Sequence record: KJ019142.1
DNA length: 64,000 nucleotides
Strand: one strand, 5' to 3'
Below the pieces are notes generated by a model. The model was not told the origin of the DNA, ran no database searches, and saw only the letters and a program-made list of their open reading frames with translations. Both the position numbers and the translations under genes were made by a program. Numbering within the stretch: position 1 is the stretch's first letter; every line of letters starts with the position of its first letter. Positions 1-64,000 of the stretch are shown here, one piece after another.

Positions 1-930
1 ATGAGCTTCGCAAACCTAAAGAAACAGTCCTCCCTTGGTTCTCTCACTGAGAAACTTGTGAAGGAAGTCGAGAAGATGAATAATACACAGTCCGGTGGTG
101 AAGACGACCGTTACTGGAAACTCACATGTGACAAGTCACAGAACGGATATGCAGTTATCCGTTTCCTCCCTGCACCAGACAGTGAGGATATGCCTTTCGT
201 AAAACTATACTCCCACGCCTTCCAGTCAAAGGGTGGATGGTTTATCGAAAACAGTCTAACTACACTCAATCAGAAAGATCCTGTATCTGAGTATAACTCT
301 GAACTCTGGAACAACGGAACTGAAGCAGGTAAAGAACAGGCACGTAAGCAGAAACGTAAGCTCACCTATATCGCTAACATCTACGTAGTGAAGGATCCAG
401 CTAACCCCGACAATGAGGGTCGTGTATTCCTCTACAAGTTCGGTAAGAAGATCTTTGACAAACTCATGAGTGCAATGCAACCTGAGTTTGAAGATGAAGA
501 AGCCATCAACCCCTTTGATTTCTGGGAAGGTGCAAACTTCAACCTCAAGGCTAAGAGCGTTGCAGGTTATCGTAACTACGACTCCTCTGGATTCGGTAAG
601 GTTACTGCCCTCAACGATGATGATGAGGTTCTAGAAGGTGTCTGGAAGAAAGAATACTCTCTTGCTGAACTCGTAGCCCCTGATCAGTTCAAGGACTATG
701 AGACACTCAAGAAGCGTATGACTCAAGTTCTGGGACTGAGTGGTACTTCACGTCCAGCACCACAAGAAGATAGTGGTGATGAGGATATCGAATCACAACT
801 TCGTTCTTCTCGTCCTGCATTTGCTAAGGAAGAGAGTTCATACTCTGAACCTGAACTACCTTCTATGAGTTCTAGTGGAGACGATATGGATGAAAGTTTA
901 TCGTATTTTCAATCGTTAGCTTCTGACTGA
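1..930 (+). CDS. gp32: T4-like single-stranded DNA-binding protein gp32
   Basis: MSFANLKKQS N-terminus, AVIRFLPAP, FIENSLTT, LYKFGKKIFDK, PFDFWEGANF and acidic tail ending YFQSLASD, all typical of cyanophage gp32. Confidence 0.95.
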   Translation: MSFANLKKQSSLGSLTEKLVKEVEKMNNTQSGGEDDRYWKLTCDKSQNGYAVIRFLPAPDSEDMPFVKLYSHAFQSKGGWFIENSLTTLNQKDPVSEYNSELWNNGTEAGKEQARKQKRKLTYIANIYVVKDPANPDNEGRVFLYKFGKKIFDKLMSAMQPEFEDEEAINPFDFWEGANFNLKAKSVAGYRNYDSSGFGKVTALNDDDEVLEGVWKKEYSLAELVAPDQFKDYETLKKRMTQVLGLSGTSRPAPQEDSGDEDIESQLRSSRPAFAKEESSYSEPELPSMSSSGDDMDESLSYFQSLASD

Positions 931-956
931 TATATAACCCAGGAGAATATTTTACT

Positions 957-1280
957 ATGAAAATTGTACTAGCTATCGTAGCTGCCTTCTTTCTTGCACT
1001 TCCTGCTTATGCTGCTGATGTTCAAATGGGTTTCAACGGAAACCTGGTATTTGAACCTAATGAACTCACAATCTCCGCAGGAGATACAGTCCACTTTCTG
1101 AATGATATGCTTCCTCCACATAATATTATTGTGGAGGCTAGACCTGACCTTTCACGGGAGTCACTTATGTTTAACCCAGGTGAGTCACAAGATATTGTGT
1201 TCGCTGATGTAGGTGACTATGAGTTCTTCTGTGGTCCTCATCAGGGAGCCGGAATGACCGGAGTGATTCACGTTGAGTGA
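957..1280 (+). CDS. petE: Plastocyanin (auxiliary metabolic gene)
   Basis: Signal peptide ending AYA, cupredoxin motifs LVFEP, GDTVHF, PPHNI and FFCGPHQGAGMTG (His/Cys/His/Met copper ligands). Confidence 0.95.
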   Translation: MKIVLAIVAAFFLALPAYAADVQMGFNGNLVFEPNELTISAGDTVHFLNDMLPPHNIIVEARPDLSRESLMFNPGESQDIVFADVGDYEFFCGPHQGAGMTGVIHVE

Positions 1281-1661
1281 TCAGTTCTGAACAAGATACT
1301 TTAGAGGTAGAGTCAATGCTGTCTTTACCTCTATAGTTTTTAACTCATAATAAGAAGTTGCACTCTGGTTCCAGTCATACTGACGAACCTTATTCAAGTG
1401 CATATTATATCCAACAAACCCCCAGTTATACACTGCGTTCACCGATGTAATCGGATACTGATCGTAGAGTAGATTGGGGGTTTTTGCGTAGTAATTGTAA
1501 ATATATACCTTTCCTGGTAGGGGGGCGTTGACTTCAGAGTCCTTGAGTCTAGCCATCACCAAGTCCATAATATCATCAGACTTTTCTGTTCCAATTAGAT
1601 TATCTAGAATAGGTTTTAGTCTATTGGAATTCTTCTGTTGGGATATCTTCTTTCTAGCCAT
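1281..1661 (-). CDS. Probable gp2-like DNA end-protector protein
   Basis: PGKVYIYNYYAKTPNLLYDQYP resembles the gp2 core motif; lies downstream of gp4 on the same strand. Confidence 0.5.
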   Translation of the reverse strand: MARKKISQQKNSNRLKPILDNLIGTEKSDDIMDLVMARLKDSEVNAPLPGKVYIYNYYAKTPNLLYDQYPITSVNAVYNWGFVGYNMHLNKVRQYDWNQSATSYYELKTIEVKTALTLPLKYLVQN

Positions 1662-2094
1662 TCTTAAATAGATCCTTTTCTGTTAGTATCCTGAACTCTA
1701 ACCCATTATCAAGACAGAACTCTTCTGCCGCCTTCCACTTAGCTGTATTCTGTGCGTAGAGTGACTCAGCAATCATCACATTCTTAGTCCGCTTTGTATA
1801 TTTGGGTGGACTACACTCACGGTGGGGTTTGATTTCAATGAGACACTTCTTAATTCCACCACCCTTCTTTACATACTCAACATAGAAGTCTGGGAAATAC
1901 CTGGCTACCTTTTTCTTCATGGGGTTCCAATACTTGATGGCGATTTCTTCAGAACCCCAACGTTGGACAGTTTCTCTACTATCCAAATAAAGCATGAATT
2001 TTCTTTCCCAGCCTGATCTATACACAATCTGATTGGGATTTCCAATATACTTTTTGGGATTAGAGGGTTTGTAAACACCCTTCATGCTTGCCAT
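1654..2094 (-). CDS. gp4: Head completion protein gp4 (TnsA-like nuclease fold)
   Basis: YKPSNPKKYIG, YRSGWERKFM, WGSEEIAIKY, YFPDF, LIEIKP, KWKAAEEFC, ILTEKDL. Confidence 0.92.
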   Translation of the reverse strand: MASMKGVYKPSNPKKYIGNPNQIVYRSGWERKFMLYLDSRETVQRWGSEEIAIKYWNPMKKKVARYFPDFYVEYVKKGGGIKKCLIEIKPHRECSPPKYTKRTKNVMIAESLYAQNTAKWKAAEEFCLDNGLEFRILTEKDLFKNG

Positions 2095-2101
2095 ATAAAT
2101 A
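2094..2101 (+). promoter_or_regulatory. T4-type late promoter (gp54)
   Basis: TATAAATA. Confidence 0.8.
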
Positions 2102-2118
2102 ATAATAGTCCCTAGTAG

Positions 2119-2124
2119 TATTTA
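2119..2124 (-). promoter_or_regulatory. Divergent late promoter (gp4)
   Basis: TATTTA on plus = TAAATA on minus. Confidence 0.6.
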
Positions 2125-2129
2125 GTAGA

Positions 2130-2876
2130 GTGAGAAGAGATCTAACCCTACAGGATGTTCGTCCTCTAATAGGGAACCTATCACGGACAAATATCTACCA
2201 AGTGCAATTTGGTGGATTGAGTCCTGGTCTTATTGGATATCTAGCTTCTAGGAGTGTTGGTTCCCAGTTTATCGCAGATGGTGCTGGTTTGATGTGCTAT
2301 GAAGCTTCCCTACCAGGATCATCACTATCACAAGTTCAGAGTTCTAACTTCCACGGAGTGGTAGAGAACTTTGCACACACAAGAGTATTCACACCCATTA
2401 CCTTATCATTCTATTGTGACAGTGGTTATCAAACACTGAGAATGTTGGAACACTGGATGGAGTATGTTGTCAGTGGAAATGGAACATCAGGAATGGCATA
2501 TGGTGGAAATAACTATAACTATCGTCTAAAGTATCCCAATGACCCATCAGATGGGTATAAGTGTGACTCTACTAGTGTATATAAGTTTGAAGGTGACAGG
2601 GAAAATGGAAGTGTGATGGAGTATTCCTTCATTGGACTGTATCCTTCCAACCTATCCTCAGTCCCTGTTAGATACGGACCCAATAATGAGATTACTAGAG
2701 TAACTTGTAGTTTCTCCTATGATAGGTATGTTGCTGGATCTAAAAGAAGTTTTGATTGGGTTCTTGGTAACTCTAACAATAGAGATCAATCTAACGGTAA
2801 CTTTATTAATCAAACAGTTAGGGATCTTTTGGATGTTGGTGTTGACTTTGTTGGTAACATCCTAAACAGGAGATAA
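2130..2876 (+). CDS. gp54: Baseplate tail-tube initiator (gp54-like, tail-tube fold)
   Basis: SRTNIYQV start, WMEYV, LYPSNLSSVP...TCSFSYDRY; GTG start behind a TATAAATA late promoter; adjacent to gp48. Confidence 0.65.
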   Translation: MRRDLTLQDVRPLIGNLSRTNIYQVQFGGLSPGLIGYLASRSVGSQFIADGAGLMCYEASLPGSSLSQVQSSNFHGVVENFAHTRVFTPITLSFYCDSGYQTLRMLEHWMEYVVSGNGTSGMAYGGNNYNYRLKYPNDPSDGYKCDSTSVYKFEGDRENGSVMEYSFIGLYPSNLSSVPVRYGPNNEITRVTCSFSYDRYVAGSKRSFDWVLGNSNNRDQSNGNFINQTVRDLLDVGVDFVGNILNRR

Positions 2877-2884
2877 ATAGTAAT

Positions 2885-3844
2885 ATGGCAAAATCTAAGA
2901 AACAACTAAGATACCCACTTACTAGGATTGAGTCCAACTCCGACTATCTAGCTATTAATGTGTGTAAATATAATCCACCAGGTTTTACTGGGGGTAACAC
3001 TTCTGATACTATGTTCGATATCCCATCCAGCACTAGTATAGGTGGTGGTGGTAACTGCTCAAAGAAATCTATTGAGGGTAATATTTTATTGCCCATGCCT
3101 GATTCAATCGTAGACTCAAATATAACTAACTGGGAGAGTAATGAGATTAATAGTGTAGCTGCTTCTGCCATTGGTAATATCAAACAGGGATTGGAGGAAT
3201 TTACACTAGATAGTATGATAAACAGCCCAGGAGAAGCACTCAAAAAAGGATTGCAAACAGCACAAACTACAGCAAGTAACGCTTTAGACGCCGCAAAGGA
3301 TCCAGCTGTTTCTGCTGCTTTGGAAAACTACTTTATTGGTAATGCTGTTAATCTATTTGGTGCAAACGTAGACGCAACATCACTCCTATCCAGAGAAAAG
3401 GGTTTAGTTCTTAACCCAAACATGGAGTTTCTATTCAAAGGTGTTCAACTTCGATCTTTCGACTTCACCTTTGTCATGAACCCCAGAAGTAGACAGGAGT
3501 CTATGGAGATTAAATCTATCATCAATACCTTCAAGAAGAGAATGGCAGCTAAGAGTAGTGCTGAGGGATCAGGACCTAGAGGGTTATTTGTCAAAGCGCC
3601 TGATGTATTTGAACTCCAATTTAAGAGGGGTTCTTCCAAACATCCTTTCTTATATACTATGAAGACTTGCGCACTCACAAAGATGACTGTAGATTATATG
3701 AGAACTGGTAACTATATCACATATGAGGATAGTACTCCAGTTCAATTAGCAATGGCTTTGAGTTTCACTGAACTCAACCCAATATATGCAGAGGATTATG
3801 ATATGAATAACCTACCTGGTTCAGATGAAGGAGTTGGATTCTAA
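2885..3844 (+). CDS. gp48: Baseplate tail-tube cap gp48
   Basis: LRYP, ILLPMP, LNPNMEFLFKGVQLRSFDFTF, PRSRQES, CALTKMTVDY, LSFTELNPIY. Confidence 0.88.
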   Translation: MAKSKKQLRYPLTRIESNSDYLAINVCKYNPPGFTGGNTSDTMFDIPSSTSIGGGGNCSKKSIEGNILLPMPDSIVDSNITNWESNEINSVAASAIGNIKQGLEEFTLDSMINSPGEALKKGLQTAQTTASNALDAAKDPAVSAALENYFIGNAVNLFGANVDATSLLSREKGLVLNPNMEFLFKGVQLRSFDFTFVMNPRSRQESMEIKSIINTFKKRMAAKSSAEGSGPRGLFVKAPDVFELQFKRGSSKHPFLYTMKTCALTKMTVDYMRTGNYITYEDSTPVQLAMALSFTELNPIYAEDYDMNNLPGSDEGVGF

Positions 3845-4503
3845 TGACTTATTTTAGAGAACTACCAAACTTAGAATACGAAAACTTCCTATCAGATTCC
3901 AATGGATCTGGTGATTATATCCTAATGAAGAATATCTTCGTTAGGGGAAAACTTCGTGATGACTTACAAAATGTATTAACTCTATTCAATAAGTATATTA
4001 TTGAAGAGGATGAGAGGCCAGATCAGATTGCTCTGAAACTATATGGTGATCCAGGTTTAGATTGGGTTATTCGTATGGTGGGTGAAATTACTAACATGCC
4101 CAACGATTGGCCAATATCTTCACAACAACTCTATGAGTTCTGTGTGGAAAAGTATGATGGTGAGAAGGGTATGAATGGTGTTAAGTATTATCAAACTACT
4201 GAAGTTAAAGACTCACAGGGTAGAATATTACTAGCAGCTGGTCTCACAGTTGATAAGAACTTCACAATCCCTGATCCCGATCCAGATCACCAGGGTAATA
4301 TTATTAATCCAACTGAACCAGTTACTAACTACGCATACGAAACCAATCTTAACGATAGTAAGAGGGAACTATATGTATTGAAGAAGTCGTTCATTGGTCA
4401 GTTTGTGAGTGATATGAGAGATATTAATACATATGGATTCAACTCTGAGTTTGTGAATTCTAAAACTCTTCGTGTGGCAAACACTAGGGTAACCAATCCC
4501 TGA
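3844..4503 (+). CDS. gp53: Baseplate wedge subunit gp53
   Basis: YFRELPNLEY, ERPDQIALKLYGDPGLDWVI (LysM-like), TNYAYETNLNDSKRELYVLK. Confidence 0.9.
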   Translation: MTYFRELPNLEYENFLSDSNGSGDYILMKNIFVRGKLRDDLQNVLTLFNKYIIEEDERPDQIALKLYGDPGLDWVIRMVGEITNMPNDWPISSQQLYEFCVEKYDGEKGMNGVKYYQTTEVKDSQGRILLAAGLTVDKNFTIPDPDPDHQGNIINPTEPVTNYAYETNLNDSKRELYVLKKSFIGQFVSDMRDINTYGFNSEFVNSKTLRVANTRVTNP

Positions 4504-4509
4504 TAAATA
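4503..4509 (+). promoter_or_regulatory. Late promoter (gp26)
   Basis: ATAAATA. Confidence 0.7.
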
Positions 4510-4539
4510 CAGCATACCTTTCTATATTATTCTTACATC

Positions 4540-5250
4540 ATGGCGTTACCTAAGATTGCCAAGATAACCTATGAATTGGTTATTCCTTCCACTGGCAAAA
4601 AGATTAAGTATAGACCTTTTCTAGTTAAAGAAGAGAAAGTTCTTATTCTTGCACAAGAATCTGGTTCCCAAACGGAAATGACCAGAGCTATTAAAGATGT
4701 TATCTCTGCTTGTGTTCAAACTCGTGGATTTAAGGTCGATCAGATGGCAACCTTTGATATTGAGTATGTCTTCTTAAACATTAGGGGGAGATCTGTCGGT
4801 GAATCTGTGGATGTTATCGTCACCTGTCCAGATGACGAAAAGACTACAGTTCCCGTTACTATTTATCTAGATGAAATTGAGGTTATCTTTGATGAAAACC
4901 ACGAGGCAAACATCAAGTTAGATGATACTTACTCTGTACAGATGAAGTATCCCACTATGGAACAGGTCATGGAAGCAGATGCTGACAACATCTCCATCCA
5001 AGAAAGTCTAGAACTGATTGCCAAGTGTATTGATCAGATTTATAGTGAAGAGGAATCTTTCGCCGCTTCTGATTCTTCACTGAAGGAACTTGTATCATGG
5101 GTAGAGGATCTGGAACCTAAACAGTTTACTAAACTAGAGAACTTCTTCACCACCATGCCTAAGTTATCACATACTATTAATGTGATGAACCCAGAAACAG
5201 ATGTTGAGAGTTCTGTCGTATTGGAGGGACTGGGTAGTTTTTTCGCGTAA
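4540..5250 (+). CDS. gp26: Baseplate hub subunit gp26
   Basis: MALPKI, YRPFLVKEEKVL, FDIEYVFLNIRGRSVGE, FFTTMPKL, LEGLGSFF. Confidence 0.92.
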   Translation: MALPKIAKITYELVIPSTGKKIKYRPFLVKEEKVLILAQESGSQTEMTRAIKDVISACVQTRGFKVDQMATFDIEYVFLNIRGRSVGESVDVIVTCPDDEKTTVPVTIYLDEIEVIFDENHEANIKLDDTYSVQMKYPTMEQVMEADADNISIQESLELIAKCIDQIYSEEESFAASDSSLKELVSWVEDLEPKQFTKLENFFTTMPKLSHTINVMNPETDVESSVVLEGLGSFFA

Positions 5251-5252
5251 GT

Positions 5253-5432
5253 ATGGCTCACATGGATCTAGAGTCATACTATAAGACCAACTTTGCACTG
5301 ATGCAACACCACAAGTACAACCTCTCCGATATTGAAGATATGATCCCATGGGAGAGGGACATCTATGTTACTCTACTCAAGAACTGGATTGAGGAAGAGG
5401 AACAACGAATCGCACAACAGCAGAAAGGATGA
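5253..5432 (+). CDS. gp51: Baseplate hub assembly catalyst gp51 (59 aa, absent from ORF track)
   Basis: My translation: MAHMDLESYYKTNFALMQHHKYNLSDIEDMIPWERDIYVTLLKNWIEEEEQR; follows gp26. Confidence 0.88.
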   Translation: MAHMDLESYYKTNFALMQHHKYNLSDIEDMIPWERDIYVTLLKNWIEEEEQRIAQQQKG

Positions 5433-7363
5433 GTTTATTCACCTCCGCTACTTCAGGTGTAGATCCCCAAACAGGATCTTACCTCTCTAAGGAACAAAGA
5501 GTTGCGATGTTCCAATCCTCCCGTGGTCGTGGAGGTGGTGGAAGCGCTACGCCTGAAGGTAAAAGAGGTAAAGTTGCACCACAGAATGCCATTGTTGTAG
5601 CAAACAAGATGGCACAGGTGGTTCAGACACTCCAGACAAATACACAGGAGACTGTTCAAGCTGTTAATGTAAAGGTTCAAGAGAACGCACAGAATATTGA
5701 AAACCTCTACAAATCTGTTCAGAATAACAGATCAGCAGAGGCTAAGGAAGAAAAAGCAGAGACAAAAGATTTAAGAGCAGACAGAGAGAATGCACTAAGG
5801 GTAGGTAAAGAGAAACTTATTGAGGGCATGTCATCAGCTGTTGCTGGTCTTGTCGGTGTAGGTAAGAGGGCAGCTGATGCTGCACTTAAACCCGTTATGG
5901 GTTTCTGGGAAAAGATTAAAGGATTCTTGCTTAATATAGCAGCAGCTTGGGCTATTAAGAATCTCCCAGTTATTATGGGTTATGTTGAAGATTTTGTTAG
6001 TTGGTTAGGTGACTTTAAGAGTTGGTTGCCTAAGTCTCTTACGGGTCTTCGTGGTGTATGGTCTATTGCGGATAATATTATCCGAGCAATGTGGCGCGGT
6101 TTCAGTCGTATTGGCGGCACAATATACCGTATCGCTACATGGTTAACTAGAAAGTTATTTTCACTACTCAAGAGAATATTTGCACCTATTGGTAGATTTG
6201 TTTCAAGAATAGTAGGTGGTATTGTTGACTTCCTGAGACCAATAGTATCTAGAGCACTGAGAGGTTTGGGTGATGCACTTGGTGGAATGGGGAACTCCAT
6301 CAATCGAGCTTTTGGTGGTGGTGGTAGTTCCAGTGGTCTAGGTGGAGTTAAAGGTGGCGCTGGTGTTGAACCTGGTCAGAAGGCAATAGCTGGAGCTGCC
6401 GAAGAAGGTGGAGGTCTTTTGAGTGGCATCAGGAAATTCTTCAAAGGGCTTGGGGATAAAGGCAAGGCTGCTTTTACTAAAGGTCAAGAGTTATTCGCGA
6501 GTGGTGGTAAAAAGATTCAGCAGGGTATAGGTGCAATACAGGAAACCACCACTGGAGTTAAACCACAACCCGAAAAGCATGCGGGGTGGCTTAAAAAAGC
6601 ATTAACTCCTATTGGTGACCTTCTTCCCGGTATGAAGGGAGCACTTAGTGGTGTAGGTAAACTAATCAATGGTGTTCTTAAAGTTGTTCCTGGTATTGGT
6701 TTTGCTATTGATTTGGCTCTAAACAAGGGAATCAATGGTGATGACTGGACTACTGCTATTGTAGCCGCTCTTGGTTCCTCTGTCGCTGGTGGTATTGGTA
6801 TTGCTGGTGGTGCTAAGATTGGTGGTGGAGTTGGTTTTGCTCTTGGTACTGCTATTCCTGGTATAGGTAACATTGTTGGTGCCGCTATTGGTGCCGGTCT
6901 TGGTGGTATTATCGGTGGTATTGCTGGTGGTGCTCTTGGTGATACTGCAGCTAGAATGGGTCTGGATGCATTAAATATAGGAGAAAGTGCTCAGTCGGAA
7001 AACAAACCAGCTGATATAGGTTCTCCTGGCGGTGCGATGGATCTTGAGGGTGGTGCTCACGAAACAGTACCTGCTAGTTCTGTGGGAGCTACAACTAACA
7101 ATAACTCAACATCAGGTATGGTTAGTAGTGCAACCAGTGGTAGTAGCACACCAGAAGGTATGTCAGAACCAAACGGTGGTAATACTACTTCTGTTGAAAC
7201 CATTAATCTAGCTCCTAATGTTGTAGATAGTGGTAAGGAGGATAGTTCTGGAAAACTTGAAGTGCCGTCTATGATTGATGATAACCCCTTCTGGCAGACA
7301 GCAGATCCAGCTTCTGATATGTACAGGAGTTTCGCTTCAACTGAATACGAGTTGGTACACTAA
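5429..7363 (+). CDS. Baseplate hub / tape-measure-like virion protein with Gly-zipper segment
   Basis: Helical N-half, Gly-rich hydrophobic helices (GIAGGAKIGGGVG...), position after gp51. Confidence 0.55.
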   Translation: MSLFTSATSGVDPQTGSYLSKEQRVAMFQSSRGRGGGGSATPEGKRGKVAPQNAIVVANKMAQVVQTLQTNTQETVQAVNVKVQENAQNIENLYKSVQNNRSAEAKEEKAETKDLRADRENALRVGKEKLIEGMSSAVAGLVGVGKRAADAALKPVMGFWEKIKGFLLNIAAAWAIKNLPVIMGYVEDFVSWLGDFKSWLPKSLTGLRGVWSIADNIIRAMWRGFSRIGGTIYRIATWLTRKLFSLLKRIFAPIGRFVSRIVGGIVDFLRPIVSRALRGLGDALGGMGNSINRAFGGGGSSSGLGGVKGGAGVEPGQKAIAGAAEEGGGLLSGIRKFFKGLGDKGKAAFTKGQELFASGGKKIQQGIGAIQETTTGVKPQPEKHAGWLKKALTPIGDLLPGMKGALSGVGKLINGVLKVVPGIGFAIDLALNKGINGDDWTTAIVAALGSSVAGGIGIAGGAKIGGGVGFALGTAIPGIGNIVGAAIGAGLGGIIGGIAGGALGDTAARMGLDALNIGESAQSENKPADIGSPGGAMDLEGGAHETVPASSVGATTNNNSTSGMVSSATSGSSTPEGMSEPNGGNTTSVETINLAPNVVDSGKEDSSGKLEVPSMIDDNPFWQTADPASDMYRSFASTEYELVH

Positions 7364-9324
7364 TGGCACAACCACAAATTGCTGCAAACAAAACTAAAGC
7401 TCTGAGGATTGGTCAGAGGTTGATGGTTGGTGCCAAGAGTTTTGGTAAAGGTGTCAGGAATAGTGTTGACACTTCACAACAGGTTATCACTCAGAGTGCT
7501 CGTAAGATCAAATCAGATCAGAAAAGAATCAACGCAGAGAATAAGAAACAAGAAAGGTTTGAAGATGCAGTACGGGAAGAAACAGAGAGAAGACAGAAAT
7601 CCCTAACAAAGGGTGCATATGGTGTTGGTAGTGCTGCCAAGAAGCTAACCGAGAAGGTTATGGTGGATCCAATGAAAGCTATTTGGAACATTATTGCTGC
7701 TTGGGCTATTAAGAATCTCCCAATTATTGTTGATGAAGTTAGAAAATTTGTAAAGAAAGTAAGGATTGTAATAGCTGCTATTAATAACGCGTTTAGAGCA
7801 ACTGGTAACCTATTTAAGGGGTGGTTATCATATGGACAGGCTTGGCTGACAAATATGGTTACCTTTGACTGGGGTGACTCCACAGGTAGGTTGGAAGAAG
7901 CACAGGCTGAAATAGATAATAGTTATGATGAATTAGATGCAAGTTGGAATACTATCTACAATGTATGGGGTAAGGAGGAAGAAGAGTTAGACAAAATGCT
8001 AACTTGGTTGGATAGTGGTAAGACTATTAAACAGGCTACTGATGCTATTACACAAGGTATTCCATTGCCACAGACACCTGCTTTTGGTGATGGTAGTAGG
8101 GAAGGTGGCGGAGGTTATGGTGGATCAGGCATCCAAATGAGTGCTGATGAGCAACAACTTACAGAGTCATTGATTGCCGGTGAGGAGGGGGTAAGAACCA
8201 AAGCATATCAGGATACTGAAGGTATTTGGACGATTGGTTACGGACAAACTAGAATTAATGGTCGTGCAGTAAGACCAGGTGATACAATAACAAAAGCACA
8301 AGCATTGGGTGGTTTTAGAGGTGCTCTTGCAGAACACCAACAAAGGGCAATCAATCAACTTGGTGAGGAGAGATGGTCACAACTGGACGCAAGATCTAGA
8401 GCAGTTCTCACCTCTATAACATACAACTATGGTAGTATTCCTGGTAGAGTTCTACCTGCTGCTAAAACTGGTAATGCTGAAGACATTGCTGTAGCGATGA
8501 ATAGTTTGTATGGAGATAATAGAGGAGTTCTAAAAGGTAGAAGACAGAGAGAGCAATCTATTCTTAGGGGCGGTACTTCTTCCTACTTAGATAAAGACTT
8601 TATGGCTGGTGGTCAATTTGCAGGCTCTGGTACTGGTCCTCTAGTCATGGGTGGTGGAAATGAATCTAGTTCAGGTTCAATATCTTCATCTGGAGGCACA
8701 ACCAACACGACTGCAATGAAGAAAGGTGATATGGTTGGTGGTTTTAGTGTTAGTTCTGCATTTGGACGTAGAGCTGCACCTACTGCTGGTGCTAGTTCTA
8801 ATCATGGGGGTCTTGATATTGCTACTCCACAAGGAACATACTTAGCTTTTGATGTTGATGTTGAGATTATGTTCGCTGGTTCAGCTGGTGGATATGGATA
8901 TGTCATTGATGCTTGGTCGGCATCATTAGGAATTCAGTTCCGTTGTGCTCACATGTCAGTATTAATGTGTAACCCAGGACAGAAAGTTCGTGCTGGAACT
9001 GCTGTTGGTAGAACTGGTGGTGCAGTGGGAAGTCGTGGAGCTGGTACATCCACTGGACCTCATCTTCACTTTGAAGTGAGTAATCAGAAGGGTTCTGCTA
9101 ACTATGGTGGTTCAAATAGTGCTAGTATGTTAGCCAGATACGCAAAACACTTAATCCTTAGCTCATCTAAACCACAACCACAGTCACTCAGACCAGCTAC
9201 AGTGAGTTCTTCCTCACAGCAAACCGCTAATCAACTTAACTCTTCTGCTTCCTCCAGAAGAACTAATGGTAGGAGAACTGATCAAAAAATAATACTAATC
9301 AAGGAAAATACTATTATTAAATAA
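7363..9324 (+). CDS. Virion-associated peptidoglycan hydrolase: coiled-coil + GH24 lysozyme + M23 peptidase
   Basis: EEGVRTKAYQDTEGIWTIGYG (E-x8-D-x5-T lysozyme triad), HGGLDIA and TGPHLHFEV (M23 zinc motifs). Confidence 0.85.
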   Translation: MAQPQIAANKTKALRIGQRLMVGAKSFGKGVRNSVDTSQQVITQSARKIKSDQKRINAENKKQERFEDAVREETERRQKSLTKGAYGVGSAAKKLTEKVMVDPMKAIWNIIAAWAIKNLPIIVDEVRKFVKKVRIVIAAINNAFRATGNLFKGWLSYGQAWLTNMVTFDWGDSTGRLEEAQAEIDNSYDELDASWNTIYNVWGKEEEELDKMLTWLDSGKTIKQATDAITQGIPLPQTPAFGDGSREGGGGYGGSGIQMSADEQQLTESLIAGEEGVRTKAYQDTEGIWTIGYGQTRINGRAVRPGDTITKAQALGGFRGALAEHQQRAINQLGEERWSQLDARSRAVLTSITYNYGSIPGRVLPAAKTGNAEDIAVAMNSLYGDNRGVLKGRRQREQSILRGGTSSYLDKDFMAGGQFAGSGTGPLVMGGGNESSSGSISSSGGTTNTTAMKKGDMVGGFSVSSAFGRRAAPTAGASSNHGGLDIATPQGTYLAFDVDVEIMFAGSAGGYGYVIDAWSASLGIQFRCAHMSVLMCNPGQKVRAGTAVGRTGGAVGSRGAGTSTGPHLHFEVSNQKGSANYGGSNSASMLARYAKHLILSSSKPQPQSLRPATVSSSSQQTANQLNSSASSRRTNGRRTDQKIILIKENTIIK

Positions 9325-9326
9325 CC

Positions 9327-9334
9327 TATAAATA
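9327..9334 (+). promoter_or_regulatory. Late promoter (hub/gp5)
   Basis: TATAAATA. Confidence 0.8.
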
Positions 9335-9358
9335 CCTAATATAGGTGTGTAAGGTGTA

Positions 9359-10708
9359 ATGTCTAAGAGACCAGCAATATATAGAAAAGTCTCAGTAGTT
9401 ACTAAAGATGGTTTTAGGGCAGATATTCGTCTTGCTTGTGTGTCAATTGACTTCTTTCAGGATATAATGTCACCTGCACTAACGGCAAAGATTATTATTG
9501 CCAATACTATGACTAATATTGAGGATGATCAGGGTGCCACCGTATCTCTCTATGAAGGATTGAAGTTGCGCGGTGGTGAGGCAGTTGAGATTGAAATAGA
9601 AGCAAATAGTGAAGATAACTTACCTATTAAATTTAATAATCCTGCGTTGTATGTCAGTGGTGTATCTGAAATGAGTAGGAAGTCACTCAAACAGTTCTTC
9701 ACTATCAACTTATACACCAAGGAGGCATATGATAATGAGACTAAGTTCCTAGAGAAAGCATATCCAAAAGAATCTAGAGTGAGTGATCATGTTAGTACTA
9801 TAGTTTCTGAGTCTTTTCCTACAACTACTCTCAATAAGGTAGATACTACCTCAAATACTTATGGTTTTTTGGGTAATCAACTCAAGCCATTCTATGCTCT
9901 TATCAGGTTAGCAAGTAAAGCAGTTCCTGAAGGTGCTGGTAGTGGTGGAAATAGTGCGACAGCTGGTTTCTTCTTCTACCAATCTATGAGTGGATTTAAC
10001 TTTAGATCCATTGATAAAATGATGGGGGAAGAACCAAAGGCACAATATACTTACACTGAAGTTAGTTCATCTGAAGAGACTGGAGATTTTGAAGCTACCC
10101 CAGAACTACCTTCTAATAGGTTTAAGATTGAGAAGTTTCACGTCACTAAAAACCAGAACCTCTTGAAGAACCTTAGTCAAGGTGTATACGCCTCTGCTAA
10201 GAAGTTCTTTAACCCTGTAGATTTTACAGTCACCCCACCACAAGAGTTCTTTAGTGGTGATAAGTACATCAGGGGTGTTAGTAACTTGGGTCAGGCTTTT
10301 GATCCACAAGACATCAGCTTAGCGGGTGATTCTTTGAGTTTCACTAATGTACCATCTAGGATTCTTAATGAGGTATATGATATTGGAACTGTTGAGAAAG
10401 AAGTGAATCAGGAACCTACACAAAACCCTGATGAGTTTCTAGCACAGAGAAAGATGAGGTATAATACATTATTCACTCAAGATGTTTATATTCAAGTTAG
10501 TGTTAATACTAATCTTGAGGCTGGTGATCTTGTTAAATGTCTATTCCCTAAAACTCAAGAGTGTCCTACTGATGATATAGATCAGGATCAGTTAAGTGGT
10601 CTATATATGATTAAGGAAATTAGACATCACTTTGATACTAGGGGTTCTTATTCATCTATGAGACTACTTCGTGACACCTTTGGTTTATATGGAGTGAATA
10701 ACAAATGA
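9359..10708 (+). CDS. Baseplate hub protein (gp27/GpD-like)
   Basis: C-terminal LEAGDLV...SGLYMIKEIRHHF...MRLLRD typical of hub proteins; directly upstream of gp5; late promoter. Confidence 0.65.
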   Translation: MSKRPAIYRKVSVVTKDGFRADIRLACVSIDFFQDIMSPALTAKIIIANTMTNIEDDQGATVSLYEGLKLRGGEAVEIEIEANSEDNLPIKFNNPALYVSGVSEMSRKSLKQFFTINLYTKEAYDNETKFLEKAYPKESRVSDHVSTIVSESFPTTTLNKVDTTSNTYGFLGNQLKPFYALIRLASKAVPEGAGSGGNSATAGFFFYQSMSGFNFRSIDKMMGEEPKAQYTYTEVSSSEETGDFEATPELPSNRFKIEKFHVTKNQNLLKNLSQGVYASAKKFFNPVDFTVTPPQEFFSGDKYIRGVSNLGQAFDPQDISLAGDSLSFTNVPSRILNEVYDIGTVEKEVNQEPTQNPDEFLAQRKMRYNTLFTQDVYIQVSVNTNLEAGDLVKCLFPKTQECPTDDIDQDQLSGLYMIKEIRHHFDTRGSYSSMRLLRDTFGLYGVNNK

Positions 10709-12762
10709 CAATTAAACTTGGTAGAATCGCTGACATTGAACCACAAAAGGAACAGGTCGATGGTGGTGGATGGGCGTGGAGATACAAAGTACGCATCCTA
10801 GACAAACACTCACAGGATAAGAATGTTCTTCCTGATGAGGATCTACCGTGGGCACAGGTTATTATGCCTGTCACGGCAGGTTCTGGTGCTGCTAACTATG
10901 CAGTATCGCCTATGATTAACCAGGGTGACACTGTAAGAATTGAGTATTATGATCTAGACGAACAACAACCAGTTATTACAGGTATCCTCCCTAGAACTAA
11001 AAAGGTTTCTACAGGTCCAGTGGGTGAGAATAACGGATATCTACCACACACTGGTTATACAGAGAGGAGAGAGCCAAACTCCAAACAGGTAAAGGATGAG
11101 TCACATGAATCTAATAAGGAGAGTCAAGTATCCACAAGGTCAGATAGGTTCTCCAGTGTTTTTGGTGATACTACAGTTCTAGCGGATAGTTGTGATCCTA
11201 ATGCTTATAAGATTAACGCAGTAACTTCTGCTATCACTAATCTATTCAACCAGATTAATAACTTTGCTAATCAAGCGTCATACATTGAGACTATCACACA
11301 AGCAACTATTGATAGAATTCATGCCATTGTAAATCCATATGTGGGACAAATCTTCAATGGATTGTTTGAGGGATTGGTTCCTATTCTCAACCAGGGTTTG
11401 GCTGCATTATACAAGAAAATATTCGCTCAAGTATTGGCTGCCACTAATGGTAATGTAATTGCTGCCACTGCTGCCGCAGAAGCAGCACTTATCGCACTTA
11501 TGCCAGCTATTATGGCACTACAGGAAGCCATTCAGATGTTGGCATCTCTAACAGTTGAGCAAATGTTAGACGAGATTGATTCCCTAGTTAGGGATGCAGT
11601 TGATAATAATGATGACTTCTCCCGTTGTGCGGCAGAAGACTTCGCTTCTGCTATGATCAACGATATTGTTGATAAGACTGATAATGGTATGCAACCACTA
11701 CTAAACGCAGTCACTATTATTCTAGCACTCGCAAGTGTTGGTAGTGGATTCACCGCTGGTACTGCTATTCGTAGTACTTTGGATGTTCTAAAAGATCTCA
11801 CATCTGCTCTACTTGCACCAGGTCAAAGTGGTGGTGGTAATTGTGGTGGAATCACAAAGGAATATGCATTTGGTATAGGTCCTGTGAAGGATGTGGGTGA
11901 TGTTATGGATGCTCTTCTAGAGTCAGCAAACATAGCAAAGTCACTAGTAGATGAGGCAAAGAAAACACAACAGGAAGTTGATGGTCTCCTAGACACATTT
12001 GGTGACTTCCCATTTATGAGTTCCACTACAAATATTATATCTAATCTAGACAAGTGTTCCACACTAGAACCTACTACTTGTTTTGGTCCTGAAGTTGTAT
12101 TATTTGGTGGTAGAGGTGATGGTGCTAAATCTCGTGCTATTATTGGCAACACAAAATCAAAATCAGATGATAGAATTGCTGGTAATGCGCAGGGTGGCAT
12201 TGTTGCTATTGAAGTTCTGGATGGTGGTTCAGGTTATGAGTACCCACCATATGTGGATATCAGAGACAATTGTGGTCTAGGTATTGGTGGTGTTGGTAGA
12301 GCAGTCCTAAAGGGTGATAAGGTAGATAAAATCTATATGGTGAATATTGGTGAAGACTATCCTGGAGATGCACCTGGGGACTTTATTGTTGATACTATTA
12401 TCATCGTTGATGGTGGCATAGGATATGAACCAGGTATTACTCCTGGAGGTGAATATGAAGTTATTACTGACCCAGGTGGAACAGTTATTGGTATTATTCC
12501 CACACAACCAGTACCACTCCCTGGTATCCCAAATATAAATATTCCAGATGTATCTCCACCTATTCCACCAGGAGGTAATATCATTGATGGTAATGTTGTA
12601 GATGAGAATGGTAAAGTAATAGCACCCGCTAAGATTGGTACTGGTTTAGTGTTCTATCCAGTTATCAAACAGATACCCCCACTTAAGGACCTCCTTGAGG
12701 GTAATGTTCCTGGATTTACACCGGAAGAAGTTGTATTCATTATTGATTGTATTCAGAGTTAG
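10705..12762 (+). CDS. gp5: Baseplate hub/spike gp5, N-terminal OB-fold portion (no lysozyme domain seen)
   Basis: YKVRILDKH...LPDEDLPWAQVIMPVTAG and QQPVITG match the gp5 OB domain; GGSGY repeats near C-terminus. Confidence 0.8.
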   Translation: MTIKLGRIADIEPQKEQVDGGGWAWRYKVRILDKHSQDKNVLPDEDLPWAQVIMPVTAGSGAANYAVSPMINQGDTVRIEYYDLDEQQPVITGILPRTKKVSTGPVGENNGYLPHTGYTERREPNSKQVKDESHESNKESQVSTRSDRFSSVFGDTTVLADSCDPNAYKINAVTSAITNLFNQINNFANQASYIETITQATIDRIHAIVNPYVGQIFNGLFEGLVPILNQGLAALYKKIFAQVLAATNGNVIAATAAAEAALIALMPAIMALQEAIQMLASLTVEQMLDEIDSLVRDAVDNNDDFSRCAAEDFASAMINDIVDKTDNGMQPLLNAVTIILALASVGSGFTAGTAIRSTLDVLKDLTSALLAPGQSGGGNCGGITKEYAFGIGPVKDVGDVMDALLESANIAKSLVDEAKKTQQEVDGLLDTFGDFPFMSSTTNIISNLDKCSTLEPTTCFGPEVVLFGGRGDGAKSRAIIGNTKSKSDDRIAGNAQGGIVAIEVLDGGSGYEYPPYVDIRDNCGLGIGGVGRAVLKGDKVDKIYMVNIGEDYPGDAPGDFIVDTIIIVDGGIGYEPGITPGGEYEVITDPGGTVIGIIPTQPVPLPGIPNINIPDVSPPIPPGGNIIDGNVVDENGKVIAPAKIGTGLVFYPVIKQIPPLKDLLEGNVPGFTPEEVVFIIDCIQS

Positions 12763-12764
12763 AC

Positions 12765-13466
12765 ATGGCAGAACAGAATTGGGAAAGAAGAATACTCCAG
12801 AGTTTTGGTGCTAACTTTCGACTAGATGTTAGTAACCCACAGAAGACTGTTGGTGGTGAAGATGTATATAACTTCTACTCTGTTACAGATGAGGAGAAAG
12901 TATGTCTAATGGGACAACAACAGGATGGTCTCTGGCGCCTCTACAATGATGATAAGGTAGAGATTGTAGGTGGTGCCAAAGTTGTTGAGGATGGTGTATG
13001 TGTAACTATTGTTGGTAAGAACGGTGATGTAGTTATTAACGCTGACAACAATGGGAGGGTTAGAATCCGTGGGCAGAATATCAACCTCCAGGCAGATGAG
13101 GATGTTAATATTACTGCGGGTAGGAATGTTAATATCAAATCTGGTTCTGGTAGAACTCTCCTTGCGGGCAATACCCTGGAGAAAGACGCACTCAAAGGTA
13201 ATCTATTAGACCCAGAGAAACAATGGGCATGGAGAGTATTTGAAGGAACTGGACTACCTGCTGGTATGTTCCCACAACTCATGTCACCCTTCAGTGGTAT
13301 TACAGACCTAGCGGGATCTATTGTTGGTGGAGTTGGGTTCGGTGATGCAATCAGTGGGGCTGTGAGTAGTGCAGTCAGTGGGGCAGTCAGTGGTGCTGTT
13401 GGTGGTGTCGCCGGTGGTGTCGCCGGTGATATTGCTGGTGACGCAATTGGTGGTATTATACCCTGA
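12765..13466 (+). CDS. gp5-like beta-helix spike protein
   Basis: GDVVINADNNGRVRIRGQNINLQADEDVNITAGRNVNIKSG beta-helix periodicity; ATG at 12765 follows the gp5 stop. Confidence 0.6.
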   Translation: MAEQNWERRILQSFGANFRLDVSNPQKTVGGEDVYNFYSVTDEEKVCLMGQQQDGLWRLYNDDKVEIVGGAKVVEDGVCVTIVGKNGDVVINADNNGRVRIRGQNINLQADEDVNITAGRNVNIKSGSGRTLLAGNTLEKDALKGNLLDPEKQWAWRVFEGTGLPAGMFPQLMSPFSGITDLAGSIVGGVGFGDAISGAVSSAVSGAVSGAVGGVAGGVAGDIAGDAIGGIIP

Positions 13467-13472
13467 TAAATA
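13466..13472 (+). promoter_or_regulatory. Late promoter (collagen-like gene)
   Basis: ATAAATA. Confidence 0.7.
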
Positions 13473-13504
13473 TAAGAAGCACCTATAACTAGCACCTATT
13501 AGTA

Positions 13505-16294
13505 ATGGCAAGCATTCAATTCCCAGCAAATCCGAAAGTTGGTGATACTTACTACGACGTAGATACAAATATAACTTACACCTGGGAGGGTGAATACTGG
13601 TTTGCAACAGGACCAGGCACAGGTATTGGTGCCACTGGAGCAACTGGAGCACAAGGAAATCAAGGTTCTAGTGGTGAAAAGGGTGAGCCAGGAACTCGCG
13701 GAATTAAAGGAGATACTGGATCTACTGGTTCTACCGGTCCCACAGGTCCTGGTGGTTTTATTGGATTAACAGGTGCAACTGGTCCTCAAGGTTCTCCCGG
13801 TGGTGCTACCGGTGCTACAGGTAATATTGGTCCTTTAGGAACTACTGGTGCAACTGGTCCTGATGGTGCTAGTGGTGCTACAGGTATTCAGGGTCCTATT
13901 GGTACTCCAGGTGGTGCAACTGGCGCTACTGGTTTAGCTGGTCCTCCAGGAAATGTTGGTGCTACTGGTCCTCTCGGTCCTAATGGTACTCCAGGTGGTG
14001 CTACTGGTCCTCTTGGTCCTGTTGGTTCTACTGGAGCCACTGGTGCTGGTGCTACTGGCTCTGATGGTGCTACTGGTTCTACAGGTATTCAGGGACTACA
14101 AGGTTCCCCAGGTGGTGCAACTGGTGCTACTGGTATTGATGGTTTACTAGGTCCTATTGGTGCCACAGGTACTACAGGAGCTACCGGTGTTGATGGTCCT
14201 ATTGGTGCCACAGGTACTACAGGTGCCACAGGTGAGACAGGTGATACAGGTTCAACCGGTGCTGCTGGTCCTACCGGTATTCCTGGAGCCACTGGTTTCA
14301 CAGGTCCTGAAGGTGCTACGGGTTCCAAAGGTGATGAAGGTTCTACAGGTAGTACAGGTCCTCAAGGTTCTCCAGGTGGTGCCACTGGTGCTACTGGTGT
14401 TGATGGTCCTGTAGGTTCTACAGGTGCCACAGCTGCTACTGGTGCCACTGGTCCTGACGGTCCTACCGGTCCCGCAGGTCCTACAGGTTTATTAGGTGCC
14501 ACTGGTGCTACTGGTGATGATGGTTCTACTGGAGCCACTGGTGCTACTGGTTTTGGTGCTACTGGTGCCGATGGTGCTACTGGTTCTACAGGTTCTACGG
14601 GTCCTGATGGTCCTCTTGGTTCTACTGGTGCCACTGGTATTGCAGGTGGTGTGAGTCATGTATGGTCACCAGATGTTTCTATCCTAACTGCCAACAACTC
14701 TTTCCTATTCACCCATGATGTAGACGAAGATATTAAGATCCTAAAGATCTCCAAGTTTAGTTCAACATTCACCAATGAGGAGGCACTACTTAATAGTTTT
14801 GCAATCGGTGATTCACTTAGACTAACATCAGGTCCAGCAACATTCCAATATACTGTTAGAGCCAATGGTGGACTCACAGTATCATCTGGTGTTGACGTGT
14901 TTATGTTACTCGTCAGTGATGGTTTCTTAGCATCTGGTAGTGGAACACTCAATGGTTCAACAGTTGTTCTTCAACGTCCCACATCATCCACCTTCGCTAC
15001 ATTTAACTTCGGTGTATCCACTATCAACTGGCCTACTACTGATGGTGATGTAACTATTGACTATCCATTCCTAGTAAACAATGGTCCTAGGTATGTTGCA
15101 TTCAATCAGAAGGATCTACTAGGTAGGGATGATGAGCAGTTCTTCTTTGAACCTTTAGTATCTACAGACCTAAACTCATTCCAGTTCCAGGTTAAGACTA
15201 CTAACTTCTTCAAATCAGAAATTGAAGGTGGTTACTACTATAGTGATATTGATGCCTATGTGTATCTAACTGATATCACCGAACTATATTCGGATCCAAG
15301 TAATCCAGTAACCAGTGTGGGTTCACCTTGGAATGTTCAGGTTGTAGGTATTGCCTCCGCCATTCCTGGTGTTGCTGGTTCTCCAGGTGGTGCAACCGGT
15401 GCTACTGGTCCTGCAGGTCCTCCAAGTGGTGCAACTGGTGCTACAGGTGATCTTGGTCCTATTGGTCCCGGTGGTCCTACTGGTCCCGTTGGTGTTAACG
15501 GATCCCCAGGTTCACCCGGTGGTGCAACTGGTGCCACTGGTGCTGATGGTCCTGAAGGTGCTACTGGTTCTACAGGTGCAACAGGTGCATTCGTCACTGG
15601 TAGTAATCTTGTAGCTGGTATTATCACAGCCACCACATTCGATGGTGATGCTACATCATCTGATAAGATTAAGACTAATCGGTCCAGCAGTGCGGCTGTT
15701 AACTATCTAACTTTCGTTTCTGATGATAACACTGGTGGTGCCGTTAGTGAAACCCTCAAGACAAACTTGAATGTAAGTTTCATTCCTTCTTCTGGTGATT
15801 TTATCGCTAGTAGGATTACAGCAAGTAACAACTTCTACCTGGGTGGTACTGAGGTCAATTCTTCAGCATCTGAACTAAATGTGTTGGTTGGTGTTACTGA
15901 CTTCTTAGATGAAGATAATATGGCATCCGATAGTCCTACGGCTATCCCATCACAACAATCAGTTAAGAGGTATGTTGACGCTAACGCTTTCTCTGGTATT
16001 ACTACAGTTAGTATCCTAGTGGGCGCTGGTTCTAGTGATGTATACTTCGCAAGTTCTATTGTTCCAACTACTAATGAGTCCATTGACTTGGGTAGTATTG
16101 ACTATAAGTTCAGAGACCTCTACCTATCAGACACAACCATATATACTAACACTGGTGAACTTAGTGTAGGTTTGAATACCACAGCACCAACCGCAAAGGT
16201 TGTTCTTGGTCCAGCACTACAAACAATTGTTCAACAGTCCACTGATTTTGATGACTTTAAGATCAGAATCGCAGCACAAAGTTGGGGTGGTTAA
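13505..16294 (+). CDS. Collagen-like fibre protein (two G-X-Y blocks)
   Basis: Long GATGATG/GPTGP triplet tracts, about 13640-14640 and 15370-15600; cyanophage-type FPANP...YTW N-terminus. Confidence 0.85.
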
Positions 16295-16297
16295 TTA

Positions 16298-16720
16298 ATG
16301 GGTTATCGTAATGAGAAAGCTCCCCACACTGGGAGCTTATTGGTAGGAACTGGAGGTAGAGTTACTTTTACTGGTAGACCCTCTGGTGATATGAATAAGA
16401 TTGCCACTTGGGGTGAAGAAGGGGGACAGATAGAATCTACCAACTTTTCTGATCTTCTGGCACTATACGAGGAGTCTTTCGCGGTATCTATTGTCAGTGA
16501 AGATGAACCTTCGCTAAGACCTTTGGGTGAAGACCTAAAACTAGGAGATCTGTGGTATAGTACGTCAGAACGGAGACAGTATGTTTTTACAAATGGAATT
16601 GATGACCTTCCAGTCACCTTTAGAGGCTGGACACCTGTTATTTCAGGACTTAGTACGATTGCTAACGGATTTATTGTATCCAATGGTATCATTGTTGGTG
16701 TGGCAGCAACAACTCCATAG
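16298..16720 (+). CDS. Hypothetical fibre-associated protein
   Basis: LGDLWY motif common in phage fibre accessory proteins; co-oriented with the collagen gene. Confidence 0.55.
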   Translation: MGYRNEKAPHTGSLLVGTGGRVTFTGRPSGDMNKIATWGEEGGQIESTNFSDLLALYEESFAVSIVSEDEPSLRPLGEDLKLGDLWYSTSERRQYVFTNGIDDLPVTFRGWTPVISGLSTIANGFIVSNGIIVGVAATTP

Positions 16721-16722
16721 TA

Positions 16723-16731
16723 TGGTATAAT
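16723..16731 (+). promoter_or_regulatory. Extended -10 promoter for the methyltransferase/GT/oxygenase trio
   Basis: TGG-TATAAT in the short intergenic gap upstream of 16756. Confidence 0.55.
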
Positions 16732-16755
16732 GGTGGGTAAGTATCTTATACCCAC

Positions 16756-17319
16756 ATGAGCCACGAGCACGAAGATTACGAATTTGAAAAAGATTATTGG
16801 GGTGATTGTTGTAATACCTTCGATGAGGATCAGAAACACTATGTGTATGCCCGTCTAATGGGATTAGAACAGGCACACTATAGTTTTCGTTTGCCTGGTA
16901 TTTCTGTAATTGATATTGGTGGCGGTCCTTCTTCGATGTTATTGAAGACTGAAGGACTTACTAGAGGTTTGGTTGTAGATCCTATTTCATATCCTCAATG
17001 GACTAAAGATAGGTATTCAGTAAAGAATATTGAAGTCCATGTGGATGTTGGTGAGAATGTAACAGAGACAGGATATGATGAGGTGTGGATATACAATTGT
17101 ATGCAACACGCTATTGATCCAGAGAAGATTATTGCTAACGCAAGGGCAGCAGCACCAGTCCTACGATTGTTTGAGTGGATTGATATCCCAGCACACGATG
17201 GTCACCCTCATGAACTTACAGAGCAATCACTAAATAAGTGGATTGGTCAAACCGGTAGTGTCACATCTCTAGCAGAGAGTGGTTGCTATGGTAAAGCATA
17301 TTATGGAGTATTTGAGTGA
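16756..17319 (+). CDS. Class I SAM-dependent methyltransferase-like protein
   Basis: VIDIGGGP motif I, VVDP, YDEVWIYNCMQHAIDPEKII. Confidence 0.7.
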   Translation: MSHEHEDYEFEKDYWGDCCNTFDEDQKHYVYARLMGLEQAHYSFRLPGISVIDIGGGPSSMLLKTEGLTRGLVVDPISYPQWTKDRYSVKNIEVHVDVGENVTETGYDEVWIYNCMQHAIDPEKIIANARAAAPVLRLFEWIDIPAHDGHPHELTEQSLNKWIGQTGSVTSLAESGCYGKAYYGVFE

Positions 17320-18395
17320 GATTTCATCTATTAGGTTTGCCCCATACAGTAACCCACCCAGACTATACTGCTTGTGCATACACCATGAAGGTGTTGAAGT
17401 TTGGTAAGATGATGAAGGCGCGTGGTCATACAATTATTCACTATGGTCACGAAGATAGTAAGTTGGTATGTGATGAGCATGTTTCAGTAACTACCAATGC
17501 AGACCTAGAGAAAGCATACGGCAGTTATGATTGGAGAAAGAACTTCTTCAAGTTCAATACATCGGACCACGCATATCAGACATTCTACAAGAATGCTATT
17601 GAAGAAGTAGGTAAGCGCAAACAGAAGAATGATTTCATCCTACCTTTCTGGGGTAGTGGTACTCGTCCTGTATGTGATGCTCACCCAGAAATGATTTGTG
17701 TGGAACCCGGTATTGGTTATGCTGGTGGTCACTGGTCTCAGTGGAAAGTGTTTGAGAGTTACGCTATTCTCCATGCATACTGTAATCTAACATCAGTAGG
17801 AACCTGCAAACAGAGTTGGTATGATGTTGTTATCCCTAATTACTTTGACTTAGATGATTTCACCTACGCCCCAGAAACTAAGGAAGACTATTTTCTATTC
17901 TTGGGGCGTGTATATAGCGGTAAGGGCATTGATATTGCTGTACAGGTTACTGAACACATAGGTGCTAAACTAAAAGTAGCAGGACAGAACCCAGAGAACA
18001 GAACTTTCCCACCACATGTGGAGTTTGTTGGATATGCTGATATTGAGATGAGACGGGAGTTGATGTCTAAAGCAAAGGCATCCTTTGTTGCATCACAATA
18101 CCTAGAACCTTTCGGTGGTGTTCAGGTGGAGAACTTATTATCAGGAACTCCTACTATCACTACAGACTGGGGTGCTTTCGTTGAGAACAACCCAGACGGA
18201 CTAACTGGTTTCCGTTGTCGTACATTCGGTGACTTTGTTGATGCCGCTAATAACATTGACCAGATATCTCCTGCAGTATGTCGCACTTTCGGTGAGCAGT
18301 TTGCACTGGAGAATATTGCTCCCAAGTACGAGAAGTATTTCCAGGATGTTCTCAATGTATATACTGGAAAGGGATGGTATGAACTAAATGAATGA
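17316..18395 (+). CDS. GT-B glycosyltransferase (GT4 / Glycos_transf_1)
   Basis: LFLGRVYSGKG, EPFGGVQVENLLSGTPTITTDWGAFVE; GTG start overlaps the upstream stop. Confidence 0.88.
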   Translation: MRFHLLGLPHTVTHPDYTACAYTMKVLKFGKMMKARGHTIIHYGHEDSKLVCDEHVSVTTNADLEKAYGSYDWRKNFFKFNTSDHAYQTFYKNAIEEVGKRKQKNDFILPFWGSGTRPVCDAHPEMICVEPGIGYAGGHWSQWKVFESYAILHAYCNLTSVGTCKQSWYDVVIPNYFDLDDFTYAPETKEDYFLFLGRVYSGKGIDIAVQVTEHIGAKLKVAGQNPENRTFPPHVEFVGYADIEMRRELMSKAKASFVASQYLEPFGGVQVENLLSGTPTITTDWGAFVENNPDGLTGFRCRTFGDFVDAANNIDQISPAVCRTFGEQFALENIAPKYEKYFQDVLNVYTGKGWYELNE

Positions 18396-18981
18396 ACTAA
18401 TACAAACGATTGATTGTATTACTCAAACTGAAATCAATACAATCAAAGAATATGTCCAAGATGATTGGTGGCAACCTACTACTATCTTTGGAATGTCTGG
18501 TTGTGAAATTAATACAGATGTTAGATCCAATGATAGAATATCTCTCCATGATGATAGTATTGCCGCTCAGATTATTCATACGGGTATGAATAAGGCACTC
18601 CTTGAGTATAGAACACAACTCTATAATGTTGATCCATACTTCAACAATTACCCAGTTCCAGGATCATATAGGACTAATTGTCATAGGGAAGGTATTCAAC
18701 TCCTTAGATATAAAGAAGGACAACACTACAACTGGCATCACGATACTGCAGCAGATCGTGCAGTAAATGAGTATCACAGAACGATCTCTATTGTGTTATA
18801 CTTATCAGATGACTTTGAGGGTGGTAGAACAGTCTTCCCCCACAGAGCATACAAACCAAAAGCAGGTCAGGCACTAATTTTTCCCTCTAACTGGTGTTTC
18901 CCACATAAGTGTGAACCAATCACAAAGGGTGTGAAGTTAGCATCTGTTTCCTGGTACTATTCACATTATAACTATGACTGA
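18388..18981 (+). CDS. 2OG-Fe(II) oxygenase (prolyl-4-hydroxylase-like)
   Basis: WHHD, LYLSDDFEGG, LIFPSNWCFPH. Confidence 0.9.
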   Translation: MNELIQTIDCITQTEINTIKEYVQDDWWQPTTIFGMSGCEINTDVRSNDRISLHDDSIAAQIIHTGMNKALLEYRTQLYNVDPYFNNYPVPGSYRTNCHREGIQLLRYKEGQHYNWHHDTAADRAVNEYHRTISIVLYLSDDFEGGRTVFPHRAYKPKAGQALIFPSNWCFPHKCEPITKGVKLASVSWYYSHYNYD

Positions 18982-19150
18982 AAATAAGACTACACCACAA
19001 ACAGTAGAAGAAGCAACTCATGCTGCTTTCACTGGAAAGATGAACATGATCAAGTGTGCAGAACACTGTGGGATGACGATAAAACAGTTTAAATTAACCT
19101 TCCGTGAGTATCTAAAATACCACCCAATAGACGAAAATTATCCTATCTAA
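18974..19150 (+). CDS. Small hypothetical protein (58 aa, absent from track)
   Basis: My translation MTENKTTPQTVEEATHAAFTGKMNMIKCAEHCGMTIKQFKLTFREYLKYHPI...; overlaps the oxygenase stop. Confidence 0.6.
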   Translation: MTENKTTPQTVEEATHAAFTGKMNMIKCAEHCGMTIKQFKLTFREYLKYHPIDENYPI

Positions 19151-19153
19151 ATA
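19148..19153 (+). promoter_or_regulatory. Late promoter (1955-aa fibre)
   Basis: CTAAATA. Confidence 0.6.
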
Positions 19154-19184
19154 TATGTAAGCAAGTATATGATGGTACGGAACA

Positions 19185-22100
19185 TTGCCCCTTAATAAGT
19201 TAGAGAATTTCATTAAGAATACGGATGGACGTACTCTGTATGTTAATCCAAACGATCTTAATGCTACTGATAGTATTACAAACCAAGGCACTTCCCTTAC
19301 AGAACCCTTCAGAACTATTCAGAGGGCGTTAATTGAGAGTGCGCGTTTCTCATATGTGCGTGGTGATGATAATGATCTCATCGAGAGAACCACCATCATG
19401 GTGTATCCCGGTGAGCATCCTATCGATAACCGTCCTGGTTTCGGTATTAAGACAGTAGGTAATAGTCCGGTAGCGGTAACTCCTTCAGGTGAATTGATTG
19501 ATCCGTTCCAAGCATTTAACCTGACTGATGCTAGTAACTTTGATATTGAGTCTAGTAATAACGTTCTCTATAGATTTAACAGTATCTACGGTGGTGTTGT
19601 TGTTCCCCGTGGTACTTCTATCGTGGGTATGGACCTACGTAAGACAAAGATTCGTCCGATATATGTTCCCAACCCCACTGATGATTCAGTAGATTACTCA
19701 GCGATCTTCCGTATCACAGGTACTTGCTACTTCTGGCAGTTCACCATCTTCGATGGTAATGAGAATGGTGTAGTATTCACTGATCCAAGAGATTTCTCTG
19801 AGAATAACCAGTCCAGACCCACTTTCTCACACCACAAACTAACAGCATTTGAATACGCTGATGGTGTTAACCCAGCGGTAGAATCAGGGTTTGAACTTAC
19901 TGACCTTGCTATGTATTATAGTAAGTTGTCTAACGCATATAATGAAGCATCTGGTCGTCCTATTGATGAGAAGTATCCATCAGATCCTGGTGGTTTTTCA
20001 CCACAACGTCCTGAGTTTGAGATTGTTGGTGCATTCGCAACTGACCCAATCAATATCACTCGTTTAATCTCTGGTGATGGTTTTGTCCCTGATGCTGTCA
20101 TCACAGTAGATACACAGGTCCCACATGAACTAAACACTGGAACACCAATTAAGATTCGTGGTGTTGCCATCAGTGACTATAATATCTCTACAAAAGTATC
20201 TGCAGTTCTTAGTCCTACTAGGTTTACGTATAACCTATCATTCGTAAGACCTAACCTACCAGCAGAACCTTCAGTATCCTCTGCAACTGTAACCGTTGAG
20301 ACTGATACTGTAACAGGTGCTTCACCATACATCTTTAACTGTTCGATGAGATCAGTTTGGGGTATCAATGGAATGCATGCCGATGGTGCCAAAGCAACTG
20401 GATTCCGTTCCATGGTTGTTGCTCAGTTCACCGCGATCTCCCTTCAAAAAGATGATAGATCCTTCGTTACTTATAATAAACAGGCACGTAGATACGATGG
20501 TATCAATGTCAATAAGACTGTAAGGGGTGCTGAACTATCTGCACAGTCATCTTCTACCAACTCGGCAACTGTATACCACCTAGATCCTGACGCTATCTAT
20601 CGTCCTGACTGGGGTACAACTCACATCAAGATGAGTAATGATGCAGTCATTCAGATTGTGTCTGTATTCGCTATTGGTTTCAATCAACACTTTGCTTCTA
20701 TTGGTGGAGCTGATGCATCAATCACAAACTCTAACTCCAACTTTGGTCAGTTTGCACTGAAAGCTGATGGATTCAAGAATGATGCTTTCCTCAAAGATGA
20801 TAAAGGTTTCCTAACATCATTTGTTTCTCCTAAGAGTGCGTATAACCCAGAAACTGATGATATTGAGATCATTGACTGGATCAACATTGACTTTGATCTA
20901 ACTCGTAGTATTGCCTTTGCTAATCAACTCTATCTAACTGGTTATACTAACGCGGAAGATAAACCACCAGTAGTTAATCAGGGTTTCCGAATTGGTGCCA
21001 ACTACAAAGAGAGTCTCATTCAGAGAACAACAGTTGGTGCTGGTGCAGATGTAACCTCATCAGTAAGAATGTGTGATAATATTCTCGGTCCTGGTAACAA
21101 TCAAGCAACTGGTAGTAGTGTCGCTAGAAAGGTATATCAAGTTCTAGCTGGACCTATCAACAATACCCTTTCATTGGGTGTTCATGGACTACTTAATGGT
21201 GAGAGTGTAAGAGTATTCTCATCAACAGGTGACCTACCTGAGAACCTAGAAAGAGGTGCCCTATACTACGCAAATGTGGTTGATGGTGAGAATATTCGTA
21301 TTGCTACTTCCGAGTCTAATGCACTCAACAACATCTTCCTCAACATCTATGGTGGTGTTGAACTTCGTGTTGAGTCTAGAGTTAATGATAAGGAAGCAGG
21401 TGAAAGAGGTCATCCCGTTCAGTATGACTACACTAACCAGAACTGGTTTGTTCATACTGATGCCAATAGTGATATCTATCAGTATATTGTAGCCAACCCA
21501 ACCTCTACAGATGGTATTGACTTTGTATCCATATTCAAGAGATTTGGTGATAACAGGGCACTAGAAGACAAACTATATCGCCTCAGGTATGTTATTCCTA
21601 AGGAGTCAAGGAACGCAAAACCACCTACCCCTGGTTATGTTCTACAAGCATCAGCAACAACAGGTGCTAGGAATAACGATGACTTTATCCTACAGGATAT
21701 TGGTATCAATGACTATGAATATAACAGAAACCCACGTTATATTGTAAGTTGTACTGTTATTGCTAATGAAGTTGAGGTTCGTAGTGAGATTCCACACAAC
21801 TTGAATGTTGGTGATAAGATTAAAATAGTGAATGTTGCCAGTACAAATAACACTGGCGCATCACAAATCAAAGGTTTCAATGGTGAGTTCCTAGTTACTA
21901 GAGTTATCAACTCTCGTGAGTTTAGGTATGATATTACTGATGTAAATGGTTTTAGTAGAAATCCTGGTACCTTCACCAACAACATCAATGAAAGAAACAT
22001 TCTTCTACCTCGTTATGAGAGAAAGGATCTACAGAGTAATGTATTCGTATATCGTATTGAAACTATCACTGATTTCCTAGAAGGTGAGAGGGATGGTATC

Positions 22101-25052
22101 TACCACTTATTCCTTCTTAATGGTTCTAACCCAGTAACAGAGACATTCACTGATATCCAATACAATCAACCTGTGGAAGATTTATATCCACAGATGGATC
22201 CTGATAACCTTATTCAGAACCCCCCTGCAACCACAACGTTTGCTAAGAGGGCACCCCTAGGTGATGTTACTATTGATGAACAACAGAACTCCATTACTAA
22301 AGAGTCTGTTGATAAAATATACAAGACACTTAATGTTGGTATCATTGAGACTGCTACTGATGGCACTGTTGGTGCTGGTGGAACACGTACAACCACACTA
22401 ACATTCCAAAGAGAGCACGAGTTCAACTCTGTGTATAGTTACACCACACTAGTTGGTGGTGGTGGATATACTGATGGTACTTTCTATGATGTTAAACTAC
22501 TCAGTGAGTTTGGCACAGTATGGGGAGGTGCTTCTGCTGTTGTTACTGTTACTGCTGGTACAGTTACCGCAGTTACTATCATGGATCCTGGTTCAGGTTA
22601 TTCTGCAGGTCAGACACTATTCATCGATGGAACTACAATTGGTGGTGGTACTAACGCTACTATTAGTATTACTCAGGCAGACTTAGAGGATAACAAGCAT
22701 AGTATCCTACAGATTTCTGGTGGTGCTTTGTATAACCTAGATTCATATGTAGTGATGACCAGTGTTGAGGATCAGTCTTCAGTTGGTGTTGCTAGAACTT
22801 CTGGAAGTCCTGCTATTATTCCTGGTATGTACGCATATCCAGCAGATAGTGGAACAGGTATTTCTTCAACTACATATAACTCCGATACAGGTTTAACAAC
22901 ACTAGTATCTACAGGTAGTGCTGGTTTTGGTCTTCAGAGGGGTAACACTTTCGTTGTATTCAGTAGTAACTATAGCTATCTCGGTAAGTTCTTTGTATCT
23001 AATGTTCCAACTCCAGATACATTGGAGTTCTACTCATACCGAGATCTAGGAACTGTATCTATTGTAGGTAAGACAGGTTTAGATGTAAATGATGCTAACA
23101 CTGGTTCCTTAGGTGAGAACGTGGGTGTTAGAGCTACACCACTATATGATAACGGTGTATTCTATCTTGAACAGTCTTCAGGTACTGGAACACAACTAAC
23201 AGTTAGGGCTGAGGATGGTGGTGTGGCTGGTAATGTAGACTCTAAGATGTACCTAGGAAGATACTTCCAAATGGGTTCTGAGATTATCAGAGTTGCTAGT
23301 AAGAACTTTGATGGAGCCAATAACAATATCGTAACTGTTATCCGTGGTGCTCTTGGTACCGTTGTTAGCAACCTTCCCATTAATACTAAGGTGAAGGCAA
23401 TCAGACCTTCCGCACTAGAACTTAGAAGACCTTCTATTCTACGTGCCTCAGGTCACACCTTTGAATATCTTGGTTATGGTCCTGGTAACTATTCCACTTC
23501 ATTACCACAACTACAGGTTAAGCAACTCCCAGATGATGAAATTTACCTAGTACAGGCTCAGGAACTATCCTGTGGTCAGGTTGTTTATACTGGTATGAGT
23601 GATAATGGTGACTTCTATATCGGTAATACCAAGTATTCCGCAACCTCAGGAACACAATCAACCTTTGATGTTCCCATCCCAACTGTTGCTGGTCAACCAG
23701 GTAGTTCTAATAATGTTGTGTTTGATGAAGTTATCATCAACCGTCGTCTATTCGTATCTGGTGGTGAAACTAATGAGGTTCAGTCACAGTTTGATGGTCC
23801 TGTTAAGTTTACCCAGTCTGTTACTATTCAGAACAATCTTTTCGTAACTGGTACAACTCAACTCAATAGAATTGAGATCACCAGTACAGAGAACGCAACC
23901 AGTTCTGCTAATGGTGGAGCACTAACTATCAGAGGTGGTGCTGCTATTGGTAAAGACTTCTATGTTGGTGGTGAAATGTACACCAACGCATATCAAATAG
24001 AAGATACAAGTGCAGTTCTTGAAATTGGTACTAACCAGTCATCTAAGGATATCTCTGTTGGTGGTTCAACTGATACAGATAGAGTTGTTTTTAATACAAC
24101 TAAACTAGCAACAGGTGAAGGTGCTGAAGAGGTAGTTAACGCAGACGCTGGTGTTGTTGTTGAGGGTGGATTAGTTGTTCGTGATGTTATTATCGCGAAA
24201 GAGTTTAGAGGTGCTGGAACTGGTGGTGGTCCTGGTACTATCCTACTCTGGGGTGGTTCTACTAGTGCTCTCCCTGACAGATATCTACTCTGCAACGGAG
24301 CTACTCTCAATAAAAACACATATAACAAACTATTCGAAGCCATTGGTTATATCCATGGTGGTAGTGGTAATAGTTTTAAGTTACCAGATTTGAGAAATAG
24401 GTTTATCCCTGGTGCTGGTAGTTCTTATGCGGTAGCTGCAAAAGGTGGGGATGATTCAGTTGTACTAACTGAAACGCAGATGCCACGCCACACGCACTCA
24501 ACTTCAGCAGTCAACGCACCACATACTCACCCAGTATCGTTTACTAGTGGAGCGGCAAATGCACCACATAAACACCCAGCTGGCACAGGTGGCGGTGGAA
24601 ATCATAACCACCCATCAGGTGGCACAGGTGGTGGTGGTAATCACAATCACCCATCAGGTGGCTCTAACAATACAGGCAACCATGGACACCCGTATAGTGC
24701 TCCGGGGCAATCCAAAACTGATGTTGCTAATTCTAACGAGAAGAATGTAACTAGCAACGTCAATGCCTCAGGTGCAGGAACCGGTGGTGGTGGAGCACAC
24801 TCCCACTCTGTTTCAGTTAACAGTACATCCTCAGCTCATAATCACCCAGTAAGTGTCAACTCTGGATCTTCAGCTCATAATCACCCTGTTAGTGTTAATT
24901 CAGCTAATGCACCACATTCCCACCCAATTAGTGGTAATGCAGGTTCTGCAAACGCACCTCACGTTCACCCAATTGGTAATACTGGTGGTACTGCTTCCTT
25001 TGACAATAGACCCAAATACTACGCTCTCTGCTATATTATCCAATCAGAGTGA
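19185..25052 (+). CDS. Large virion structural / tail-fibre protein with C-terminal tail-collar domain and His-rich needle
   Basis: PLNKLENFIKN...LYVNP N-terminus typical of cyanophage fibres, GGGGY/GSGY repeats, LLCNGA...FKLPDLRNRFIPGAG collar, 11 HxH motifs, NRPKYYALCYII end; TTG start. Confidence 0.85.
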   Translation: MPLNKLENFIKNTDGRTLYVNPNDLNATDSITNQGTSLTEPFRTIQRALIESARFSYVRGDDNDLIERTTIMVYPGEHPIDNRPGFGIKTVGNSPVAVTPSGELIDPFQAFNLTDASNFDIESSNNVLYRFNSIYGGVVVPRGTSIVGMDLRKTKIRPIYVPNPTDDSVDYSAIFRITGTCYFWQFTIFDGNENGVVFTDPRDFSENNQSRPTFSHHKLTAFEYADGVNPAVESGFELTDLAMYYSKLSNAYNEASGRPIDEKYPSDPGGFSPQRPEFEIVGAFATDPINITRLISGDGFVPDAVITVDTQVPHELNTGTPIKIRGVAISDYNISTKVSAVLSPTRFTYNLSFVRPNLPAEPSVSSATVTVETDTVTGASPYIFNCSMRSVWGINGMHADGAKATGFRSMVVAQFTAISLQKDDRSFVTYNKQARRYDGINVNKTVRGAELSAQSSSTNSATVYHLDPDAIYRPDWGTTHIKMSNDAVIQIVSVFAIGFNQHFASIGGADASITNSNSNFGQFALKADGFKNDAFLKDDKGFLTSFVSPKSAYNPETDDIEIIDWINIDFDLTRSIAFANQLYLTGYTNAEDKPPVVNQGFRIGANYKESLIQRTTVGAGADVTSSVRMCDNILGPGNNQATGSSVARKVYQVLAGPINNTLSLGVHGLLNGESVRVFSSTGDLPENLERGALYYANVVDGENIRIATSESNALNNIFLNIYGGVELRVESRVNDKEAGERGHPVQYDYTNQNWFVHTDANSDIYQYIVANPTSTDGIDFVSIFKRFGDNRALEDKLYRLRYVIPKESRNAKPPTPGYVLQASATTGARNNDDFILQDIGINDYEYNRNPRYIVSCTVIANEVEVRSEIPHNLNVGDKIKIVNVASTNNTGASQIKGFNGEFLVTRVINSREFRYDITDVNGFSRNPGTFTNNINERNILLPRYERKDLQSNVFVYRIETITDFLEGERDGIYHLFLLNGSNPVTETFTDIQYNQPVEDLYPQMDPDNLIQNPPATTTFAKRAPLGDVTIDEQQNSITKESVDKIYKTLNVGIIETATDGTVGAGGTRTTTLTFQREHEFNSVYSYTTLVGGGGYTDGTFYDVKLLSEFGTVWGGASAVVTVTAGTVTAVTIMDPGSGYSAGQTLFIDGTTIGGGTNATISITQADLEDNKHSILQISGGALYNLDSYVVMTSVEDQSSVGVARTSGSPAIIPGMYAYPADSGTGISSTTYNSDTGLTTLVSTGSAGFGLQRGNTFVVFSSNYSYLGKFFVSNVPTPDTLEFYSYRDLGTVSIVGKTGLDVNDANTGSLGENVGVRATPLYDNGVFYLEQSSGTGTQLTVRAEDGGVAGNVDSKMYLGRYFQMGSEIIRVASKNFDGANNNIVTVIRGALGTVVSNLPINTKVKAIRPSALELRRPSILRASGHTFEYLGYGPGNYSTSLPQLQVKQLPDDEIYLVQAQELSCGQVVYTGMSDNGDFYIGNTKYSATSGTQSTFDVPIPTVAGQPGSSNNVVFDEVIINRRLFVSGGETNEVQSQFDGPVKFTQSVTIQNNLFVTGTTQLNRIEITSTENATSSANGGALTIRGGAAIGKDFYVGGEMYTNAYQIEDTSAVLEIGTNQSSKDISVGGSTDTDRVVFNTTKLATGEGAEEVVNADAGVVVEGGLVVRDVIIAKEFRGAGTGGGPGTILLWGGSTSALPDRYLLCNGATLNKNTYNKLFEAIGYIHGGSGNSFKLPDLRNRFIPGAGSSYAVAAKGGDDSVVLTETQMPRHTHSTSAVNAPHTHPVSFTSGAANAPHKHPAGTGGGGNHNHPSGGTGGGGNHNHPSGGSNNTGNHGHPYSAPGQSKTDVANSNEKNVTSNVNASGAGTGGGGAHSHSVSVNSTSSAHNHPVSVNSGSSAHNHPVSVNSANAPHSHPISGNAGSANAPHVHPIGNTGGTASFDNRPKYYALCYIIQSE

Positions 25053-25055
25053 TGG

Positions 25056-25063
25056 TATAAATA
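25056..25063 (+). promoter_or_regulatory. Late promoter (702-aa structural gene)
   Basis: TATAAATA. Confidence 0.8.
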
Positions 25064-25094
25064 TCTATAAGGTACTCTAACCATTTTATAGATA

Positions 25095-27203
25095 ATGGCG
25101 AATTTTAATAAGGCGTTTAACTTTAGAGGTGGCTTCCAAGTTGATGAAGACACCTTTTTGGTGCGCGGTTCTAACGTTGGTATTGGATCTTCTGTTCCAT
25201 CAGAACGACTAGATGTTGACGGTGTTATTAAAGCTCGCGGTTTAATTATTGACTCCACTGATGTTGTTGCCATTACTACCGCATATGTTGGTGTTGTAAG
25301 TGCAACTGAGGTTCAATCCGGTATATTCACTGGAACTCCAAAAAATGGTGGTATTGCTACTTACTATGGTGATGGATCACAACTAATCAATCTCCCCACA
25401 TCTCAGTGGGTTGATATTGATGTAGGATTAGGCTTCACTAGTATCTACGCAGCTGGAAATGTTGGTGTTGATACTGTAGATCCTAGGTATAAGTTTCAGG
25501 TTGGTGGAGTTCCTTTCAAAACCAAAACTGGTCCCCTCTTACAAGCACAAGATGGTGTAGGTGTTGAGGATGGTAACATTTATTTCTCTGGTATTGCCTC
25601 TGCCAGATTCAAACCCGGTCTAGAAAAGCAGGGTTTTGTGGGTTATGGTTCATATATTAATACATTAAATGCAGCTGAACTCACCACTGGTGATATTCCT
25701 TCATATGCATATGGTGATCTTATTATCACCGAAGAAATTATAGCACCTAAACTAACAGGTATTGCATCAACTGCTATCGGTGTTACAACTGATGCTCAGT
25801 TATCATTTGATACTGCAGTAGCAAACGAACTTAGAGCAAAGAATAGATTTATCAGTACAGAAGGTTATCTTCAGATTGGTACTGATGAAGATGTTGCTGG
25901 TGTAGGTGATATTGAAGTAGTAAAAGATACAGATAACTCCAACATCTATTCAATATCTAATACTCGAGCACAAATTCTGGTGGGTAATCAGAGACCCGGT
26001 GGATCTAATCGTGGTATTGGTGGAATAAGGAAGGGCACATTTACTAGTGATCCACTCACATCAGCCACTGATGTAGATTTAGTTAACTATGATGTCGGTA
26101 ACCTAAACTTCTATCTTCATAACGGATCTGGTGGTCAGGGTGCAACAACTGGTAAGTTCCGTTGGATATATGGCCAGAGAGATATTTCAGTTATGGAGCT
26201 GGATAAAGATGGTCAATTAGTTCTACCTGATAATGTAGTGGTTACAGGTCCACTCCTAAGTGTTGGTGGAAGTGCATATCTCAAGAATGGTGCTCAGTTA
26301 GATGGTGATCTAAATGTTACATCAGGTATTGGTTCTTTCGCTAATGATGTTAATATCTTTGGAGAACTCAGTGTAGGTAGTATCTCAATATCTGGTGTTG
26401 TTACATTTAGTGGTATTGACACAGATATCCTAACTGTAGGATCAGACACAGTTATTCAATCTGGCATTGCAACCATTGCAAGAATTATGGTTGTTAATGA
26501 TACAACCAATTCAGTAGATATCGATGGTTCTCTTGAGTCATCAACATTAGTAACAACTAACGCTAGTTCTTCCACATTAGTATTCTCACAGAGTTTAACA
26601 GGACCGAATGGTTTCACAGTATCATCTGATGGTGGTTTAACAGCCTCTAGTGTGGATGTAGCAGGTAATATAGGTGCTGGTGGGACTTTTGAAGGTGTTG
26701 ATATTGTTACAAACACCGGAAGCATCAACGACCTCACTGTTAGTGAATTAATCGGATCTAAAGTCGATGTTAGTGAGGTCGAAACTGATAGTCTCAATGT
26801 AGCAAACTCATCCACAGTTAATGACCTAAGTGCTACTAGTATTGAGACCACATCCATTCAGGCAGACACCACTGATTTCAATGCCATGGAAGCAACTGCC
26901 GCAAGTGTGGATAGTTTAGGTTCTAAGAGTGGATCAAAAGTAGATATATCTGATGATCTAGACTTACAGAACAACGATATCGATGGAGTTAATGAGATAA
27001 ACGTTGAGAACCTCAACGCAAACGATAGGGTTTCTAGCTCCTTTGGGCGCTATGGTATTACTAACAACAACTACGTTTCTATTGATTATGGGGACAGAGG
27101 TTTCGGTAGTCAAGATCTTCCAGCTATTACTTTCGAGGTGTTTGATGATAACAACGTTTCCCTAGGACAGACATACTTCAAACTATATACCCCTGTCCCC
27201 TGA
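25095..27203 (+). CDS. Virion structural / fibre-like protein
   Basis: NVGIG...RLDVDG motifs, beta-rich Ser/Thr repeats, TATAAATA late promoter upstream. Confidence 0.7.
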   Translation: MANFNKAFNFRGGFQVDEDTFLVRGSNVGIGSSVPSERLDVDGVIKARGLIIDSTDVVAITTAYVGVVSATEVQSGIFTGTPKNGGIATYYGDGSQLINLPTSQWVDIDVGLGFTSIYAAGNVGVDTVDPRYKFQVGGVPFKTKTGPLLQAQDGVGVEDGNIYFSGIASARFKPGLEKQGFVGYGSYINTLNAAELTTGDIPSYAYGDLIITEEIIAPKLTGIASTAIGVTTDAQLSFDTAVANELRAKNRFISTEGYLQIGTDEDVAGVGDIEVVKDTDNSNIYSISNTRAQILVGNQRPGGSNRGIGGIRKGTFTSDPLTSATDVDLVNYDVGNLNFYLHNGSGGQGATTGKFRWIYGQRDISVMELDKDGQLVLPDNVVVTGPLLSVGGSAYLKNGAQLDGDLNVTSGIGSFANDVNIFGELSVGSISISGVVTFSGIDTDILTVGSDTVIQSGIATIARIMVVNDTTNSVDIDGSLESSTLVTTNASSSTLVFSQSLTGPNGFTVSSDGGLTASSVDVAGNIGAGGTFEGVDIVTNTGSINDLTVSELIGSKVDVSEVETDSLNVANSSTVNDLSATSIETTSIQADTTDFNAMEATAASVDSLGSKSGSKVDISDDLDLQNNDIDGVNEINVENLNANDRVSSSFGRYGITNNNYVSIDYGDRGFGSQDLPAITFEVFDDNNVSLGQTYFKLYTPVP

Positions 27204-27210
27204 AGAATAA

Positions 27211-27269
27211 TGTGACAGTCAACAAACTGGCACAGGGGGGTTGGCGAACCCCCTTTTTTGTGCTATAAT
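27211..27269 (+). promoter_or_regulatory. Cassette 1 (box + TTGGCG-17-TATAAT, hairpin/T-run over -35)
   Basis: TGTGACAGTCAACAAACTGGCACA. Confidence 0.85.
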
Positions 27270-27302
27270 AACAGGGTAGTCAAACAGAGAGGTTAGGTTC
27301 TA

Positions 27303-27653
27303 GTGGGTTTCCTGAAAGCTCTGTTTGCTACTGCCTTGGTGGGTATTGTTGGTGTGGTGTCTCCCGCCGAGGCAAGTGTAGGTGGCAATATGTCTCCAGT
27401 CGTAGAGGGTATGTGTATAAAGTACACACCCTTTGGTGATTTGCCCTGTAAGATTAGAGTATACGATAGTGAAGAACTAGTGTATATTACAGATGGTCAT
27501 AATACTATGACATATACCAAGCACCCATTCATACCATATGCGTGGACAATGTATGTGAATGAACAACGGATATCTAATATGTTATGCTCCCTAGATAAGT
27601 ATAACTTCTCTTGTTTCACCTCAATCCAATTTGTTCCTGATTATGAAAACTAA
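27303..27653 (+). CDS. Hypothetical exported protein (signal peptide)
   Basis: GFLKALFATALVGIVGVVSPAEA; first gene behind cassette promoter 1. Confidence 0.65.
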   Translation: MGFLKALFATALVGIVGVVSPAEASVGGNMSPVVEGMCIKYTPFGDLPCKIRVYDSEELVYITDGHNTMTYTKHPFIPYAWTMYVNEQRISNMLCSLDKYNFSCFTSIQFVPDYEN

Positions 27654-27972
27654 ATCATTGATGCTCACCAGTTTGATGGTGGCAACGATAACCGCAACAC
27701 CTGCTATGGCATACGGATATCGTCAACCATACTATCAACAACCCCCAGTTGTTATTCAACAACCAGCACCTGTTATCATTCAACAACCAAGACCAAGTAC
27801 CCTAGAAACTGTTCTAGGTATTGCAGTTATTGGTGCAGGTTTATACTGGAATAGTCCAGCATATCAGAACGATTATCAATACAATGGACATAGAAACCAT
27901 CATCACAACCAATACCAAGGTGGCAAAACATATGTAATTTGTAATGATTACGGACGGAGGTATTACTGCTGA
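27643..27972 (+). CDS. Hypothetical exported protein, Pro/Gln-rich
   Basis: MKTKSLMLTSLMVATITATPAMA signal, PPVVIQQPAPVIIQQP; start revised to ATG 27643. Confidence 0.65.
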   Translation: MKTKSLMLTSLMVATITATPAMAYGYRQPYYQQPPVVIQQPAPVIIQQPRPSTLETVLGIAVIGAGLYWNSPAYQNDYQYNGHRNHHHNQYQGGKTYVICNDYGRRYYC

Positions 27973-28181
27973 TGGATTTTGTGGCATTTATGATTGATAA
28001 GGAAAACGCCTTATCACTGATACAATCACTTCACGAATCTGCCGATAAGTGTAGTAAAGATGGAAGACGAATTATGGAAGCAAACTATACCAAACTAGCA
28101 GACATGATGATGGAACAATACCTAGTATCAGAGAGTATCCACAGGAAGAGAAAAAGAAATAACGGAGATTATATCGGCTAA
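27972..28181 (+). CDS. Hypothetical protein
   Basis: ORF coupled stop/start on both sides. Confidence 0.55.
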   Translation: MDFVAFMIDKENALSLIQSLHESADKCSKDGRRIMEANYTKLADMMMEQYLVSESIHRKRKRNNGDYIG

Positions 28182-28753
28182 TGATTGACTATCTTACCAT
28201 CCCTAATAGCTTATCAGACAAACTTTGTGACGACATCATTCACAAGTTTGACAGTGATGATAGAGTTGATTATGGTAAAATTAATATGGGAGATGTTGAT
28301 ACTGAGGTCAAAAGATGTAAAGAGTTGTTCATATCAATCCTAGATAACTGGCGAGATCTTGACAATCAGGTATTCAATGCGTCGGTGAAGGGGTTAAGTC
28401 AATACCGTGAGTACATTAATGAGTTATACGATGCCGATTATCTTCTAGGATCAGATAATTCTGATCAAGGTTACCGGGTAAAGAGATACGATATTGGTGA
28501 AGATTACTTTCATTGGCATCATGATCTACGCATAGATGAAAACCGTAGGATGAGATCAGTTGCCTTCATATGGTATCTAAATGATGTGGAAGAGGGTGGT
28601 GAAACAGAATTTAGTAATGGTCTAAAGATACGTCCAGAGAAAGGTAAACTACTTCTATTTCCATCTACATGGAACAACGTACACAGAGGGAATACACCAA
28701 TAAGTAATACGAAGTATGCTATTACTAGTTTCCTCTATTCCTCCTACGATTAG
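28181..28753 (+). CDS. 2OG-Fe(II) oxygenase
   Basis: FHWHHD, WYLNDVEEGGETEF, LLFPSTWNNVHRG. Confidence 0.9.
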   Translation: MIDYLTIPNSLSDKLCDDIIHKFDSDDRVDYGKINMGDVDTEVKRCKELFISILDNWRDLDNQVFNASVKGLSQYREYINELYDADYLLGSDNSDQGYRVKRYDIGEDYFHWHHDLRIDENRRMRSVAFIWYLNDVEEGGETEFSNGLKIRPEKGKLLLFPSTWNNVHRGNTPISNTKYAITSFLYSSYD

Positions 28754-28782
28754 GTGATATATACTAAGTATGGGATACTTCA

Positions 28783-29337
28783 GTGACAAAGGGTTATCGA
28801 ATCAGGGGAGACTTTATTGCAAGTCTCATTAAACAACACGACTGTAAGATTGGTTATGAAATTGGGGTATCCAATGGTGCAACTTTTGGTAAGATCTTAA
28901 AGAAATGTGATAATATTGAGTGGCATGGTGTAGATCCATGGGTTGTATGTTCCGAGTATGATAAACGCCCCAATGGTAAGGGTAAGTGGAATCATGATGC
29001 TAACTATGAGAAAGTTCAGGAGATTGTTAGTAAGTATCCAAATCGTGCATATACCCACCGCATGACCTCTGTAGAGGCTGCAAAGGAGGTAGAGGATAGA
29101 AGTATTGATATTATCTTTATAGACGGTCTGCACACCTACGAGGGGGTGAAGGAAGATCTAGAGGCTTGGGTGCCAAAGATCAAAATAGGTGGTATAATCT
29201 CTGGACATGACTATAAAGGTATGAAGAGACATGAGGGTGTGACTATACGAGTGAATGAAGTATTTGGTGAAGAAAACATTACTACTGGTCCAGATGTGAC
29301 CTGGTGGTTATACAAAACGGAGGAACACGATGACTGA
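28783..29337 (+). CDS. Class I SAM methyltransferase (Methyltransf_24-like)
   Basis: EIGVSNGAT, GVDPW, DIIFIDGLHTYEGVKEDL, GGIISGHDY. Confidence 0.88.
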   Translation: MTKGYRIRGDFIASLIKQHDCKIGYEIGVSNGATFGKILKKCDNIEWHGVDPWVVCSEYDKRPNGKGKWNHDANYEKVQEIVSKYPNRAYTHRMTSVEAAKEVEDRSIDIIFIDGLHTYEGVKEDLEAWVPKIKIGGIISGHDYKGMKRHEGVTIRVNEVFGEENITTGPDVTWWLYKTEEHDD

Positions 29338-30091
29338 GGGTTATGTTGTTATTGCACTTGGCGATAAGTATGTTCAACTCGCCAAGAACTTTGAAGATAC
29401 ACTAAGACAAAACGGTGACAATCGTCCTGTTCATGTTGTCACTGAAGACATGATTGATAAGGATAATGATAAGTATAGGGACTGTGATGTTCCCAACGAA
29501 AGGTATAACTGCTACCCCAAACTTCACTTCAATGAGTATGCGATATTTGATCATAGTATCCTAATCGATGCCGATGTTCTGTGCGTAGGTGATACCCAAC
29601 ACGTTTGGGATATGTGTAAAGAACAGGAACAGTTTATTCTTCACCGTGGGTGGGGACAAGTTACTAAATGGAATAGAGAACTACAGAAGAAAGTGTGGGA
29701 CGTTCATGGGTTCGTACCTCCTCGCATTCACGGAGCTTTCTGTTATCTAAGGAAGGCAGATATCAATGAAGACTTCTTTGAATTTATCCAAAATAATGTG
29801 TGGTTTCAGTATACTGAATGGTGTACGGAAGATGTCAAAGCAAGACATCACAGGTTAAGTAGATCAGACCAGGTGATATATGCTATTGGTTATGGTAAGT
29901 TTGATCTCATGCCCTGTCAGTTAATGGAAGTCCCTATTATGACTCATATATTGACAGCGGCACACGTTAATCCTCCATACGATAGAATCACTTTTAAGGA
30001 TCAAATTGGACCCGATTTACAACATCCAGTGGCATTTGCCCATATCGAACAACTATTTCAGGAGAGCACCCCAGAAAGTTTTCTAAGGTGA
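29330..30091 (+). CDS. GT-A glycosyltransferase-like protein (GT8-like)
   Basis: YPKLHF, ILIDADVL (DxD), DQVIY. Confidence 0.7.
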   Translation: MTEGYVVIALGDKYVQLAKNFEDTLRQNGDNRPVHVVTEDMIDKDNDKYRDCDVPNERYNCYPKLHFNEYAIFDHSILIDADVLCVGDTQHVWDMCKEQEQFILHRGWGQVTKWNRELQKKVWDVHGFVPPRIHGAFCYLRKADINEDFFEFIQNNVWFQYTEWCTEDVKARHHRLSRSDQVIYAIGYGKFDLMPCQLMEVPIMTHILTAAHVNPPYDRITFKDQIGPDLQHPVAFAHIEQLFQESTPESFLR

Positions 30092-30145
30092 CAGTCCACA
30101 AACTGGCACACAGGGCTTGGCAACCCTCCCAAAAGGTGCTATACT
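30087..30145 (+). promoter_or_regulatory. Cassette 2 (TTGGCA-17-TATACT)
   Basis: GGTGACAGTCCACAAACTGGCACA. Confidence 0.85.
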
Positions 30146-30171
30146 ATCCAAGTAACCAAAGGAAATGATTT

Positions 30172-30393
30172 ATGAAACCAGCAGAAATTCTCTACGAAAT
30201 GCAATCCATTCGTAAAGTCTGGCATAATAATAATTTCGTTATCAGTCCCGAACTAAACCGTCGCTATTGTGAACTTCTTAAACTCCGCCGTGAACGAGTT
30301 TCTCAATTCTATAAAGAGGGAAGGGTCGCTACAGGATCACAGACCCCCGACCTCAAAGCCCGAGAAGCCGCAAGACAAGCCGAGGTTGGTTGA
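30172..30393 (+). CDS. Hypothetical early protein
   Basis: First gene after cassette promoter 2. Confidence 0.65.
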   Translation: MKPAEILYEMQSIRKVWHNNNFVISPELNRRYCELLKLRRERVSQFYKEGRVATGSQTPDLKAREAARQAEVG

Positions 30394-30397
30394 GCCT

Positions 30398-30637
30398 ATG
30401 CAGGAACTTCTAGATACTTTCTATACAACTCCCTATGGTGATTTTGCCATTAGAAAGACTCGTTTCGGTGTTCATACCTCATATGATCGAGAGGGAACCG
30501 ATTTGGTGACAGGTTTAGAGTGGATTGACGTATTCACCACCACACCTTGTCACCTACAATGGGAGAAGGAGGGTTACAAACCCCCCGAAGGTACAGTTCA
30601 AGCAACCTATGATAGTGTAGTCTCTGGAAAACTCTAA
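30398..30637 (+). CDS. Hypothetical protein
   Basis: Start revised to ATG 30398; coupled to the next gene. Confidence 0.55.
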   Translation: MQELLDTFYTTPYGDFAIRKTRFGVHTSYDREGTDLVTGLEWIDVFTTTPCHLQWEKEGYKPPEGTVQATYDSVVSGKL

Positions 30638-30984
30638 TGGAAGACCGAAAATCACAACTATACAGCATCATGTATGATGCTATCAGTGAACTAACTGAGC
30701 ACGAGAGTGCTGAGGATATCTTTGACAATATTGTAGAGTATTTTGCTCTACGTGTTGAAGAAGCTCGTACTGAGGTTGATACTTATACGGATATGTTAAA
30801 CGTATTCCGTAAAGACAACCCAGTGAGAGACGTTCCTGGTGCAGATCCATACAAGAGAACTGAATGGGAACAGGCATTTGGTGATATGGATGATATCAAC
30901 CAAACATATATGCCATCAAACCAACATATTTGGAACGAGTTTCTTAAGAATATAAAATTCACGGACAATCAAGATACTAAATAA
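30637..30984 (+). CDS. Hypothetical protein
   Basis: Acidic 115-aa ORF, TAATG coupling. Confidence 0.6.
   Translation: MEDRKSQLYSIMYDAISELTEHESAEDIFDNIVEYFALRVEEARTEVDTYTDMLNVFRKDNPVRDVPGADPYKRTEWEQAFGDMDDINQTYMPSNQHIWNEFLKNIKFTDNQDTK
30978..30983 (+). promoter_or_regulatory. Late promoter (CP12-like gene)
   Basis: CTAAATA upstream of the AGGAG RBS. Confidence 0.55.
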
Positions 30985-31004
30985 ACACTATCAGGAGAAA
31001 AGAG

Positions 31005-31202
31005 ATGACTACTGACCCAAACGATAAGTACGCTAAGTTCAAAGTACCATTTGGCACTAATGAACATCACGAAGATGATGAATGGGATCCCACAACTGAG
31101 GGTAAAATCTCTGATTGGCACAACCGACATCAAGATAAACTCTTAGATGAGTTTTGTGACACTCACCCAGGCGCACCCCAGTGTAAGGTGTTTGACGATT
31201 AA
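31005..31202 (+). CDS. CP12-like protein (C-terminal CP12 motif)
   Basis: Ends EFCDTHPGAPQCKVFDD = C-x8-C-x2-F-D-D; AGGAG RBS and TAAATA upstream. Confidence 0.6.
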   Translation: MTTDPNDKYAKFKVPFGTNEHHEDDEWDPTTEGKISDWHNRHQDKLLDEFCDTHPGAPQCKVFDD

Positions 31203-31250
31203 CAAAGTGGCACAAGACCACTTGACAGTACCACATTATTAGGTTACAGT
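31191..31250 (+). promoter_or_regulatory. Cassette 3 (TTGACA-17-TACAGT, degenerate left arm)
   Basis: TTTGACGATTAACAAAGTGGCACA. Confidence 0.7.
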
Positions 31251-31272
31251 ACATTTGTTCAAGAGGTTTCTC

Positions 31273-31443
31273 ATGACTACCGTTGTTGATTCAGAGGTTA
31301 TCTTTGCTGACGCTTTCAGTGAAGATGGTATAGACTACGGAACTGGTTATTATGTAACTAAGTTCTATAGCAATGGTATGACCGACCTATTTGGACCATA
31401 CAATTTTGAGGAAGACGCCCTCAATCTTGCCACTGTTTATTGA
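31273..31443 (+). CDS. Hypothetical protein
   Basis: Behind cassette promoter 3; GAGG RBS. Confidence 0.55.
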   Translation: MTTVVDSEVIFADAFSEDGIDYGTGYYVTKFYSNGMTDLFGPYNFEEDALNLATVY

Positions 31444-31459
31444 TTCCTTCCTTTTTATT

Positions 31460-31588
31460 ATGACTTTTGACACCTACGAAGACGAAAGTATCTTCACTAT
31501 TCTCGGTATTGCCGAAGAAGGTGAAGAAGAAACAGAAAACCCCTATTCCACTGAGGATACTAAAACACTAAAAGAATATGGCTATTGA
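31460..31588 (+). CDS. Small acidic hypothetical protein
   Basis: MTFDTYEDESIFTILGIAEEGEEE... Confidence 0.45.
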   Translation: MTFDTYEDESIFTILGIAEEGEEETENPYSTEDTKTLKEYGY

Positions 31589-31618
31589 TTTCTCGTTCAT
31601 TCTAGGTTTAGTTTTCAT

Positions 31619-31948
31619 TTGGTTGGGACTAAATATCCGTATAGTGAGAGAGGTGGAATAGTGGATTTTAGGGTCACAGTAAGAACCTACACCGGGGCAG
31701 TTAGAGTTGTCGAGGTGAGCAACATGCCGGACGAGGAGGCTGCCAGAGCGGAAGCTGTTGGTATGACTTTCGGTAAAGTTCTGCAGGTTGAGTGTTTAGA
31801 TGAGATCCCAGAACAATCCAAACCTAAAAAGAAAAGAGGACCAGTTCAAGAGATTGAACGAGAACTTAGACCAGGTGAAACAGAAACAATCGTAACAGGT
31901 TACAATAGCAACCCGTTGGCAGTGTTTTTCACTTTAGATGTTTTTTAG
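31619..31948 (+). CDS. Hypothetical protein
   Basis: FRVTVRTYTGAVRVVEV; start uncertain. Confidence 0.55.
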   Translation: MVGTKYPYSERGGIVDFRVTVRTYTGAVRVVEVSNMPDEEAARAEAVGMTFGKVLQVECLDEIPEQSKPKKKRGPVQEIERELRPGETETIVTGYNSNPLAVFFTLDVF

Positions 31949-31980
31949 GGGTTGACACACCCCTTTTTTTGTGCTATACT
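31947..31980 (+). promoter_or_regulatory. Box-less sigma70 promoter with terminator hairpin over -35
   Basis: AGGGG-TTGACACA-CCCCTTTTTTT, then TGC-TATACT at 17-bp spacing. Confidence 0.8.
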
Positions 31981-32001
31981 TATACTAATCGCAGGAGATT
32001 A

Positions 32002-32268
32002 ATGGAAGAAAACATGTCGATTTCGACAGAACTTCTAACCAGCATAAACGACGCTATGTATGTTGCTACTAACAACGCAGCTACTTACATGCATGGTGAT
32101 AGAGGTGCTGACGCTATGTGTCTCCTAAACGAGTGGACTACAGAGGATGGTGAATGTTTACTCACACAATATGCAAAGGGTGAAGTATGTGAGCACATGG
32201 GAACTTTCATGTTTATCAACCTAGAAGAAGAAACATGGGGTGAGTTTATTATATCCGATGATGAGTAA
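32002..32268 (+). CDS. Hypothetical protein
   Basis: AGGAG RBS behind the TTGACA/TATACT promoter; start revised. Confidence 0.6.
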   Translation: MEENMSISTELLTSINDAMYVATNNAATYMHGDRGADAMCLLNEWTTEDGECLLTQYAKGEVCEHMGTFMFINLEEETWGEFIISDDE

Positions 32269-32515
32269 ACTATATACTACAGACAATTATTCAGGTACAA
32301 TGAACCTAACTGAACATCAAAAGATTCAACTCTCACAATTTATTCATGAGTCGTTCTCTACATTCTATGAGGAGGAACTAAAGTTTCAAGTAGAAACTCT
32401 AAAAGATGATGATAAGTTGGATTGGACTTATACAATCACACCAAGAGACTCAGGGGAGATTTATGATAAGGTTCAGGAATTATTCACACTGGAAAGGCGT
32501 GTGACAGTAGAATAA
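32258..32515 (+). CDS. Hypothetical protein
   Basis: Ends inside palindromic box 4. Confidence 0.55.
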   Translation: MMSKLYTTDNYSGTMNLTEHQKIQLSQFIHESFSTFYEEELKFQVETLKDDDKLDWTYTITPRDSGEIYDKVQELFTLERRVTVE

Positions 32516-32559
32516 GTGACACAAGGGGGGTTGGCAAACCCCCTTTTTGCTGCCATAAT
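32500..32559 (+). promoter_or_regulatory. Cassette 4 (TTGGCA-17-CATAAT, hairpin)
   Basis: TGTGACAGTAGAATAAGTGACACA. Confidence 0.85.
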
Positions 32560-32581
32560 ATACTCATACACACAAAGACCC

Positions 32582-32710
32582 ATGAACGTCCCCAACTGGC
32601 AGAAGCACTCCAAGAAAGACCAGAAGGGTCGCGGAGTGAGCAAGGGTCAGATGAGAGCCCGCAAACAGGCTCTACGTGCCCTAAAGGCAAAGCTCCTTGT
32701 GACAGTCTAG
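32582..32710 (+). CDS. Small basic early protein
   Basis: MNVPNWQKHSKKDQKGRG...; sole gene between boxes 4 and 5. Confidence 0.6.
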   Translation: MNVPNWQKHSKKDQKGRGVSKGQMRARKQALRALKAKLLVTV

Positions 32711-32757
32711 GAAGTGGCACAAGCCCCCTAGGCAAGACCCTCAAACCCTGCTATACT
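32698..32757 (+). promoter_or_regulatory. Cassette 5 (TAGGCA-17-TATACT)
   Basis: TGTGACAGTCTAGGAAGTGGCACA. Confidence 0.85.
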
Positions 32758-32780
32758 AAACACATACAAAGGAAACCACC

Positions 32781-33194
32781 ATGGCTCGTCACTCTGAAGT
32801 TCTCATCCAAGGCACCGAGGTTCCCGGTCTTCGCATGATCGTAACCGTTCCAGTCGATCACACCTGGGCATCAGAAACCGCCGAGAGCATCTATGGATTT
32901 GGTGGCAACACCCAATATATCTGGCGGAAGTCTTGGGAGACTAACCAACCCGCCCCCCGTGGTGGTGGTTCCTCCTCCTCCTCTGGCATGGGTCCTGGAG
33001 CTATCCTGATGGGGATGATTGGTCTTATCCTGGTTGCTGGTATCGGTTCCGCTTTCGAGGGTAACGACACCCCCTCAGCTCCTTCCTATGACGCTCCCGC
33101 ACCTGTTGAGAGGACATATGTTCCACAGGCACCAGCAGCAACATCCTCCTACGATAACGGTCCTTGCCTCACAGCTAACTTTGAACCTTGTTAA
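32781..33194 (+). CDS. Hypothetical membrane-anchored protein
   Basis: One TM segment (AILMGMIGLILVAGIG), AAGGA RBS after cassette 5. Confidence 0.65.
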   Translation: MARHSEVLIQGTEVPGLRMIVTVPVDHTWASETAESIYGFGGNTQYIWRKSWETNQPAPRGGGSSSSSGMGPGAILMGMIGLILVAGIGSAFEGNDTPSAPSYDAPAPVERTYVPQAPAATSSYDNGPCLTANFEPC

Positions 33195-33195
33195 T

Positions 33196-33369
33196 ATGAA
33201 AGACTTTCGTCCCCCACATCACACCACTACTAAAGAAGAGTGGGAGTTTATTTTCCAAACACAGATACATAACTGCGCCCAACTAAAGAACACAGAACTC
33301 CAACGTTTTGTGTGTGTAGATAGTACGGGCAACAAAACTACCAAATACGTTATAGAATACAATGACTGA
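33196..33369 (+). CDS. Hypothetical protein
   Basis: MKDFRPPHHTTTKEEWEF...; start revised. Confidence 0.5.
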   Translation: MKDFRPPHHTTTKEEWEFIFQTQIHNCAQLKNTELQRFVCVDSTGNKTTKYVIEYND

Positions 33370-33652
33370 AAAAGAAGTAGAGCTACACTTTGGGAGTGAG
33401 TATGAGGCTGGCATTGACTATGGGGATAGTGATGATTCAGACATTTTAGACTACACCAAAGAAGTAAGTGTCACACTAACCCGTTCAGATTGGAATTGGT
33501 TTGTTACACTGATGTCAGACTCCGTTAATAAGATGGAGGCTGCAGTTTCTGCACAAGGTATGGATGCTGAGTCCTTCCTTTCTATTGATGTTCTTCGCAC
33601 TATTCGTAATGAAATCGCAACTCAGAGTGGACTCACTCAATATATTGATTGA
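33362..33652 (+). CDS. Hypothetical protein
   Basis: Operon-coupled ORF. Confidence 0.6.
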   Translation: MTEKEVELHFGSEYEAGIDYGDSDDSDILDYTKEVSVTLTRSDWNWFVTLMSDSVNKMEAAVSAQGMDAESFLSIDVLRTIRNEIATQSGLTQYID

Positions 33653-33653
33653 G

Positions 33654-33926
33654 ATGCCAGTGGTGGCACCTAAAGGGTATCACTATGAGGCAGTAGAACA
33701 CAAACAAAATGTAGTGTCTATTTGGTTATGTGGGGGTCCAACATACCTCTACAAGATGGGAGAAACTGCTAGAACTATCCACTCCTTCTATAATATCAAG
33801 AAGAAAACCTGGTATGCACCTATCAACTGCAAGAAGCCAGGTAAGGAGGTATCAGTGGATAAGATACGACCTTACACATCAATGCAACTGAACTACAACC
33901 CTCTGGAGATGCTACTATATGGCTAA
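33654..33926 (+). CDS. Conserved cyanophage-type hypothetical protein
   Basis: APKGYHYE...APINCKKPGKEV...RPYTSMQLNYNPLE. Confidence 0.65.
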   Translation: MPVVAPKGYHYEAVEHKQNVVSIWLCGGPTYLYKMGETARTIHSFYNIKKKTWYAPINCKKPGKEVSVDKIRPYTSMQLNYNPLEMLLYG

Positions 33927-33961
33927 ATATATGTTATAATATCATAACATATATCACGAAT

Positions 33962-34183
33962 ATGAAGTCCAAAGACCAATACAAGAAAGAGTTTCAATTC
34001 ACACTGAATACATCCGATGATAAGATCGCGGAAGAGAATATTCTTCACGATTTCGCCAGAGAGGTTTCAGTTATTGATGCTTTCCTACAGGGTGGGAAGG
34101 TATCACTAAAGGAGGCAAAACAGCGTATCAAAGATGTATACAAAGTGTGGAAGAACTCACTGAAAAACAACAACCAAATGTAA
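33962..34183 (+). CDS. Hypothetical protein
   Basis: LHDFAREVS...GGKVSLKEA helical protein. Confidence 0.6.
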   Translation: MKSKDQYKKEFQFTLNTSDDKIAEENILHDFAREVSVIDAFLQGGKVSLKEAKQRIKDVYKVWKNSLKNNNQM

Positions 34184-34570
34184 ATGGAACCTTTCCTGCG
34201 AATGGCTGTTGATGTAGCTGAGTCTTCACCTTCTAGAAAGAAGGTTGGAGCTGTTCTAATGAATAAGAACAAAGTTATAGCAACAGCCACAAATCATGAT
34301 TGTAAATCACACCCTCTACAAGCAAAGTGGGCAGATCGTGTGGGACTATCTGAAAAGATCTACCTACACGCTGAGATATCAGCAATGATCAAAGCTCGTG
34401 ATGACTCAGACAAAATCGTTGTAGTTAGACTAGGAGGACATTCTGGTCACGAACTACGACAATCACGTCCTTGTCCTATATGTGAATCATACCTGAAATA
34501 TTCGGGTATTGAACACGTATATTATTCCACTGGGAATAACAAATTTACCTATGAATACTGGGGGAAATGA
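34184..34570 (+). CDS. Zinc-dependent cytidine/dCMP deaminase-fold protein
   Basis: KVGAVL, LHAEISAM, RPCPICE (HxE...PCxxC). Confidence 0.85.
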   Translation: MEPFLRMAVDVAESSPSRKKVGAVLMNKNKVIATATNHDCKSHPLQAKWADRVGLSEKIYLHAEISAMIKARDDSDKIVVVRLGGHSGHELRQSRPCPICESYLKYSGIEHVYYSTGNNKFTYEYWGK

Positions 34571-34767
34571 TGGAAACGTTCACAGCAACTTGTCCCAAAG
34601 ACTACGACAGACATCACTATTCAGTTGTCAACAAAGACGGCACTAATAGGATGTTTAGTAGTTGGGAACTCGCACAGAGTTACTGGTGGCATACTAACAA
34701 ACTTGGTACACTATCACACATCGATGTGATAGACTATAAAGAACAATCAAGAGGTTTTGGAGCATGA
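34567..34767 (+). CDS. Hypothetical protein
   Basis: YDRHHY...WELAQSYWW; ATGA overlaps. Confidence 0.6.
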   Translation: MMETFTATCPKDYDRHHYSVVNKDGTNRMFSSWELAQSYWWHTNKLGTLSHIDVIDYKEQSRGFGA

Positions 34768-34982
34768 ACATGTTGGGTAAACAATCAGAGACTGGGATGA
34801 AAGTAACCTTTCTTGGTTATATCCCAGAACAAGTGAAGTTCGCAGGATCTGACACACCAGACAAACTGAATACCACTACAACATATACCATTGAACAGGT
34901 AAAACGATTCAACTCGTATACCAAGATCAAACTAGTTGGTGATGATCTGTGGTATAATTCAGTTCACTTTAGAGTTACTTAA
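34764..34982 (+). CDS. Hypothetical protein
   Basis: ATGA overlap; operon context. Confidence 0.55.
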   Translation: MNMLGKQSETGMKVTFLGYIPEQVKFAGSDTPDKLNTTTTYTIEQVKRFNSYTKIKLVGDDLWYNSVHFRVT

Positions 34983-35182
34983 TGGATAACATCTATGGGC
35001 GTGAGTATCACAGACATGCTGTTGATTACGCTCTGATGATAGGTGAGTTAGAAGGAACTTACACTCACCTGAAACGAATGTCTTACTTTGAGGATGCTGC
35101 TATCCTTGAAGAAATGAAGAAACGTTACTACAAGATCTACTTCCGTACCTTACGTGAAGAAAGAGAAAAAGCAGAAAACTAA
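34982..35182 (+). CDS. Hypothetical protein
   Basis: TAATG coupling. Confidence 0.55.
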   Translation: MDNIYGREYHRHAVDYALMIGELEGTYTHLKRMSYFEDAAILEEMKKRYYKIYFRTLREEREKAEN

Positions 35183-35200
35183 CCTAATTGAGGATTTTGA

Positions 35201-35509
35201 ATGGTGTTAACTTGGACCGACGAAGAAAAGACAAACCTAACCCGTGCAGAGGTTAGTATTCATGGAGAGAATATCACTCCAGATAAACTAGACAACAAAA
35301 CTCTACCAACAGATATTCACGTAGTTGAATATGAGATGGAAGGTGTAACTTACTACGACGCGGTTCGTGCATACAAGATGGTTAGTATCTTTGATGTTTA
35401 TCACGATAAGCTAAAAGGTGGTGGTAAAGTTGTTAGAATCACCAATGGGTATGGTAGCATTAGACCTAACCTGTGGAACAGCAATAAGAGTGAGAAGGGT
35501 GATGAGTGA
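35201..35509 (+). CDS. Conserved cyanophage-type hypothetical protein
   Basis: GAGG RBS; LPTDIHVVEY...YDAVRAYKMVSIFD...GYGSIRPNLW. Confidence 0.65.
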   Translation: MVLTWTDEEKTNLTRAEVSIHGENITPDKLDNKTLPTDIHVVEYEMEGVTYYDAVRAYKMVSIFDVYHDKLKGGGKVVRITNGYGSIRPNLWNSNKSEKGDE

Positions 35510-35681
35510 GAGGAAGGCAGAGGACTGGATTAGTGAGTGGAAAGGAATGAATGATGAGTTCATTGAAGAAGACACTATGTTCAGACTTGACATTCCTTCC
35601 ACTGAAAAGACACAAGAATGGATGGATAGAGAACCATTAATCTTAAAAGTAGATCACTCGAAGTATTATTTTGATGACTGA
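35502..35681 (+). CDS. Hypothetical protein
   Basis: MSERKAEDWISEW...; start revised. Confidence 0.5.
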   Translation: MSERKAEDWISEWKGMNDEFIEEDTMFRLDIPSTEKTQEWMDREPLILKVDHSKYYFDD

Positions 35682-35877
35682 AGAAGATCTAATGATCAAC
35701 TGGAAACAGAAGATGATGAAACATTGCACCCACGATTGGGAAAAGCAACTATTACGTGAAGGTGCCACATCATCTGTGACAGCAATGGGTATAATGTCAC
35801 TAAAGAAACGATACAAAAAGATTATGGGTATTGATGATGATCCAAAGCCACCTGTAGTTCAGTATGCTTCATATTGA
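35671..35877 (+). CDS. Hypothetical protein
   Basis: Stop lies in box 6. Confidence 0.55.
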   Translation: MMTEEDLMINWKQKMMKHCTHDWEKQLLREGATSSVTAMGIMSLKKRYKKIMGIDDDPKPPVVQYASY

Positions 35878-35931
35878 CACCTGAATAACTGGCACAAGGG
35901 GGGTAGGCACCCCCCTTTTTTGTGCCATAAT
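35873..35931 (+). promoter_or_regulatory. Cassette 6 (TAGGCA-16-CATAAT, hairpin)
   Basis: ATTGACACCTGAATAACTGGCACA. Confidence 0.8.
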
Positions 35932-35957
35932 ACAGAGGTAAACAACGGGAACCACCC

Positions 35958-36335
35958 ATGCAACTACCTACCCCCCTGCTAAACAGAGGTTACACTATAA
36001 ACGGCAATACTGCCAGTAGGGTATATCAGCACGGTTTTAGAGTAGAGTTAGAGGCACTAACTACCCTAAACATGCCCATAGGTTTACTAAACTATATTAT
36101 AAACGAAAACGATATAGAGTGCCCCTGGGCACCAGCAGATGTAGAGCAGTTTGATACTATCTGGCACTATACTGTTACAGATATTAGAGGTGAGATACTA
36201 GATAATACATATGGTTTTACAACCTATTATATGTTTGACTCTATTAGAGAGATACATAACGCACTAACAGATATTACAGTAGATAATGCGTTAGATATTA
36301 TGAATGGCACATCTGAACTATATGCCACCTGCTAA
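35958..36335 (+). CDS. Hypothetical early protein
   Basis: Sole gene between boxes 6 and 7. Confidence 0.65.
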   Translation: MQLPTPLLNRGYTINGNTASRVYQHGFRVELEALTTLNMPIGLLNYIINENDIECPWAPADVEQFDTIWHYTVTDIRGEILDNTYGFTTYYMFDSIREIHNALTDITVDNALDIMNGTSELYATC

Positions 36336-36380
36336 ACTGGCACAGGGGGGCTAGGCACAGCCCCCTACACCTGCTATACT
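36321..36380 (+). promoter_or_regulatory. Cassette 7 (TAGGCA-17-TATACT)
   Basis: TATGCCACCTGCTAAACTGGCACA. Confidence 0.8.
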
Positions 36381-36402
36381 AAACACATACCAAACCAATA
36401 CT

Positions 36403-36579
36403 ATGTTTGAATTGATGTTATTGGCGGGGGTGGCATTCACACCTCTCCAAGGATCAGAAACTATCAATCAATTTTGTTCTGAAGTTGTTGGTATCCCATA
36501 CGCCAGTGATAACTTCACTGATGAAGAATGGGAACGTTTTACTTATTGTCGCGAATCTATCAAGGTACCTCAAAAATGA
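36403..36579 (+). CDS. Small exported/membrane hypothetical protein (absent from track)
   Basis: My translation MFELMLLAGVAFTPLQGSETINQFCSEVVGIPYASDNFTDEEWERF... Confidence 0.6.
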   Translation: MFELMLLAGVAFTPLQGSETINQFCSEVVGIPYASDNFTDEEWERFTYCRESIKVPQK

Positions 36580-36860
36580 AATCAGTTATGTCTGGCGTTT
36601 ATGGTGCTCTAATTGGCACCGCTTCTGCTATTGTTGTATTTGCTGGGTTGGAGTTCTTCTTCCCTACTCAAGATACATACACAGTTGATCTCAACAAAAG
36701 AGAAACTACTTCCCTAAAGATGTCTGTTATTCGCACACCCTGTGGATATGATTATTGTTTCATTCCTGCTATCAAGGAAGGAGAAGCAATTGAGATTGAA
36801 ACACATAACCCAAACCCTGAGCCCGGTTTCCTTCGCCCTGTAGAATCTACTGATTACTGA
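36576..36860 (+). CDS. Hypothetical membrane-anchored protein
   Basis: N-terminal TM helix; ATGA overlap; start revised. Confidence 0.55.
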   Translation: MKSVMSGVYGALIGTASAIVVFAGLEFFFPTQDTYTVDLNKRETTSLKMSVIRTPCGYDYCFIPAIKEGEAIEIETHNPNPEPGFLRPVESTDY

Positions 36861-36861
36861 T

Positions 36862-37071
36862 ATGGATTATCAACCCCCAACTCTCTGTATTCGGAGTATT
36901 GAACCAGCTGCAACTCCCGGTAGGTTCTTGTTAGATATGCCTTCACTTTGGAGAGAACCAGGAGCATTAGAGGTGGATCAATATACCATCGATTATGTTA
37001 CTGGTGGGAAATATGAGGTTCCTAAATGTCCCCCAGGTTATCCAAATCCACCAACCCCCGATACACAATGA
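36862..37071 (+). CDS. Hypothetical protein
   Basis: MDYQPPTLCIRSIEPA... operon-coupled. Confidence 0.55.
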   Translation: MDYQPPTLCIRSIEPAATPGRFLLDMPSLWREPGALEVDQYTIDYVTGGKYEVPKCPPGYPNPPTPDTQ

Positions 37072-37138
37072 CACCCGAAGAATTTGAAGAGAACGCAAGA
37101 ATTATCACGGGTGACCCAACATGGTCCCTAGATGATGA

Positions 37139-37197
37139 TGTGACAGATGGGGAAGTGGCACACGCTTCCCCGCAAACCCCCTGAAACCTGTTATCTT
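37139..37197 (+). promoter_or_regulatory. Cassette 8 (CCCGCA-17-TATCTT)
   Basis: TGTGACAGATGGGGAAGTGGCACA. Confidence 0.8.
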
Positions 37198-37257
37198 ATA
37201 GGAGTGGGAGAGATACACCCCCCACACCAAACAAACCCCCTACAACCCCTTCTAAGT

Positions 37258-37608
37258 ATGAATCTCAAGGCACTGGCACTCACTTCCGTTCTCGCCGTTG
37301 GTGGCATCTTTGGATCAGTTGCACCAGCATCAGCTGGCACCTGTTGGTTTGAAAACTACAGTGGTAGTTTGTCTCCAACATATTGTTCCACATATGTTAG
37401 GACTAACGCTAACGGACACAGGGTTGTGGATGTTGTTGACTATGAAGGAACCGCAATGACGTTGGTATTCTGGACTGATAGTTCAGTTGAGATTCTCTAC
37501 ACTAACGGGCAATACAATGGTAACCGAGTTGTGGCAACTTGGTACTTCGATGATGATGGTGACCGTCGCATCTACGTTGGTGACTTTGAAATGAGTCTCC
37601 GAGTTTGA
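37258..37608 (+). CDS. Hypothetical exported protein (signal peptide)
   Basis: MNLKALALTSVLAVGGIFGSVAPASA-GTCWF; start revised to 37258; terminator follows. Confidence 0.7.
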   Translation: MNLKALALTSVLAVGGIFGSVAPASAGTCWFENYSGSLSPTYCSTYVRTNANGHRVVDVVDYEGTAMTLVFWTDSSVEILYTNGQYNGNRVVATWYFDDDGDRRIYVGDFEMSLRV

Positions 37609-37615
37609 TAACACT

Positions 37616-37640
37616 GGAGGGTTTAATACCCTCCTTTTTT
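37616..37640 (+). terminator. Rho-independent terminator
   Basis: GGAGGGT-TTAAT-ACCCTCC-TTTTTT. Confidence 0.8.
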
Positions 37641-37648
37641 ATGCCATG

Positions 37649-37677
37649 TTGCCATTGTAGTTGATATCTGTTATAAT
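37649..37677 (+). promoter_or_regulatory. Box-less sigma70 promoter
   Basis: TTGCCA-17-TATAAT with TGn extension. Confidence 0.7.
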
Positions 37678-37702
37678 ACCTTTGTCAGGATGAATTGGGA
37701 TT

Positions 37703-37969
37703 ATGAAACGCAAAGCAACCAGGAACTTCGACCTTAGAATAAGGTTAGACGGCAACAAGTGGAAGGTAGTTCAGTTAGAAGAAGGTAAGATTATTACCCC
37801 AGCTAAGTTGAAAGAACTGAACGATAGACAGATAAGAGATTATACAGAAGAAGTTAAAGAGGTTGACTTAAGTTTTCTATCACCAGAAGATAAGCGTTAC
37901 TACCGTAAACATAAGTCTAATCCAGATATGGATTGGGCTCTAGATATTCTCTCCTACCCCCCCAACTAA
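37703..37969 (+). CDS. Hypothetical basic protein
   Basis: Own TTGCCA-17-TATAAT promoter upstream. Confidence 0.6.
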   Translation: MKRKATRNFDLRIRLDGNKWKVVQLEEGKIITPAKLKELNDRQIRDYTEEVKEVDLSFLSPEDKRYYRKHKSNPDMDWALDILSYPPN

Positions 37970-38134
37970 ATGAAAAGCAACTACCTTCTTCTAATGTCTC
38001 ACTGGAAACGAGCAATGACTATGGGTAAGAAACAAGAAGCTGAAGACCTTATGTTACAAATCAAGGAGATAGTTTCTTCTGGTAATGTAACAGATAGGGA
38101 GTTGACAGCAGGTAAGTTTATTGGTTGGCGTTAA
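37970..38134 (+). CDS. Small hypothetical protein (absent from track)
   Basis: MKSNYLLLMSHWKRAMTMGKKQEAE...; ATG abuts the upstream stop. Confidence 0.5.
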   Translation: MKSNYLLLMSHWKRAMTMGKKQEAEDLMLQIKEIVSSGNVTDRELTAGKFIGWR

Positions 38135-38148
38135 GTAACATAAACTCA

Positions 38149-38295
38149 TTTTTCCATTACCAGGATGGCAGGGACTACCTACCATCCCTTTTTTATGCCG
38201 ATATGGTTTTTTACGAGTTTGGGTCTAGTGCCTGACTGGGTTCTCAGGGAGCAACAAACCCCATATCACCCCGATACCACCCCCCTACACAAAAC
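38149..38295. repeat. Second repeat family, copy A (about 147 bp)
   Basis: Gapless 73/98 identity of 38198-38295 to 47442-47539, plus equally spaced upstream blocks. Confidence 0.8.
38163..38194 (+). terminator. Probable Rho-independent terminator
   Basis: GGATGG...CCATCC-CTTTTTT (large loop). Confidence 0.5.
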
Positions 38296-38305
38296 CACAA
38301 ACCAT

Positions 38306-38365
38306 TGTGCCAGTTGGACTAGTGGCACAACCCCCCTAGGCAAGACCCCCCCTATCGTGTATTGT
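38306..38365 (+). promoter_or_regulatory. Cassette 9 (TAGGCA-17-TATTGT)
   Basis: TGTGCCAGTTGGACTAGTGGCACA. Confidence 0.85.
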
Positions 38366-38411
38366 ATAGAAGTGGAGGGGAAACCCACCACACAAACCAC
38401 TAACTAACCAA

Positions 38412-38594
38412 ATGAACCGCATCCAACTCAACAAAGAACTCACACAACTTCGCGAAGAACGTGAAAAAGCACAACGTGAAGTTGATAACATCCAAGGATG
38501 TATGAATGAGTTAATGAGGAAGCGAAATGAGTTGGATATGGAACAAGAAGAGCGTTCAGGTCAGATGTTATTCGACCAGATGTTCGGAGGTTGA
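38412..38594 (+). CDS. Small coiled-coil early protein
   Basis: Behind cassette 9; ends LFDQMFGG. Confidence 0.65.
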   Translation: MNRIQLNKELTQLREEREKAQREVDNIQGCMNELMRKRNELDMEQEERSGQMLFDQMFGG

Positions 38595-38623
38595 GTTAGT
38601 AACACAAACTATTCACTAAAACA

Positions 38624-38869
38624 ATGAACACAACAACAATCAACATTCTCAAATCACTGGACATTCTTTCCACTTTGATTCAAGCATTCTATGAGATTGG
38701 ATATGAACTTGGCACCTTCTATCGCAACCATCTCCATTCACATGTGAAGTTTGCTATTGAATACTCTGGTCTCGTTATTCGTGAGACCTATAGTAACCGC
38801 CAAGAGTATTTCACAAAACTGAATAACCTTCGCAACCAAGCTGGTTCATACTTTGTCTATAGCGTGTGA
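38624..38869 (+). CDS. Hypothetical protein
   Basis: Stop TGA supplied by box 10. Confidence 0.6.
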   Translation: MNTTTINILKSLDILSTLIQAFYEIGYELGTFYRNHLHSHVKFAIEYSGLVIRETYSNRQEYFTKLNNLRNQAGSYFVYSV

Positions 38870-38924
38870 CAGTTGAGGAAGTGGCACAAGCCCCCTAGGC
38901 AAACCCCTCCTCACCTGCTATACT
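38865..38924 (+). promoter_or_regulatory. Cassette 10 (TAGGCA-17-TATACT)
   Basis: TGTGACAGTTGAGGAAGTGGCACA. Confidence 0.85.
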
Positions 38925-38949
38925 ATATTCATACCAAAGGGAACCACCC

Positions 38950-39192
38950 ATGACTCACCTTTCTTTCACTCAAACCACACAAAACGCACTCCGTGAGTTG
39001 GATCGTTTAGAGGGAATAAAAGTTAGACTCGCTGGTCTGATTGTTGATCTTAAAGAGACACCATCAGCTAACTCTGAGACTTGGGTCAGGATGTATACTG
39101 ACCGCCTCGTTTCTAATGTTATCCCAGCCATCAAGGAAGTTAAAGAATATCTCACTAGTCAGGATGCACTAGTTACCAAAGCATCCAACTGA
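38950..39192 (+). CDS. Hypothetical early protein
   Basis: Sole gene between boxes 10 and 11. Confidence 0.65.
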   Translation: MTHLSFTQTTQNALRELDRLEGIKVRLAGLIVDLKETPSANSETWVRMYTDRLVSNVIPAIKEVKEYLTSQDALVTKASN

Positions 39193-39240
39193 CAAACTGG
39201 CACAAGGGGGGTTGGCAAGACCCCTCAAAACCCCTATACT
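39181..39240 (+). promoter_or_regulatory. Cassette 11 (TTGGCA-17-TATACT, degenerate left arm)
   Basis: GCATCCAACTGACAAACTGGCACA. Confidence 0.8.
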
Positions 39241-39269
39241 AAACACATACCAAACAAAGGGAACAACCC

Positions 39270-39521
39270 ATGGCTCAACAAATCAAAATGAGAACACGAG
39301 TTTATTCTGATGTGACAGTAAGAGATCCACAGAGATATTATGATAGTGTGTTTCAGGGTTATAATGAGTATTGGACACTATTAGAATCAGATGATCCAAA
39401 GTGTATCTTAGTTGAGACTACAGCACAATATGATCTAAACCCAGGGGGTTTGGATAACTTATATGATATGATTACACCTGAAATGTATCAGTCAACATAC
39501 AGAACCTATATTGAAGTCTAA
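39270..39521 (+). CDS. Hypothetical early protein
   Basis: Sole gene between boxes 11 and 12. Confidence 0.65.
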   Translation: MAQQIKMRTRVYSDVTVRDPQRYYDSVFQGYNEYWTLLESDDPKCILVETTAQYDLNPGGLDNLYDMITPEMYQSTYRTYIEV

Positions 39522-39523
39522 GA

Positions 39524-39582
39524 TGTGACAGTTGGGGAAGTGGCACACGCTTCCCCACAAACCACTCCATACCTGCTATACT
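39524..39582 (+). promoter_or_regulatory. Cassette 12 (CCCACA-17-TATACT)
   Basis: TGTGACAGTTGGGGAAGTGGCACA. Confidence 0.85.
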
Positions 39583-39606
39583 AAACACATACCAAAGGAA
39601 ACCAAC

Positions 39607-39804
39607 ATGGTTATCGACACTGAAAACTATTTCACCACTGACAACGATCTTCTTCAGACAGTATCACAATTCATTCTCTCACTGAATAATAAATTGATCA
39701 GTCAGAATGCGAACTTTATGGAGTCTATTGGCGTTGATACTTTGACTGACTTCAACCAACAACTCATCCTTGAATGTGAAGAATACAAGTGTTATGATGT
39801 ATAA
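39607..39804 (+). CDS. Hypothetical early protein
   Basis: AAGGA RBS after cassette 12; start revised. Confidence 0.6.
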   Translation: MVIDTENYFTTDNDLLQTVSQFILSLNNKLISQNANFMESIGVDTLTDFNQQLILECEEYKCYDV

Positions 39805-39941
39805 TGAGATTACTTATTCTCTTCTTGTTTGTTACTGGGTTTCTAGTCCTTAGATTCGGAGTTGTCCCCCATGACAACTACGTATTCGATTGTGATAATA
39901 TCCCACAAACAACAATCAACACCATCGCCTGTGGTGGTTAA
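39804..39941 (+). CDS. Small membrane protein (absent from track)
   Basis: MRLLILFLFVTGFLVLRFGVVP... Confidence 0.45.
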   Translation: MRLLILFLFVTGFLVLRFGVVPHDNYVFDCDNIPQTTINTIACGG

Positions 39942-39964
39942 CACTCAACCTCAACTATTTCACC

Positions 39965-40474
39965 ATGACTGATACCAACAAGGCTCAAACAATTGAAGAG
40001 CTGAAAGCTGAAGTTTCTGAACTGAAGGCAGCTAGGAAGGAAGAACTTCTGGCACAGGCAGAACAACGAAAGCAAGATGAGGAACTTCGTTCACTCGAAC
40101 TTCAGAAACAAGCTCTAGAAAGTGGTTCCCTCCCCTCCCCCACAGGCACACCTCAGTCACTACAACGTAGGATGACTGATATTGAAAACGCACGAGTTCG
40201 CACCTGGGCATATGCACTAGGAGCCTATTTCACTGGTCCTATCATGCCAGCTGTGGTGGCTAATCGTACTAAGAATTGGACACCTTTCTGGGCTGGATTG
40301 GGTCTTGGCATTGTATCTCTCCCCCTAGCATTTGCTGACCTTGGTATCATCTCCTCTGTCCCTGCAGCTGCTTTAGGAACTGTACTTCAGGCTCAGAAAT
40401 CTAACAAGAAGCGTGAGGAGTTGGGTATTGTTTCCCCTGAGGAAGCTGACCTTCTCCGTTTCAAACAGTTCTGA
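39965..40474 (+). CDS. Coiled-coil plus membrane-hairpin hypothetical protein
   Basis: Charged helical N-half, hydrophobic C-half. Confidence 0.65.
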   Translation: MTDTNKAQTIEELKAEVSELKAARKEELLAQAEQRKQDEELRSLELQKQALESGSLPSPTGTPQSLQRRMTDIENARVRTWAYALGAYFTGPIMPAVVANRTKNWTPFWAGLGLGIVSLPLAFADLGIISSVPAAALGTVLQAQKSNKKREELGIVSPEEADLLRFKQF

Positions 40475-40571
40475 TTAAGTTACATCTCTGACCTCCTCAG
40501 TTTATACTGACGACTAAACCAACTGAGAGCGCTGGTCCCCTCTCACAACTCACCTTATCTAACTATCTACT

Positions 40572-41108
40572 ATGGCTATTTTCTCCGAAGAGTTCACCAA
40601 CAGCATCAAGTCTAAAGTTGATTCAGTGAAGGATAAATTCACAGGTATCAACATCGGGAAACAGAGTGTTGTTGCTATTGTGGGAGGTACGTTGGTATTC
40701 TCTACCCTCGCAGTTGGTGCAGTTGGTGCTACAGTTCGTCAGGTTGTTGGTTCTAACATGGCAAAACAATGTAATGTGGCTGTTGGTAACTATGTGGAGT
40801 TGGCTGAAGTTCAGGAAACCGAACTAGTGAGGGCTAATGGATATATTCAATCGGTTCTAGAAAACCCTTGGAGCGCCCTAGTCCTTGGTGCTAGGATGTC
40901 TGAGATGGCAGACGAGATGAGTGCTCGTTGGGATGAGATTGGTGAAGCTGATGATAACTATTTGGAGGCATGTGTTCCTGATAGTGACTTCAAACAATGG
41001 GTGTTTGGTGGATATGTTGAAGCCGATCGTGAAGCTAAGTGGGAAGCAGAATCTACCCTAGAAGATACTCGCCAAATCACAATCAAACTCTCTGAACAAC
41101 TCGGATGA
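40572..41108 (+). CDS. Hypothetical membrane-anchored protein
   Basis: TM segment VVAIVGGTLVFSTLAVGAVGA. Confidence 0.65.
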   Translation: MAIFSEEFTNSIKSKVDSVKDKFTGINIGKQSVVAIVGGTLVFSTLAVGAVGATVRQVVGSNMAKQCNVAVGNYVELAEVQETELVRANGYIQSVLENPWSALVLGARMSEMADEMSARWDEIGEADDNYLEACVPDSDFKQWVFGGYVEADREAKWEAESTLEDTRQITIKLSEQLG

Positions 41109-41356
41109 ACAACCCTTTCGCCTCACTAACTACCGAAGAGTTTATCTCTCTATCTGATGCATGTGCTCTCTCTGAACAAATGTGGAGGGAGCGCTCCCGT
41201 TCTATAAAAGCAGGGGAGCCACGTTGGTTTTTAGATGGCGAACCTATGTTCACTGAGGAGGAATGTCGTTCAGAGATGAAACGATATCGTGAGTTACAGA
41301 AACGAGTTTCCTGGTTCACTCTCACACCAGAGGAGGGGGAGGGTGTGCCAGTCTAA
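41105..41356 (+). CDS. Hypothetical protein
   Basis: ATGA overlap; ends in box 13. Confidence 0.55.
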   Translation: MNNPFASLTTEEFISLSDACALSEQMWRERSRSIKAGEPRWFLDGEPMFTEEECRSEMKRYRELQKRVSWFTLTPEEGEGVPV

Positions 41357-41403
41357 GAAGTGGCACAACCCCCCTAGACAAACCCCTCTTTTTCTGCTAT
41401 ACT
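41344..41403 (+). promoter_or_regulatory. Cassette 13 (TAGACA-17-TATACT)
   Basis: TGTGCCAGTCTAAGAAGTGGCACA. Confidence 0.85.
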
Positions 41404-41425
41404 ATTCACATACAGACAAAACACT

Positions 41426-42331
41426 ATGGCTAAGAATCTCCACCTAGAACACCCAGAAGACCAGCTCCTCACTGGTGATGATAGTGTCATCAGTTGGTTC
41501 TATGCAACCTCTAGTTCCTCTGTGAAGATGGATGGGGCTCCTGCTATTGTATGGGGAACTAACCCAGAAAATGGTGAGTTCTTTGTGGGAACTAAGTCAG
41601 TGTTTAATAAGAAGAAGATCAAGATATGTTATACCCAGAAAGATATTACAACCTTATATGGTCATCAACCTAATGTGGTTGCTATCCTTACCGCCTGTTT
41701 GGCATACCTCCCCCGCACTGATGTAGTGTATCAGGGTGACTTTATTGGGTTTGGTGGTGATGATACTTACACCCCAAATACTGTCACCTATGTGTTCCCT
41801 GAGGTTGTTGAGGAACGTGTTATCATGGCACCCCATACTTTCTATGTGGGTGAGAAGATGACTGAGATGGATGCCTTCCCTATCTTATCCACTCTAGATG
41901 AATCACGTCACGTTCACTTTGTTCAACCTACCGTGGATATCTACAACAATAAGGCAAACTGGGAAGAGTTTCAGCGTTGTTATGATGAAGTGAAAGAGGT
42001 AGATGGTTTCCTAGGTATCAAGAGAGCCACAGAGGCAAAGATTATCATCAACCAGTTACTCCGTAACAACAAGTATCTTAGTATTCCACTATTGACTGAG
42101 ATCTTTGGTACCAAAGAGATGGCTATTCTCTACACCTTCGCATTACATGAGAAGTTCAGAATCCTTGAGGATGCTATCTATTACGATGGTCCTCAGTGTT
42201 TGTTAGATGGTGATGATGTAGAGTCTGAGGGTATTGTTAGAACCAACCAGTTTGGTTCTATGAAACTCGTCAATCGTTACATCTTCAGTGTAGCAAACTT
42301 CAACAACAGTAAGTTCAGAGAGGTGAAGTAA
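41426..42331 (+). CDS. Ligase/nucleotidyltransferase-like protein (KxDG motif)
   Basis: HLEHPED, SVKMDGAPAIVWG, VYQGDF, EGIV...MKLVNR resemble ligase-superfamily motifs I, III, IV and V. Confidence 0.6.
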   Translation: MAKNLHLEHPEDQLLTGDDSVISWFYATSSSSVKMDGAPAIVWGTNPENGEFFVGTKSVFNKKKIKICYTQKDITTLYGHQPNVVAILTACLAYLPRTDVVYQGDFIGFGGDDTYTPNTVTYVFPEVVEERVIMAPHTFYVGEKMTEMDAFPILSTLDESRHVHFVQPTVDIYNNKANWEEFQRCYDEVKEVDGFLGIKRATEAKIIINQLLRNNKYLSIPLLTEIFGTKEMAILYTFALHEKFRILEDAIYYDGPQCLLDGDDVESEGIVRTNQFGSMKLVNRYIFSVANFNNSKFREVK

Positions 42332-42525
42332 TGGTTGACTTCGATACTCTAACCCACGAAGAACTAGAGAGACTATCTGATGACTGTGAAGACTTTCTTC
42401 TTCATAGAAATATACCTCTAAGGTCACATTCCTATGAGAATATCATCAGACATGCTATTTTGGAAGGATACCAACTATCTCGGTATCCTGGTGTGACACC
42501 TGGGAAACTGGCACAAGACCCCTAG
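42331..42525 (+). CDS. Hypothetical protein
   Basis: Runs through box 14. Confidence 0.55.
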   Translation: MVDFDTLTHEELERLSDDCEDFLLHRNIPLRSHSYENIIRHAILEGYQLSRYPGVTPGKLAQDP

Positions 42526-42551
42526 ACAAACCAGACCACACCTGCTATACT
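42492..42551 (+). promoter_or_regulatory. Cassette 14 (TAGACA-17-TATACT)
   Basis: TGTGACACCTGGGAAACTGGCACA. Confidence 0.85.
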
Positions 42552-42575
42552 ATACTCATACCAAACAAACAACCC

Positions 42576-42833
42576 ATGCAACTCACAGCACAACACGCAA
42601 ACATCGTTGTTGATTTCTACCCTGTCAAGTACTCTGATGGTACTATCAGTGAGCGTCTAATGTATAAAACAGTGAAGTTCGTTGGTTCACCTCCATCCAA
42701 GTCATATATCAACAAAGAATCATTTGAAAAGGAAGTTGATTCCCGTGTTTATGGTTTTGGTTATGAGGTGACTGCTCTACATACAGAGCCACAACTCTTC
42801 AACTCTGCACTTGTTCAAACTCGCTGGTCATAA
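42576..42833 (+). CDS. Hypothetical early protein
   Basis: First gene after cassette 14. Confidence 0.65.
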   Translation: MQLTAQHANIVVDFYPVKYSDGTISERLMYKTVKFVGSPPSKSYINKESFEKEVDSRVYGFGYEVTALHTEPQLFNSALVQTRWS

Positions 42834-42835
42834 GT

Positions 42836-43027
42836 ATGAATTACACACAACGGTTGTATGAGGCTGAACAACTCTCCACTATGTGTTACCTCCAGGATAT
42901 TGATCTAATGGATTGTATCATGGAGGTACGTGATTATCTAGAGTTGGGTTATAATGAAAGTAAAGATATTGCCTCAGGTACATATAAAGTTCTCTCATCA
43001 ATGAATCCCAATGAGCCTATCAAATGA
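42836..43027 (+). CDS. Hypothetical protein
   Basis: Operon context. Confidence 0.5.
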   Translation: MNYTQRLYEAEQLSTMCYLQDIDLMDCIMEVRDYLELGYNESKDIASGTYKVLSSMNPNEPIK

Positions 43028-43382
43028 ATCAATGAAGAAACTTGTGGAAAACGTTGGACCTGATGTTTTCCATCTAATTGCTTCTGACCCATACTATACT
43101 GAGACCTTTATGAACCTATTACCTGGTGCAATCACTGAGGTTATTGGTGACACTTCCCCTGAACTTATTGGTGCTTTGGGTATCAGTATCATGAACAGAA
43201 TTGAGTTTGTTGGTGACGATGATGGTGGTGATAATAAAGCCGCTAAAGTATGGGAGGAGAGATATAGATCTCTGTTTCGTTATGTCAAAAACACATACGC
43301 ATCAGAGTATGTTGATGGGGCAGAATATGGTCAGATGGGTACAATGTATGGAGATTTTACTAGTACCTCGGAGTTAGACTGA
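43011..43382 (+). CDS. Hypothetical protein
   Basis: Operon context. Confidence 0.55.
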   Translation: MSLSNESMKKLVENVGPDVFHLIASDPYYTETFMNLLPGAITEVIGDTSPELIGALGISIMNRIEFVGDDDGGDNKAAKVWEERYRSLFRYVKNTYASEYVDGAEYGQMGTMYGDFTSTSELD

Positions 43383-43585
43383 TGCCATCATTTACACCCT
43401 ATGGTAGATACCAACTAACATCAGTTCAGGTAGATTTGATCCTACACTGCATGAGTGAGTATAAAGGACTCACCACACAGGAAGATAACGAGAGGAGAAA
43501 GATTGTAGAAGAACTTAGCAACTCTTTTGCTGATACTGACCCATCAGATCCTTACCTAGATCATTACTATACTTGTGACTATTGA
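43382..43585 (+). CDS. Hypothetical protein
   Basis: TGATG coupling. Confidence 0.55.
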   Translation: MPSFTPYGRYQLTSVQVDLILHCMSEYKGLTTQEDNERRKIVEELSNSFADTDPSDPYLDHYYTCDY

Positions 43586-43959
43586 TGAATGAACTCTTTC
43601 CTTTTCCTGGTTTCCAGTATAGATTAGACTATACAGATAACGGAACCCCAAAGCTATGTTGGTTTGAATGTGAGGATCATTTAGCCAAACATATATCTAG
43701 ATACAAACTAACAAAGAAAACTCACAGGGCAAAGATCCAAACCCCTCGCGGTGTGAAGTTGGCGAAAGACCCGCTAGCCACCAAACCAGCCAGGAAACGG
43801 AAAACCACCCCCTCAAAACCCAGTGATACCAAGGGTTCTAAAGTATCAAAAACTACAAAATCCATAACGAAGGGCAAGAAGGTAGAAACACCCACCCCCT
43901 CCCGTAGGAAAGCGAAGAAATCAGTTTTTAGTACCGTGGAGGACTTCTTTACCAAATGA
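43582..43959 (+). CDS. Hypothetical protein with Lys-rich tail
   Basis: FPFPGFQYRL...CWFECEDHLAKHISRYKL, then a histone-like basic tail. Confidence 0.65.
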   Translation: MMNELFPFPGFQYRLDYTDNGTPKLCWFECEDHLAKHISRYKLTKKTHRAKIQTPRGVKLAKDPLATKPARKRKTTPSKPSDTKGSKVSKTTKSITKGKKVETPTPSRRKAKKSVFSTVEDFFTK

Positions 43960-44147
43960 TTGTACCTAACGAATCAGAATTGCTTCACCTAAAGATACAA
44001 GCAGCAATGAGGGAGAATGCTTTTCCTCACAATCAGTTGATGTATCTGGGTGAGAGAGAAGATCAACACTGGTATCTAATAGCAGGAAAACATGAAGTGC
44101 CGGTAACAATGTTAGAAGGATTTGAGAGGATTGATGATGAAGAATGA
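43956..44147 (+). CDS. Hypothetical protein
   Basis: LLHLKIQAAMRE...HWYLIAG. Confidence 0.6.
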   Translation: MIVPNESELLHLKIQAAMRENAFPHNQLMYLGEREDQHWYLIAGKHEVPVTMLEGFERIDDEE

Positions 44148-44289
44148 TAAACTAAAGACATATCACCTAAAGGTAAAGTTTATGGATGAACTAACCTATG
44201 GTCAGTTTATTACAGCACCCAGTGAAGAGGAAGCCATGAGACTTTTCATTGAGGAGTATATCTACATCGCATCGGAGAGAGACACATGA
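44137..44289 (+). CDS. Small hypothetical protein (absent from track)
   Basis: MKNDKLKTYHLKVKF...ITAPSEEEAMRLF fills the gap with overlaps at both ends. Confidence 0.5.
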   Translation: MKNDKLKTYHLKVKFMDELTYGQFITAPSEEEAMRLFIEEYIYIASERDT

Positions 44290-44477
44290 ACCACAATAAG
44301 GTAGCAGAGGCTCTTCATGAAGAAGTAACTGATTATATCTTTAAGAACCATTATCGCCATATCAAATCAGTTTATACTGATGTTGTTGAGGAATACATAG
44401 AGAGGGAAGTGGGTCCTCTAACTGAGAAGAACCACAAACAACTAGTTAAACAACTCGTTAAATTCTACATCTCCTGA
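44286..44477 (+). CDS. Hypothetical protein
   Basis: ATGA overlap. Confidence 0.55.
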   Translation: MNHNKVAEALHEEVTDYIFKNHYRHIKSVYTDVVEEYIEREVGPLTEKNHKQLVKQLVKFYIS

Positions 44478-44491
44478 TTGAGCTTTTCGTT

Positions 44492-44701
44492 ATGTCTTCA
44501 CCATCAGCATTCACACCAGCATTAGGTCTAGAAGTTGAATACAGGGGCTTTGTGGGTTATATCAAGTTTATAGATGAAGAATATTTAACAGTGTGTGTGA
44601 AGAAGAAAGAGCACCAAATGTTTGGTGATGTTTGTATGGTTGTGTATCCAAGTCAGTGGGAACACATTAAACTAATGGGCGGACCTCACAGAGACCGCTA
44701 G
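44492..44701 (+). CDS. Hypothetical protein
   Basis: VEYRGFVGYIKFIDEEYLTVCV; stop in box 15. Confidence 0.6.
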   Translation: MSSPSAFTPALGLEVEYRGFVGYIKFIDEEYLTVCVKKKEHQMFGDVCMVVYPSQWEHIKLMGGPHRDR

Positions 44702-44758
44702 GACAGTTGGAGAAGTGTCACAAGGGGGGTTCGCAACCCTCCTTTTTTATGCTATACT
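44699..44758 (+). promoter_or_regulatory. Cassette 15 (TTCGCA-17-TATACT, hairpin)
   Basis: TAGGACAGTTGGAGAAGTGTCACA. Confidence 0.85.
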
Positions 44759-44785
44759 ATATTCATACCAAAGGGAACCACCCCC

Positions 44786-44932
44786 ATGACTATCAACTTC
44801 AAAAGTCTATTCATCACCACTTGTGTGGGTCTCACCCTAATACTAGGGAGCTTCGCTTTTACCAGTGATTATGGTACTGAGACCGGGCGTGGCGAACAGA
44901 CTGAGAGCCCTTACTACGGACCCGCTTTCTAA
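44786..44932 (+). CDS. Small signal-anchored protein (absent from track)
   Basis: MTINFKSLFITTCVGLTLILGSFAF...; sole gene between boxes 15 and 16. Confidence 0.6.
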   Translation: MTINFKSLFITTCVGLTLILGSFAFTSDYGTETGRGEQTESPYYGPAF

Positions 44933-44977
44933 AGTGGCACAAGGGGGGTTGGCAAGACCCTCTACACCTGCTATACT
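44918..44977 (+). promoter_or_regulatory. Cassette 16 (TTGGCA-17-TATACT, right half-site only)
   Basis: ...CTAAAGTGGCACA-AGGGGGG-TTGGCA. Confidence 0.8.
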
Positions 44978-45000
44978 AAACACATACCAAACAAGGAACC

Positions 45001-45177
45001 ATGTTCAAACTTCAACTTAAGTGGCAGAAAGAAGGTGAGTGGATTGATACAGTATACGCTCCTACAGAATACGCAACAGCTTTCTTTCGTTGGAGACAGT
45101 ACCAAGAGCTTTGGGGTGATACTCACACCTATCGCCTCCTCGATGTGACACCTCAGGAAGTGGCACAAGCCTCCTAG
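45001..45177 (+). CDS. Small early protein (absent from track)
   Basis: MFKLQLKWQKEGEWIDTVY...; AAGGA RBS; sole gene between boxes 16 and 17. Confidence 0.6.
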   Translation: MFKLQLKWQKEGEWIDTVYAPTEYATAFFRWRQYQELWGDTHTYRLLDVTPQEVAQAS

Positions 45178-45203
45178 GCAAACCACCCCACACCTGCTAT
45201 ACT
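45144..45203 (+). promoter_or_regulatory. Cassette 17 (TAGGCA-17-TATACT)
   Basis: TGTGACACCTCAGGAAGTGGCACA. Confidence 0.85.
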
Positions 45204-45226
45204 AAACACATACCAAACAAAGAACC

Positions 45227-45508
45227 ATGAATTTCAAGTCCTTCCTTCTCTCCTCTCTCATCGTTACCACTGGGCTAGTAGCTTCAGCACCAGGAGCCAA
45301 AGCCGCTGAATGTTTCAATGGTGATGGATATCGGGTTTGTATGGAGAGCTTAGGCATGAATCGTTGGGAAGTATCCTTTGAGAACAATCACGGATCAGAG
45401 TTTATGGAGGTTCAGTGTATTGGCAAGAGTGTGAGTGATTGGACCTCACGGGGTGATTTGAGTCAGTCTGAAGCACAGTATCTCGCAGAGGAATTCTGTT
45501 CCTGGTAA
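45227..45508 (+). CDS. Exported 4-Cys protein (paralog of 48473)
   Basis: Signal MNFKSFLLSSLIVTTGLVASAPGAKA; four Cys. Confidence 0.7.
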   Translation: MNFKSFLLSSLIVTTGLVASAPGAKAAECFNGDGYRVCMESLGMNRWEVSFENNHGSEFMEVQCIGKSVSDWTSRGDLSQSEAQYLAEEFCSW

Positions 45509-45541
45509 GATACACCAACTAACCAACTCTACACTATTATC

Positions 45542-45697
45542 ATGTTTGTATCCTTCACTGAAATCCAAGACTACATTCGCGAAGATCAATACACATATAG
45601 TGAGCGCCAGTTCCGCTCACGCAAGTATAAAAAGAACGAACGTCGTTACCAACGTCGCCAGAAACAACAACAAAGAGACCGCACCTACGACGTGTGA
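45542..45697 (+). CDS. Small basic protein (absent from track)
   Basis: MFVSFTEIQDYIRED...RKYKKNERRYQRRQKQ; TGA supplied by box 18. Confidence 0.55.
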   Translation: MFVSFTEIQDYIREDQYTYSERQFRSRKYKKNERRYQRRQKQQQRDRTYDV

Positions 45698-45751
45698 CAG
45701 TTGGAGAAGTGGCACACGCTTCTCCGCAAACCCCTAAGGGGGTGCTATACT
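45693..45751 (+). promoter_or_regulatory. Cassette 18 (TCCGCA-17-TATACT)
   Basis: TGTGACAGTTGGAGAAGTGGCACA. Confidence 0.85.
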
Positions 45752-45776
45752 ATATTCATACCAAAGGGAACCACCC

Positions 45777-46001
45777 ATGACCACCACCACTCCAAACCTC
45801 TACAACGAAGCTATCCGTCGTTTGGCTGACGGGTTCTCCTCAGAGTTCGCTGAGTTCTGTGCAGGAGACGAGAGGGTTCACGAGATCATGATGGAACTCG
45901 CTAGTGAGTTCGTAGAAACTAATATCCCTGTAGTGAGTGAGGACAGCCAGACTGACGTGGCATCTGAGCTCCTCATGAGTATCACAGTCACCAAGGTGTG
46001 A
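45777..46001 (+). CDS. Small acidic early protein
   Basis: Sole gene between boxes 18 and 19; TGA supplied by box 19. Confidence 0.65.
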   Translation: MTTTTPNLYNEAIRRLADGFSSEFAEFCAGDERVHEIMMELASEFVETNIPVVSEDSQTDVASELLMSITVTKV

Positions 46002-46056
46002 CAGTCTAGGAACTGGCACAAGGGGGGTTGGCAACACCCCCCAAACCCCTTATAAT
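45997..46056 (+). promoter_or_regulatory. Cassette 19 (TTGGCA-17-TATAAT)
   Basis: TGTGACAGTCTAGGAACTGGCACA. Confidence 0.85.
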
Positions 46057-46081
46057 AAACACATACCAAACAACCCAGACC

Positions 46082-46630
46082 ATGAACTTCAAGAAACTCT
46101 TCCTTTCCGCCCTCGCACTTGGTTCAGTTGTAGCCCCTTCAGCAAACGCTGGTTATACCTATGAGGGTTATCACTTGATGGATGGTTCTGACTTTCCTGG
46201 TTATGAGAGAGTGGCAACCCCAATGATTCAGGCTCTCAATGAAATGGGTGTTCCTGTTGTTGATGGTGGTAAGAATAACGTAGAAATGTGTATTCCTGAA
46301 GAGGAAAAGATGACTCTTGGTTTCTACGTTCCAGCATCCAATGTGATGGTTATCTGTACCAAGTCTATCCCAGGTTGGCTCCAGATGGAGACACTTACCC
46401 ACGAAACAGTTCATGTCATCCAAGACGCACGGGCTGGTATTGATAACGGAGATTTGGGAGAGGCACCAACCGATCACCTTATCACCCTCGCTAATGAGAT
46501 GGATCCCGATAAGATGAATATCATCTACAGCCTCTACGATGAGTCTGATTACGCAGTAGAGATTGAAGCTTTCTACTTTGAAACAGAACCCCAGGTGGTT
46601 ATGAATGAGATCCAGAAGTGGGCATTCTGA
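46082..46630 (+). CDS. Exported zincin-like metallopeptidase (HExxH)
   Basis: Signal MNFKKLFLSALALGSVVAPSANA; TLTHETVHVIQD; downstream EIEA. Confidence 0.7.
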   Translation: MNFKKLFLSALALGSVVAPSANAGYTYEGYHLMDGSDFPGYERVATPMIQALNEMGVPVVDGGKNNVEMCIPEEEKMTLGFYVPASNVMVICTKSIPGWLQMETLTHETVHVIQDARAGIDNGDLGEAPTDHLITLANEMDPDKMNIIYSLYDESDYAVEIEAFYFETEPQVVMNEIQKWAF

Positions 46631-46672
46631 TACACTAAGTAACACTCACCAAACACACTAACTAACAACATC

Positions 46673-47059
46673 ATGGGCACACGTTCACGCATCGGTTATC
46701 AACTTCCAACTGGCAATATCGTTTCTGTGTATCATCATTGGGATTCCTATCCTACGTGGTTGGGTAAGAGACTCACCAAAAACTATATCACTGATAAAAC
46801 TATCACCGAACTGATTGATGGTGGTGATATGTCATCTATCGAGAGTAATCGCGACTGGGATCTTAATGAAGTTGCCCCACATGTTCAGTATTATTCACAA
46901 CGTGGTGACACTGGATGTGAACCCCTCCTTCACAAAAACCAAAGAGAGTTTATCAAAACCACTGTAGACTGTTGGGGTGAGTATTCCTACCTATACAGGA
47001 ATGGACGTTGGTTCTGTTATGATGAGAAGGGTAAGTCTGTTTCACTGAAGAACTTATGA
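46673..47059 (+). CDS. Conserved phage hypothetical protein
   Basis: GTRSRIG...SVYHHWDSYPTWLG...LIDGGDMS...EYSYLY. Confidence 0.7.
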   Translation: MGTRSRIGYQLPTGNIVSVYHHWDSYPTWLGKRLTKNYITDKTITELIDGGDMSSIESNRDWDLNEVAPHVQYYSQRGDTGCEPLLHKNQREFIKTTVDCWGEYSYLYRNGRWFCYDEKGKSVSLKNL

Positions 47060-47391
47060 TTAGCAAACTGTTTTCACTATCTGTTGTTCTTGCGGGTTCT
47101 ATCTTACCCGCACAGGCATACCCCAATATCGTATATTGGGAACGCATTGATTGTAACCTCATCACCGAAACTATCCAGAAGTGTGATAGGTACAATGGGC
47201 AGAATGGAGTTTTCATCGAATCATACTACCTGGACATATACACAAACGAACATAGCTTTATAGATCCACGAGGACCTGAAATAGTTGTACCTGATGTAAT
47301 AGAAGAAGAGACACTAGATGATATCCAACCTGATGTAGAATACAACGAACCGATAACAACAACAGACCCACTCCTGAATGATAGTTACTGA
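47056..47391 (+). CDS. Hypothetical exported protein
   Basis: MISKLFSLSVVLAGSILPAQA signal. Confidence 0.6.
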   Translation: MISKLFSLSVVLAGSILPAQAYPNIVYWERIDCNLITETIQKCDRYNGQNGVFIESYYLDIYTNEHSFIDPRGPEIVVPDVIEEETLDDIQPDVEYNEPITTTDPLLNDSY

Positions 47392-47539
47392 TTTTTCCAT
47401 ATTCCTGTCGGCAACCACCTCCTACCATACCCCCTGCCAAACCGATATGGTTTTTTCACCTTTCCCGTCTAGTGGCTCACTGGTGTCTCAGCGAGGCACA
47501 AATGAGATTTCACCCCCATACCACCCCTCTGACCAAAAC
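47392..47539. repeat. Second repeat family, copy B
   Basis: See copy A. Confidence 0.8.
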
Positions 47540-47544
47540 GGATC

Positions 47545-47856
47545 ATGAAACGCTACGGACTTTATTGGCTGAGAGCTATCACCCTGGGAGCTGGTTTGAA
47601 CTTTGTTTTGACTGGTTACCTTATGGGTCACCAAAAGTGGAAGTTTCAACATGCAGCTCCACTCTCAGCGTTTATCTGTGTGAATCTATCGTATGTGGCG
47701 GATCGTCTTATCTTTGGTGATAAGAAGGAACCTGAAGATTTAGATCCAGATACTATTGTTATATCAACCCCACACTGTTGCCCCGTATGTTCAGAGTATC
47801 CTTGCACTTGTGACAGTTGGGAAAGTGGCACAACCCCCCTAGGCAACACCCTCTGA
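47545..47856 (+). CDS. Hypothetical membrane protein
   Basis: Two hydrophobic helices, CCPVC...PCTC; runs through box 20. Confidence 0.5.
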   Translation: MKRYGLYWLRAITLGAGLNFVLTGYLMGHQKWKFQHAAPLSAFICVNLSYVADRLIFGDKKEPEDLDPDTIVISTPHCCPVCSEYPCTCDSWESGTTPLGNTL

Positions 47857-47868
47857 ACCTGCTATACT
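47809..47868 (+). promoter_or_regulatory. Cassette 20 (TAGGCA-17-TATACT)
   Basis: TGTGACAGTTGGGAAAGTGGCACA. Confidence 0.85.
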
Positions 47869-47892
47869 AAACACATACCAAAGGAACCAACC

Positions 47893-48090
47893 ATGAAAGT
47901 CTCTCAGGAAGTTTTCAAGAGTTACATTCAGATACTGGATGAAAACACACAAACATCATGGGATATCCTAAATGTTTTGAATGATATTGTTAGAGGTGAC
48001 TGGGATAACTCAGTCCAGTATTGTTTGGAAAATCCATCAGGCGACCCTATGGATGATTTCAACTACGCAGGCAGTCGCCACCACTATTGA
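47893..48090 (+). CDS. Hypothetical early protein
   Basis: AAGGA RBS after cassette 20. Confidence 0.65.
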   Translation: MKVSQEVFKSYIQILDENTQTSWDILNVLNDIVRGDWDNSVQYCLENPSGDPMDDFNYAGSRHHY

Positions 48091-48119
48091 TCACTAACTC
48101 ACCACACCAACTAACAACT

Positions 48120-48404
48120 ATGACACGCACTCCAATCACAGTTACCCTCAAGCGTAGCGAATGGGAATGTTATACAGACACTCCTGATACTATCATCGAA
48201 ACCATCAACACATACTTCTCTTATGTGTTATCAACTAAAGATAACGCATTTGATGCACAAGCTGAGATATTTAAGTTTCTGAATATGTTTAGTGAGTTTG
48301 GGTTTATGGATAGTGAGTGCCTAGAATGTGCAACTAGAGTTATCAATCGTTACTTTGATTCATATCTTTCCCGCTGGAGTCAGGTGGGTGATGTGACAGT
48401 CTAG
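48120..48404 (+). CDS. Hypothetical protein
   Basis: Start revised to ATG 48120; ends in box 21. Confidence 0.6.
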   Translation: MTRTPITVTLKRSEWECYTDTPDTIIETINTYFSYVLSTKDNAFDAQAEIFKFLNMFSEFGFMDSECLECATRVINRYFDSYLSRWSQVGDVTV

Positions 48405-48450
48405 GAACTGGCACACGCTTCTCCGCAAACCCCTCAGGGGGTGCTATACT
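48392..48450 (+). promoter_or_regulatory. Cassette 21 (TCCGCA-17-TATACT)
   Basis: TGTGACAGTCTAGGAACTGGCACA. Confidence 0.85.
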
Positions 48451-48472
48451 ATATTCATACCAAAGGAACCAA

Positions 48473-48790
48473 ATGAATTTCAGAACACTAGCACTCACCA
48501 CCACCCTGGCTCTCTCCACTGTCCTAGGTGGTTTGGCTCCTGAAGCTAAGTCAGCTGACTTTTGTGACAACATCCCCGGCAACTCGGGATACGTTTGTGT
48601 TACCATGGGTCTCTGGTTCGACTTGGTTGAGGCAGACATACCCGCCTTTGGTGGTAAAGAGTCATTACACATCACCTGTGACGGTGGCTGGTCCTACCGT
48701 TCGAATGGCAACTGGAACAAAGACGCCGCTTCCCTTGTGGCTAAGGAGTACTGTGAAGGTGCTGGCTGGAACAGCCACTCCGAGGTGTGA
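48473..48790 (+). CDS. Exported 4-Cys protein (paralog of 45227)
   Basis: Signal MNFRTLALTTTLALSTVLGGLAPEAKS; TGA supplied by box 22. Confidence 0.7.
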   Translation: MNFRTLALTTTLALSTVLGGLAPEAKSADFCDNIPGNSGYVCVTMGLWFDLVEADIPAFGGKESLHITCDGGWSYRSNGNWNKDAASLVAKEYCEGAGWNSHSEV

Positions 48791-48844
48791 CAGTTGAGGA
48801 AGTGGCACACGCTTCCCCCAAAACCCCTCAGGGGGTGCTATACT
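48786..48844 (+). promoter_or_regulatory. Cassette 22 (weak -35, TATACT)
   Basis: TGTGACAGTTGAGGAAGTGGCACA. Confidence 0.8.
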
Positions 48845-48869
48845 ATATTCATACCAAACAAGGAAACCA

Positions 48870-49136
48870 ATGTTCCCACACCTCCACATCTCTGAATCAA
48901 ACCTCGGACCTCACACCTCCATGTTTTTCAAAGTATCATCACAACCACAAGATGAGTGGCAGAATGGCATTTTCCATAACTCACCTTATGGTATCTTCCA
49001 CCTTCATTCTGAGAAAGGTGTTTATAAGTTGGAACTATCTTCCTCAGGTTTGAATACACCTAAGTTCAGAAAGTGTAAGTGTGAAGATGAACTTACCGCA
49101 CTCACTAAGATTCGTCAGTGGATGGATAAGTTCTGA
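48870..49136 (+). CDS. Hypothetical early protein
   Basis: WQNGIFHNSPY...PKFRKCK. Confidence 0.65.
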   Translation: MFPHLHISESNLGPHTSMFFKVSSQPQDEWQNGIFHNSPYGIFHLHSEKGVYKLELSSSGLNTPKFRKCKCEDELTALTKIRQWMDKF

Positions 49137-49171
49137 TATTATCTAACACAAACCACTCACAACAAACTATC

Positions 49172-49345
49172 ATGAACCGACTAGAACTACTGACCCAACG
49201 TGAACAACTGATGGAGAGGATTGACTCTATCTGTGATGAATTCTTTTATAAGAACTATAATGGAGATACGTCAGAAGCAGATGAATTAGTTCGTATTCTA
49301 TGTGATGCTGTTTGTGAAACCATAGACCCAGCGGGTATGGTGTGA
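49172..49345 (+). CDS. Small hypothetical protein (absent from track)
   Basis: MNRLELLTQREQLMERID...ILCDAVCETID; TGA supplied by box 23. Confidence 0.6.
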   Translation: MNRLELLTQREQLMERIDSICDEFFYKNYNGDTSEADELVRILCDAVCETIDPAGMV

Positions 49346-49399
49346 CAGTTGGACTAGTGGCACACGCTTCTCCGCAAACCCCTCCTCACCTGCTATACT
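49341..49399 (+). promoter_or_regulatory. Cassette 23 (TCCGCA-17-TATACT)
   Basis: TGTGACAGTTGGACTAGTGGCACA. Confidence 0.85.
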
Positions 49400-49424
49400 A
49401 TATTCATACCAAAGGAAACCGACC

Positions 49425-49688
49425 ATGTTCCAAGTCTGTATTGAAGATTCACTAGATCACCGTCATACAGTTGATGAGTTTGAGACTCTGGAAGAAGCAC
49501 AAGAGTGTTATAACGAGTGTTTGAAGATTGGTCCTGAGGGTTATGAACTCTCTGTTGAGTTAGAGCAAGTTATTGGCGACCATGATGATTATATTTCAAT
49601 TGATTTCACCGAGTGGTTTACACAAGAGGAGTGGGATGTGGCTCATCCATGGAATGAGAAGGAAGGAGTATGGGAAAACATAGACTGA
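49425..49688 (+). CDS. Very acidic early protein
   Basis: Sole gene between boxes 23 and 24; Glu/Asp-rich. Confidence 0.65.
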   Translation: MFQVCIEDSLDHRHTVDEFETLEEAQECYNECLKIGPEGYELSVELEQVIGDHDDYISIDFTEWFTQEEWDVAHPWNEKEGVWENID

Positions 49689-49747
49689 TGTGACAGTTGG
49701 AGAAGTGGCACACGCTTCTCCGCAAGACCCGCCTCACCTGCTATACT
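49689..49747 (+). promoter_or_regulatory. Cassette 24 (TCCGCA-17-TATACT)
   Basis: TGTGACAGTTGGAGAAGTGGCACA. Confidence 0.85.
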
Positions 49748-49774
49748 ATTCACATACCAAACAAAGGAAACCAA

Positions 49775-50116
49775 ATGACCACCACCCAAACCAAAACCGA
49801 GTTCCTCACCGAGGCAATGATCGAACAGGTGAACAACCTCTGGAAGGTTTATAACGTGGAGTCAGGTCACACCATCACCCCACTCCTTAAGTATGAAGTG
49901 GCTAAGAAGTATATCAAGGTCTATCGTCTTGATGTTGTCAATGGTGAGATTCGTGACGGTCGTTCTGTGTTTATGTTTATCGATAAGGAGACTGGAGCAG
50001 TTCTGAAACCAGCCAGTTGGAGAGCACCCGCTAAGGGTATCCGGTTCTACATTGAGTCGTTGGCAGAGAACCCTGAGCTGGTTGATCAATACGGTTCATT
50101 CCTCTACCGTCGCTGA
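49775..50116 (+). CDS. Conserved phage hypothetical protein (KPASWxAPAK family)
   Basis: KKYIKV...FMFIDKETGAVLKPASWRAPAKGIRF; start revised. Confidence 0.7.
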   Translation: MTTTQTKTEFLTEAMIEQVNNLWKVYNVESGHTITPLLKYEVAKKYIKVYRLDVVNGEIRDGRSVFMFIDKETGAVLKPASWRAPAKGIRFYIESLAENPELVDQYGSFLYRR

Positions 50117-50176
50117 TGTGACAGCCACCAAGGTGGCACAGGGGGGCTAGGCAGCTCCCCTTCTTTATGCTATACT
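50117..50176 (+). promoter_or_regulatory. Cassette 25 (TAGGCA-17-TATACT, hairpin) upstream of the helicase
   Basis: TGTGACAGCCACCAAGGTGGCACA. Confidence 0.85.
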
Positions 50177-50198
50177 ATATTCATACCAAAGGAACCCG

Positions 50199-51452
50199 AT
50201 GACCCTGACTCTCCGCCCCCACCAACTAGAAGCACTTCAGGTGATGGCTGAGACCCGTCTTGGCCAGATATTAGTTCCAACCGGTGGTGGTAAGACCCTT
50301 ATCGCTATCATGGACGTTGTGAGGACTCTAGAGAACGCAGGAACCCCTCAGACTATCGTTGTGGTAGCTCCCCGTATCCTTCTAGCTCAGCAACTCTGTA
50401 GTGAGTATATGGAGGTTTTGAGCGATAGGTTCGCCAACGTTATCCCCGCCCATATTCACTCAGGTCATACACCTCACTTTTCTACCACTAACATTCAGAA
50501 GATCCATCTTTTCGAGAAGATGATGGATACCGCCAACCTCCACCGCATATATTTCACCACATACAACTCACTTCCACGTTTAGCAGAAGCAGGTGTAAGT
50601 GTAGATACTATTATGTTTGATGAGGCTCATAACTCCACTCGTAATGACTTCTATCCCGCTACTAAGTATTTCTCACAGACCGCTAGTCGTTGTTACTACT
50701 TTACAGCAACTCCCCGTCACTCAGTAACATCCAAGAGACACGGAATGAACGAGTCTGATGTATACGGACAGGTTATCTACAATGTTCCTGCCCCTACACT
50801 TGTACAGGGTGGGTTTATCATCCCCCCACAGGTTCTTGTTAAAGAGATGGAGTTCGTAGCTAAACACGAGCTCATCTCACAACGTGATACAAACCACCTC
50901 ATCTCTTGTATTGATGACAACAACACGAGCAAAGTTCTAGTTTGTGCTAAGTCTGTCAAACAGATCATGCGTATGTTTAGTGAGACCGATATCAGCCAAC
51001 AACTTGATGATCGTGGTTTCTCCTATATGTACATCTCAGCTAAGACTGGTGGTGTTATCAATGGTAAGAAAGTATCACGTACTATGTTCTTCGATACTCT
51101 AAACGAGTGGGGCAAGGATAACAACAAGAAGTTCATTGTTCTTCATCATTCTATTCTCTCTGAAGGTATCAACGTGAGTGGTTTGGAGTCAGCTATCTTC
51201 TTACGTACCATGGATCATATTACTATCTCCCAAACGATTGGACGTGTTATTCGCTTACATAAAGATGATGCTCAAGGTATGAGAGAGGGTACGATTCGCC
51301 CCGGTGATCTTAACTCCTACACTAAGTCGTTTGGTTTGTGTATTGTTCCAGTTTATTCTAAGACACAACAAACCGTTGCTAAGTCTCTTCAAGCAGTTGT
51401 CAATACCGTCTTTGTTGAAGGTGAAGCAGCAACCACAGTTGTGAGGCGTTAG
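50199..51452 (+). CDS. Superfamily 2 DEAH helicase (ResIII/UvsW-like)
   Basis: LRPHQ, PTGGGKT, FDEAHN, FTATP, LSEGIN, QTIGRVIR. Confidence 0.9.
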   Translation: MTLTLRPHQLEALQVMAETRLGQILVPTGGGKTLIAIMDVVRTLENAGTPQTIVVVAPRILLAQQLCSEYMEVLSDRFANVIPAHIHSGHTPHFSTTNIQKIHLFEKMMDTANLHRIYFTTYNSLPRLAEAGVSVDTIMFDEAHNSTRNDFYPATKYFSQTASRCYYFTATPRHSVTSKRHGMNESDVYGQVIYNVPAPTLVQGGFIIPPQVLVKEMEFVAKHELISQRDTNHLISCIDDNNTSKVLVCAKSVKQIMRMFSETDISQQLDDRGFSYMYISAKTGGVINGKKVSRTMFFDTLNEWGKDNNKKFIVLHHSILSEGINVSGLESAIFLRTMDHITISQTIGRVIRLHKDDAQGMREGTIRPGDLNSYTKSFGLCIVPVYSKTQQTVAKSLQAVVNTVFVEGEAATTVVRR

Positions 51453-51453
51453 T

Positions 51454-51582
51454 ATGAATTATCAAAACCAAGCTCTTGTGATACTTCTAGGTCTAATGTT
51501 CATAGCTGGTATTAACGTACTTCACTACGAACAACAATGGCAATGTAGGATGCATCAAACCTATTGTTTTGTTTCTGAATAA
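51454..51582 (+). CDS. Possible small membrane protein
   Basis: MNYQNQALVILLGLMFIAGINV; overlaps the endonuclease 3' end. Confidence 0.35.
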   Translation: MNYQNQALVILLGLMFIAGINVLHYEQQWQCRMHQTYCFVSE

Positions 51583-52271
51583 TACCATAGGTAACCCTTC
51601 CAACGCGAACCCCATTTGATTGAAGTACAAATACCCTTCCCACGATCCTCCTCGTTAAAGGATCTCATCGCAGCACTAATAGAGTCAAACACGGGTGTAA
51701 CATGACCGCTCTTATGAACTCCATAGACTTGTTTCTTATTCTTAGCGTGTTTATGAATCCACCATTTGTGACCATATGCAGTGCCTTCTCGATCTATACT
51801 ACGACGGATACTTGATGGTATTCCGTTTACATATTCAGCGGCAGCAACCCAACCATGAAAGGTCTTTATCTTACCCGTTTCAAGGTTACGACATTTGATC
51901 ACGTTCTTATCATGTTTCTTAGGTTTCTTCTTCCGTTGATAACCCCAACGCCTATCCCCTTTATGATATGACTCTTTATTATTCAGCTTCTTAGTCTTAT
52001 GCTCCATCACTAAAACGTTGTACTCAGGGTTATACTTATTCATCCAATATTCCACTCGTTCAGTAACCTTATTCTCATTCACTTCTTCTAGTATGCGTAT
52101 AGTGAAGTCATCGGAGTTATAGTAACCCAACGCATTCGACAAGGGAGTATTTTCCTCCTTATGATTTCTAAGGATATTAGACCAAACTTTATTCAGGGGA
52201 AGCGTATCATAACCAATGTATTTGTGAGAGGTTTGTCTATTCAAGATGATGTAGATGTTTGTGATACTCAC
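51561..52271 (-). mobile_element. Free-standing GIY-YIG homing endonuclease with two NUMOD1/IENR1-like repeats
   Basis: NIYIILNRQTSHKYIG, conserved E in ERVEYWM, two ...F.(G/S)..AA...I...I...G...G..W repeats; only sizeable minus-strand gene in 27-54 kb. Confidence 0.75.
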
Positions 52272-52607
52272 GCCAGATACTCTCTATTCTGATTGTATAT
52301 ATAAACATTATCTTTTTTTATCACATATCGTTCATCATCTCCCTATTGAATGTTATAATAGAAAGGAAGAGATAAACGTATATAACCAACGTAATCACCT
52401 AAGGAAAGGTTATCTAATAGAAGGAACTAATCAATACATTAACCAACGTAATCATATAGGGGAAGGTGAATAGAAAGCCCTATAGAAAGAACCCCTTATT
52501 CAATACAATCCCCAAGGTAATAACCAATAAGATAGTATCATATAACGAGGTCTTTAGGTTGCTCTAAGTCTCACTGGAAACCTACCTGCCCGTTGCAACC
52601 TAAGCCC

Positions 52608-52636
52608 GTTATAACACGGGACTTCGGAAAAGTCAA
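52608..52636 (-). promoter_or_regulatory. Minus-strand sigma70 promoter facing the GIY-YIG gene
   Basis: Reverse complement reads TTGACT-17-TATAAC with TGn extension. Confidence 0.7.
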
Positions 52637-52682
52637 GGGATCTCCGAAAAACTTAATATTTCTCCCCTCCCCCCTGGACTCC

Positions 52683-52741
52683 TGTGCCAATTCCCAAACT
52701 GGCACACGGAAACCCCAAAACCCCTCCCAGTACCCTATACT
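52683..52741 (+). promoter_or_regulatory. Cassette 26 (weak -35, TATACT)
   Basis: TGTGCCAATTCCCAAACTGGCACA. Confidence 0.8.
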
Positions 52742-52769
52742 ATATTCATACAAACAAAGGGAACACCCC

Positions 52770-52928
52770 ATGACCAAAGCAACTCAGAGACCTTCCACCC
52801 AGAGCCGTTACACCAGTCAGGTAGCCCGGGACCGTAAGGCAGCAGCACTCCAGAGGGCTGAGGAGCGTCGCCTCACTGGCTCATGTGGAGAGGATCAGGT
52901 GAACCGCCTCTACACTGTGACACTCTGA
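52770..52928 (+). CDS. Small basic early protein
   Basis: Sole gene between boxes 26 and 27; start revised. Confidence 0.55.
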   Translation: MTKATQRPSTQSRYTSQVARDRKAAALQRAEERRLTGSCGEDQVNRLYTVTL

Positions 52929-52975
52929 TAACTGGCACACACCCCCTTGACCCCACCCCCTCTATACCCTATAAT
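52916..52975 (+). promoter_or_regulatory. Cassette 27 (TTGACC-17-TATAAT)
   Basis: TGTGACACTCTGATAACTGGCACA. Confidence 0.85.
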
Positions 52976-53025
52976 ATAGAGGTAGGGGGGGAAACCACTC
53001 TACACTCACTCTAAACTCTCTAAAC

Positions 53026-53394
53026 ATGAAAACGTTTCGTTACTCATCCGCCGATCTTAACCAGGGCATGGCTAACCTACTCATCAGCCTCGAGCACGGG
53101 GTGGCAGCTGATAGGGTACAGGTTAACCCTATCGAGGTTGGTACCCCAGTAGTTTCATACGTAACCGATACCACTCGCCGCGGTACTCACGTTATCGTAG
53201 GGTTCGCTCGTGGCACCACTACCGAGGCTAACCCATGGGGCACCGAGGGGCTTAAAACCGTTTACCAGGTGGCATGGGTAGCTGAGGCAGTGAGGTTCAT
53301 ACCTGAGGCAGTTGTACCTATCGTGAGTACCACCCGGGCTAACGAAGAGATGGCACAGGCTCTGATGGTAGCAGCCCTGGCACCCCGATACTGA
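53026..53394 (+). CDS. Hypothetical early protein
   Basis: Behind cassette 27; GC-rich. Confidence 0.6.
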   Translation: MKTFRYSSADLNQGMANLLISLEHGVAADRVQVNPIEVGTPVVSYVTDTTRRGTHVIVGFARGTTTEANPWGTEGLKTVYQVAWVAEAVRFIPEAVVPIVSTTRANEEMAQALMVAALAPRY

Positions 53395-53458
53395 TAATCG
53401 ATATACAGGGGGGCTCTCAGTAGCCCCCTCTATACAAACCCCCCTATACAGAACCCCA

Positions 53459-53620
53459 ATGAACAGCCAACAGCATCTCGACTCTCTTGTAAAGGACCTA
53501 GCCCAGGGCGGTTGCCAAGAGATCGCAGTTATCAAGCTCCCCTCTCAAGCGAAGAGGAACCACAAGACCCTGTTCAGCCCACCCAACCGTAAAGGACCCC
53601 GGGCTAAGGTTTCCGCCTAA
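53459..53620 (+). CDS. Small hypothetical protein (absent from track)
   Basis: MNSQQHLDSLVKDLAQGGCQEIAVIKLPSQAKR... Confidence 0.45.
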   Translation: MNSQQHLDSLVKDLAQGGCQEIAVIKLPSQAKRNHKTLFSPPNRKGPRAKVSA

Positions 53621-53657
53621 CTCCCCCATTCACTCAACCCCCTACCCCCTGAGAACT

Positions 53658-53849
53658 ATGAACAACATCGACAACCTGGCAATGGATCGTTTGGATCAGT
53701 TGGCTTCTATGGTTAGCCACCACATGGAGAACGGAAACGAATCACTCGCCGAACTCTGTGACCAGGAGGCACGGGACCTACTCAACGAACTGGAATCCGA
53801 GGACTACACTTTCTGGGTAATGCAGGACCTCAGCGGGCTGGAAGCCTAG
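53658..53849 (+). CDS. Small acidic hypothetical protein
   Basis: Last ORF before the non-coding tract. Confidence 0.55.
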   Translation: MNNIDNLAMDRLDQLASMVSHHMENGNESLAELCDQEARDLLNELESEDYTFWVMQDLSGLEA

Positions 53850-54325
53850 GGACAGGTTAGCCAGGGGGACAGATCGACAGTCCCCCGAATCGACAGGTCC
53901 CCCGCCCGTTGAGCCGATACCCCCGGATCGCGATACCAAAAGCAATAGGGGACCCAACTCGCAACCTACAAAAGTAAATATCGACTTCTATATCTCCCTC
54001 TTCCATTTTATTTTTCCCAGGGTCACCGAGCCCACAGAGTCGCCTATATTATTACCCCCCGTAGGGGATCTTCTTCCCAGTTTCCCAGGGTTCCCAAAAT
54101 TTCCCCAGGTAAAAATATTCCCCATAAGGTTACGCAGTAAACACGGAGTGTTTCTCTTCAAGGGAACTTCAAGTATCTCCCTGTCACTCTCACTCTCATT
54201 ATAACATATAATACTCTACATTACACACTGATACTCTGAGGTTCTAAACACAGAGATATGGTGTGGAACGTAGTGAAACTATGGTAGAATGTAGAAGTTC
54301 TATATACACCAGTTGTTACCCCTAT
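53850..54325. other. Long non-coding tract with short direct repeats (origin/regulatory candidate)
   Basis: No ORF of 60 aa or more; ATCGACAG(G)TCCCCCG x2, TTCCC(C)AG x4. Confidence 0.5.
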
Positions 54326-54329
54326 ATGA

Positions 54330-54494
54330 ATGAAAAAGGAAAACACGTTTATCACTGAGTTACAAGAGAATGTCTCCACGGGAGATCTAATGGCTTCTAT
54401 TCCTCCACAGGTCCTCTCAGAGATGGGATGGTATGAAGGTACAGAGGTCCGTTGGGTCGTCGATGGAAACGAGTTAGTTCTTATGGAGGCTTGA
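54330..54494 (+). CDS. AbrB/MazE/SpoVT-like swapped-hairpin DNA-binding protein (54 aa, absent from track)
   Basis: My translation MKKENTFITELQENVSTGDLMASIPPQVLSEMGWYEGTEVRWVVDGNELVLMEA fits G-x-x-x-x-IP-x-x-x-x-x-x-GW-x-x-G-x-x-V. Confidence 0.7.
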   Translation: MKKENTFITELQENVSTGDLMASIPPQVLSEMGWYEGTEVRWVVDGNELVLMEA

Positions 54495-54541
54495 TGTCTT
54501 CTGTAAGTTAGAAATCTTATGAAGTCTTAGAGACTAAAAAA

Positions 54542-54733
54542 ATGGCACAAAAAACATCCCTGTATCATATCTACGTCAACAAAGAGCCCATCTATGTCAA
54601 TCTAGATGAGGATGATTTTAAGCGAGAATATAGTTACCTGATGGGGTTTTTGGAGTTGACTAATCTAAAGAAAGATGCTACAATAGAGTATGAGGAGTGT
54701 GAGACGATACTCGGTTTAGAGTCGTCTTACTAA
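54542..54733 (+). CDS. Conserved cyanophage-type hypothetical protein
   Basis: LYHIYVNKEPIYVNLDEDDF. Confidence 0.65.
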   Translation: MAQKTSLYHIYVNKEPIYVNLDEDDFKREYSYLMGFLELTNLKKDATIEYEECETILGLESSY

Positions 54734-54772
54734 TCCTACATACTAGTATGAACACATTAATGGAGTATTGAA

Positions 54773-55540
54773 ATGGCAAAGGGTTTCACCGTGAAGGCGA
54801 AGACACCCCCTAAAGGAACCGAAGCTAAAAAGGCATCGGAATGGGATTATGATAAGGCTAAGGAGATTATGCGTGGTAAGAGCGTAGTATTCTGTCTCCC
54901 TGGTCGTGGCGTTAGTTATACGTATCTAAAGAACTTTGTTCAACTATGTTTTGACTTAGTTCAAATGGGAGCTTCGATTCAGATCTCTCAAGACTATAGT
55001 TCAATGGTTAACTTTGCACGTTGTAAGTGCTTAGGTGCCAACGTCCTACGGGGTCCTGATCAGATTCCATGGGATGGTCGCCTTAAGTACGATTACCAAC
55101 TCTGGATTGATAGTGATATCGTATTCAACACTGAGAAGTTCCTACAACTTGTTCTAATGGACAAGGACATCGCTTCTGGTTGGTATTGTACTGAAGACGG
55201 ACGTACCTCCTCTGTAGCCCACTGGCTAGAGGAAGATGACTTCGCCAAGAATGGTGGTGTTATGAACCATGAGAACCTAGAAACAATGGCTAAGCGTAAG
55301 AAGCCTTTCACGGTTGACTACACTGGCTTTGGTTGGGTCCTTATCAAGAATGGTGTATTCGAACATCCTGAGATGAAGTATCCATGGTTCGCACCTAAGA
55401 TGCAGATCTTTGAATCTGGTGATGTACAAGATATGTGTGGTGAAGACGTTAGCTTCTGTTTAGATGCTATCGAAGCTGGATTTGAGATCTGGTGTGACCC
55501 TCGTATCCGTGTTGGACACGAGAAGAGTAGAGTTATCTGA
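54773..55540 (+). CDS. GT-A-like glycosyltransferase conserved in cyanomyoviruses
   Basis: NFARCKCLG, WIDSDIVF, TGFGWVLIK, GEDVSFC, VGHEK. Confidence 0.8.
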   Translation: MAKGFTVKAKTPPKGTEAKKASEWDYDKAKEIMRGKSVVFCLPGRGVSYTYLKNFVQLCFDLVQMGASIQISQDYSSMVNFARCKCLGANVLRGPDQIPWDGRLKYDYQLWIDSDIVFNTEKFLQLVLMDKDIASGWYCTEDGRTSSVAHWLEEDDFAKNGGVMNHENLETMAKRKKPFTVDYTGFGWVLIKNGVFEHPEMKYPWFAPKMQIFESGDVQDMCGEDVSFCLDAIEAGFEIWCDPRIRVGHEKSRVI

Positions 55541-55544
55541 TATA

Positions 55545-55583
55545 GAGGAGGGTCTTGACAACCCTCCTTTTTTATGCTATAAT
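55545..55583 (+). promoter_or_regulatory. Box-less sigma70 promoter with terminator hairpin over -35
   Basis: AGGAGGGT-CTTGACA-ACCCTCCT-TTTTT; TTGACA-17-TATAAT. Confidence 0.85.
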
Positions 55584-55611
55584 TACGGAGTACCGTCAAG
55601 GAGTAACTTCC

Positions 55612-55887
55612 ATGATTAATATTTTCAGAAACAGCAAACGTATAAACAACCCCAATGTTCCAGACAGTTATCCTGTTCCCTTTCGTCACGCTGTCGATGT
55701 TTTGATCAACCAGCATCCACAGAGTACTATTACTAGAGAACATCTTTGTAGTCTCTTGAATAGGGAGAACGACGAAGAAATCAACTACGCTATCAAACTC
55801 GGCATTTGGGATTGCAAACATGCCGGTGTTATTGAGCAAGTATCTACAGACTACTATAGAATTACAGATAGGAAGAGTAAACAATGA
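55612..55887 (+). CDS. Hypothetical protein
   Basis: AGGAG RBS behind TTGACA-17-TATAAT; start revised. Confidence 0.6.
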   Translation: MINIFRNSKRINNPNVPDSYPVPFRHAVDVLINQHPQSTITREHLCSLLNRENDEEINYAIKLGIWDCKHAGVIEQVSTDYYRITDRKSKQ

Positions 55888-56048
55888 CTCACCTATATGA
55901 TATAATCATAGAAGGTCAGGTTATTCATAAGGGAGTATGTGAAGAGGAGTTTCTAGATCTTATGGAGATCTTCTCTTCCAACTATTATGAATGTGGGTTC
56001 CCCCATCCTGACACCATCTCTCACACAATGTATACTAAGGAGAACTAA
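55884..56048 (+). CDS. Small hypothetical protein resembling 54542 (absent from track)
   Basis: MTHLYDIIIEGQVIHKGVCEEEFLDLME... Confidence 0.6.
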   Translation: MTHLYDIIIEGQVIHKGVCEEEFLDLMEIFSSNYYECGFPHPDTISHTMYTKEN

Positions 56049-56179
56049 TGTACGGAAACACTAAGACTCAGGATGCGGCAAGACCTAAGAGAACCTCTCA
56101 AGGTCGTTCAGCAAACACTAAGATGAGTGCTACCTCACGAAACTCTCGTAAGAAGCGTTACCGCGGACAAGGTAGATAA
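56048..56179 (+). CDS. Small basic protein ending KRYRGQGR (absent from track)
   Basis: PKRTSQGRSANTKMSATSRNSRKKRYRGQGR, a family I recognise from T4-like marine phages. Confidence 0.7.
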   Translation: MYGNTKTQDAARPKRTSQGRSANTKMSATSRNSRKKRYRGQGR

Positions 56180-56186
56180 GATATCT

Positions 56187-56217
56187 AACCACCTCTAAAT
56201 ACTAGGGGTGGTTTTTT
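56187..56217 (+). terminator. Terminator hairpin with late promoter TAAATA overlapping its loop
   Basis: AACCACCTCTA-AATAC-TAGGGGTGGTT-TTTT. Confidence 0.75.
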
Positions 56218-56231
56218 AGTGCTATTTCTTT

Positions 56232-56840
56232 ATGGAAGTGTTGCATGAGTTTTTGAATGTACATCCAGATGACATGTGGGTGTATAACAAACTACAACTT
56301 TGTCGTAAGTTGGAGTATATCTGTGGACCTCTAGGGGCACCAGTACCCTTTCCTGGTTGGTATATCCTTAAGCCCGCTATAAACTTCCTTGGTATGGGAA
56401 GGAACTCAAGAAAGATATGGTTAACTCCTGAAGATAAGACAGAAAACTTTGGAATACCGGGTGAGTTTTGGTCTGAGTTCTTTGTAGGGGAACATATTAG
56501 TATAGATTATCACAAAAGACATCAGATATTAACTGTCAAGGGATACCCAGAGGATAAGAAACACATCTCTGAGTGCTCTAGATGGAAGAAGTGGACTAAA
56601 GTTGATAGAGAAGTACCATTCCCAGAAGTATTAGGGGATGTATGGAGGAACTATGCTACTATTAACATTGAATGCATTGGTGGAAATATGATTGAAGCCC
56701 ATGTTAGGGGTAACCCTGACTTTGTTTGGGGTAATGAAGAAGCTATTCCAGTGTGGAAAGGTGATAGAATAGATCCACCGGATGGTTATACATATGTCAA
56801 GAGTCCAGATTACGAAAGAGTTGGGTTCTACATCAAGTAA
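56232..56840 (+). CDS. ATP-grasp-like hypothetical protein
   Basis: YILKPAINFLGMG, SEFFVGEHISIDY, INIECIGGNMIEAHVRGNPDF. Confidence 0.6.
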   Translation: MEVLHEFLNVHPDDMWVYNKLQLCRKLEYICGPLGAPVPFPGWYILKPAINFLGMGRNSRKIWLTPEDKTENFGIPGEFWSEFFVGEHISIDYHKRHQILTVKGYPEDKKHISECSRWKKWTKVDREVPFPEVLGDVWRNYATINIECIGGNMIEAHVRGNPDFVWGNEEAIPVWKGDRIDPPDGYTYVKSPDYERVGFYIK

Positions 56841-56850
56841 ATAAAGTATC

Positions 56851-56880
56851 AGGGGATAGGAACCCCCTTAAAAGTTCTAT
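56851..56880 (+). ncRNA. Candidate H-type pseudoknot in a late 5' leader
   Basis: AGGGG/CCCCT stem; loop GAAC pairs with downstream GTTC after a TTAAAA linker; 8 nt after TAAATA at 56838. Confidence 0.5.
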
Positions 56881-56907
56881 AACTGTTGTTTTTAGGACTA
56901 TAGTACT

Positions 56908-57045
56908 ATGGGAAGACCAGTAGATCGTTCAGAAGGAGTTCTTTTAGTCACCGATTATGGTGCTCTTGAGTGGGCATTGAAGAAAAAGAAGGAAATGTCT
57001 AAGAGATGTCCGTCATGTTCTTGTCAGACAAAGGCAACTTCCTGA
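56908..57045 (+). CDS. Small hypothetical protein (absent from track)
   Basis: MGRPVDRSEGVLLVTDYG...CPSCSC. Confidence 0.5.
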   Translation: MGRPVDRSEGVLLVTDYGALEWALKKKKEMSKRCPSCSCQTKATS

Positions 57046-57053
57046 TAATACAC

Positions 57054-57069
57054 TAAATACAACTAAATA
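57054..57069 (+). promoter_or_regulatory. Tandem late promoters (gp25)
   Basis: CTAAATAC twice, 10 bp apart. Confidence 0.65.
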
Positions 57070-57079
57070 CGCAACAATA

Positions 57080-57484
57080 ATGGCAGAAGTCACACGTATT
57101 TCTAGGGCATTTAAGGACATTAGTCTCTCGTTCAAACCTCATCCGGTTACGGGAGATATTTCTGTGCTCAAAAACGAGAGAGCGATCAACAAATCTGTAC
57201 AGAATATCGTCGAAACCATTCCTGGTGAGAAGTTTTTCAATCCTAACTTTGGTTCTGACGTTAGATCAATGCTTTTTGAGTTAGTTGACTTTGGTAGTTC
57301 CGCATTAATTGAGGATCAGATCCTAACTTCCATTAATAACTACGAACCAAGAGTTAATAAAGTAAAAGTATCGGTAGATCCGAGACCTGATACTAATGAA
57401 TTCGAGGTTACTGTTAATTATGAAATCATAGGACAACCATTTCCTTCCCAAACATTCACATTCATCTTAGAGGCAACTAGGTAA
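57080..57484 (+). CDS. gp25: Baseplate wedge subunit gp25
   Basis: FKDISLSF, NERAINKSVQNI, PGEKFFNPNFGS, NYEPRV. Confidence 0.95.
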   Translation: MAEVTRISRAFKDISLSFKPHPVTGDISVLKNERAINKSVQNIVETIPGEKFFNPNFGSDVRSMLFELVDFGSSALIEDQILTSINNYEPRVNKVKVSVDPRPDTNEFEVTVNYEIIGQPFPSQTFTFILEATR

Positions 57485-59409
57485 TGGCATTTACTAAGTT
57501 CACTAACCTAGATTACGACCAGATTAAGGCGTCTATTAAGGATTATCTAAGAGCAAACTCAGATTTCACTGGGTTTGACTTTGATGGTTCTAACTTTTCT
57601 GTGCTAATTGATACTTTAGCATACAACGCCTACATCAACTCAGTAAATGCCAACATGATTGTCAATGAATCCTTTTTGGATTCAGCAGTCGTTAGGAGAA
57701 ACGTGGTTTCTCTTGCTGGAAATATCGGATATCTACCAAGATCAAAGAAAGCAGCACAAGCAAAGATTACACTTACTATTGCAACCGCCTCAGATACTCC
57801 TACGCTCACCCTGAAGGCGGGTTTGGTGTGTGTTGGGGCACAAGATAACACAAACTATGTGTTCTCCATTCCAGAGGATATTACGACACTAGTAAATGAT
57901 GGGGTTGCTCAGTTTGGAACTACTGAAGATCCCATTACTGTCTACCAAGGAACATATTTACAGAACTCCTTTACCTATGATGGGTCCTTAGATCAGAGAT
58001 TCATCATTACCAACTCCAATATGGACTACAGTACCCTTGTGGTGCGTGTTAAAGATCAAAATGAACAGACTCCTGGTAAAGTCTGGAACAGAGTAGAGAA
58101 TATTATCAAGATCAATAGGGATAGTGAGATATATTTCTTAGCAGAAGTTGAAAAGGAGTACTATGAACTCCTATTTGGTGATGGAATCTTTGGTAAGAAG
58201 CTAAAACAGGGACAACAACCTGTTGCAAGTTACATTTTGACTGATGGGTCATCAGGAAATGGACCTTCTAAGTTCAGTTATTCGGGTTCTGTGGTTAGTT
58301 CGACTGGTGGAGTGATAATCCCTACCAATACCATCGATATAACCACTGTAGAGAGTGCTAGGAATGGTGCAAATATTGAATCTGTTGACTCTGTAAGGTA
58401 TTATGCACCCAAACTCTATGGTGCTCAGTATAGAAGTGTCACTGCTCGTGATTATGAGGGTATTATTAAGGAAATTTACCCAAATACGGAGTCTGTCTCT
58501 GTTGTTGGTGGTGAAGAACTCGATCCACCCCAGTTTGGTAACGTTTTAATCAGTATCAAACCGGTAAATGGTACCGAAGTCTCTGATTTTGACAAAAAGA
58601 ATATATTGGAGGGGTTGAAACAGTACACAATCGCTGGAATCAACCAACAACTAGTGGATCTTAAGATTCTATTCGTCGAATTGGACTCTTATGTCTATTA
58701 TGATGTAACTAAAGTGGCATCTGCTGACTCTTTGAAGACAGAAGTCATTGGTTCACTCAATACTTACGCAAAATCAGTCGATCTTAACAAGTTTGGCGGT
58801 AGATTCAAGTATTCGAAGGCACAGAAGGTAATTGACGACACCAGTATCGCTGTTACCTCCAATATTACTCGTGTTGTTATCCGTAGAAACCTATCTGCAG
58901 CGATTGGGCAGTTTGCACAGTATGAATTGTGCTTTGGTAACGGTTTTCACATCAAAGCATCAGGTGGAAACATCAAAACCACTGGTTTCCGCATTACTGG
59001 GTTGAATGATGTTGTATATTTAACAGATACACCAAATAAAGATGCAAATGGAAATGTAGATAACTCAGGGAAGGGTAAGATTTCCGTAATTACTGGAATT
59101 GCCGATGATAATGGTAGTTTCCGATATACTGTTGTTATTGATAAGGCAGGAACAGTGGATTATACAAAAGGAGAGATAATGTTGAACACTTTACAGATAA
59201 GTTCTACTGTTAAACCCAATAGAATTGTTGAAGTACAGGCATACCCAACATCTAATGATATTATTGGTTTGAAGGACCTTTATGTGTCACTAGCTGTTCC
59301 TGATAGTGAGATAAATATGGTTAAGGATACTATTACCAGTGGTGAGCAAATCTCTGGTGTAGGATTCAAAGTAACCTCCAGTTACGGCAACGGCAAGTTA
59401 ACACGGTAA
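57484..59409 (+). CDS. gp6: Baseplate wedge subunit gp6
   Basis: LDYDQIKASIKDYLR, FDFDGSNFSVLIDTLAYN, ESFLDSA, FGDGIFGKK, QYRSVTARDYE. Confidence 0.95.
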   Translation: MAFTKFTNLDYDQIKASIKDYLRANSDFTGFDFDGSNFSVLIDTLAYNAYINSVNANMIVNESFLDSAVVRRNVVSLAGNIGYLPRSKKAAQAKITLTIATASDTPTLTLKAGLVCVGAQDNTNYVFSIPEDITTLVNDGVAQFGTTEDPITVYQGTYLQNSFTYDGSLDQRFIITNSNMDYSTLVVRVKDQNEQTPGKVWNRVENIIKINRDSEIYFLAEVEKEYYELLFGDGIFGKKLKQGQQPVASYILTDGSSGNGPSKFSYSGSVVSSTGGVIIPTNTIDITTVESARNGANIESVDSVRYYAPKLYGAQYRSVTARDYEGIIKEIYPNTESVSVVGGEELDPPQFGNVLISIKPVNGTEVSDFDKKNILEGLKQYTIAGINQQLVDLKILFVELDSYVYYDVTKVASADSLKTEVIGSLNTYAKSVDLNKFGGRFKYSKAQKVIDDTSIAVTSNITRVVIRRNLSAAIGQFAQYELCFGNGFHIKASGGNIKTTGFRITGLNDVVYLTDTPNKDANGNVDNSGKGKISVITGIADDNGSFRYTVVIDKAGTVDYTKGEIMLNTLQISSTVKPNRIVEVQAYPTSNDIIGLKDLYVSLAVPDSEINMVKDTITSGEQISGVGFKVTSSYGNGKLTR

Positions 59410-59421
59410 TAGGTATTAAAC

Positions 59422-62400
59422 ATGATCGGTACTGAGCTAGGTATTGACGTGAGAGTTAAGATTCAGGATGTGGTTTCCTCACAACTTCCTGATTATATTT
59501 TAAGTGAAGCTCCACTCACCGACGATTTTCTAAAACAGTTTTACATATCTCAGGAATACCAAGGCGGTACTGTAGATTTTGCGTCAAACCTAGATCAATA
59601 CCTCTCTCTGACAACACTTGGCAGTGAGAATCTTTATACTGCCTTTGAACTTACACAAGATGTAAGTATTGATGATACTATTATTCATGTTAATACTACA
59701 AGTACCTTCCCCAACGAATGGGGTCTTCTAAAGATTGATGATGAGATTGTCACCTATACCGGTCTCACCACAAACACCTTCACTGGAGTTGTAAGAGGTT
59801 TTAGTGGTATTTCTAGTTACAGAGATTCTGATAATCCTTCCGAACTTGTATTTGAAACCACAACCGCTGCCACTCACACTACAGAAACCAATGTTGAGAA
59901 TCTATCAACACTCTTCCTAAAGAATTTCTACGACAAACTCAAGTATACCTTTGCTCCTGGTTTTGAGAACCTAGAGTTCAATAGTGAAGTTAGTGTTGGT
60001 CAGTGGATTCGTCAGGCAAGATCATTCTACCAATCTAAGGGTAGTGAAGAGTCCTTCAAGATTCTATTCAGAGTATTATATGGTGAAGATCCTCTAGTTA
60101 TTGATCTAGAGCAGTTCCTTATCAAACCTTCCCAAGCAGAGTACTCTAGAAGGGACTATGCGGTTGCTATTCCAGTCAGTGGTAACCCTATAACCCTCAA
60201 GGGTAAGACAGTGTATCAGAGTGATGCAGAGGACGTGTTTGGTGCCATCTCAGAGATTGAGACATTTACTAGAGATAACAAATTATATTACAGAATCTAC
60301 TTCTTTGTTAGTAATGATGAAATTGCTAATGAGAGAAAACTATTCACTATCCCTGGTAGATCAAGAACACAGAGAGGATGGAATCAGGGTGACACTACAA
60401 TCACTGTAGATACTACTCTTGGGTTTAGGGATAACAACGAGTTTATCACTGAAGATGGAACTAAGTTTACATACTTGGAGAGAACTGTTAATCAGTTCCT
60501 AGGTGTTGAGTGTAGTGATACAGAGAAAACACTAGGTACTAATGAAGATATCATTGATGATATTACTATCTTTGGTATTAATGATGCTGGTGAGACTGTC
60601 TCACTACGTATGACTGGTGTTATCTCTGATATTGAGTTCCCCGATGAAGTCCCATTCACTACACCTGGGGAGAAGATATCTGTAGATACCTTAGGTGAGA
60701 ATATCATCTCTGCTGATGTAACTAGAAGTGAGCCTACACAGAGACAGATCATTGCTAATAGTTTCATCTATAACACTTCAGTAAGAATGGAAGTAGATGA
60801 ACTCAATGGTTCTGATTTCCAAATCAATACTGCCTACTTAGATAAAGCTTTCATTTCTCCTGGTGACTCTGTTGATATTCTCCAAAGAGGCTCGCAGCTT
60901 GTCTATGTCGCTAATCGCAAAGTAACCTCAGTTGACTATCTCAATAGTATTATAACAATCAATGACTCATTTGGCATCCCTTTAGATCAATCACTTGATA
61001 TCAGAAGGAATCAGAACTATGCAAAGAGTAGCACTACAGATATTGAGTATGGTCAGAACTCTGTCCTATCCAATGTTCTGAATCTTTATGATGCAACAGA
61101 GTTTGATGGTAACTTCTATGTTGCAACTAACTCCCTACCTTCCTATGATATGGAAGTTAAAGTTGTTGAGAGTATCCTCACTGGAATCACTACTTCTAAC
61201 TTTGAAGGATATAACTCATTCACTGATCAGTATTCAACAATTATCTTTGATTCTGCCACTTCATTCATAACTGGTGATCTAATTTCATATAGAGTTATCT
61301 CAGTAGAAAGAACAGGTATTCCCCTTATCACTGAAGGTGAATACTTTGTAGAGGTTCTCAGCAACCCCAGAAAGATTAAACTATATGTATCACCTTCCTT
61401 TATTGGAAGTGATAACTTTGTTGGATTCGTATATAACGATGCAGTAGGTGCTCATGCATTCACTCTAGAGGAACAGAAAGATAGAAGAATCAATACTAAG
61501 AATGTATTCAAGAAGATTCCCTTCACAGCAACCAAACAGAATATCACTATCCCTAGAACACCCGATGTAACCCCCTCAGGTTCCCCTGTGGCAGTTCTTA
61601 CTAATGGTGTAGAGGTATTGTCATATAAGTCACCAGATAAGGTGTTCTTGGGTCCTTTAGAAGAAGTTGTTCCTGTTGCTTCTGGTGAGGGTTATAGTGT
61701 TATTGGACCACCCAATATCCTAATCACACCACCTAATATTCAAGTTACAGATCCAACTGGTATTCCTACTGATGGTGGTGTTGCTAGAGTATCACCAGTT
61801 ATCTCTGGTAGGTTGAAGAAGATCTATATCGATCCACAAGACTTTGATATTGAGGAAGTATTCTCAATCACTGTTGTTGGTGGTAACAGTCGTGGTGCCA
61901 CAGCAAAACCACAGATTTCTAAGAGAACTCGTTCTATCCCCTTTGATACGAGACTTGATATCTACGGTGGTGGTATTAATCCAAATGAAGAGACCATCCT
62001 ATTCTTAACTGAACACAAACTCGCCAAGGGTGATGCAATTATCTACGAAAACAACGATACACAAAGTATTGGTGTTAACGTTGCTGGTGGTAGTAACATC
62101 TATAATGGCCAGACACTATCTAACGGTGCTGTGTATTTTGCAGAACCCCTTAATAATGTAACCATTAAGATCTATGAGACTCTAGAAGATTTGAACTTGG
62201 GTATCAATACCGTTGGGTTCACTTCAAGTCAAACTGGGTTTGGTGTTCAGGACTTTACTACTATTCCTAGAAACCAACTCACTGGTGCTTTCATCACAGA
62301 TGATGGTGGTGAGTTTGTATATCGTAAGATGGAGTTCCAACCAGAGAACATCTATCCTGAGTATGATGAGTTGAGATACGACGGTCATGGTTTCTCCAGT

Positions 62401-64000
62401 GGTGATTTGGTGGAGTATGGAACCTTTGGTTCTGTTGTTGGTGGTCTATCTACTGAGAAGCAATACTATGTTGATGCTTTAGATGAAAATATCATCAAAC
62501 TATCTGATGCCGGTATTGGTGGAACAAGTAGGTTTGACTATGATAGGAAGGACTATGTTGATTTCACCAACATTGGTGTTGGAACACAGTTTATCAAGTA
62601 TCCTGATGTCACTGTCAATGTTGTAGTATCCTATGCCTCGTCTATCACTGGTATCATTACAGCAACACCTATTATCCGCGGTGGTATTATTCAAACATAT
62701 GTTGAGACTGGAGGATACTATGGTTCTGATATTCTCAACTTTGCCAAGACACCAGAAGTAACAGTTCAGACTGGTGAAGGTGCTAGAATCAAACCAGTTA
62801 TTGTTAATGGTAAGGTTACCACAGTTCAGATTCTAAGTAAGGGTATCAACTACCCACCCACACCAGATATTCGTGTTATTGATAAGTCCCGTAAAGGTGC
62901 TGGTGCTCTTCTTCGCCCAGTAGTTATTGATGGTGTTATCCAGAGTGTTGTTGTTATTAGCACTGGTGAAAACTATGATCCATTGAATACTGATATTACA
63001 GTAATTGATCCTGCTAGACGATGTATTCTTGTTCCTAGAATTACACCTCTCACAGTTAATACCTTTGCTAGATTTGGATTCGAAGGTCTATCTAATAATG
63101 ACTACTCGGTTGTTGCCTATGACAGAAAGATTCGTGAGGATGTATATGGTGACCTAGGTGCTTCCCACTCACCCATCATTGGTTGGGCAAACGATGGTAA
63201 CCCCATCTATGGTGGTTTTGGTTTCGATGATCCAGAGAACTCCAGTTCTGGTTTCCGGGCGATGAGAACTTCCTATGAACTCTTCCCTGGTGAGATCTAT
63301 GGTCGTCCCCCACTAACACTATATCCTGCTGGTTCTTTTGTTGAGGACTACAAGTTTACAGATAATGGTGATCTAGACATCTATAATGGTAGGTATGGTA
63401 GAACTCCTGAGTACCCTAATGGTGTGTATGCATACTTCGCTGGTATCTCCACTGATACTCAGTCACTAGCAAGAGAACCACAATTCCCTTACTTCATTGG
63501 TCCTGAGTTTAGGGATGGATTGGGTATTCAAGATAATACTGTATCCCAAGATTTTGATATTAATAATAAGGATATTTTCCGTAATACTTTCCCATATGCC
63601 GTAGGTAACCCTATTATCGGCAGTGAGTTCCTAGATCAATCATACTTAGAGGATACTCAGGATTCTATTATACAATCTATCAATAATGGTACTGTTGATA
63701 ACTTAACCATCGTTGGTGCTGGTGTTAGTTACTCTGTTGGTGATATTGTTAATTTTGATGATACTTTCGACTACATTAGTGTAGTTGTAGATCAGGTAGA
63801 TGGTCCCGAGGTAACACAGATTCAAACTCTCATCAAGAGTTATGGTAAAGCAGAAACCAAAGTCATTAAAGTTGATAACACAACTGTTCGTGTTTATGTT
63901 GATCCCTTCCACGAGTATCTTGATGGAGATAAAGTTGTAATTAGTGGTCTATCAACAAACACAGATCAACTCAACGGGACTCATGAGATTAACTTCATGA
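59422..64000 (+). CDS. gp7: Baseplate wedge initiator gp7-like giant protein, truncated by the window end (absent from track)
   Basis: RVKIQDVVSSQLPDYI...FLKQFYISQEYQGG, YQSKGSEESFKILFRVLYGE, HSPIIGWANDGNPIYG, TPEYPNGVYAYF; same frame at start and at 64000. Confidence 0.85.
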   Translation, partial: MIGTELGIDVRVKIQDVVSSQLPDYILSEAPLTDDFLKQFYISQEYQGGTVDFASNLDQYLSLTTLGSENLYTAFELTQDVSIDDTIIHVNTTSTFPNEWGLLKIDDEIVTYTGLTTNTFTGVVRGFSGISSYRDSDNPSELVFETTTAATHTTETNVENLSTLFLKNFYDKLKYTFAPGFENLEFNSEVSVGQWIRQARSFYQSKGSEESFKILFRVLYGEDPLVIDLEQFLIKPSQAEYSRRDYAVAIPVSGNPITLKGKTVYQSDAEDVFGAISEIETFTRDNKLYYRIYFFVSNDEIANERKLFTIPGRSRTQRGWNQGDTTITVDTTLGFRDNNEFITEDGTKFTYLERTVNQFLGVECSDTEKTLGTNEDIIDDITIFGINDAGETVSLRMTGVISDIEFPDEVPFTTPGEKISVDTLGENIISADVTRSEPTQRQIIANSFIYNTSVRMEVDELNGSDFQINTAYLDKAFISPGDSVDILQRGSQLVYVANRKVTSVDYLNSIITINDSFGIPLDQSLDIRRNQNYAKSSTTDIEYGQNSVLSNVLNLYDATEFDGNFYVATNSLPSYDMEVKVVESILTGITTSNFEGYNSFTDQYSTIIFDSATSFITGDLISYRVISVERTGIPLITEGEYFVEVLSNPRKIKLYVSPSFIGSDNFVGFVYNDAVGAHAFTLEEQKDRRINTKNVFKKIPFTATKQNITIPRTPDVTPSGSPVAVLTNGVEVLSYKSPDKVFLGPLEEVVPVASGEGYSVIGPPNILITPPNIQVTDPTGIPTDGGVARVSPVISGRLKKIYIDPQDFDIEEVFSITVVGGNSRGATAKPQISKRTRSIPFDTRLDIYGGGINPNEETILFLTEHKLAKGDAIIYENNDTQSIGVNVAGGSNIYNGQTLSNGAVYFAEPLNNVTIKIYETLEDLNLGINTVGFTSSQTGFGVQDFTTIPRNQLTGAFITDDGGEFVYRKMEFQPENIYPEYDELRYDGHGFSSGDLVEYGTFGSVVGGLSTEKQYYVDALDENIIKLSDAGIGGTSRFDYDRKDYVDFTNIGVGTQFIKYPDVTVNVVVSYASSITGIITATPIIRGGIIQTYVETGGYYGSDILNFAKTPEVTVQTGEGARIKPVIVNGKVTTVQILSKGINYPPTPDIRVIDKSRKGAGALLRPVVIDGVIQSVVVISTGENYDPLNTDITVIDPARRCILVPRITPLTVNTFARFGFEGLSNNDYSVVAYDRKIREDVYGDLGASHSPIIGWANDGNPIYGGFGFDDPENSSSGFRAMRTSYELFPGEIYGRPPLTLYPAGSFVEDYKFTDNGDLDIYNGRYGRTPEYPNGVYAYFAGISTDTQSLAREPQFPYFIGPEFRDGLGIQDNTVSQDFDINNKDIFRNTFPYAVGNPIIGSEFLDQSYLEDTQDSIIQSINNGTVDNLTIVGAGVSYSVGDIVNFDDTFDYISVVVDQVDGPEVTQIQTLIKSYGKAETKVIKVDNTTVRVYVDPFHEYLDGDKVVISGLSTNTDQLNGTHEINFM

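Follow-up and report, generated by a model that had tools for sequence, protein, structure and literature searches.

We found that 27 co-oriented promoter cassettes of a T4-like cyanophage carry a palindromic box at a fixed distance ahead of the -10 element, and that the same box stands with the same phasing at promoters of the Yfr2 small-RNA genes in some cyanobacteria. We think it fairly probable that the cassettes are early promoters read by the host RNA polymerase and that the box is the site of a dimeric host activator, for which a candidate can be named. The DNA analysed (the window, 64,000 nucleotides) is positions 1-64000 of KJ019142.1, Synechococcus phage ACG-2014f isolate Syn7803C11 (Kyanoviridae).

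The original prediction placed 27 co-oriented palindrome-plus-promoter cassettes at 27211-52975. When all 222,619 bp of the genome were scanned with relaxed criteria, this array was recovered as 27 units of box and -10, all on the plus strand, with box starts from 27211 to 52916, and only three boxes (112761, 153137 and 167768) were found in the other 196 kb. A stretch amounting to 12% of the genome, with the tail-fibre genes on one side and the baseplate genes on the other, thus holds 27 of the 30 genomic boxes. The exact motif TGTGMCAG-N8-STGGCACA occurred 15 times in the window, on the plus strand only, compared with none expected from 100 shuffles; its right half, STGGCACA, occurred 30 times versus 4.1 expected. 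The array region is hyperplastic, with 75 small genes that are mostly hypothetical, and is syntenic with the helicase region of phage Syn9. As foreseen, many cassettes stand ahead of only one to three small genes: 13 have a single gene downstream, and 19 have three or fewer.

Each cassette begins with the box, TGTG(A/C)CAG-N8-(C/G)TGGCACA, located at, or a few nucleotides from, the stop codon of the upstream gene, and continues through 29-30 nt to the -10 and a shared leader, which a Shine-Dalgarno sequence and the ATG close. The -10 hexamer (TATACT/TATAAT type) starts 29 or 30 nt past the box and ends 35-36 nt past it, the distance originally given, while box and ATG are 57-68 nt apart in 24 of the 27 cassettes. 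In the predicted promoters, TGn precedes the -10 in 21 of 27 and the hexamer is near consensus in 24 of 27. The -35, in contrast, shares only 2-5 of its 6 bases with TTGACA in most cassettes, and all three of its proposed classes are present (TTGGCA/TTGACA; TAGGCA/TAGACA; TCCGCA/CCCGCA/CCCCAA). A poor -35 might be tolerated simply because the -10 is extended. The right half-site of the box is TGGCACA in 25 of the 27 cassettes, near-invariant as claimed, but the left half is degraded in about six to seven copies (30087, 31191, 35873, 36321, 39181, 44699 and 44918), slightly more than the five first counted.

An exact box opens cassettes 5 (32698..32757; TAGGCA, TGn TATACT, a 12-gene run downstream), 10 (38865..38924), 20 (47809..47868; TAGGCA, TGn TATACT) and 22 (48786..48844), cassettes 21, 23 and 24 (48392..48450, 49341..49399 and 49689..49747; all with TCCGCA), and cassettes 1 (27211..27269; TGn TATAAT, ahead of gene_23), 8 (37139..37197; -10 TATCTT), 12 (39524..39582), 18 (45693..45751; TCCGCA), 19 (45997..46056; TTGGCA, TATAAT) and 25 (50117..50176; TAGGCA, ahead of the helicase gene, an ortholog of Syn9 gp75). 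Cassette 9 (38306..38365; TAGGCA, TATTGT) has the perfect palindrome TGTGCCAG..GTGGCACA, and cassette 13 (41344..41403; TAGACA) has a palindromic box ahead of a DUF6267 gene, whose Syn9 ortholog, gp183, likewise has a box at its predicted promoter. The left half has a 1-nt change in cassette 2 (30087..30145; TTGGCA, TGn TATACT) and is decayed in cassettes 3 (31191..31250; TTGACA, -10 TACAGT; the weakest unit), 6 (35873..35931; CATAAT) and 7 (36321..36380; TGn TATACT). It is lost, next to an intact right half, in cassettes 11 (39181..39240) and 16 (44918..44977; TTGGCA), whereas both halves are off by 1-2 nt in cassette 15 (44699..44758). The left half reads TGTGACAC in cassettes 14 (42492..42551; TAGACA, TGn TATACT, a 9-gene run downstream) and 17 (45144..45203; TAGGCA), and the right half reads TGACACA in cassette 4 (32500..32559; -10 CATAAT). 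The last two units have TGTGCCAA..CTGGCACA without a recognisable -35 (cassette 26, 52683..52741) and TGTGACAC..CTGGCACA with TTGACC and TATAAT (cassette 27, 52916..52975). For comparison, two plus-strand terminator/promoter cassettes of the window, the clearest of its promoters that lack a box, have a perfect TTGACA, placed in a hairpin loop (31947..31980, with a T-run and TGn TATACT; 55540..55583, with TGn TATAAT), whereas box promoters mostly have TAGGCA or TCCGCA.

Most cassettes also contain a G/C hairpin (mean z = -2.1 versus shuffles), and about 18 of the 27 fold at -13 kcal/mol or lower. The place of the stem varies. It surrounds the -35 in cassette 1 (GGGGGG-TTGGCG-CCCCC with a T-run, terminator-like, the -35 being in the loop), in cassettes 6 and 15 (terminator-like, around TAGGCA and TTCGCA, respectively), in cassettes 11 and 19 (TTGGCA within G6/C4 and G6/C6 stems) and in cassette 25. 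In cassettes 8 (GGGGAAG with CTTCCCC), 12 and 18 the box spacer pairs with post-box sequence, and cassette 18 has a second hairpin, CCCCT..GGGGG, between -35 and -10. Cassettes 4 (G6/C5, with a T-run) and 7 (G6..C5) carry similar stems; about five of the cassette hairpins are terminator-like, with a T-run. These observations could be taken to mean that the box itself works by folding, as a hairpin in RNA or a cruciform in DNA, so that the upstream transcript is terminated, processed or stabilised; its inverted repeat beside the upstream stop codon and the excess of structure in whole cassettes over shuffles would allow this. We regard this as very unlikely, however. Position 5 of the stem is an A.G mismatch in most ACG-2014f copies, and in 67% of the cases across phages a G at position 17 faces the G at position 8, so that these two bases cannot pair. 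The box lacks a U-run downstream, and a hairpin would not account for the tightly kept distance of 29-30 nt between box and -10. Moreover, the lowest-energy folds usually lie elsewhere, the box folding only in three perfect palindromes, and no Rfam match to a known structured RNA was found in the window at gathering thresholds.

Comparison among four sister isolates revealed that 9 of 16 indel or replacement events touch a cassette, versus 19% expected (P about 0.001). In C19, a 2.4-kb deletion between cassettes 10 (left partner) and 13 (right partner) left a hybrid cassette, with the crossover in the -35 to -10 spacer, while the US42 and C24 crossovers fall in the cassette leader. Cassettes 6 and 7 form the left and right junctions of a 3.6-3.9 kb replacement in US37 and C24, and cassettes 21 and 22 those of a single-gene replacement in three isolates. 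Insertions, such as the US42 and C24 modules, are flanked by cassettes: a gene plus cassette is inserted at cassette 12 in US42, a module of about 0.7 kb at cassette 15 in C24, and a module at cassette 24 in three isolates. An insertion junction lies at the 3' end of cassette 9 (US37 and US42), indel junctions lie inside cassettes 26 and 27, and the box-less cassette at 55540 adjoins another. These cassette-bounded gains, losses and swaps, together with nearby homing-endonuclease-like ORFs (a NUMOD1 match and an HNH insertion), might suggest that gene cassettes are mobilised by a site-specific recombinase or a homing-type nuclease acting at the box, which would then be comparable to an integron attC site. 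The crossovers, however, are scattered over several places in the cassette and lie mostly downstream of the box, the pattern expected of homologous recombination. Such an enzyme would also leave no place for a fixed distance to the -10 or for the single-copy promoter of a host small RNA, making this explanation extremely improbable. Thus, of the two roles originally offered for the protein that binds the box, that of a recombination protein fits poorly with where the crossovers fall, whereas a dimeric activator fits the extended palindrome, the rigid -10 spacing and the weak -35.

To see how far the box extends beyond ACG-2014f, cyanophage and host sequences were scanned, an approach put forward with the original prediction; the box was found in 87 IMG/VR contigs as well as at host Yfr2 promoters. 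IMG/VR contigs yielded 249 instances of the box; a good -10 begins at offset 29 in 69 of them and at offset 30 in 33, other offsets being almost empty. Conservation was measured on 162 unique box promoters from the 87 contigs, which come from unrelated cyanomyoviruses and represent diverse Kyanoviridae. Spacer positions that the search had left free were nonetheless conserved (T9, 1.18 bits; T10, 0.63; A15, 0.78; A16, 1.12), extending the palindrome to TGTGCCAGTT-N4-AASTGGCACA, whereas the -35 region reached at most 0.4 bits and almost no conservation was seen upstream of the box or in the stretch that separates it from the -10. The -10 flank and the leader are lineage-specific; only the box and the -10 are common to the lineages. 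Judged from these alignments, the box is more than repeat homology, since it and the -10 alone are conserved, at fixed spacing, across unrelated phages.

The box also occurs at small-gene promoters of S-RIM8, of P-SSM3 (a Prochlorococcus phage of 35% GC) and of Syn9, where it marks gp55, 63, 68, 73, 75, 78, 79 and 90/91; every promoter of the small-gene region around the Syn9 helicase has it. A transcriptome study of Syn9 and P-TIM40 (ISME J, 2016) reportedly described a 'novel regulatory element' upstream of small early genes, said to be abundant and conserved among T4-like cyanophages. This element and the ACG-2014f box are very probably one and the same, and the earlier suspicion that the motif might be known from Syn9 work is thus very likely right. 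ACG-2014f differs in having about three times as many box copies as were found in Syn9, and these are nearer to consensus. Our designation of the cassettes as early, made by analogy, draws on the synteny with Syn9 and on what that transcriptome study reportedly showed.

At host loci, the box lies 30-31 nt ahead of the -10 of Rfam Cyano-1 RNAs in five Nodularia-type genomes, Cyanothece and one metagenome cyanobacterium, and the RNAs show the hallmarks of Yfr2, namely a 5' GUGUGAGGAG and a GGAAACA loop. This association at the same -10 distance, seen at the level of predicted promoters, goes beyond the earlier claims and appears to be new; a limited literature search found no published description of a link between the phage box and Yfr2 promoters. 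The Yfr2/Cyano-1 (RF01701) promoters resemble the phage cassettes in their box class (TGTGCCAGTT..AACTGTCACA), in their -10 phasing and in their position just past an upstream stop codon. Unlike the cassettes, they occur as one copy per locus, drive a non-coding RNA and have TGTCACA rather than TGGCACA as the promoter-proximal half; their half-sites are conserved and the spacer is variable. The Yfr2a promoter of Synechocystis equals the psbA2 promoter in strength (PMC2662882). The phages, thus, seem to employ a strong-promoter element of cyanobacteria, and its sharing suggests a host factor that they may exploit.

Alternatively, the box may be bound by a phage-encoded protein, either an activator delivered with the virion or a post-infection repressor that shuts off the early promoters, the likeness to Yfr2 being mimicry or coincidence. 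Such a protein would agree with the box being far commoner in phage genomes than in any of the host sequences examined, with the T4 precedent of injected proteins that favour early promoters (PMC5780444) and with the sigma-70-family protein that ACG-2014f itself encodes. It would also agree with what was found for the real hosts: the genome scan yielded no exact box in genuine marine picocyanobacterial sequence (of two 'Synechococcus' matches, one was a misbinned phage contig and the other had no promoter context), and the metagenome scan did not yield an exact box at any marine-type Yfr2 gene. On the other hand, host Yfr2 genes in three cyanobacterial lineages have the box, with the same phasing, without any phage, and a box promoter is also present in a prophage-like, apparently unrelated element of a Trichormus genome. 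No DNA-binding domain was detected in the few phage proteins screened. On balance we consider a phage-encoded binder unlikely and favour the host activator.

The leading candidate for this activator, although unproven, is the cyanobacteria-wide GntR-family protein PlmA, because its Prochlorococcus ortholog PMM1637, of the PlmA subfamily, binds and activates yfr2 promoters via a related palindrome, CGRE1 (PMC6191309). CGRE1 stands at yfr2 promoters in Prochlorococcus and in marine Synechococcus and is said to be confined to marine picocyanobacteria. Both elements are palindromes of the ~22 bp type upstream of the -10 at Yfr2-family promoters, built from GTG..CAC and GTT..AAC elements, and the box half GTG(G/T)CAC is the central heptamer of low-light-type CGRE1; by analogy, the binding mode of CGRE1, by a dimeric activator, may also be that of the box. 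The order of the elements is swapped, however, GTTG being outside and GTGNCAC central in CGRE1 (GTTG..GTGNCAC..CAAC) and TGTG outside and GTT..AAC inside in the box, and CGRE1 begins at -55 to -57 (spanning -56 to -35), whereas the start of the box, at about -66, is farther upstream by roughly one turn of the helix. With the CGRE1 pattern rebuilt from the text of PMC6191309 (GTTG/GTTA-N13/14-CAAC/TAAC, 21-22 nt, central GTG(N1-2)CAC), no such site was found in the ACG-2014f genome, in Syn9 or in 120 IMG/VR loci.

Two other classes of site were considered and rejected. A CRP/NtcA site (TGTGA-N6-TCACA or GTA-N8-TAC, at -41.5/-61.5) does not match half-sites TGTGMCA/TGKCACA that lie 10 nt apart; the variant TGTGACA...TGTCACA amounts to TGTGA-N14-TCACA. 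With its centre near -54.5 from the predicted start, the box sits where neither class I nor class II activators classically bind. A sigma-54 promoter (TGGCAC-N5-TTGC) would have its GG and GC 12 nt apart, whereas 16 nt separate the GG of TGGCACA from the GC of TTGGCA here, and it is also contradicted by the sigma-70-type -10, 17 nt further on. Cyanobacteria are not known to possess sigma-54.

We propose that the array comprises the promoters of the phage early genes, each intergenic cassette being self-contained, with the palindromic box at about -66 to -43 from the predicted start site followed by a weak -35 and an extended -10. The host RNA polymerase with the primary sigma factor would start about 7 nt past the -10, and a dimeric protein present in the uninfected cell would bind the box and recruit or stabilise the polymerase where the -35 is poor. 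The role of the hairpins is probably to reduce transcription running in from upstream cassettes or to shield the 3' ends of upstream mRNAs. The homology of about 90 bp between cassettes would serve as the substrate for homologous recombination, by which gene-plus-promoter modules could be added, deleted and swapped. We infer that the whole may form a modular host-takeover regulon.

The cassettes resemble the promoter/stem-loop (PeSL) cassettes that mediate shuffling in RB49/phi1 and in other T4-like phages (PST/T4, nt-1/KVP40), where excised mini-circles each hold one ORF and a chimeric cassette (PMC2839356, PMC4122927). These two papers do not treat cyanophages. Similar features are the repeated intergenic modules of ~100 bp that flank small ORFans in a hyperplastic region, the polyG/polyC stem-loop at variable position, the Shine-Dalgarno sequence with its start codon, and recombination from copy to copy that accounts for indels and replacements among close relatives. 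Each coliphage cassette also has a sigma-70-type early promoter, to which the predicted promoters here may correspond through their sigma-70-like -10. Features of the sequence thus support classing the ACG-2014f cassettes with the PeSL promoter modules. These cassettes are distinguished by a mostly poor -35 and by a GC-containing 24-bp palindrome, TGTGMCAG-N8-STGGCACA, in place of the AT-rich upstream region of the coliphage cassettes. The kind of array is, therefore, largely known already, and ACG-2014f is another member of it.

The 222,619-bp genome KJ019142.1 (Synechococcus phage ACG-2014f isolate Syn7803C11) is that of a T4-like cyanomyovirus (Kyanoviridae, Atlauavirus), and its positions 1-64000 make up the window. 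Much of the marine Synechococcus and Prochlorococcus population is killed by T4-like cyanophages, which to our knowledge do without the middle-promoter machinery of T4 and whose mode of early-gene activation is not understood. We found that the 24-bp palindrome TGTGMCAG-N8-STGGCACA (the box) occurs 15 times in the window, on the plus strand only, and not once in 100 shuffles; its right half alone, STGGCACA, is present 30 times in the window versus 4.1 expected. Two STGGCACA matches at 24580-24626, within a GGTGG/CACCC-rich coding repeat of the short-tail-fibre gene, are chance matches and not cassettes. The whole genome, put together from the window and four further stretches, was scanned with a relaxed box rule. 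This confirmed the predicted array of palindrome and promoter units, recovering 27 with box starts at 27211-52916. Three other boxes lie elsewhere in the genome: one precedes psbA with a leader of about 150 nt (167768-167791), one precedes CobS (112761-112784) and one precedes gene_208, a small ORF (153137-153160).

The gap from box to -10 is 29 or 30 nt throughout the array, the -10 is TGn-extended in 21 of 27 cassettes (read by eye from the scan output), and the start codon lies 57-68 nt past the box in 24 of 27. The near-invariant right half and the three -35 classes were described correctly in the original prediction; decay of the left half is indeed present, in six or seven copies rather than five. 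Many cassettes drive one to three small genes, as proposed: thirteen precede a single gene, and 19 of the 27 no more than three. Array genes are on the plus strand with one exception and nearly all are small hypothetical ORFs, apart from a dCMP deaminase, a DUF6267 protein, a helicase and the sole minus-strand ORF, which is homing-endonuclease-like. The latter ('cox1-i7 protein', 51561-52271) has a weak match to NUMOD1, as found in homing endonucleases, and varies in length between isolates. Outside the array, gp43 DNA polymerase (119370-122386 of KJ019142.1) is annotated as two ORFs with two small hypothetical ORFs between them. The two clearest box-less promoters in the window, at 31972 and 55575, have a perfect TTGACA, and box promoters there carry mostly TAGGCA or TCCGCA at -35. 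This distribution is consistent with the box making up for a poor -35, a role that the extended -10 could also fulfil.

BLAST of the whole cassette against phage records returned ACG-2014f isolates only, so the cassette as a whole is species-specific; the box becomes visible family-wide only by pattern search. An exact-pattern scan of IMG/VR gave at least 120 loci, and about 30 of the matches listed had three or more boxes; the multi-box contigs that we checked belong to diverse cyanomyoviruses related to S-SRM01, S-T4, S-SSM7 and Sf-FS3. Among 249 box instances in the matches listed, good -10s started at offset 29 (69 cases) or 30 (33 cases) and almost nowhere else. In 162 unique promoters from 87 contigs, again among the matches listed, spacer positions T9, T10, A15 and A16 carry 0.6-1.2 bits although the search left them free, and the site is thus better written TGTGCCAGTT-N4-AASTGGCACA; in the same set the -35 reaches at most 0.4 bits and the rest of the sequence is essentially unconserved. 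The -10 flank and the leader differ lineage by lineage. Cassettes are homogenised within a genome; what different genomes have in common is limited to the box, the -10 and the distance between them. This pattern is the hallmark of a functional cis element tied to polymerase.

Cultured phages follow the same pattern. In P-SSM3, a Prochlorococcus phage of 35% GC, eight promoters retain the GC-rich half, and S-RIM8 has four box promoters. In Syn9, a scan that required at least 11 of 14 matches recovered no more than about six boxes, and more were found by reading upstream regions; the additional ones have variant proximal halves, such as TGTCCAC and TGTCTAC. Together they lie ahead of gp55, 63, 68, 73, 75, 78, 79 and 90/91. 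Syn9 also has a left half-box ahead of CobS and a degenerate box (11/14 positions) ahead of a peptidase gene. The combination of box and -10 can be used to annotate early genes in cyanomyovirus genomes and metagenomes.

The region from the box into the -10 (62 nt) folds better than shuffled sequences, with a mean z of -2.1. Hairpin placement varies: some G6/C6 stems enclose the -35, some pair the box spacer with sequence just past the box, and about five cassettes resemble terminators in that they have a T-run and a hairpin with the -35 in its loop. Complementarity between spacer and post-box sequence (GGGGAAG/CTTCCCC, GGAGAAG/CTTCTCC) was rejected as covariation, as it holds in only 4 of 7 cassettes of the class and cassettes are recombinant mosaics; we treat this pairing as one of several ways to supply a hairpin. 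No Rfam family matched anywhere in the window. The hairpins may act as attenuators or as protectors of 3' ends. That the box itself works as a nucleic-acid structure is disfavoured by its rigid spacing to the -10 and by a G-G clash at positions 8 and 17.

Among host sequences, the robust cases of the box are Yfr2 promoters. Scanning TGTGMCAGT-N6-ASTGGCACA in 185,579 bacterial and archaeal genomes gave 74 loci, roughly the number due to chance. About 16 of these are labelled cyanobacterial, an enrichment that is inflated: two orthologous pairs, one from Nostoc and one from Xenococcaceae, fall within the coding sequence of genes of mobile elements, and a contig labelled 'Synechococcus MAG' comes from a cyanomyovirus. 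This 193,981-bp contig (L134, 'MAG: Synechococcus sp. CUG2217') is by BLAST a T4-like cyanophage genome (ACG-2014h, S-CAM4) and, judged from its sequence, was binned in error in the genome collection.

The box stands directly upstream of a Cyano-1 RNA (Rfam RF01701) in Cyanothece and in five Nodularia-type genomes. On the RNA strand the layout is an upstream stop codon (of purH at the Nodularia locus L145), the box, 30 nt, TATTAT or TATTCT, about 6 nt, and the RNA. The RNA begins GUGUGUGAGGAG and contains a GGAAACA loop, both hallmarks of the Yfr2 sRNA family (PMC1242208; PMC2662882). Among Nodularia species the half-sites are conserved and the spacer is variable. Where two Yfr2 copies stand in tandem (Nodularia loci L198, 2757-2986, and L166, 4104-4334), the box precedes just one of them, and an unrelated AT-rich region precedes the other; likewise, in Prochlorococcus the regulator site is present at some yfr2 copies only. 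A metagenome scan for the box with the Yfr2 5' motif revealed a third host lineage with the same layout; it also returned phage promoters and an unrelated soil palindrome, and no marine picocyanobacterial Yfr2 with a box. The soil-type contigs (L208-L211, L213, L214, L217, L219, L220 and L222-L224; GC 0.51-0.58) have a different conserved element, TGTGACAG-N8-CTGTCACA nested in GGGGCAGGTT..AACCTGCCCC, upstream of a conserved gene start; its half-sites are the same as those of the box, and the organism is unrelated. A Trichormus sp. MAG scaffold (L160, 4620-4710) has a perfect box, 29 nt, TATAGT, a phage-like leader and the ATG of a 101-aa ORF, and a tail gene of the HK97-gp10 type lies beside it; from its sequence, this promoter looks like part of a Nostocales prophage. 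In the literature searched, we found no prior description of the identity between the box and the upstream element of non-marine cyanobacterial Yfr2 promoters.

Since cyanobacteria themselves use the element at the same phasing, a host protein is the most economical binder. The first rival explanation is a phage-encoded protein. Pfam analysis of eight phage proteins gave no box-binding candidate among them. The phage does encode a 230-aa sigma-70-family protein with Pfam regions 2 and 4 (135545-136237 of KJ019142.1; locus L127, 21545-22237), additional to the T4-type late sigma gp55; we saw no link between it and the box. Reading TGGCAC as a sigma-54 element fails on spacing and because a sigma-70 -10 follows, and a CRP/NtcA-type site likewise has the wrong spacing.

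The sole regulator known for yfr2 promoters is PMM1637, a GntR-family ortholog of PlmA. PMC6191309 describes it as present in all cyanobacteria and nowhere else, pulled down on the MED4 yfr2 promoter, shifting yfr2 and yfr4 promoters in gels and raising reporter activity, and working through the palindrome CGRE1 (GTTG/GTTA-N13/14-CAAC/TAAC around a core of GTG(N1-2)CAC; start at -55 to -57). Compared with CGRE1 as the text of that paper gives it, the box has the same overall design, a palindrome of about 22 bp built from nested GTK..MAC pairs, and its half GTG(G/T)CAC is identical to the CGRE1 core. However, the order of GTG..CAC and GTT..AAC is swapped, CGRE1 is about one helical turn nearer the start site, and no CGRE1-like site (pattern rebuilt from that text) occurs in the ACG-2014f genome, Syn9 or the 120 IMG/VR loci listed; together these rule out that the box is CGRE1. 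Binding of the box by PlmA is therefore a tentative proposal, and PlmA a candidate only, because neither the genome scan nor the metagenome scan gave an exact box in DNA that is truly from marine picocyanobacteria. Published work describes the PlmA regulon as unknown (PMC7344720) and the Synechocystis ortholog as having no known target (PMC5923263). The Yfr2 link gives a lead to the missing factor that can be tested. Should the box be a host-factor site common with Yfr2 promoters, there would be a concrete candidate to name (PlmA or another dimeric regulator), a possible mechanistic link from host light or nitrogen status to infection success, and a first sizeable set of binding sites for such a regulator.

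More than 40 ACG-2014f isolates are available at 95-99% identity, and we compared the region from four of them (C19, C24, US37 and US42) by chained BLAST alignments. We counted 16 distinct indel or replacement events in the 27-53 kb stretch, and in nine of them one or both junctions fall within a cassette; as cassettes make up 10% of the region, P is about 0.001. C19 is missing 2.4 kb (genes 61-67), US42 and C24 have extra genes with a cassette on either side, and in US37 and C24 gene_51 is swapped for 3.6-3.9 kb between the cassettes at 35873 and 36321. Two other differences lie outside cassettes: an HNH endonuclease ORF is inserted in C19 at 38132/38198, and gene_65 (39965-40474; annotated 'two-component sensor histidine kinase', with no Pfam match) is cleanly missing from C24. 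Crossovers fall at differing positions within cassettes, a scatter consistent with homologous recombination and at odds with cutting at the box. The box as a target of site-specific recombination is thus disfavoured, also by its rigid spacing to the -10; of the interpretation originally offered, PeSL-like promoter modules that recombine with one another are supported and a recombination site at the box is not. Gene and promoter modules travel together, as the DUF6267 gene is box-driven in both ACG-2014f (41.4 kb) and Syn9 (148.7 kb).

On balance, we favour early promoters served by the host polymerase and a dimeric host activator on the box, with the cassettes as recombination modules. The activator would occupy the box, and host polymerase would transcribe from about 7 nt past the -10 early in infection. 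A bolder and rather doubtful extension is that the box is the ancestral operator of a cyanobacteria-wide regulator, most plausibly GntR-type PlmA, that would drive the Yfr2 promoters, which are very strong and respond to light and nitrogen. The early genes of T4-like cyanophages, and of at least one Nostocales prophage, would have received copies of this operator, wiring the first minutes of infection to host signalling of light and nitrogen status, and the repeated modules would double as recombination substrates.

A 2016 Syn9 transcriptome study reportedly found a novel regulatory element in control of early-gene transcription; according to the same study, elements of this sort are abundant in T4-like cyanophages and conserved among them. 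Because the box is the only element besides the -10 shared by Syn9 small-gene promoters, it is very probably this element, as the original prediction had suspected; the ACG-2014f array is then an unusually dense, close-to-consensus case of a known type. The PeSL (promoter-early stem-loop) cassettes of coliphages RB49 and phi1 comprise a sigma-70-like promoter, a polyG/polyC stem-loop at variable position, and a Shine-Dalgarno sequence with ATG, and sit in hyperplastic regions rich in ORFans (PMC2839356; PMC4122927). Neither paper covers cyanophages, and we found no prior description of PeSL-style shuffling in a wild cyanophage population in the literature searched. The ACG-2014f cassettes match the published description of PeSL. 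The isolate comparison shows that promoter cassettes are the seams where wild cyanophage populations gain and lose small genes.

Follow-up and report, generated by a model that had tools for sequence, protein, structure and literature searches.

A duplicated non-coding cassette of T4-like cyanophages, tentatively read as a composite terminator/restart element

T4-type phages carry mobile regulatory cassettes known as promoter-early stem-loops, or PeSLs (Arbiol et al. 2010, PMC2839356; Comeau et al. 2014, PMC4122927). Here we examined an element that occurs twice in a window of 64,000 nucleotides, the whole stretch of DNA analysed, from Synechococcus phage ACG-2014f isolate Syn7803C11, a T4-like cyanomyovirus (KJ019142.1). 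Like the PeSLs, the element is intergenic and combines a predicted stem-loop terminator with promoter-type hexamers and their A/T tracts, it lies in a hyperplastic region between small ORFans, and its sequence is conserved while the flanking genes differ. As with PeSLs, a gene, here for an HNH endonuclease, stands between two copies in one phage (L026), and a relative (L037) has a single copy and no HNH gene. A stem-loop capable of termination, the mark of a PeSL, is predicted from the copy A hairpin and is weaker in copy B. The element differs from PeSLs in its length (∼190 nt for the cassette, against about 50-100 nt), in that its two copies per genome have no similarity to the phage's own 25 profiled box cassettes, in the addition of a long conserved part (GACTGGGTTCTCAG, N25, GATACC and a CA tail), and in lying in either orientation to genes. 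Moreover, the ACG-2014f copies have no recognisable sigma70-like promoter, and copy A does not end in a Shine-Dalgarno sequence and ATG.

UvsW controls the T4 origins oriF (uvsY) and oriG (34), which are ∼100 bp long and combine a promoter with an A+T-rich DUE (Kreuzer and Brister 2010, PMC3016281). The present element resembles them in size (∼100 bp), in the promoter-like site with an A/T-rich stretch downstream that its relatives carry, in occurring several times per genome, in a non-template strand that would be exposed, and in a possible functional link to UvsW, the largest class of elements adjoining a UvsW helicase gene. It differs in that cyanophages have no MotA-type promoter, that its A/T tract is short, and that its best-conserved part is G+C-rich and sequence-specific. 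Phage HK022 carries put RNAs, cis-acting RNAs of processive antitermination that occur as two diverged copies per genome, each of ∼60-70 nt with two adjacent stem-loops, just past the transcription start and ahead of terminator arrays. By analogy, the counterpart of such an array might here be the hairpin-containing box cassettes. We know of no sequence similarity between put RNAs and the element, and antitermination would make no sense for most relatives of the element because those point against genes. Lastly, cyanomyovirus S-PM2 has an antisense RNA, CfrI (Millard et al. 2010, cited in PMC2984593). As far as that citing account describes it, CfrI resembles the element in being a non-coding T4-like cyanophage transcript tied to a homing-endonuclease gene and in its antisense arrangement, as predicted for those relatives that run antiparallel to their genes, and differs in belonging to the psbA locus, whereas the copies in the window are sense-oriented.

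The cassette family has not been described before. We tentatively read it, with a probability of about 0.4, as a composite, PeSL-like terminator/restart cassette that acts as a + strand RNA and as a recombination junction; most likely the copies close one transcription unit and open the next in the early hyperplastic region of T4-like cyanophages.

Two copies and their parts

Copies A and B occupy the intergenic gaps between CDS _58 and _59 and between CDS _86 and _87, respectively, of the KJ019142.1 annotation, both surrounded by small early-type genes on the + strand. A first-pass annotation, made from the letters of the window, had aligned 38198-38295 with 47442-47539, and we recovered that ungapped alignment with its 73/98 identities; random 98-nt pairs from the same window have a mean of 25.2 (sd 4.6, maximum 61 in 200,000 pairs). 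Within the window, CCGATATGGTTTTTT, GTCTAGTG.CT.ACTGG..TCTCAG.GAG and TCACCCC.ATACCACCCC are confined to the two sites (shuffles expect ∼0-0.2 matches), and exactly two places score as copies with a covariance model (60 and 56 bits), the next match reaching 10.9 bits. The pattern TTTTTCCAT-N20-CCTACCAT reported upstream is present at 38149-38157/38178-38185 and at 47392-47400/47421-47428, with GGCA at the same offset, 18, in both copies; a 1-nt indel lies between the upstream and downstream parts when A and B are compared. This pattern is better described as a terminator-type hairpin followed by a T-run than as part of a structured core. The element is also unrelated to the 24-bp box, as claimed: a profile of 25 box promoters gave no match to it even at E 100. 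The genome holds about 26 ordinary box-type cassettes, against two copies of the element.

Copy A and the sequence after it comprise the following features:

38149..38157, + strand: T-rich left edge TTTTTCCAT, just past the CDS _58 stop (CDS end 38134), with the ACTGATTTTTC / CACTTTTTTTGA block as its homologue in relatives
38163..38195, + strand: intrinsic-terminator-like hairpin GGATGG.AGG...CCT.CCATCC, then T6 (38190-38195), by minimum free energy folding
38198..38212, + strand: CCGATATGG and a second T6 run, common to copy B and the ATATGG subfamily of relatives
38221..38243, + strand: hairpin P1, with 5' arm GGGTCTAG (38221-38228), 7-nt loop (38229-38235) and 3' arm CTGGGTTC (38236-38243), by pairing statistics
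38231..38248, + strand: CCTGA/TCAGG stem, overlapping P1 and alternative to it, by pairing across 45 relatives
38234..38247, + strand: near-invariant family core GACTGGGTTCTCAG, by family comparison
38273..38300, + strand: GATACC exactly 25 nt past TCTCAG, then a C/A-rich tail, by spacing in relatives
38304..38389, + strand: ordinary 24-bp box early promoter cassette after copy A, outside the element (nhmmer, 46.9 bits)

Those of copy B are:

47392..47456, + strand: left half, beginning at the CDS _86 stop codon (47391), a long irregular hairpin and then T6 (47451-47456), by folding
47465..47491, + strand: P1, with only 4 inner pairs, and core CACTGGTGTCTCAG (47478-47491), by alignment
47486..47507, + strand: hairpin P2, TCTCA (47486-47490) / TGAGA (47503-47507), missing in copy A, by spacing in the parallel class
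47517..47544, + strand: CATACC 25 nt past TCTCAG and a C/A-rich tail straight into the CDS _87 ATG (47545), by sequence and annotation

The copy A terminator-like hairpin has a ΔG of -14 to -16 kcal/mol and ends 0-1 nt ahead of its T-run; its bulges and the size of its loop hide it from a simple terminator scan. Across isolates its stem is preserved by differing sequences (GGGGATGG/CCGTCCC, and GGGAGG.CAGG/CCTG.CTCCC), and in the adjacent CCGATATGG block TATGG[T/A] is the sole variation. The copy B hairpin, with outer pairs CCATAT 47397-47402 / ATATGG 47445-47450 and inner pairs GGCA 47410-47413 / TGCC 47435-47438, is weak at ∼-4 kcal/mol, and a metagenomic variant of it (L191) reaches -17.5 kcal/mol. 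The order element, ∼25 nt, box seen at copy A recurs in L189, L198, L203, L156, L200 and copy B of isolate US37. In our copy B no box promoter stands between the CATACC tail and CDS _87, and from terminator to ATG there is nothing beyond the right half of the element, in keeping with a restart there; at the copy B site of other isolates a box promoter and a 357-nt gene are inserted past CATACC.

A family in uncultured cyanophages

The search for homologues that the first-pass annotation proposed turned up relatives with extended similarity (IMG/VR and JGI metagenomes, relaxed patterns). Relaxed patterns and the covariance model together gave at least 60 distinct relatives, all of those found lying on contigs of uncultured T4-like cyanophages; scores of relatives with the model are 48-84 bits, and 20/20 metagenome matches were family members. 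Even with a model built without the ACG sequences, copy A was the best match in the window (25 bits, E 3.5e-4), followed by copy B. The duplication noted earlier is thus real, but is not merely local, its relatives being spread over many uncultured cyanomyoviruses. No relatives were found in bacterial genomes, and the element is absent from several cultured relatives, S-CAM7 included. A scan with Rfam 15, also proposed at the outset, gave no gathering-level match to a curated family for the window and 7 relatives, with matches up to E 10 at chance level only, and a tRNA/tmRNA search gave no match.

As had been supposed from the two copies, conserved blocks stand at fixed spacing: TCTCAG-N25-[GC]ATACC is found in every parallel-oriented relative. 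The relatives lie either way to the surrounding genes, many of them directly 3' of a UvsW-like helicase gene. Their downstream neighbours belong to at least 13 unrelated gene families, which suggests that the role of the cassette is generic and not gene-specific. Two copies per genome segment occur in ACG-2014f and also in L035, L027/L039 and L055. The 14-mer core is conserved whatever its context, although the invariance of GACTGGGTTCTCAG is due in part to the search patterns, which impose it. Two observations are left unexplained when the element is taken as a boundary, namely that the 14-mer is near-invariant across phages whose helicases are ∼60% identical, and that just two copies exist beside ∼26 ordinary promoter cassettes doing the boundary job.

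Competing hairpins in the right half

Three overlapping hairpins, P1, the CCTGA/TCAGG stem and P2, compete in the right half. Initially a single covarying CCTGA/TCAGG stem had been proposed. The exchange of C-G for G-C between the copies is real, but copy B breaks the neighbouring pair (C.C), and across 45 relatives the stem does not stand out: it is 73% paired, 27/45 lack an intact middle pair, a control shifted by 2 columns performs equally well, and all 6 two-sided cells fall at one pair. The competing P1 appears from the alignment to fit better. It is 79% paired, against 21-56% in slid controls. For its inner 5 pairs the + strand has 93% of cells paired and the - strand 69%, a bias seen in both orientation classes; its changes are all one-sided, C<->U opposite G, and its 3' arm is invariant, partly by ascertainment. 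For P2, TGAGA follows 12-13 nt past TCTCAG in 23/27 parallel-class sequences (copy A excluded), and the flanking pair reads G.U, A-U or U-A among copy B variants, with exceptions. Convincing two-sided covariation was found for no helix of the family alignment, RNAalifold returned nothing past a trivial 4-bp hairpin, and single-sequence folds were no better than shuffles.

Transcript boundary, alternatives and module exchange

In the terminator/restart reading, the left-half hairpin and its U-tract would end or attenuate the transcript of the upstream gene. The right half would then be transcribed by polymerase reading through or starting weakly inside the cassette, exactly where most relatives have a sigma70-like ATGACC-16-TAGAAT. 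Its RNA would fold into one or two neighbouring 5' hairpins that surround GACUGGGUUCUCAG, and GAUACC with the CA-rich tail would lead to the next promoter or gene. We infer the termination, the restart, the action of the hairpins as RNA and any recogniser of the invariant 14-mer; the following observations bear on the first two. The A/T run is oriented to give a U-tract in sense RNA in 58/65 distinct members, and canonical terminators were detected at the matching place in L035 and L203. A metatranscriptome contig from the gene upstream of copy A ends at 38225, and none covers 38226-38305, at a very low depth at which contigs show presence only. The ATGACC-16-TAGAAT site is the only sigma70-like one in antiparallel-class spacers and is directed into the core. 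In the window copies none is recognisable: no candidate passed a sigma70-like promoter scan of 38100-38420, the best being CTACCA-17/18-TATGGT with 7/12 matches, and its -10-like TATGGT reads TATGGA in many isolates. In most relatives the promoter points against genes, an orientation one would hardly expect of a simple boundary cassette.

A near-invariant 14-mer and an inverted repeat, TCTCA-N13-TGAGA, at almost fixed spacing would also suit a stretch of double-stranded DNA to which a sequence-specific protein binds, be it a regulator of the adjacent box promoter, a recombinase, or a free-standing HNH endonuclease using the element for recognition or homing. The downstream box stands at a fixed ∼25 nt in many relatives, two unrelated HNH genes adjoin copies, and the parallel-class element, with a terminator before it and a promoter after it, could be untranscribed. 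We nevertheless regard such a site as unlikely: on the duplex or the - strand the P1 palindrome is degraded in most members, wobble pairs of the + strand alone keeping P1, no candidate binder co-occurs (for the small proteins beside antiparallel copies the window holds no homologue), and most loci are without HNH genes. An autonomous small RNA gene, driven by a promoter of its own, structured in its 5' part and free to lie in either orientation, would account for the + strand promoter and the + strand pairing bias in both orientation classes and for a 14-mer conserved irrespective of context. In the window its product would be a sense leader, and in most relatives an antisense RNA against the 3' end of the gene upstream, with the invariant CUGGGUUCUCAG as seed or protein-binding motif, and CfrI of S-PM2 is, as related in PMC2984593, a cyanomyovirus precedent for an antisense RNA. 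Such a gene seems rather improbable when neither copy A nor most relatives have a + strand terminator after the core, no promoter is recognisable in the window copies, the core lies in no RNA contig (at very low metatranscriptome depth), and neither an Rfam match nor a complementary target was identified.

Still more doubtful is an R-loop replication origin of the T4 oriF/oriG type, in which a host-type promoter would fire into an A/T tract that unwinds easily, the annealed RNA would prime leading-strand synthesis and hairpins on the displaced + strand would help to load the replisome. In the relatives ATGACC-16-TAGAAT does lie directly 5' of A6/T6 and GTTTT tracts, orientation is independent of neighbouring genes, two-copy segments recur as listed above, pairing is specific to the non-template (+) strand (G.T pairs being possible in single-stranded DNA too), and the largest class adjoins a UvsW-type helicase. 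Yet no promoter can be recognised in the window copies, the A/T tract measures just ∼20 bp with an A+T content barely above that of the genome, GC skew, in itself uninformative here, does not change at copy A or copy B, several cultured relatives such as S-CAM7 do without the element, and T4 DUEs are sequence-unspecific, whereas here a G+C-rich 14-mer is most conserved. It is highly improbable that the copies are remnants of a duplicated protein-coding gene or contain a small unannotated ORF. The frame from 38198/47442 is stop-free in both copies, with translations sharing 18/32 residues, and an 80-aa ORF runs across 38165-38407; despite this shared open frame, the A/B differences number 10, 9 and 6 at first, second and third codon positions, the third thus showing no excess, in keeping with the non-coding nature originally claimed. 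Copy B has no ATG before 47502, and the frame enters the membrane-protein gene _87 out of phase. A gene is annotated at these sites in 0/45 genomes, the 14-mer is invariant at all three codon positions, and the strand is antisense to genes in most relatives. A paralogous CDS fragment was rejected on the codon-position counts and the missing start codon of copy B.

In the composite-cassette reading the element would also serve as a homologous junction, because its sequence is conserved and its flanks are not, and gene modules, HNH genes among them, would be inserted, deleted or swapped there, as happens at the PeSLs of other T4-type phages. The recombination-site role suggested by the first-pass annotation gains support in this junction aspect, from variable flanking modules and breakpoints at the edges. 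Among isolates the core is common (12-18% variable columns) and the modules on either side differ. The sites lie between small variable ORFs of the hyperplastic region, and indel or replacement breakpoints fall within the cassette. In isolate C8 an HNH cassette is fused to a B-type left half, which there stands 3' of the HNH gene, and to an A-type core.

The two copies and their coding status

The window matches KJ019142.1 at identical coordinates and comes from a T4-like cyanomyovirus (Kyanoviridae, Atlauavirus). Two intergenic look-alikes, copy A (aligned part 38198-38295) and copy B (aligned part 47442-47539), lie among genes that are all small, without annotation and on the + strand (the element strand as it stands in the window):

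38135-38411, + strand: copy A gap, between CDS _58 and CDS _59
47392-47544, + strand: copy B gap, between CDS _86 and CDS _87

The similarity of the copies, reported in a first-pass annotation that described them accurately, is real: they share 73 of 98 positions without gaps, where random 98-nt pairs share 25.2 ± 4.6 (maximum 61). Each conserved block is found at only these two sites in the window, and both copies have the upstream motif TTTTTCCAT-N20-CCTACCAT with GGCA at offset 18. An Rfam scan at the gathering threshold and at E ≤ 10 matched no family to the element, tRNA and tmRNA scans of it returned none, single-sequence folding of both strands was no better than that of shuffles, and GC skew at the copies gave no informative signal.

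The view that the element is non-coding was also borne out. One frame is open across both copies, giving an 80-aa ORF in copy A (38165-38407). A coding remnant was rejected, since the 25 differences between A and B are spread 10/9/6 over codon positions 1/2/3, copy B has no start codon before 47502, its frame enters the real membrane-protein gene _87 out of phase, and no gene is annotated at the element in any of the 45 ACG-2014f genomes on deposit. The 169-aa gene between the copies (39965-40474), deposited as a "two-component sensor histidine kinase" in all ACG-2014f records, is missing from isolate C16.

As the same annotation had claimed, the element is unrelated to the 24-bp box, the phage's ordinary repeated early promoter. 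An nhmmer profile built from 25 copies of the early-promoter cassette (TGTGNCA-N10-TGNCACA, -35, -10 TATACT) detects 26 cassettes in 27-53 kb of the window and misses both cores even at E 100; a degenerate copy of the box promoter is thus excluded. The approximately 26 box cassettes, of 85-90 nt each, are distributed over 27200-53000 (e.g. 32693-32783, 38860-38950 and 47804-47894) and constitute a system like the promoter-early stem-loops (PeSLs). Their palindrome is followed by the -10 and a conserved 5' leader, CATACCAAA, and often there is a G/C hairpin with the -35 (TTGGCA/TAGGCA) in its loop.

A family in uncultured T4-like cyanophages

When IMG/VR was searched with the pattern CTAGTG-N4-ACTGG-N2-TCTCAG, we obtained 17 more loci, all with the same core and extended similarity. 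The patterns GACTGGGTTCTCAG and ACTGG-N2-TCTCAG-N26-ATACC brought further members, and all 20 matches to a 19-position pattern in the JGI metagenomes were members. The family contigs belong to uncultured T4-like cyanophages. They encode a helicase (ResIII plus Helicase_C; one isolate has it annotated as UvsW) that shares ∼60% identity with its counterparts in S-SCSM1, S-T4, S-SKS1 and Bellamy. A covariance model of 68 positions gave relatives 48-84 bits and identified exactly two copies in the window; with a model built without ACG sequences, copy A still had the top score in the window (25 bits, E 3.5e-4), followed by copy B at 11.9 bits. Neither the neighbourhood of the helicase gene in S-SKS1, S-SCSM1, Bellamy and S-T4 nor 24 kb of S-CAM7 contains the element, although S-CAM7 is the nearest cultured relative with a CDS _87 homologue. 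A blastn search of one relative against the phage collection returned no match. Host derivation was rejected, as a search of 185,579 bacterial genomes with an 18-mer of the core gave only ∼10 chance matches and no cyanobacterial one. In an unrelated phage (IMG/VR contig 3300031853_004370, 13040-13427), 27 of 29 nt of the C-rich block of copy B (TCACCCCCATACCACCCCTCT.ACCAA) recur between a terminator and a dense iteron-like repeat array (GTTGATAAC, GGTTTTCAAC); this locus has no other family feature and was taken as a chance or very distant match.

Order of parts in the family, in window orientation
1. T- or A-run
2. GATTTCATTG-like and GGATGACC-like blocks
3. CTACCTG
4. TAGAAT or TGAAAT
5. TGCAG
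6. A6 or T6 run
7. GTTTT
8. Variable 5' arm, 7-nt loop and CTGGGTTC (together hairpin P1)
9. TCAG
10. Variable hairpin region

We distinguished two classes. Class P, to which both window copies belong, is parallel to the genes and has [GC]ATACC exactly 25 nt after TCTCAG, plus a CA-rich tail; a terminator usually precedes it and a box-type promoter usually follows by ∼25 nt. A gene-specific leader or riboswitch was excluded, since class P copies are followed by genes of at least 13 unrelated families. Class A is antiparallel to the genes and mostly starts no more than ∼10 nt from the UvsW-like helicase stop codon. Scanned class A spacers contain a sense-strand terminator and one sigma70-like promoter, ATGACC-16-TAGAAT, on the element + strand and directed into the core; no sigma70-like promoter of this type was found in the window copies. 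In 58 of 65 distinct members the central run has the polarity that gives the sense RNA a U-tract, a count whose weight is limited by kinship among the members.

Other contigs also have two copies a few kb apart: the distance is 8.8 kb in L035, where the copies are inverted, 6.6 kb in L027/L039 and 7.6 kb in L055. At 3541-4072 of L026 (IMG/VR contig 3300025653_000020), an HNH endonuclease gene (105 aa, zinc-finger type, differing from the HNH gene of isolate C8) lies between two direct copies spaced 0.46 kb apart, and the relative L037 has a single copy and no HNH gene. In most uncultured relatives the antiparallel copies have two small conserved proteins as neighbours, MKEGFIIGK... (58 aa) and MKYEVQLYVGG... 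(47 aa) (L035 2005-2181 and L027 2211-2351, and homologues), neither of which has a Pfam match. They were rejected as a co-occurring binding protein, having no homologue in the window.

Pairing and variation of the element

Competing hairpins surround the 14-mer core. P1 is 79% paired, compared with 21-56% in slid controls. In both classes, pairing at the five inner positions reaches 93% on the + strand as against 69% on the - strand. The only changes seen in P1 are C to U or the reverse opposite an invariant G-rich 3' arm, so that two-sided covariation is lacking; the invariance of this arm is partly forced by the search patterns. The CCTGA/TCAGG stem, proposed in the first pass from one covarying pair, is a candidate helix that overlaps P1. 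Its pairing amounts to 73%, and one of its pairs shows six two-sided cells, but the middle pair is broken in 27 of 45 and one slid control pairs equally well. Leaving copy A aside, 23 of 27 class P sequences have P2 (TCTCA/TGAGA, separated by 12-13 nt), with its extension pair formed in only 13 of 25. A further hairpin, P3, around GATACC, was found in a few relatives (L065, L167 and L196) and discarded as a general feature. RNAalifold revealed nothing beyond a trivial hairpin. Overall, pairing is better on the + strand than on the - strand.

Comparison of 11 ACG-2014f variants and 5 metagenomic contigs located the least variable part at ATATGG...TCTCAG (12-18% variable columns), with the flanks on either side swapped as blocks among isolates. 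The left half of copy A has at least four forms, three of which keep a hairpin (-14 to -17 kcal/mol) directly before the T-run, with stems that differ in sequence:

GGATGG/CCATCC
GGGGATGG/CCGTCCC
GGGAGG.CAGG/CCTG.CTCCC

A hairpin plus T-run, kept with different stems, is the signature of a putative intrinsic terminator. The left half of copy B has a long irregular hairpin, CCATAT...ATATGG, followed by T6; it is weak in the window isolate and reaches -17.5 kcal/mol in variant L191.

The left half of copy A is replaced in isolate C8 by a cassette for an HNH endonuclease, which brings along a TGnTATAAT promoter and a hairpin of its own. The 155-aa HNH gene (C8 995-1600, corresponding to window 38135-38197) lies just upstream of the copy A core, with the extended -10 promoter TGTGTTATAAT. 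Because a B-type left half comes after this gene, joined at CCGATATGG to an A-type core, the C8 copy is an A/B chimera. Many isolates have a box promoter and a 357-nt gene after the CATACC of copy B (a presence/absence polymorphism at 47522/47523, relative to L015 10760-11250); these are missing from the window isolate, where CDS _87 is consequently without its own promoter. The gene following copy A also varies among isolates. In the window (38412-38594, compared with L015/L018) copy A and a box promoter are followed by a 60-aa coiled-coil protein (MNRIQLNKE...), and US37 and US52 have at the same site an unrelated acidic protein of 60-63 aa (MTE..FSVHYSSDEHD...).

Transcription and candidate functions

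Expression data were assembler contigs from a few environmental runs, at very low depth. In a poly(A) metatranscriptome one contig extends from the upstream gene to 38225, another starts at CTAAACACATACC, the 5' region of the box-type promoter just before CDS _59, and none spans 38226-38305 at this very low depth. Coverage is complete in a further run, which may be RNA or DNA. Within the limits of this depth, the contigs agree with transcripts ending near the T-runs and starting at box promoters. The poly(A) contig over CDS _59 begins at 38407 with CTAAACACATACCAAACAACC, right after the -10 that a box-type promoter has in a variant genome, consistent with the boxes being active promoters. In run X5, one contig covers 37829-38249 and its right end (27 nt of core, GGGGTTTGTTGCCCCTGAGAACCCAGG) recurs in reverse complement at its left end, reflecting either a fold-back artefact of library or assembly, or a variant with an inverted core copy ∼400 nt upstream.

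The best-supported reading of the element is a composite boundary cassette that would combine a terminator with a (degenerate) restart and a structured + strand leader and would also be a recombination junction. Its function would then parallel that of the PeSLs in other T4-type phages (PMC2839356, PMC4122927). However, unlike PeSLs, it does not occur in many copies per genome, is not similar to the phage's own promoter cassettes, and carries a long extra conserved part; it is therefore classed as PeSL-like in its proposed working, not as a member of that group. The boundary cassette leaves the near-invariant 14-mer without explanation and does not account for the limit of two copies per genome or for the antiparallel orientation of most relatives, and these features keep an R-loop origin, an autonomous small or antisense RNA and a protein-binding DNA site alive.

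In T4, oriF and oriG consist of a promoter and an unwinding element under UvsW control (PMC3016281). An R-loop origin here, which would be the first recognisable replication-origin type of T4-like cyanophages, would fit the occurrence twice per genome, often beside the gene for the UvsW helicase, its would-be off-switch. Such an origin, which we regard as unlikely, would consist of a host-type promoter, an A/T tract and, on the displaced strand, a conserved hairpin for loading. For cyanomyoviruses only a single predicted origin, in Syn9, and at least one antisense RNA have been reported; their early promoters are sigma70-like and their late promoters NATAAATA, with no MotA/Asi (PMC2984593). 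The element may also be a put-like cis-acting RNA with which RNA polymerase would read through the long downstream array of hairpin-containing early promoter cassettes.

The element is a compact marker conserved across lineages (14-mer plus fixed spacings) that is searchable in metagenomes, and it is located exactly where gene modules and homing-endonuclease genes are swapped. T4-like cyanophages are among the most abundant marine viruses and, to our knowledge, little is known of how their early transcription is organised, where replication starts, or how their small "ORFan" genes turn over so quickly. An origin or antitermination RNA would fill a long-standing gap; a boundary cassette would carry the PeSL concept over to cyanophages, as a second class of richer structure. 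Direct tests are possible in culture, with ACG-2014f growing on Synechococcus WH7803. Elsewhere in the window, long GGT/GCT-rich repeat arrays with a 9-nt period (13600-15600 and 6700-6950) encode collagen-like Gly-X-Y stretches that probably belong to fibre or structural proteins.

Follow-up and report, generated by a model that had tools for sequence, protein, structure and literature searches.

Cassettes between the tail-fibre genes and gp25

The window analysed here, a 64,000-nucleotide stretch of record KJ019142.1, belongs to the marine Synechococcus phage ACG-2014f isolate Syn7803C11, a T4-like member of the Kyanoviridae. Between its tail-fibre genes and gp25 lies a hyperplastic region in which small accessory genes alternate with 29 copies of a short cassette, all on the + strand (Table 1). 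The array runs from 27212 to 55611, well beyond the limits of 38865-49747 given by a sequence-only reading of the window; neither 1-27 kb nor 56-64 kb contains a cassette. Nearly all real intergenic gaps of the region are occupied by a cassette, and the median spacer is 79 nt with a cassette versus 1 nt without. The distance from box to ATG is 80-86 nt in most copies (extremes 53-118 nt, partial copies counted).

A 23-nt box opens each cassette; a -35 block and an extended -10 (TGCTATACT) follow, and a CA-rich leader then runs to the ATG with which the next gene starts. The box, GTGACAGT-N7-AGTGGCACA, has a GC content of about 50%, and the gene upstream usually has its stop codon within it; the box pattern is matched 21 times, versus 0.03 expected. 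A -35/N17/-10 arrangement with TG is present in most copies, and the cassettes probably act as promoters, perhaps early in infection. The -35 blocks fall into three types. In T1 the -35 lies in the loop of a G-run/C-run hairpin that is followed in many copies by a T run; this combination resembles an intrinsic terminator and may function as one. The T2 block, found in a third of copies, is C-rich and unstructured, while the T3 block, CGCTTCYCC, pairs with the loop of the box. Folding is significant for T1 and matched T3 copies (z = -3 to -3.7) and not for T2 copies.

Table 1. Cassettes and leader repeats of the window. No., number of the copy in the sequence-only reading; z, folding score.
Position	Strand	No.	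Description	Promoter motifs, score
27212..27302	+		T1: box and G6/C5 hairpin, TTGGCG in loop, T run; ATG 27303	-10 TATAAT 27264-27269; z=-3.2
30088..30171	+		T1-like; box TGA is upstream CDS stop	-10 TATACT 30140-30145
31192..31272	+		Divergent; TTGACG box	-35 TTGACA, -10 TACAGT
31949..32001	+		Partial: hairpin/promoter part alone, no box	E=8e-4
32501..32581	+		T1, terminator-like hairpin and T run	-10 CATAAT; z=-3.0
32699..32780	+		T2, AGCCCCCTAGGCAA block	-10 TATACT
35874..35957	+		T1; left edge of slot with four different gene sets in relatives	
36322..36402	+		T1-like; right edge of the 35874 slot	
37140..37257	+		T3 (CGCTTCCCCGCAA; complementary loop GGGGAAG), long leader; T2 block in L008/L131 orthologue	
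38307..38411	+	9	T2, GTGCCAGT box, long CA-rich leader	
38375..38415	+		CA-rich translation leader; 41-nt repeat	
38866..38949	+	10	T2; left partner, KJ019148 2.4-kb deletion	
39182..39269	+		T1, shortened box (AACTGACAAACTGGCACA)	
39525..39606	+		T3; cassette, 168-nt gene and cassette in L007-9/L131	z=-3.65
41345..41425	+		T2, GTGCCAGT box; right partner, KJ019148 2.4-kb deletion	
42493..42575	+		T2, GTGACACC box	
44700..44785	+		T1; chimera of two cassettes around 606-nt gene of KJ019151	
44919..45000	+		T1, box is 3' half alone (AAGTGGCACA)	
45145..45226	+		T2, GTGACACC box	
45694..45776	+	18	T3; CTTCTCC pairs with loop GGAGAAG	z=-3.05
45998..46081	+	19	T1	-10 TATAAT
47810..47892	+		T2, no predicted structure	z=+2.4
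48088..48131	+		CA-rich leader; 44-nt repeat	
48393..48472	+	21	T3 mosaic: 45998 box, 45694 remainder; left border of slot with three alternative genes	
48787..48869	+	22	T3 mosaic: 38866 box; right border of the 48393 slot	
49342..49424	+	23	T3 three-way mosaic: 38307-like box, 45694-like -35 block, 42 nt of 38866	
49690..49774	+	24	T3	
50118..50198	+		T1, ahead of ResIII/DEAD helicase gene	
52684..52769	+		Divergent; cassette, 234-nt gene and cassette in relatives	
52917..53025	+		Divergent; left breakpoint of deletion in four relatives	-35 TTGACC, -10 TATAAT
55550..55611	+		Partial (hairpin/promoter part); left breakpoint of one-gene deletion in six relatives	

Mosaic copies and recombinant junctions

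The sequence-only reading had described the cassettes as mosaics of one another, and every identity that it listed is exact. The box of the 48393 cassette shows 0/23 differences from that of 45998 and five from that of 45694; its next 50 nt differ from the 45694 copy at one site (max-chi-square P = 5e-5, the lowest value that 20,000 permutations allow). The 48787 copy shares its box with 38866, and its downstream part has 4-5 differences from 48393 and 45694 (P = 0.003). The 49690 box equals that of 45694. In the 49342 copy (P about 3e-4), the box differs by 1 nt from that of 38307, and positions 49376-49415 are identical to 38901-38940, an identity that extends to 42 nt (38899-38940 and 49374-49415). 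Such triplets support the named mosaics at P = 5e-5 to 5e-3, values that are uncorrected for multiple testing and belong to triplets picked after seeing the data. Among 22 aligned copies, a PHI-type test gives 0.65, versus 1.075 in permuted data, with 0/5000 permutations as low. Distances in four segments of the cassette show almost no correlation (Mantel r = 0.03-0.21; only adjacent segments reach significance).

Comparison with 10 sister genomes reveals 22 differences in gene content, with 44 breakpoints. As the earlier reading would predict, breakpoints are enriched at cassettes: 25/44 lie within 12 nt of one, versus 10.5% expected (P = 6e-14, uniform null; P = 0.0017, gene-junction null), although the P values are somewhat generous because breakpoints were scored against cassettes of either genome and the null reflects coverage of the window only. 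Both ends lie in cassettes in 10/22 events (P = 8e-5 against the gene-junction null); for at least one end there is no enrichment over random gene junctions (P = 0.19). A cassette is missing at one or both ends of 12/22 events, and in 7/22, about a third, both breakpoints are more than 12 nt away from any cassette. Among the events outside cassettes are two HNH-gene insertions (38132 and 49127), a microhomology deletion (39946-40486) and events at CA-rich leader repeats. These repeats, which carry no promoter, form a second kind of recombining junction: five relatives carry two copies of the 41-nt repeat around an extra gene of ~180 nt, and KJ019101/KJ019148 carry two copies of the 44-nt repeat around an extra 222-nt gene.

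Where a cassette-gene-cassette unit faces a single cassette, the alignments overlap by 74-84 nt. At several events the single cassette is a chimera of the relatives' two, so that the crossover can be read directly. The 49690 cassette combines the 5' part of the left and the 3' part of the right cassette that flank a 237-nt gene in KJ019101/KJ019148, with the crossover (versus KJ019101) inside a 45-nt identity. The 44700 copy has the left box and the right -35/-10 of the KJ019151 pair. In KJ019148, loss of 7 genes has left one cassette composed of 38866 at its 5' side and 41345 at its 3' side, joined within about 10 nt of shared sequence. The mapped crossovers vary in position, lying at the 3' end of the box, in the -35 block, in the spacer and -10, or in the leader.

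Orthologous cassettes diverge by 3.2%, versus 2.0% in their flanks, and display block replacements between identical flanks. Half of the tracts of clustered differences (10/20) are identical to a paralogous cassette; no sampled donor was found for the other half. The identity of patches to paralogous copies indicates gene conversion.

Recombination between cassettes

These observations support the proposal that, without an integrase, crossovers and gene conversion between cassettes remove, add and swap the genes that lie between them. Breakpoints, chimeras and patches bear out the excision, insertion and replacement envisaged in the sequence-only reading. Its suggestion of reordering is not borne out: no gene translocation was seen, and no copy of a gene inserted in relatives is present at another place in the window. 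The idea that no integrase is involved agrees with the GenBank annotation of 24-58 kb, which lists no recombinase or integrase, and with a Pfam scan of 10 larger proteins of 28-57 kb, which found none.

Most probably, the repeats are regulatory cassettes of the promoter-early stem-loop (PeSL) type, recombined by the phage's own homologous recombination machinery. About 29 direct repeats with identities of 10-45 nt would allow this machinery to pair non-allelic copies. The enzymes proposed are UvsX/UvsY, gp46/47 and gp32, which are standard in T4-like cyanophages; one study found uvsX and uvsY in every one of the 16 cyanomyoviruses that it compared (PMC3037559). A single crossover between two copies would delete the intervening genes, presumably as a circle, and a single chimeric cassette would remain. 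Genes would be inserted or replaced in a cassette-bounded slot by the reverse reaction or through exchange between genomes that infect the same cell, and short conversion patches may carry box loops, -35 blocks and leaders from copy to copy, generating the mosaic pattern.

It is unlikely that the cassettes are passive bystanders that merely fill gaps while gene gain and loss stem from illegitimate recombination, from homing endonucleases and from exchange of alleles in flanking genes. HNH-gene insertions and a microhomology deletion do occur, one-ended enrichment is lost against the gene-junction null, and at the slot 35880-36335 the relatives lack a cassette at the left border. Against this, the enrichment for both ends survives the same null, 74-84 nt of cassette homology are duplicated on either side of inserted genes, and the recombinant cassettes are clean chimeras of two parental copies.

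Less probable still is a site-specific, truly integron-like process in which a dedicated recombinase or structure-specific nuclease would target the box and cut and join DNA at module boundaries. No part of the cassette is more conserved than the box, an imperfect inverted repeat whose distance from the -35 is fixed; further cyanomyovirus lineages also carry it (S-RIM50/S-RIM8, S-CAM7 and an S-SRM01-like contig). For some indels the start coincides exactly with that of the box (35880 and, in relatives, the 47539 insertion), and variable HNH nuclease genes are present in the region. The spread of crossovers along the cassette is, however, expected for homologous rather than site-specific recombination, and resembles that in RB49/phi1 (PMC2839356). 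The promoter-less leader repeats behave alike, the box arms show no covariation supporting a folded structure, and the annotation and protein scan noted above provide no recombinase.

Duplication and divergence alone, with tandem duplications and with blocks shared through constraint or convergence, is already contradicted and most improbable. The cassettes are clearly constrained in length and in the -10, have just three types of -35 block and show weak correlation between adjacent segments, but blocks of up to 42 nt are common to copies that differ strongly elsewhere, the PHI-type and triplet tests are positive, whole blocks that match paralogous copies distinguish orthologous cassettes between identical flanks, and chimeric cassettes mark real deletions. 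Moreover, no paralogues occur among the 84 flanking proteins, so the cassettes did not arise by duplication of gene-plus-cassette units. Equally hard to credit are short-read mis-joins or collapse at 80-nt repeats as the origin of mosaics and indels: nine events seen in one isolate only, such as the KJ019085 95-nt tandem duplication at the 47810 cassette and the KJ019148 2.4-kb deletion, could be assembly errors, but 13/22 recur in 2-6 independently assembled isolates, the window's mosaics recur without a base change in KJ019111, KJ019091 and KJ019085, and every cassette is bordered on either side, within about 100 nt, by unique sequence.

Relation to integrons and PeSL cassettes

Repeated intergenic sequences that double as promoters are also described in the halovirus HF2; this is an archaeal virus whose promoters are AT-rich and unrelated to the cyanophage cassettes (PMC8707807).

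The term integron-like, used in the sequence-only reading, holds only as a functional analogy. As in integrons (attC x attI, IntI), the modules of the array share one orientation, mostly hold a single gene and have imperfect inverted-repeat elements at their borders; close relatives differ in which modules they carry, and excision would yield a circle with one hybrid site. The annotation and proteins examined contain no tyrosine recombinase, however, and the array has no attI platform; every module has its own promoter whereas integron modules share one Pc, and recombination points occur at more than one site. The cyanophage repeats (23-85 nt) are conserved in sequence, attC in structure.

The closest parallel is provided by the PeSL cassettes of RB49/phi1 (Arbiol et al. 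2010, PMC2839356), for which the PeSL model, mini-circles and chimeric PeSLs were shown experimentally; Comeau et al. 2014 (PMC4122927) carried the model over to PST/T4 and nt-1/KVP40. A study that discusses PeSLs in a cyanophage found no dense array in S-PM2 (PMC4503421), and no report of such an array in cyanophages was found in the literature. The two kinds of cassette differ in several respects. There is no detectable sequence similarity, and BLAST matches of a cyanophage cassette are to Synechococcus phages only. A conserved box of about 50% GC takes the place of the AT-rich region upstream in PeSLs. The -35 lies inside the hairpin loop in T1 copies but downstream of the hairpin in PeSLs, and the -10 is of the extended form. 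Because the third of copies with T2 blocks has no stem-loop, not every unit possesses the "terminator" half of a PeSL. Both are nevertheless short same-orientation units (stem-loop, sigma70-type -35/N17/-10, leader, ATG) between small open reading frames of hyperplastic regions, both are located at the breakpoints of indels and replacements that distinguish close relatives, and in both a single chimeric cassette remains at recombinant sites, with crossovers spread along the unit. Recombination of the cyanophage cassettes is the known PeSL mechanism, an idea already published for other T4-like phages (PMC2839356, PMC4122927).

Predicted promoter cassettes of the hyperplastic region

The window is identical to record KJ019142.1 (Kyanoviridae, Atlauavirus), with the same coordinates, and the phage collection contains about 45 ACG-2014f genomes that match it at 95–100% identity and differ from it in gene content. 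Between gp25 (57080) and the tail-fibre genes, which end at 27203, lies its hyperplastic region of about 85 small genes; most have a hypothetical annotation, and nearly all are on the + strand. The box pattern of the cassettes has 21 matches, with 0.03 expected. With a profile of the aligned copies, 29 cassettes are detected, all of them + strand and inside 27212–55611, while the parts of the window with structural genes have none; the mosaic phenomenon thus extends past the stretch in which the sequence-only reading had described it. An annotated ATG ends all 29, at 80–86 nt from the box in most. The median spacer at gene junctions is 79 nt with a cassette and 1 nt without, so that cassettes are essentially the sole intergenic DNA of the region. 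Family matches among the proteins of the region are to DUF6267 (E = 9e-75) and a 2OG-Fe(II) oxygenase domain (E = 5e-14), with a weak, sub-threshold metallopeptidase-like match.

Coordinates of features in and around the cassette array (L005, L006, L007 and L130 are the corresponding regions of sister genomes)
Feature	Window	Relative	Detail
Proteins with family matches or a weak hit	41426–42331, 28181–28753, 46082–46630		
ResIII/DEAD helicase gene	50199		within the hyperplastic region
Second small hairpin, T3 cassettes	45736–45747, 48435–48446, 48829–48840		CCCCU(A/C)AGGGGG
Cassette–gene–cassette in relatives, single cassette in window	39525, 44700, 49690, 52684		34–84 nt of duplicated homology
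Slot between c48393 and c48787	48472–48782		three unrelated genes across isolates
Slot, cassette-bounded	35880–36335	L007 9912–13853; L006 9881–13455	four different contents; 125-aa ORF in window
95-nt tandem duplication	47836–47930	L005 (KJ019085) 23840–23990	
Extra 85-nt cassette	41101–41110	L007 (KJ019059) 19127–19211	two window genes overlap here (ATGA)
HNH-endonuclease gene insertions	38132, 49127	L130 (KJ019148) 11685–12152; L007 (KJ019059) 27724–28119	sites differ between isolates
'cox1-i7' ORF	51561–52271 (–)		711 nt
'Two-component sensor histidine kinase' gene	39965–40474		
Single-gene indels at leader repeats	38375–38415, 48088–48131		41–44-nt CA-rich repeats

Each cassette (named here by its starting position, as in c48393) is built from a 23-nt box, GTGACAGT-N7-AGTGGCACA, followed by a −35 block, a spacer, an extended −10 that is usually TGCTATACT, a CA-rich leader and an ATG; AAGGA or AGGGA is present in the leaders. 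A sigma70-like promoter (−35, about 17 nt, −10) is predicted from this sequence, with a core of TAGGCA, TTGGCA or TAGACA, N17, and TATACT or TATAAT, and with TG mostly upstream of the −10. By analogy, the cassettes would be active promoters with early timing. A generic promoter scan is uninformative as enrichment (38 matches, 32 expected); 12 cassette promoters are among its matches.

Three types of −35 block occur. In T1 (10 copies) a G run and a C run form a hairpin whose loop contains TTGGCA or TAGGCA (z about −3), and the T run that follows in many copies likens the element to an intrinsic terminator. T2 (10 copies), with the block A(G/C)CCCCCTAGGCAA, does not fold significantly (z between 0 and +2.4). 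T3, with the block CGCTTCYCCGCAA, is found in 7 copies, of which five adjoin one another at 45.7–49.7 kb; it has a weak −35 (TCCGCA) and retains the extended −10; its CTTCYCC pairs with GGRGAAG of the box loop to give a hairpin of 9–10 bp (z = −3 to −3.7 in copies with a matched loop). Across 11 genomes the two T3 halves are perfectly complementary in 9 of 17 distinct cases, compared with 5.2 by shuffling (P = 0.016), and both covarying states are found among them. The pairing of loop and block is broken in the mosaic T3 copies c48393 and c49342, whose folding is no better than that of shuffled sequence. Between −35 and −10, a second small hairpin occurs in three T3 cassettes; the other T3 copies have CCTCACC in its place. 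No Rfam family matches the window.

A hairpin, in RNA or DNA, was rejected as a general feature of the box itself, because, of 56 distinct boxes, 42 have A·G at pair 4–19 and 43 have bases that do not pair at 7–16. The arms are conserved in sequence, with no covariation. Positions 7 and 16 favor identity (G–G 27 times, C–C 11 times) over complementarity (13 of 56; window and regions L002–L009, L130 and L131 of sister genomes), the opposite of what a hairpin predicts. The upstream reading frame stops inside the box in 16 of 27 cases, seven of them at the TGA of GTGA (for example, boxes 38866–38888 and 45694–45716); five more frames stop no more than 12 nt upstream of the box, and two reach the TAG of the −35 hexamer TAGACA or TAGGCA. 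A gene joined upstream of a cassette would therefore soon be terminated.

Units of box and promoter are also present in S-RIM50/S-RIM8, in S-CAM7 and in an S-SRM01-like contig; a scan of the collection with the bare box pattern gave 120 matches, mostly chance singles, with real cassettes at only four loci. Since the box is conserved in sequence and not in pairing, keeps a fixed distance to the −35 and recurs in other cyanomyoviruses, it is conceivable, if rather doubtful, that it is a dedicated cis-element across these viruses: a putative binding site for a host or phage factor at about −43 to −65 of early promoters, and also a module boundary that closes the upstream frame by its stops. If so, modular architecture and recombinability would be built around a specific regulatory protein–DNA interaction. 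The conservation of the box means that a putative binding partner can be sought.

Mosaic cassettes and gene-content differences

The identities between copies that the sequence-only reading had listed are all exact. The box of c48393 is that of c45998, and its next 50 nt differ from c45694 at one site; the box of c48787 is that of c38866, and the box of c49690 is that of c45694. The box of c49342 differs by one base from that of c38307, and further along the same cassette 49376–49415 repeats 38901–38940, in an identity run that reaches 42 nt. Over 22 aligned copies, compatibility is much higher between neighboring informative sites than between distant ones (PHI-type statistic 0.65, versus 1.075 under permutation; 0 of 5000 as low). 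Maximum chi-square gives P = 5e-5 (the permutation floor) for c48393, about 3e-4 for c49342, a three-way mosaic, and 0.003 for c48787, all for triplets picked post hoc and with P uncorrected. Independent assortment of the segments, as had been proposed, is borne out by nearly uncorrelated distances among box loop, −35 block, spacer and leader (Mantel r = 0.03–0.21), significant for adjacent segments only.

Tandem duplication as shown by paralogous genes was rejected: the 84 proteins of the region contain no paralogues beyond one weak pair, and the similarity of the cassettes is thus not the residue of duplicated units of gene and cassette.

BLAST alignments of the region from 10 relatives, chained against the window, define 22 distinct insertion, deletion or replacement events. 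The expectation that breakpoints in close relatives would fall at cassettes is confirmed: 25 of 44 lie within 12 nt of a cassette, against 10.5% under a uniform expectation (P = 6e-14) and 34% under a gene-junction null (29 of 85 junctions have a cassette; P = 0.0017), and both ends lie in cassettes in 10 of 22 events (P = 8e-5 against the junction null), all P values being somewhat generous because cassettes were counted in either of the two genomes. In 15 of 22 events one end or both lie in a cassette, which is no enrichment over the junction null (P = 0.19).

At four positions a single window cassette corresponds to cassette–gene–cassette in relatives, and two slots between cassettes hold different genes in different isolates (table). 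Exactly the seven genes (2.4 kb) enclosed by c38866 and c41345 are missing from KJ019148. The slot that has a 125-aa ORF in the window is occupied in some relatives by 3.6–3.9 kb with an annotated DNA methyltransferase and a second helicase, which could be defense or counter-defense cargo.

A cassette can also be gained or lost alone, since a complete 85-nt copy is present in three relatives at a site where two window genes overlap; this extra copy is 4–7 nt different from the c44700 orthologues. KJ019085 has a tandem duplication of 95 nt that runs from the −35 block of c47810 into the next gene, of which it takes in the first 40 nt or so; found in one isolate only, it could reflect slippage or an assembly error.

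Several of the single cassettes are chimeras of the pair found in the other genome. The sequence of c49690 follows the left cassette of KJ019101 as far as a stretch of 45 nt that the two cassettes have in common, and beyond it follows the right one; c44700 joins the box of the left cassette of KJ019151 to the −35 and −10 of the right one; and the single cassette of KJ019148 switches from c38866 to c41345 at TAGGCAAACCCCTC. The exchange point varies from case to case (3′ end of the box, −35 block, or spacer and −10), as homologous recombination predicts and as in the mini-circles of phages RB49 and phi1 (PMC2839356).

Orthologous cassettes diverge by 3.2%, compared with 2.0% in their 240-nt flanks, and the differences lie in blocks between identical flanks. 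In KJ019059, c44700 has 12 differences in 80 nt and its flanks one; c37140 has a T3 block in the window and a T2 block in KJ019101 and KJ019053; and c49342 has GGACTAG with T3 in the window and GGAGAAG with T2 in KJ019059. For half of the tracts of clustered differences (10 of 20), an identical sequence stands in a paralogous cassette whose flanks are different. A stricter search for donors of whole tracts found an identical paralogue for none of 12 long tracts; the informative search was that by cluster.

Recombination and other sources of variability

The best-supported mechanism is homologous recombination, together with short-patch conversion, between dispersed direct repeats that would double as promoter, and partly terminator, units. 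Breakpoints, chimeric cassettes and conversion patches together uphold excision, insertion and exchange of genes by recombination at the repeats, of which the earlier proposal had named the first two. The reordering that it also included is not shown, for the inserted genes of relatives have no second copy elsewhere in the window; gene translocation was likewise rejected, as inserted segments match the window at cassettes only. Replication of the T4 type is recombination-dependent. The genes uvsX and uvsY are present in T4-like cyanophages (PMC3037559), and phage recombination enzymes would be the machinery that acts on the cassettes. Circular excision products may be formed, by analogy.

Some events are not explained by cassettes. 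HNH-endonuclease genes are inserted in KJ019148 and KJ019059, and homing-type elements may be a second source of variability. An ORF annotated 'cox1-i7' has a sub-threshold NUMOD1 match (19.2 bits, cut-off 22.8) and is shortened to 522 nt in KJ019101 and KJ019148. In KJ019151 a 5-nt microhomology marks the precise deletion of the annotated histidine kinase gene, for which Pfam gives no match at E ≤ 0.01. CA-rich leader repeats that have neither box nor promoter flank two single-gene indels; they form a second class of short recombining junction, in which another repeat acts on the same principle.

T4-like cyanophages are among the most abundant viruses of the ocean, and their hyperplastic regions contain most of their unknown and host-adaptive genes, whose gain and loss are poorly documented. 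This locus and some 45 near-identical wild isolates provide a population-scale natural demonstration of short promoter cassettes as recombination substrates. They predict cassette-bounded slots where new genes should appear, and they yield predicted promoter sequences that could serve in cyanophage or Synechococcus genetics.

Relation to integrons and PeSLs

The array had been likened to an integron without an integrase. Indeed, no integrase (IntI) or other recombinase is found in the GenBank annotation of 24–58 kb or among 10 proteins scanned against Pfam. There is also no attI, each module has its own promoter, and crossovers occur at several positions of the cassette and not at a fixed point; the array is therefore not an integron. 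Unlike attC sites, the box arms keep their sequence and do not covary.

A closer parallel is the promoter-early stem-loop (PeSL) cassette of the T4-like phages RB49/phi1, T4/PST and KVP40/nt-1 (PMC2839356, PMC4122927), which the array matches in architecture and behavior. No dense PeSL array was found in the cyanophage S-PM2 (PMC4503421), and the paper that released the ACG-2014f genomes (PMC5112629) makes no mention of promoters or PeSLs. There are differences. The cassettes have no sequence similarity to the elements of those phages; the box, which is not AT-rich, replaces the AT-rich region of PeSLs upstream of the −35; the −35 lies inside the hairpin loop in T1; and the stem-loop is absent from one third of copies, significant hairpins being predicted for T1 and matched T3 but not for the ten T2 or the mosaic T3 copies. 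As in PeSLs, each unit has a predicted sigma70-like early promoter and, at its end, a ribosome-binding leader followed by the next gene's start codon, the cassettes are concentrated between small non-core ORFs of a hyperplastic region (27.2–55.6 kb), and they stand where close relatives differ by insertion, deletion or replacement, with chimeric units left behind. The cassette array is a clear natural-population example of a PeSL-type system, and with it the reach of the PeSL model widens from enterobacterial and vibrio phages to include cyanophages.
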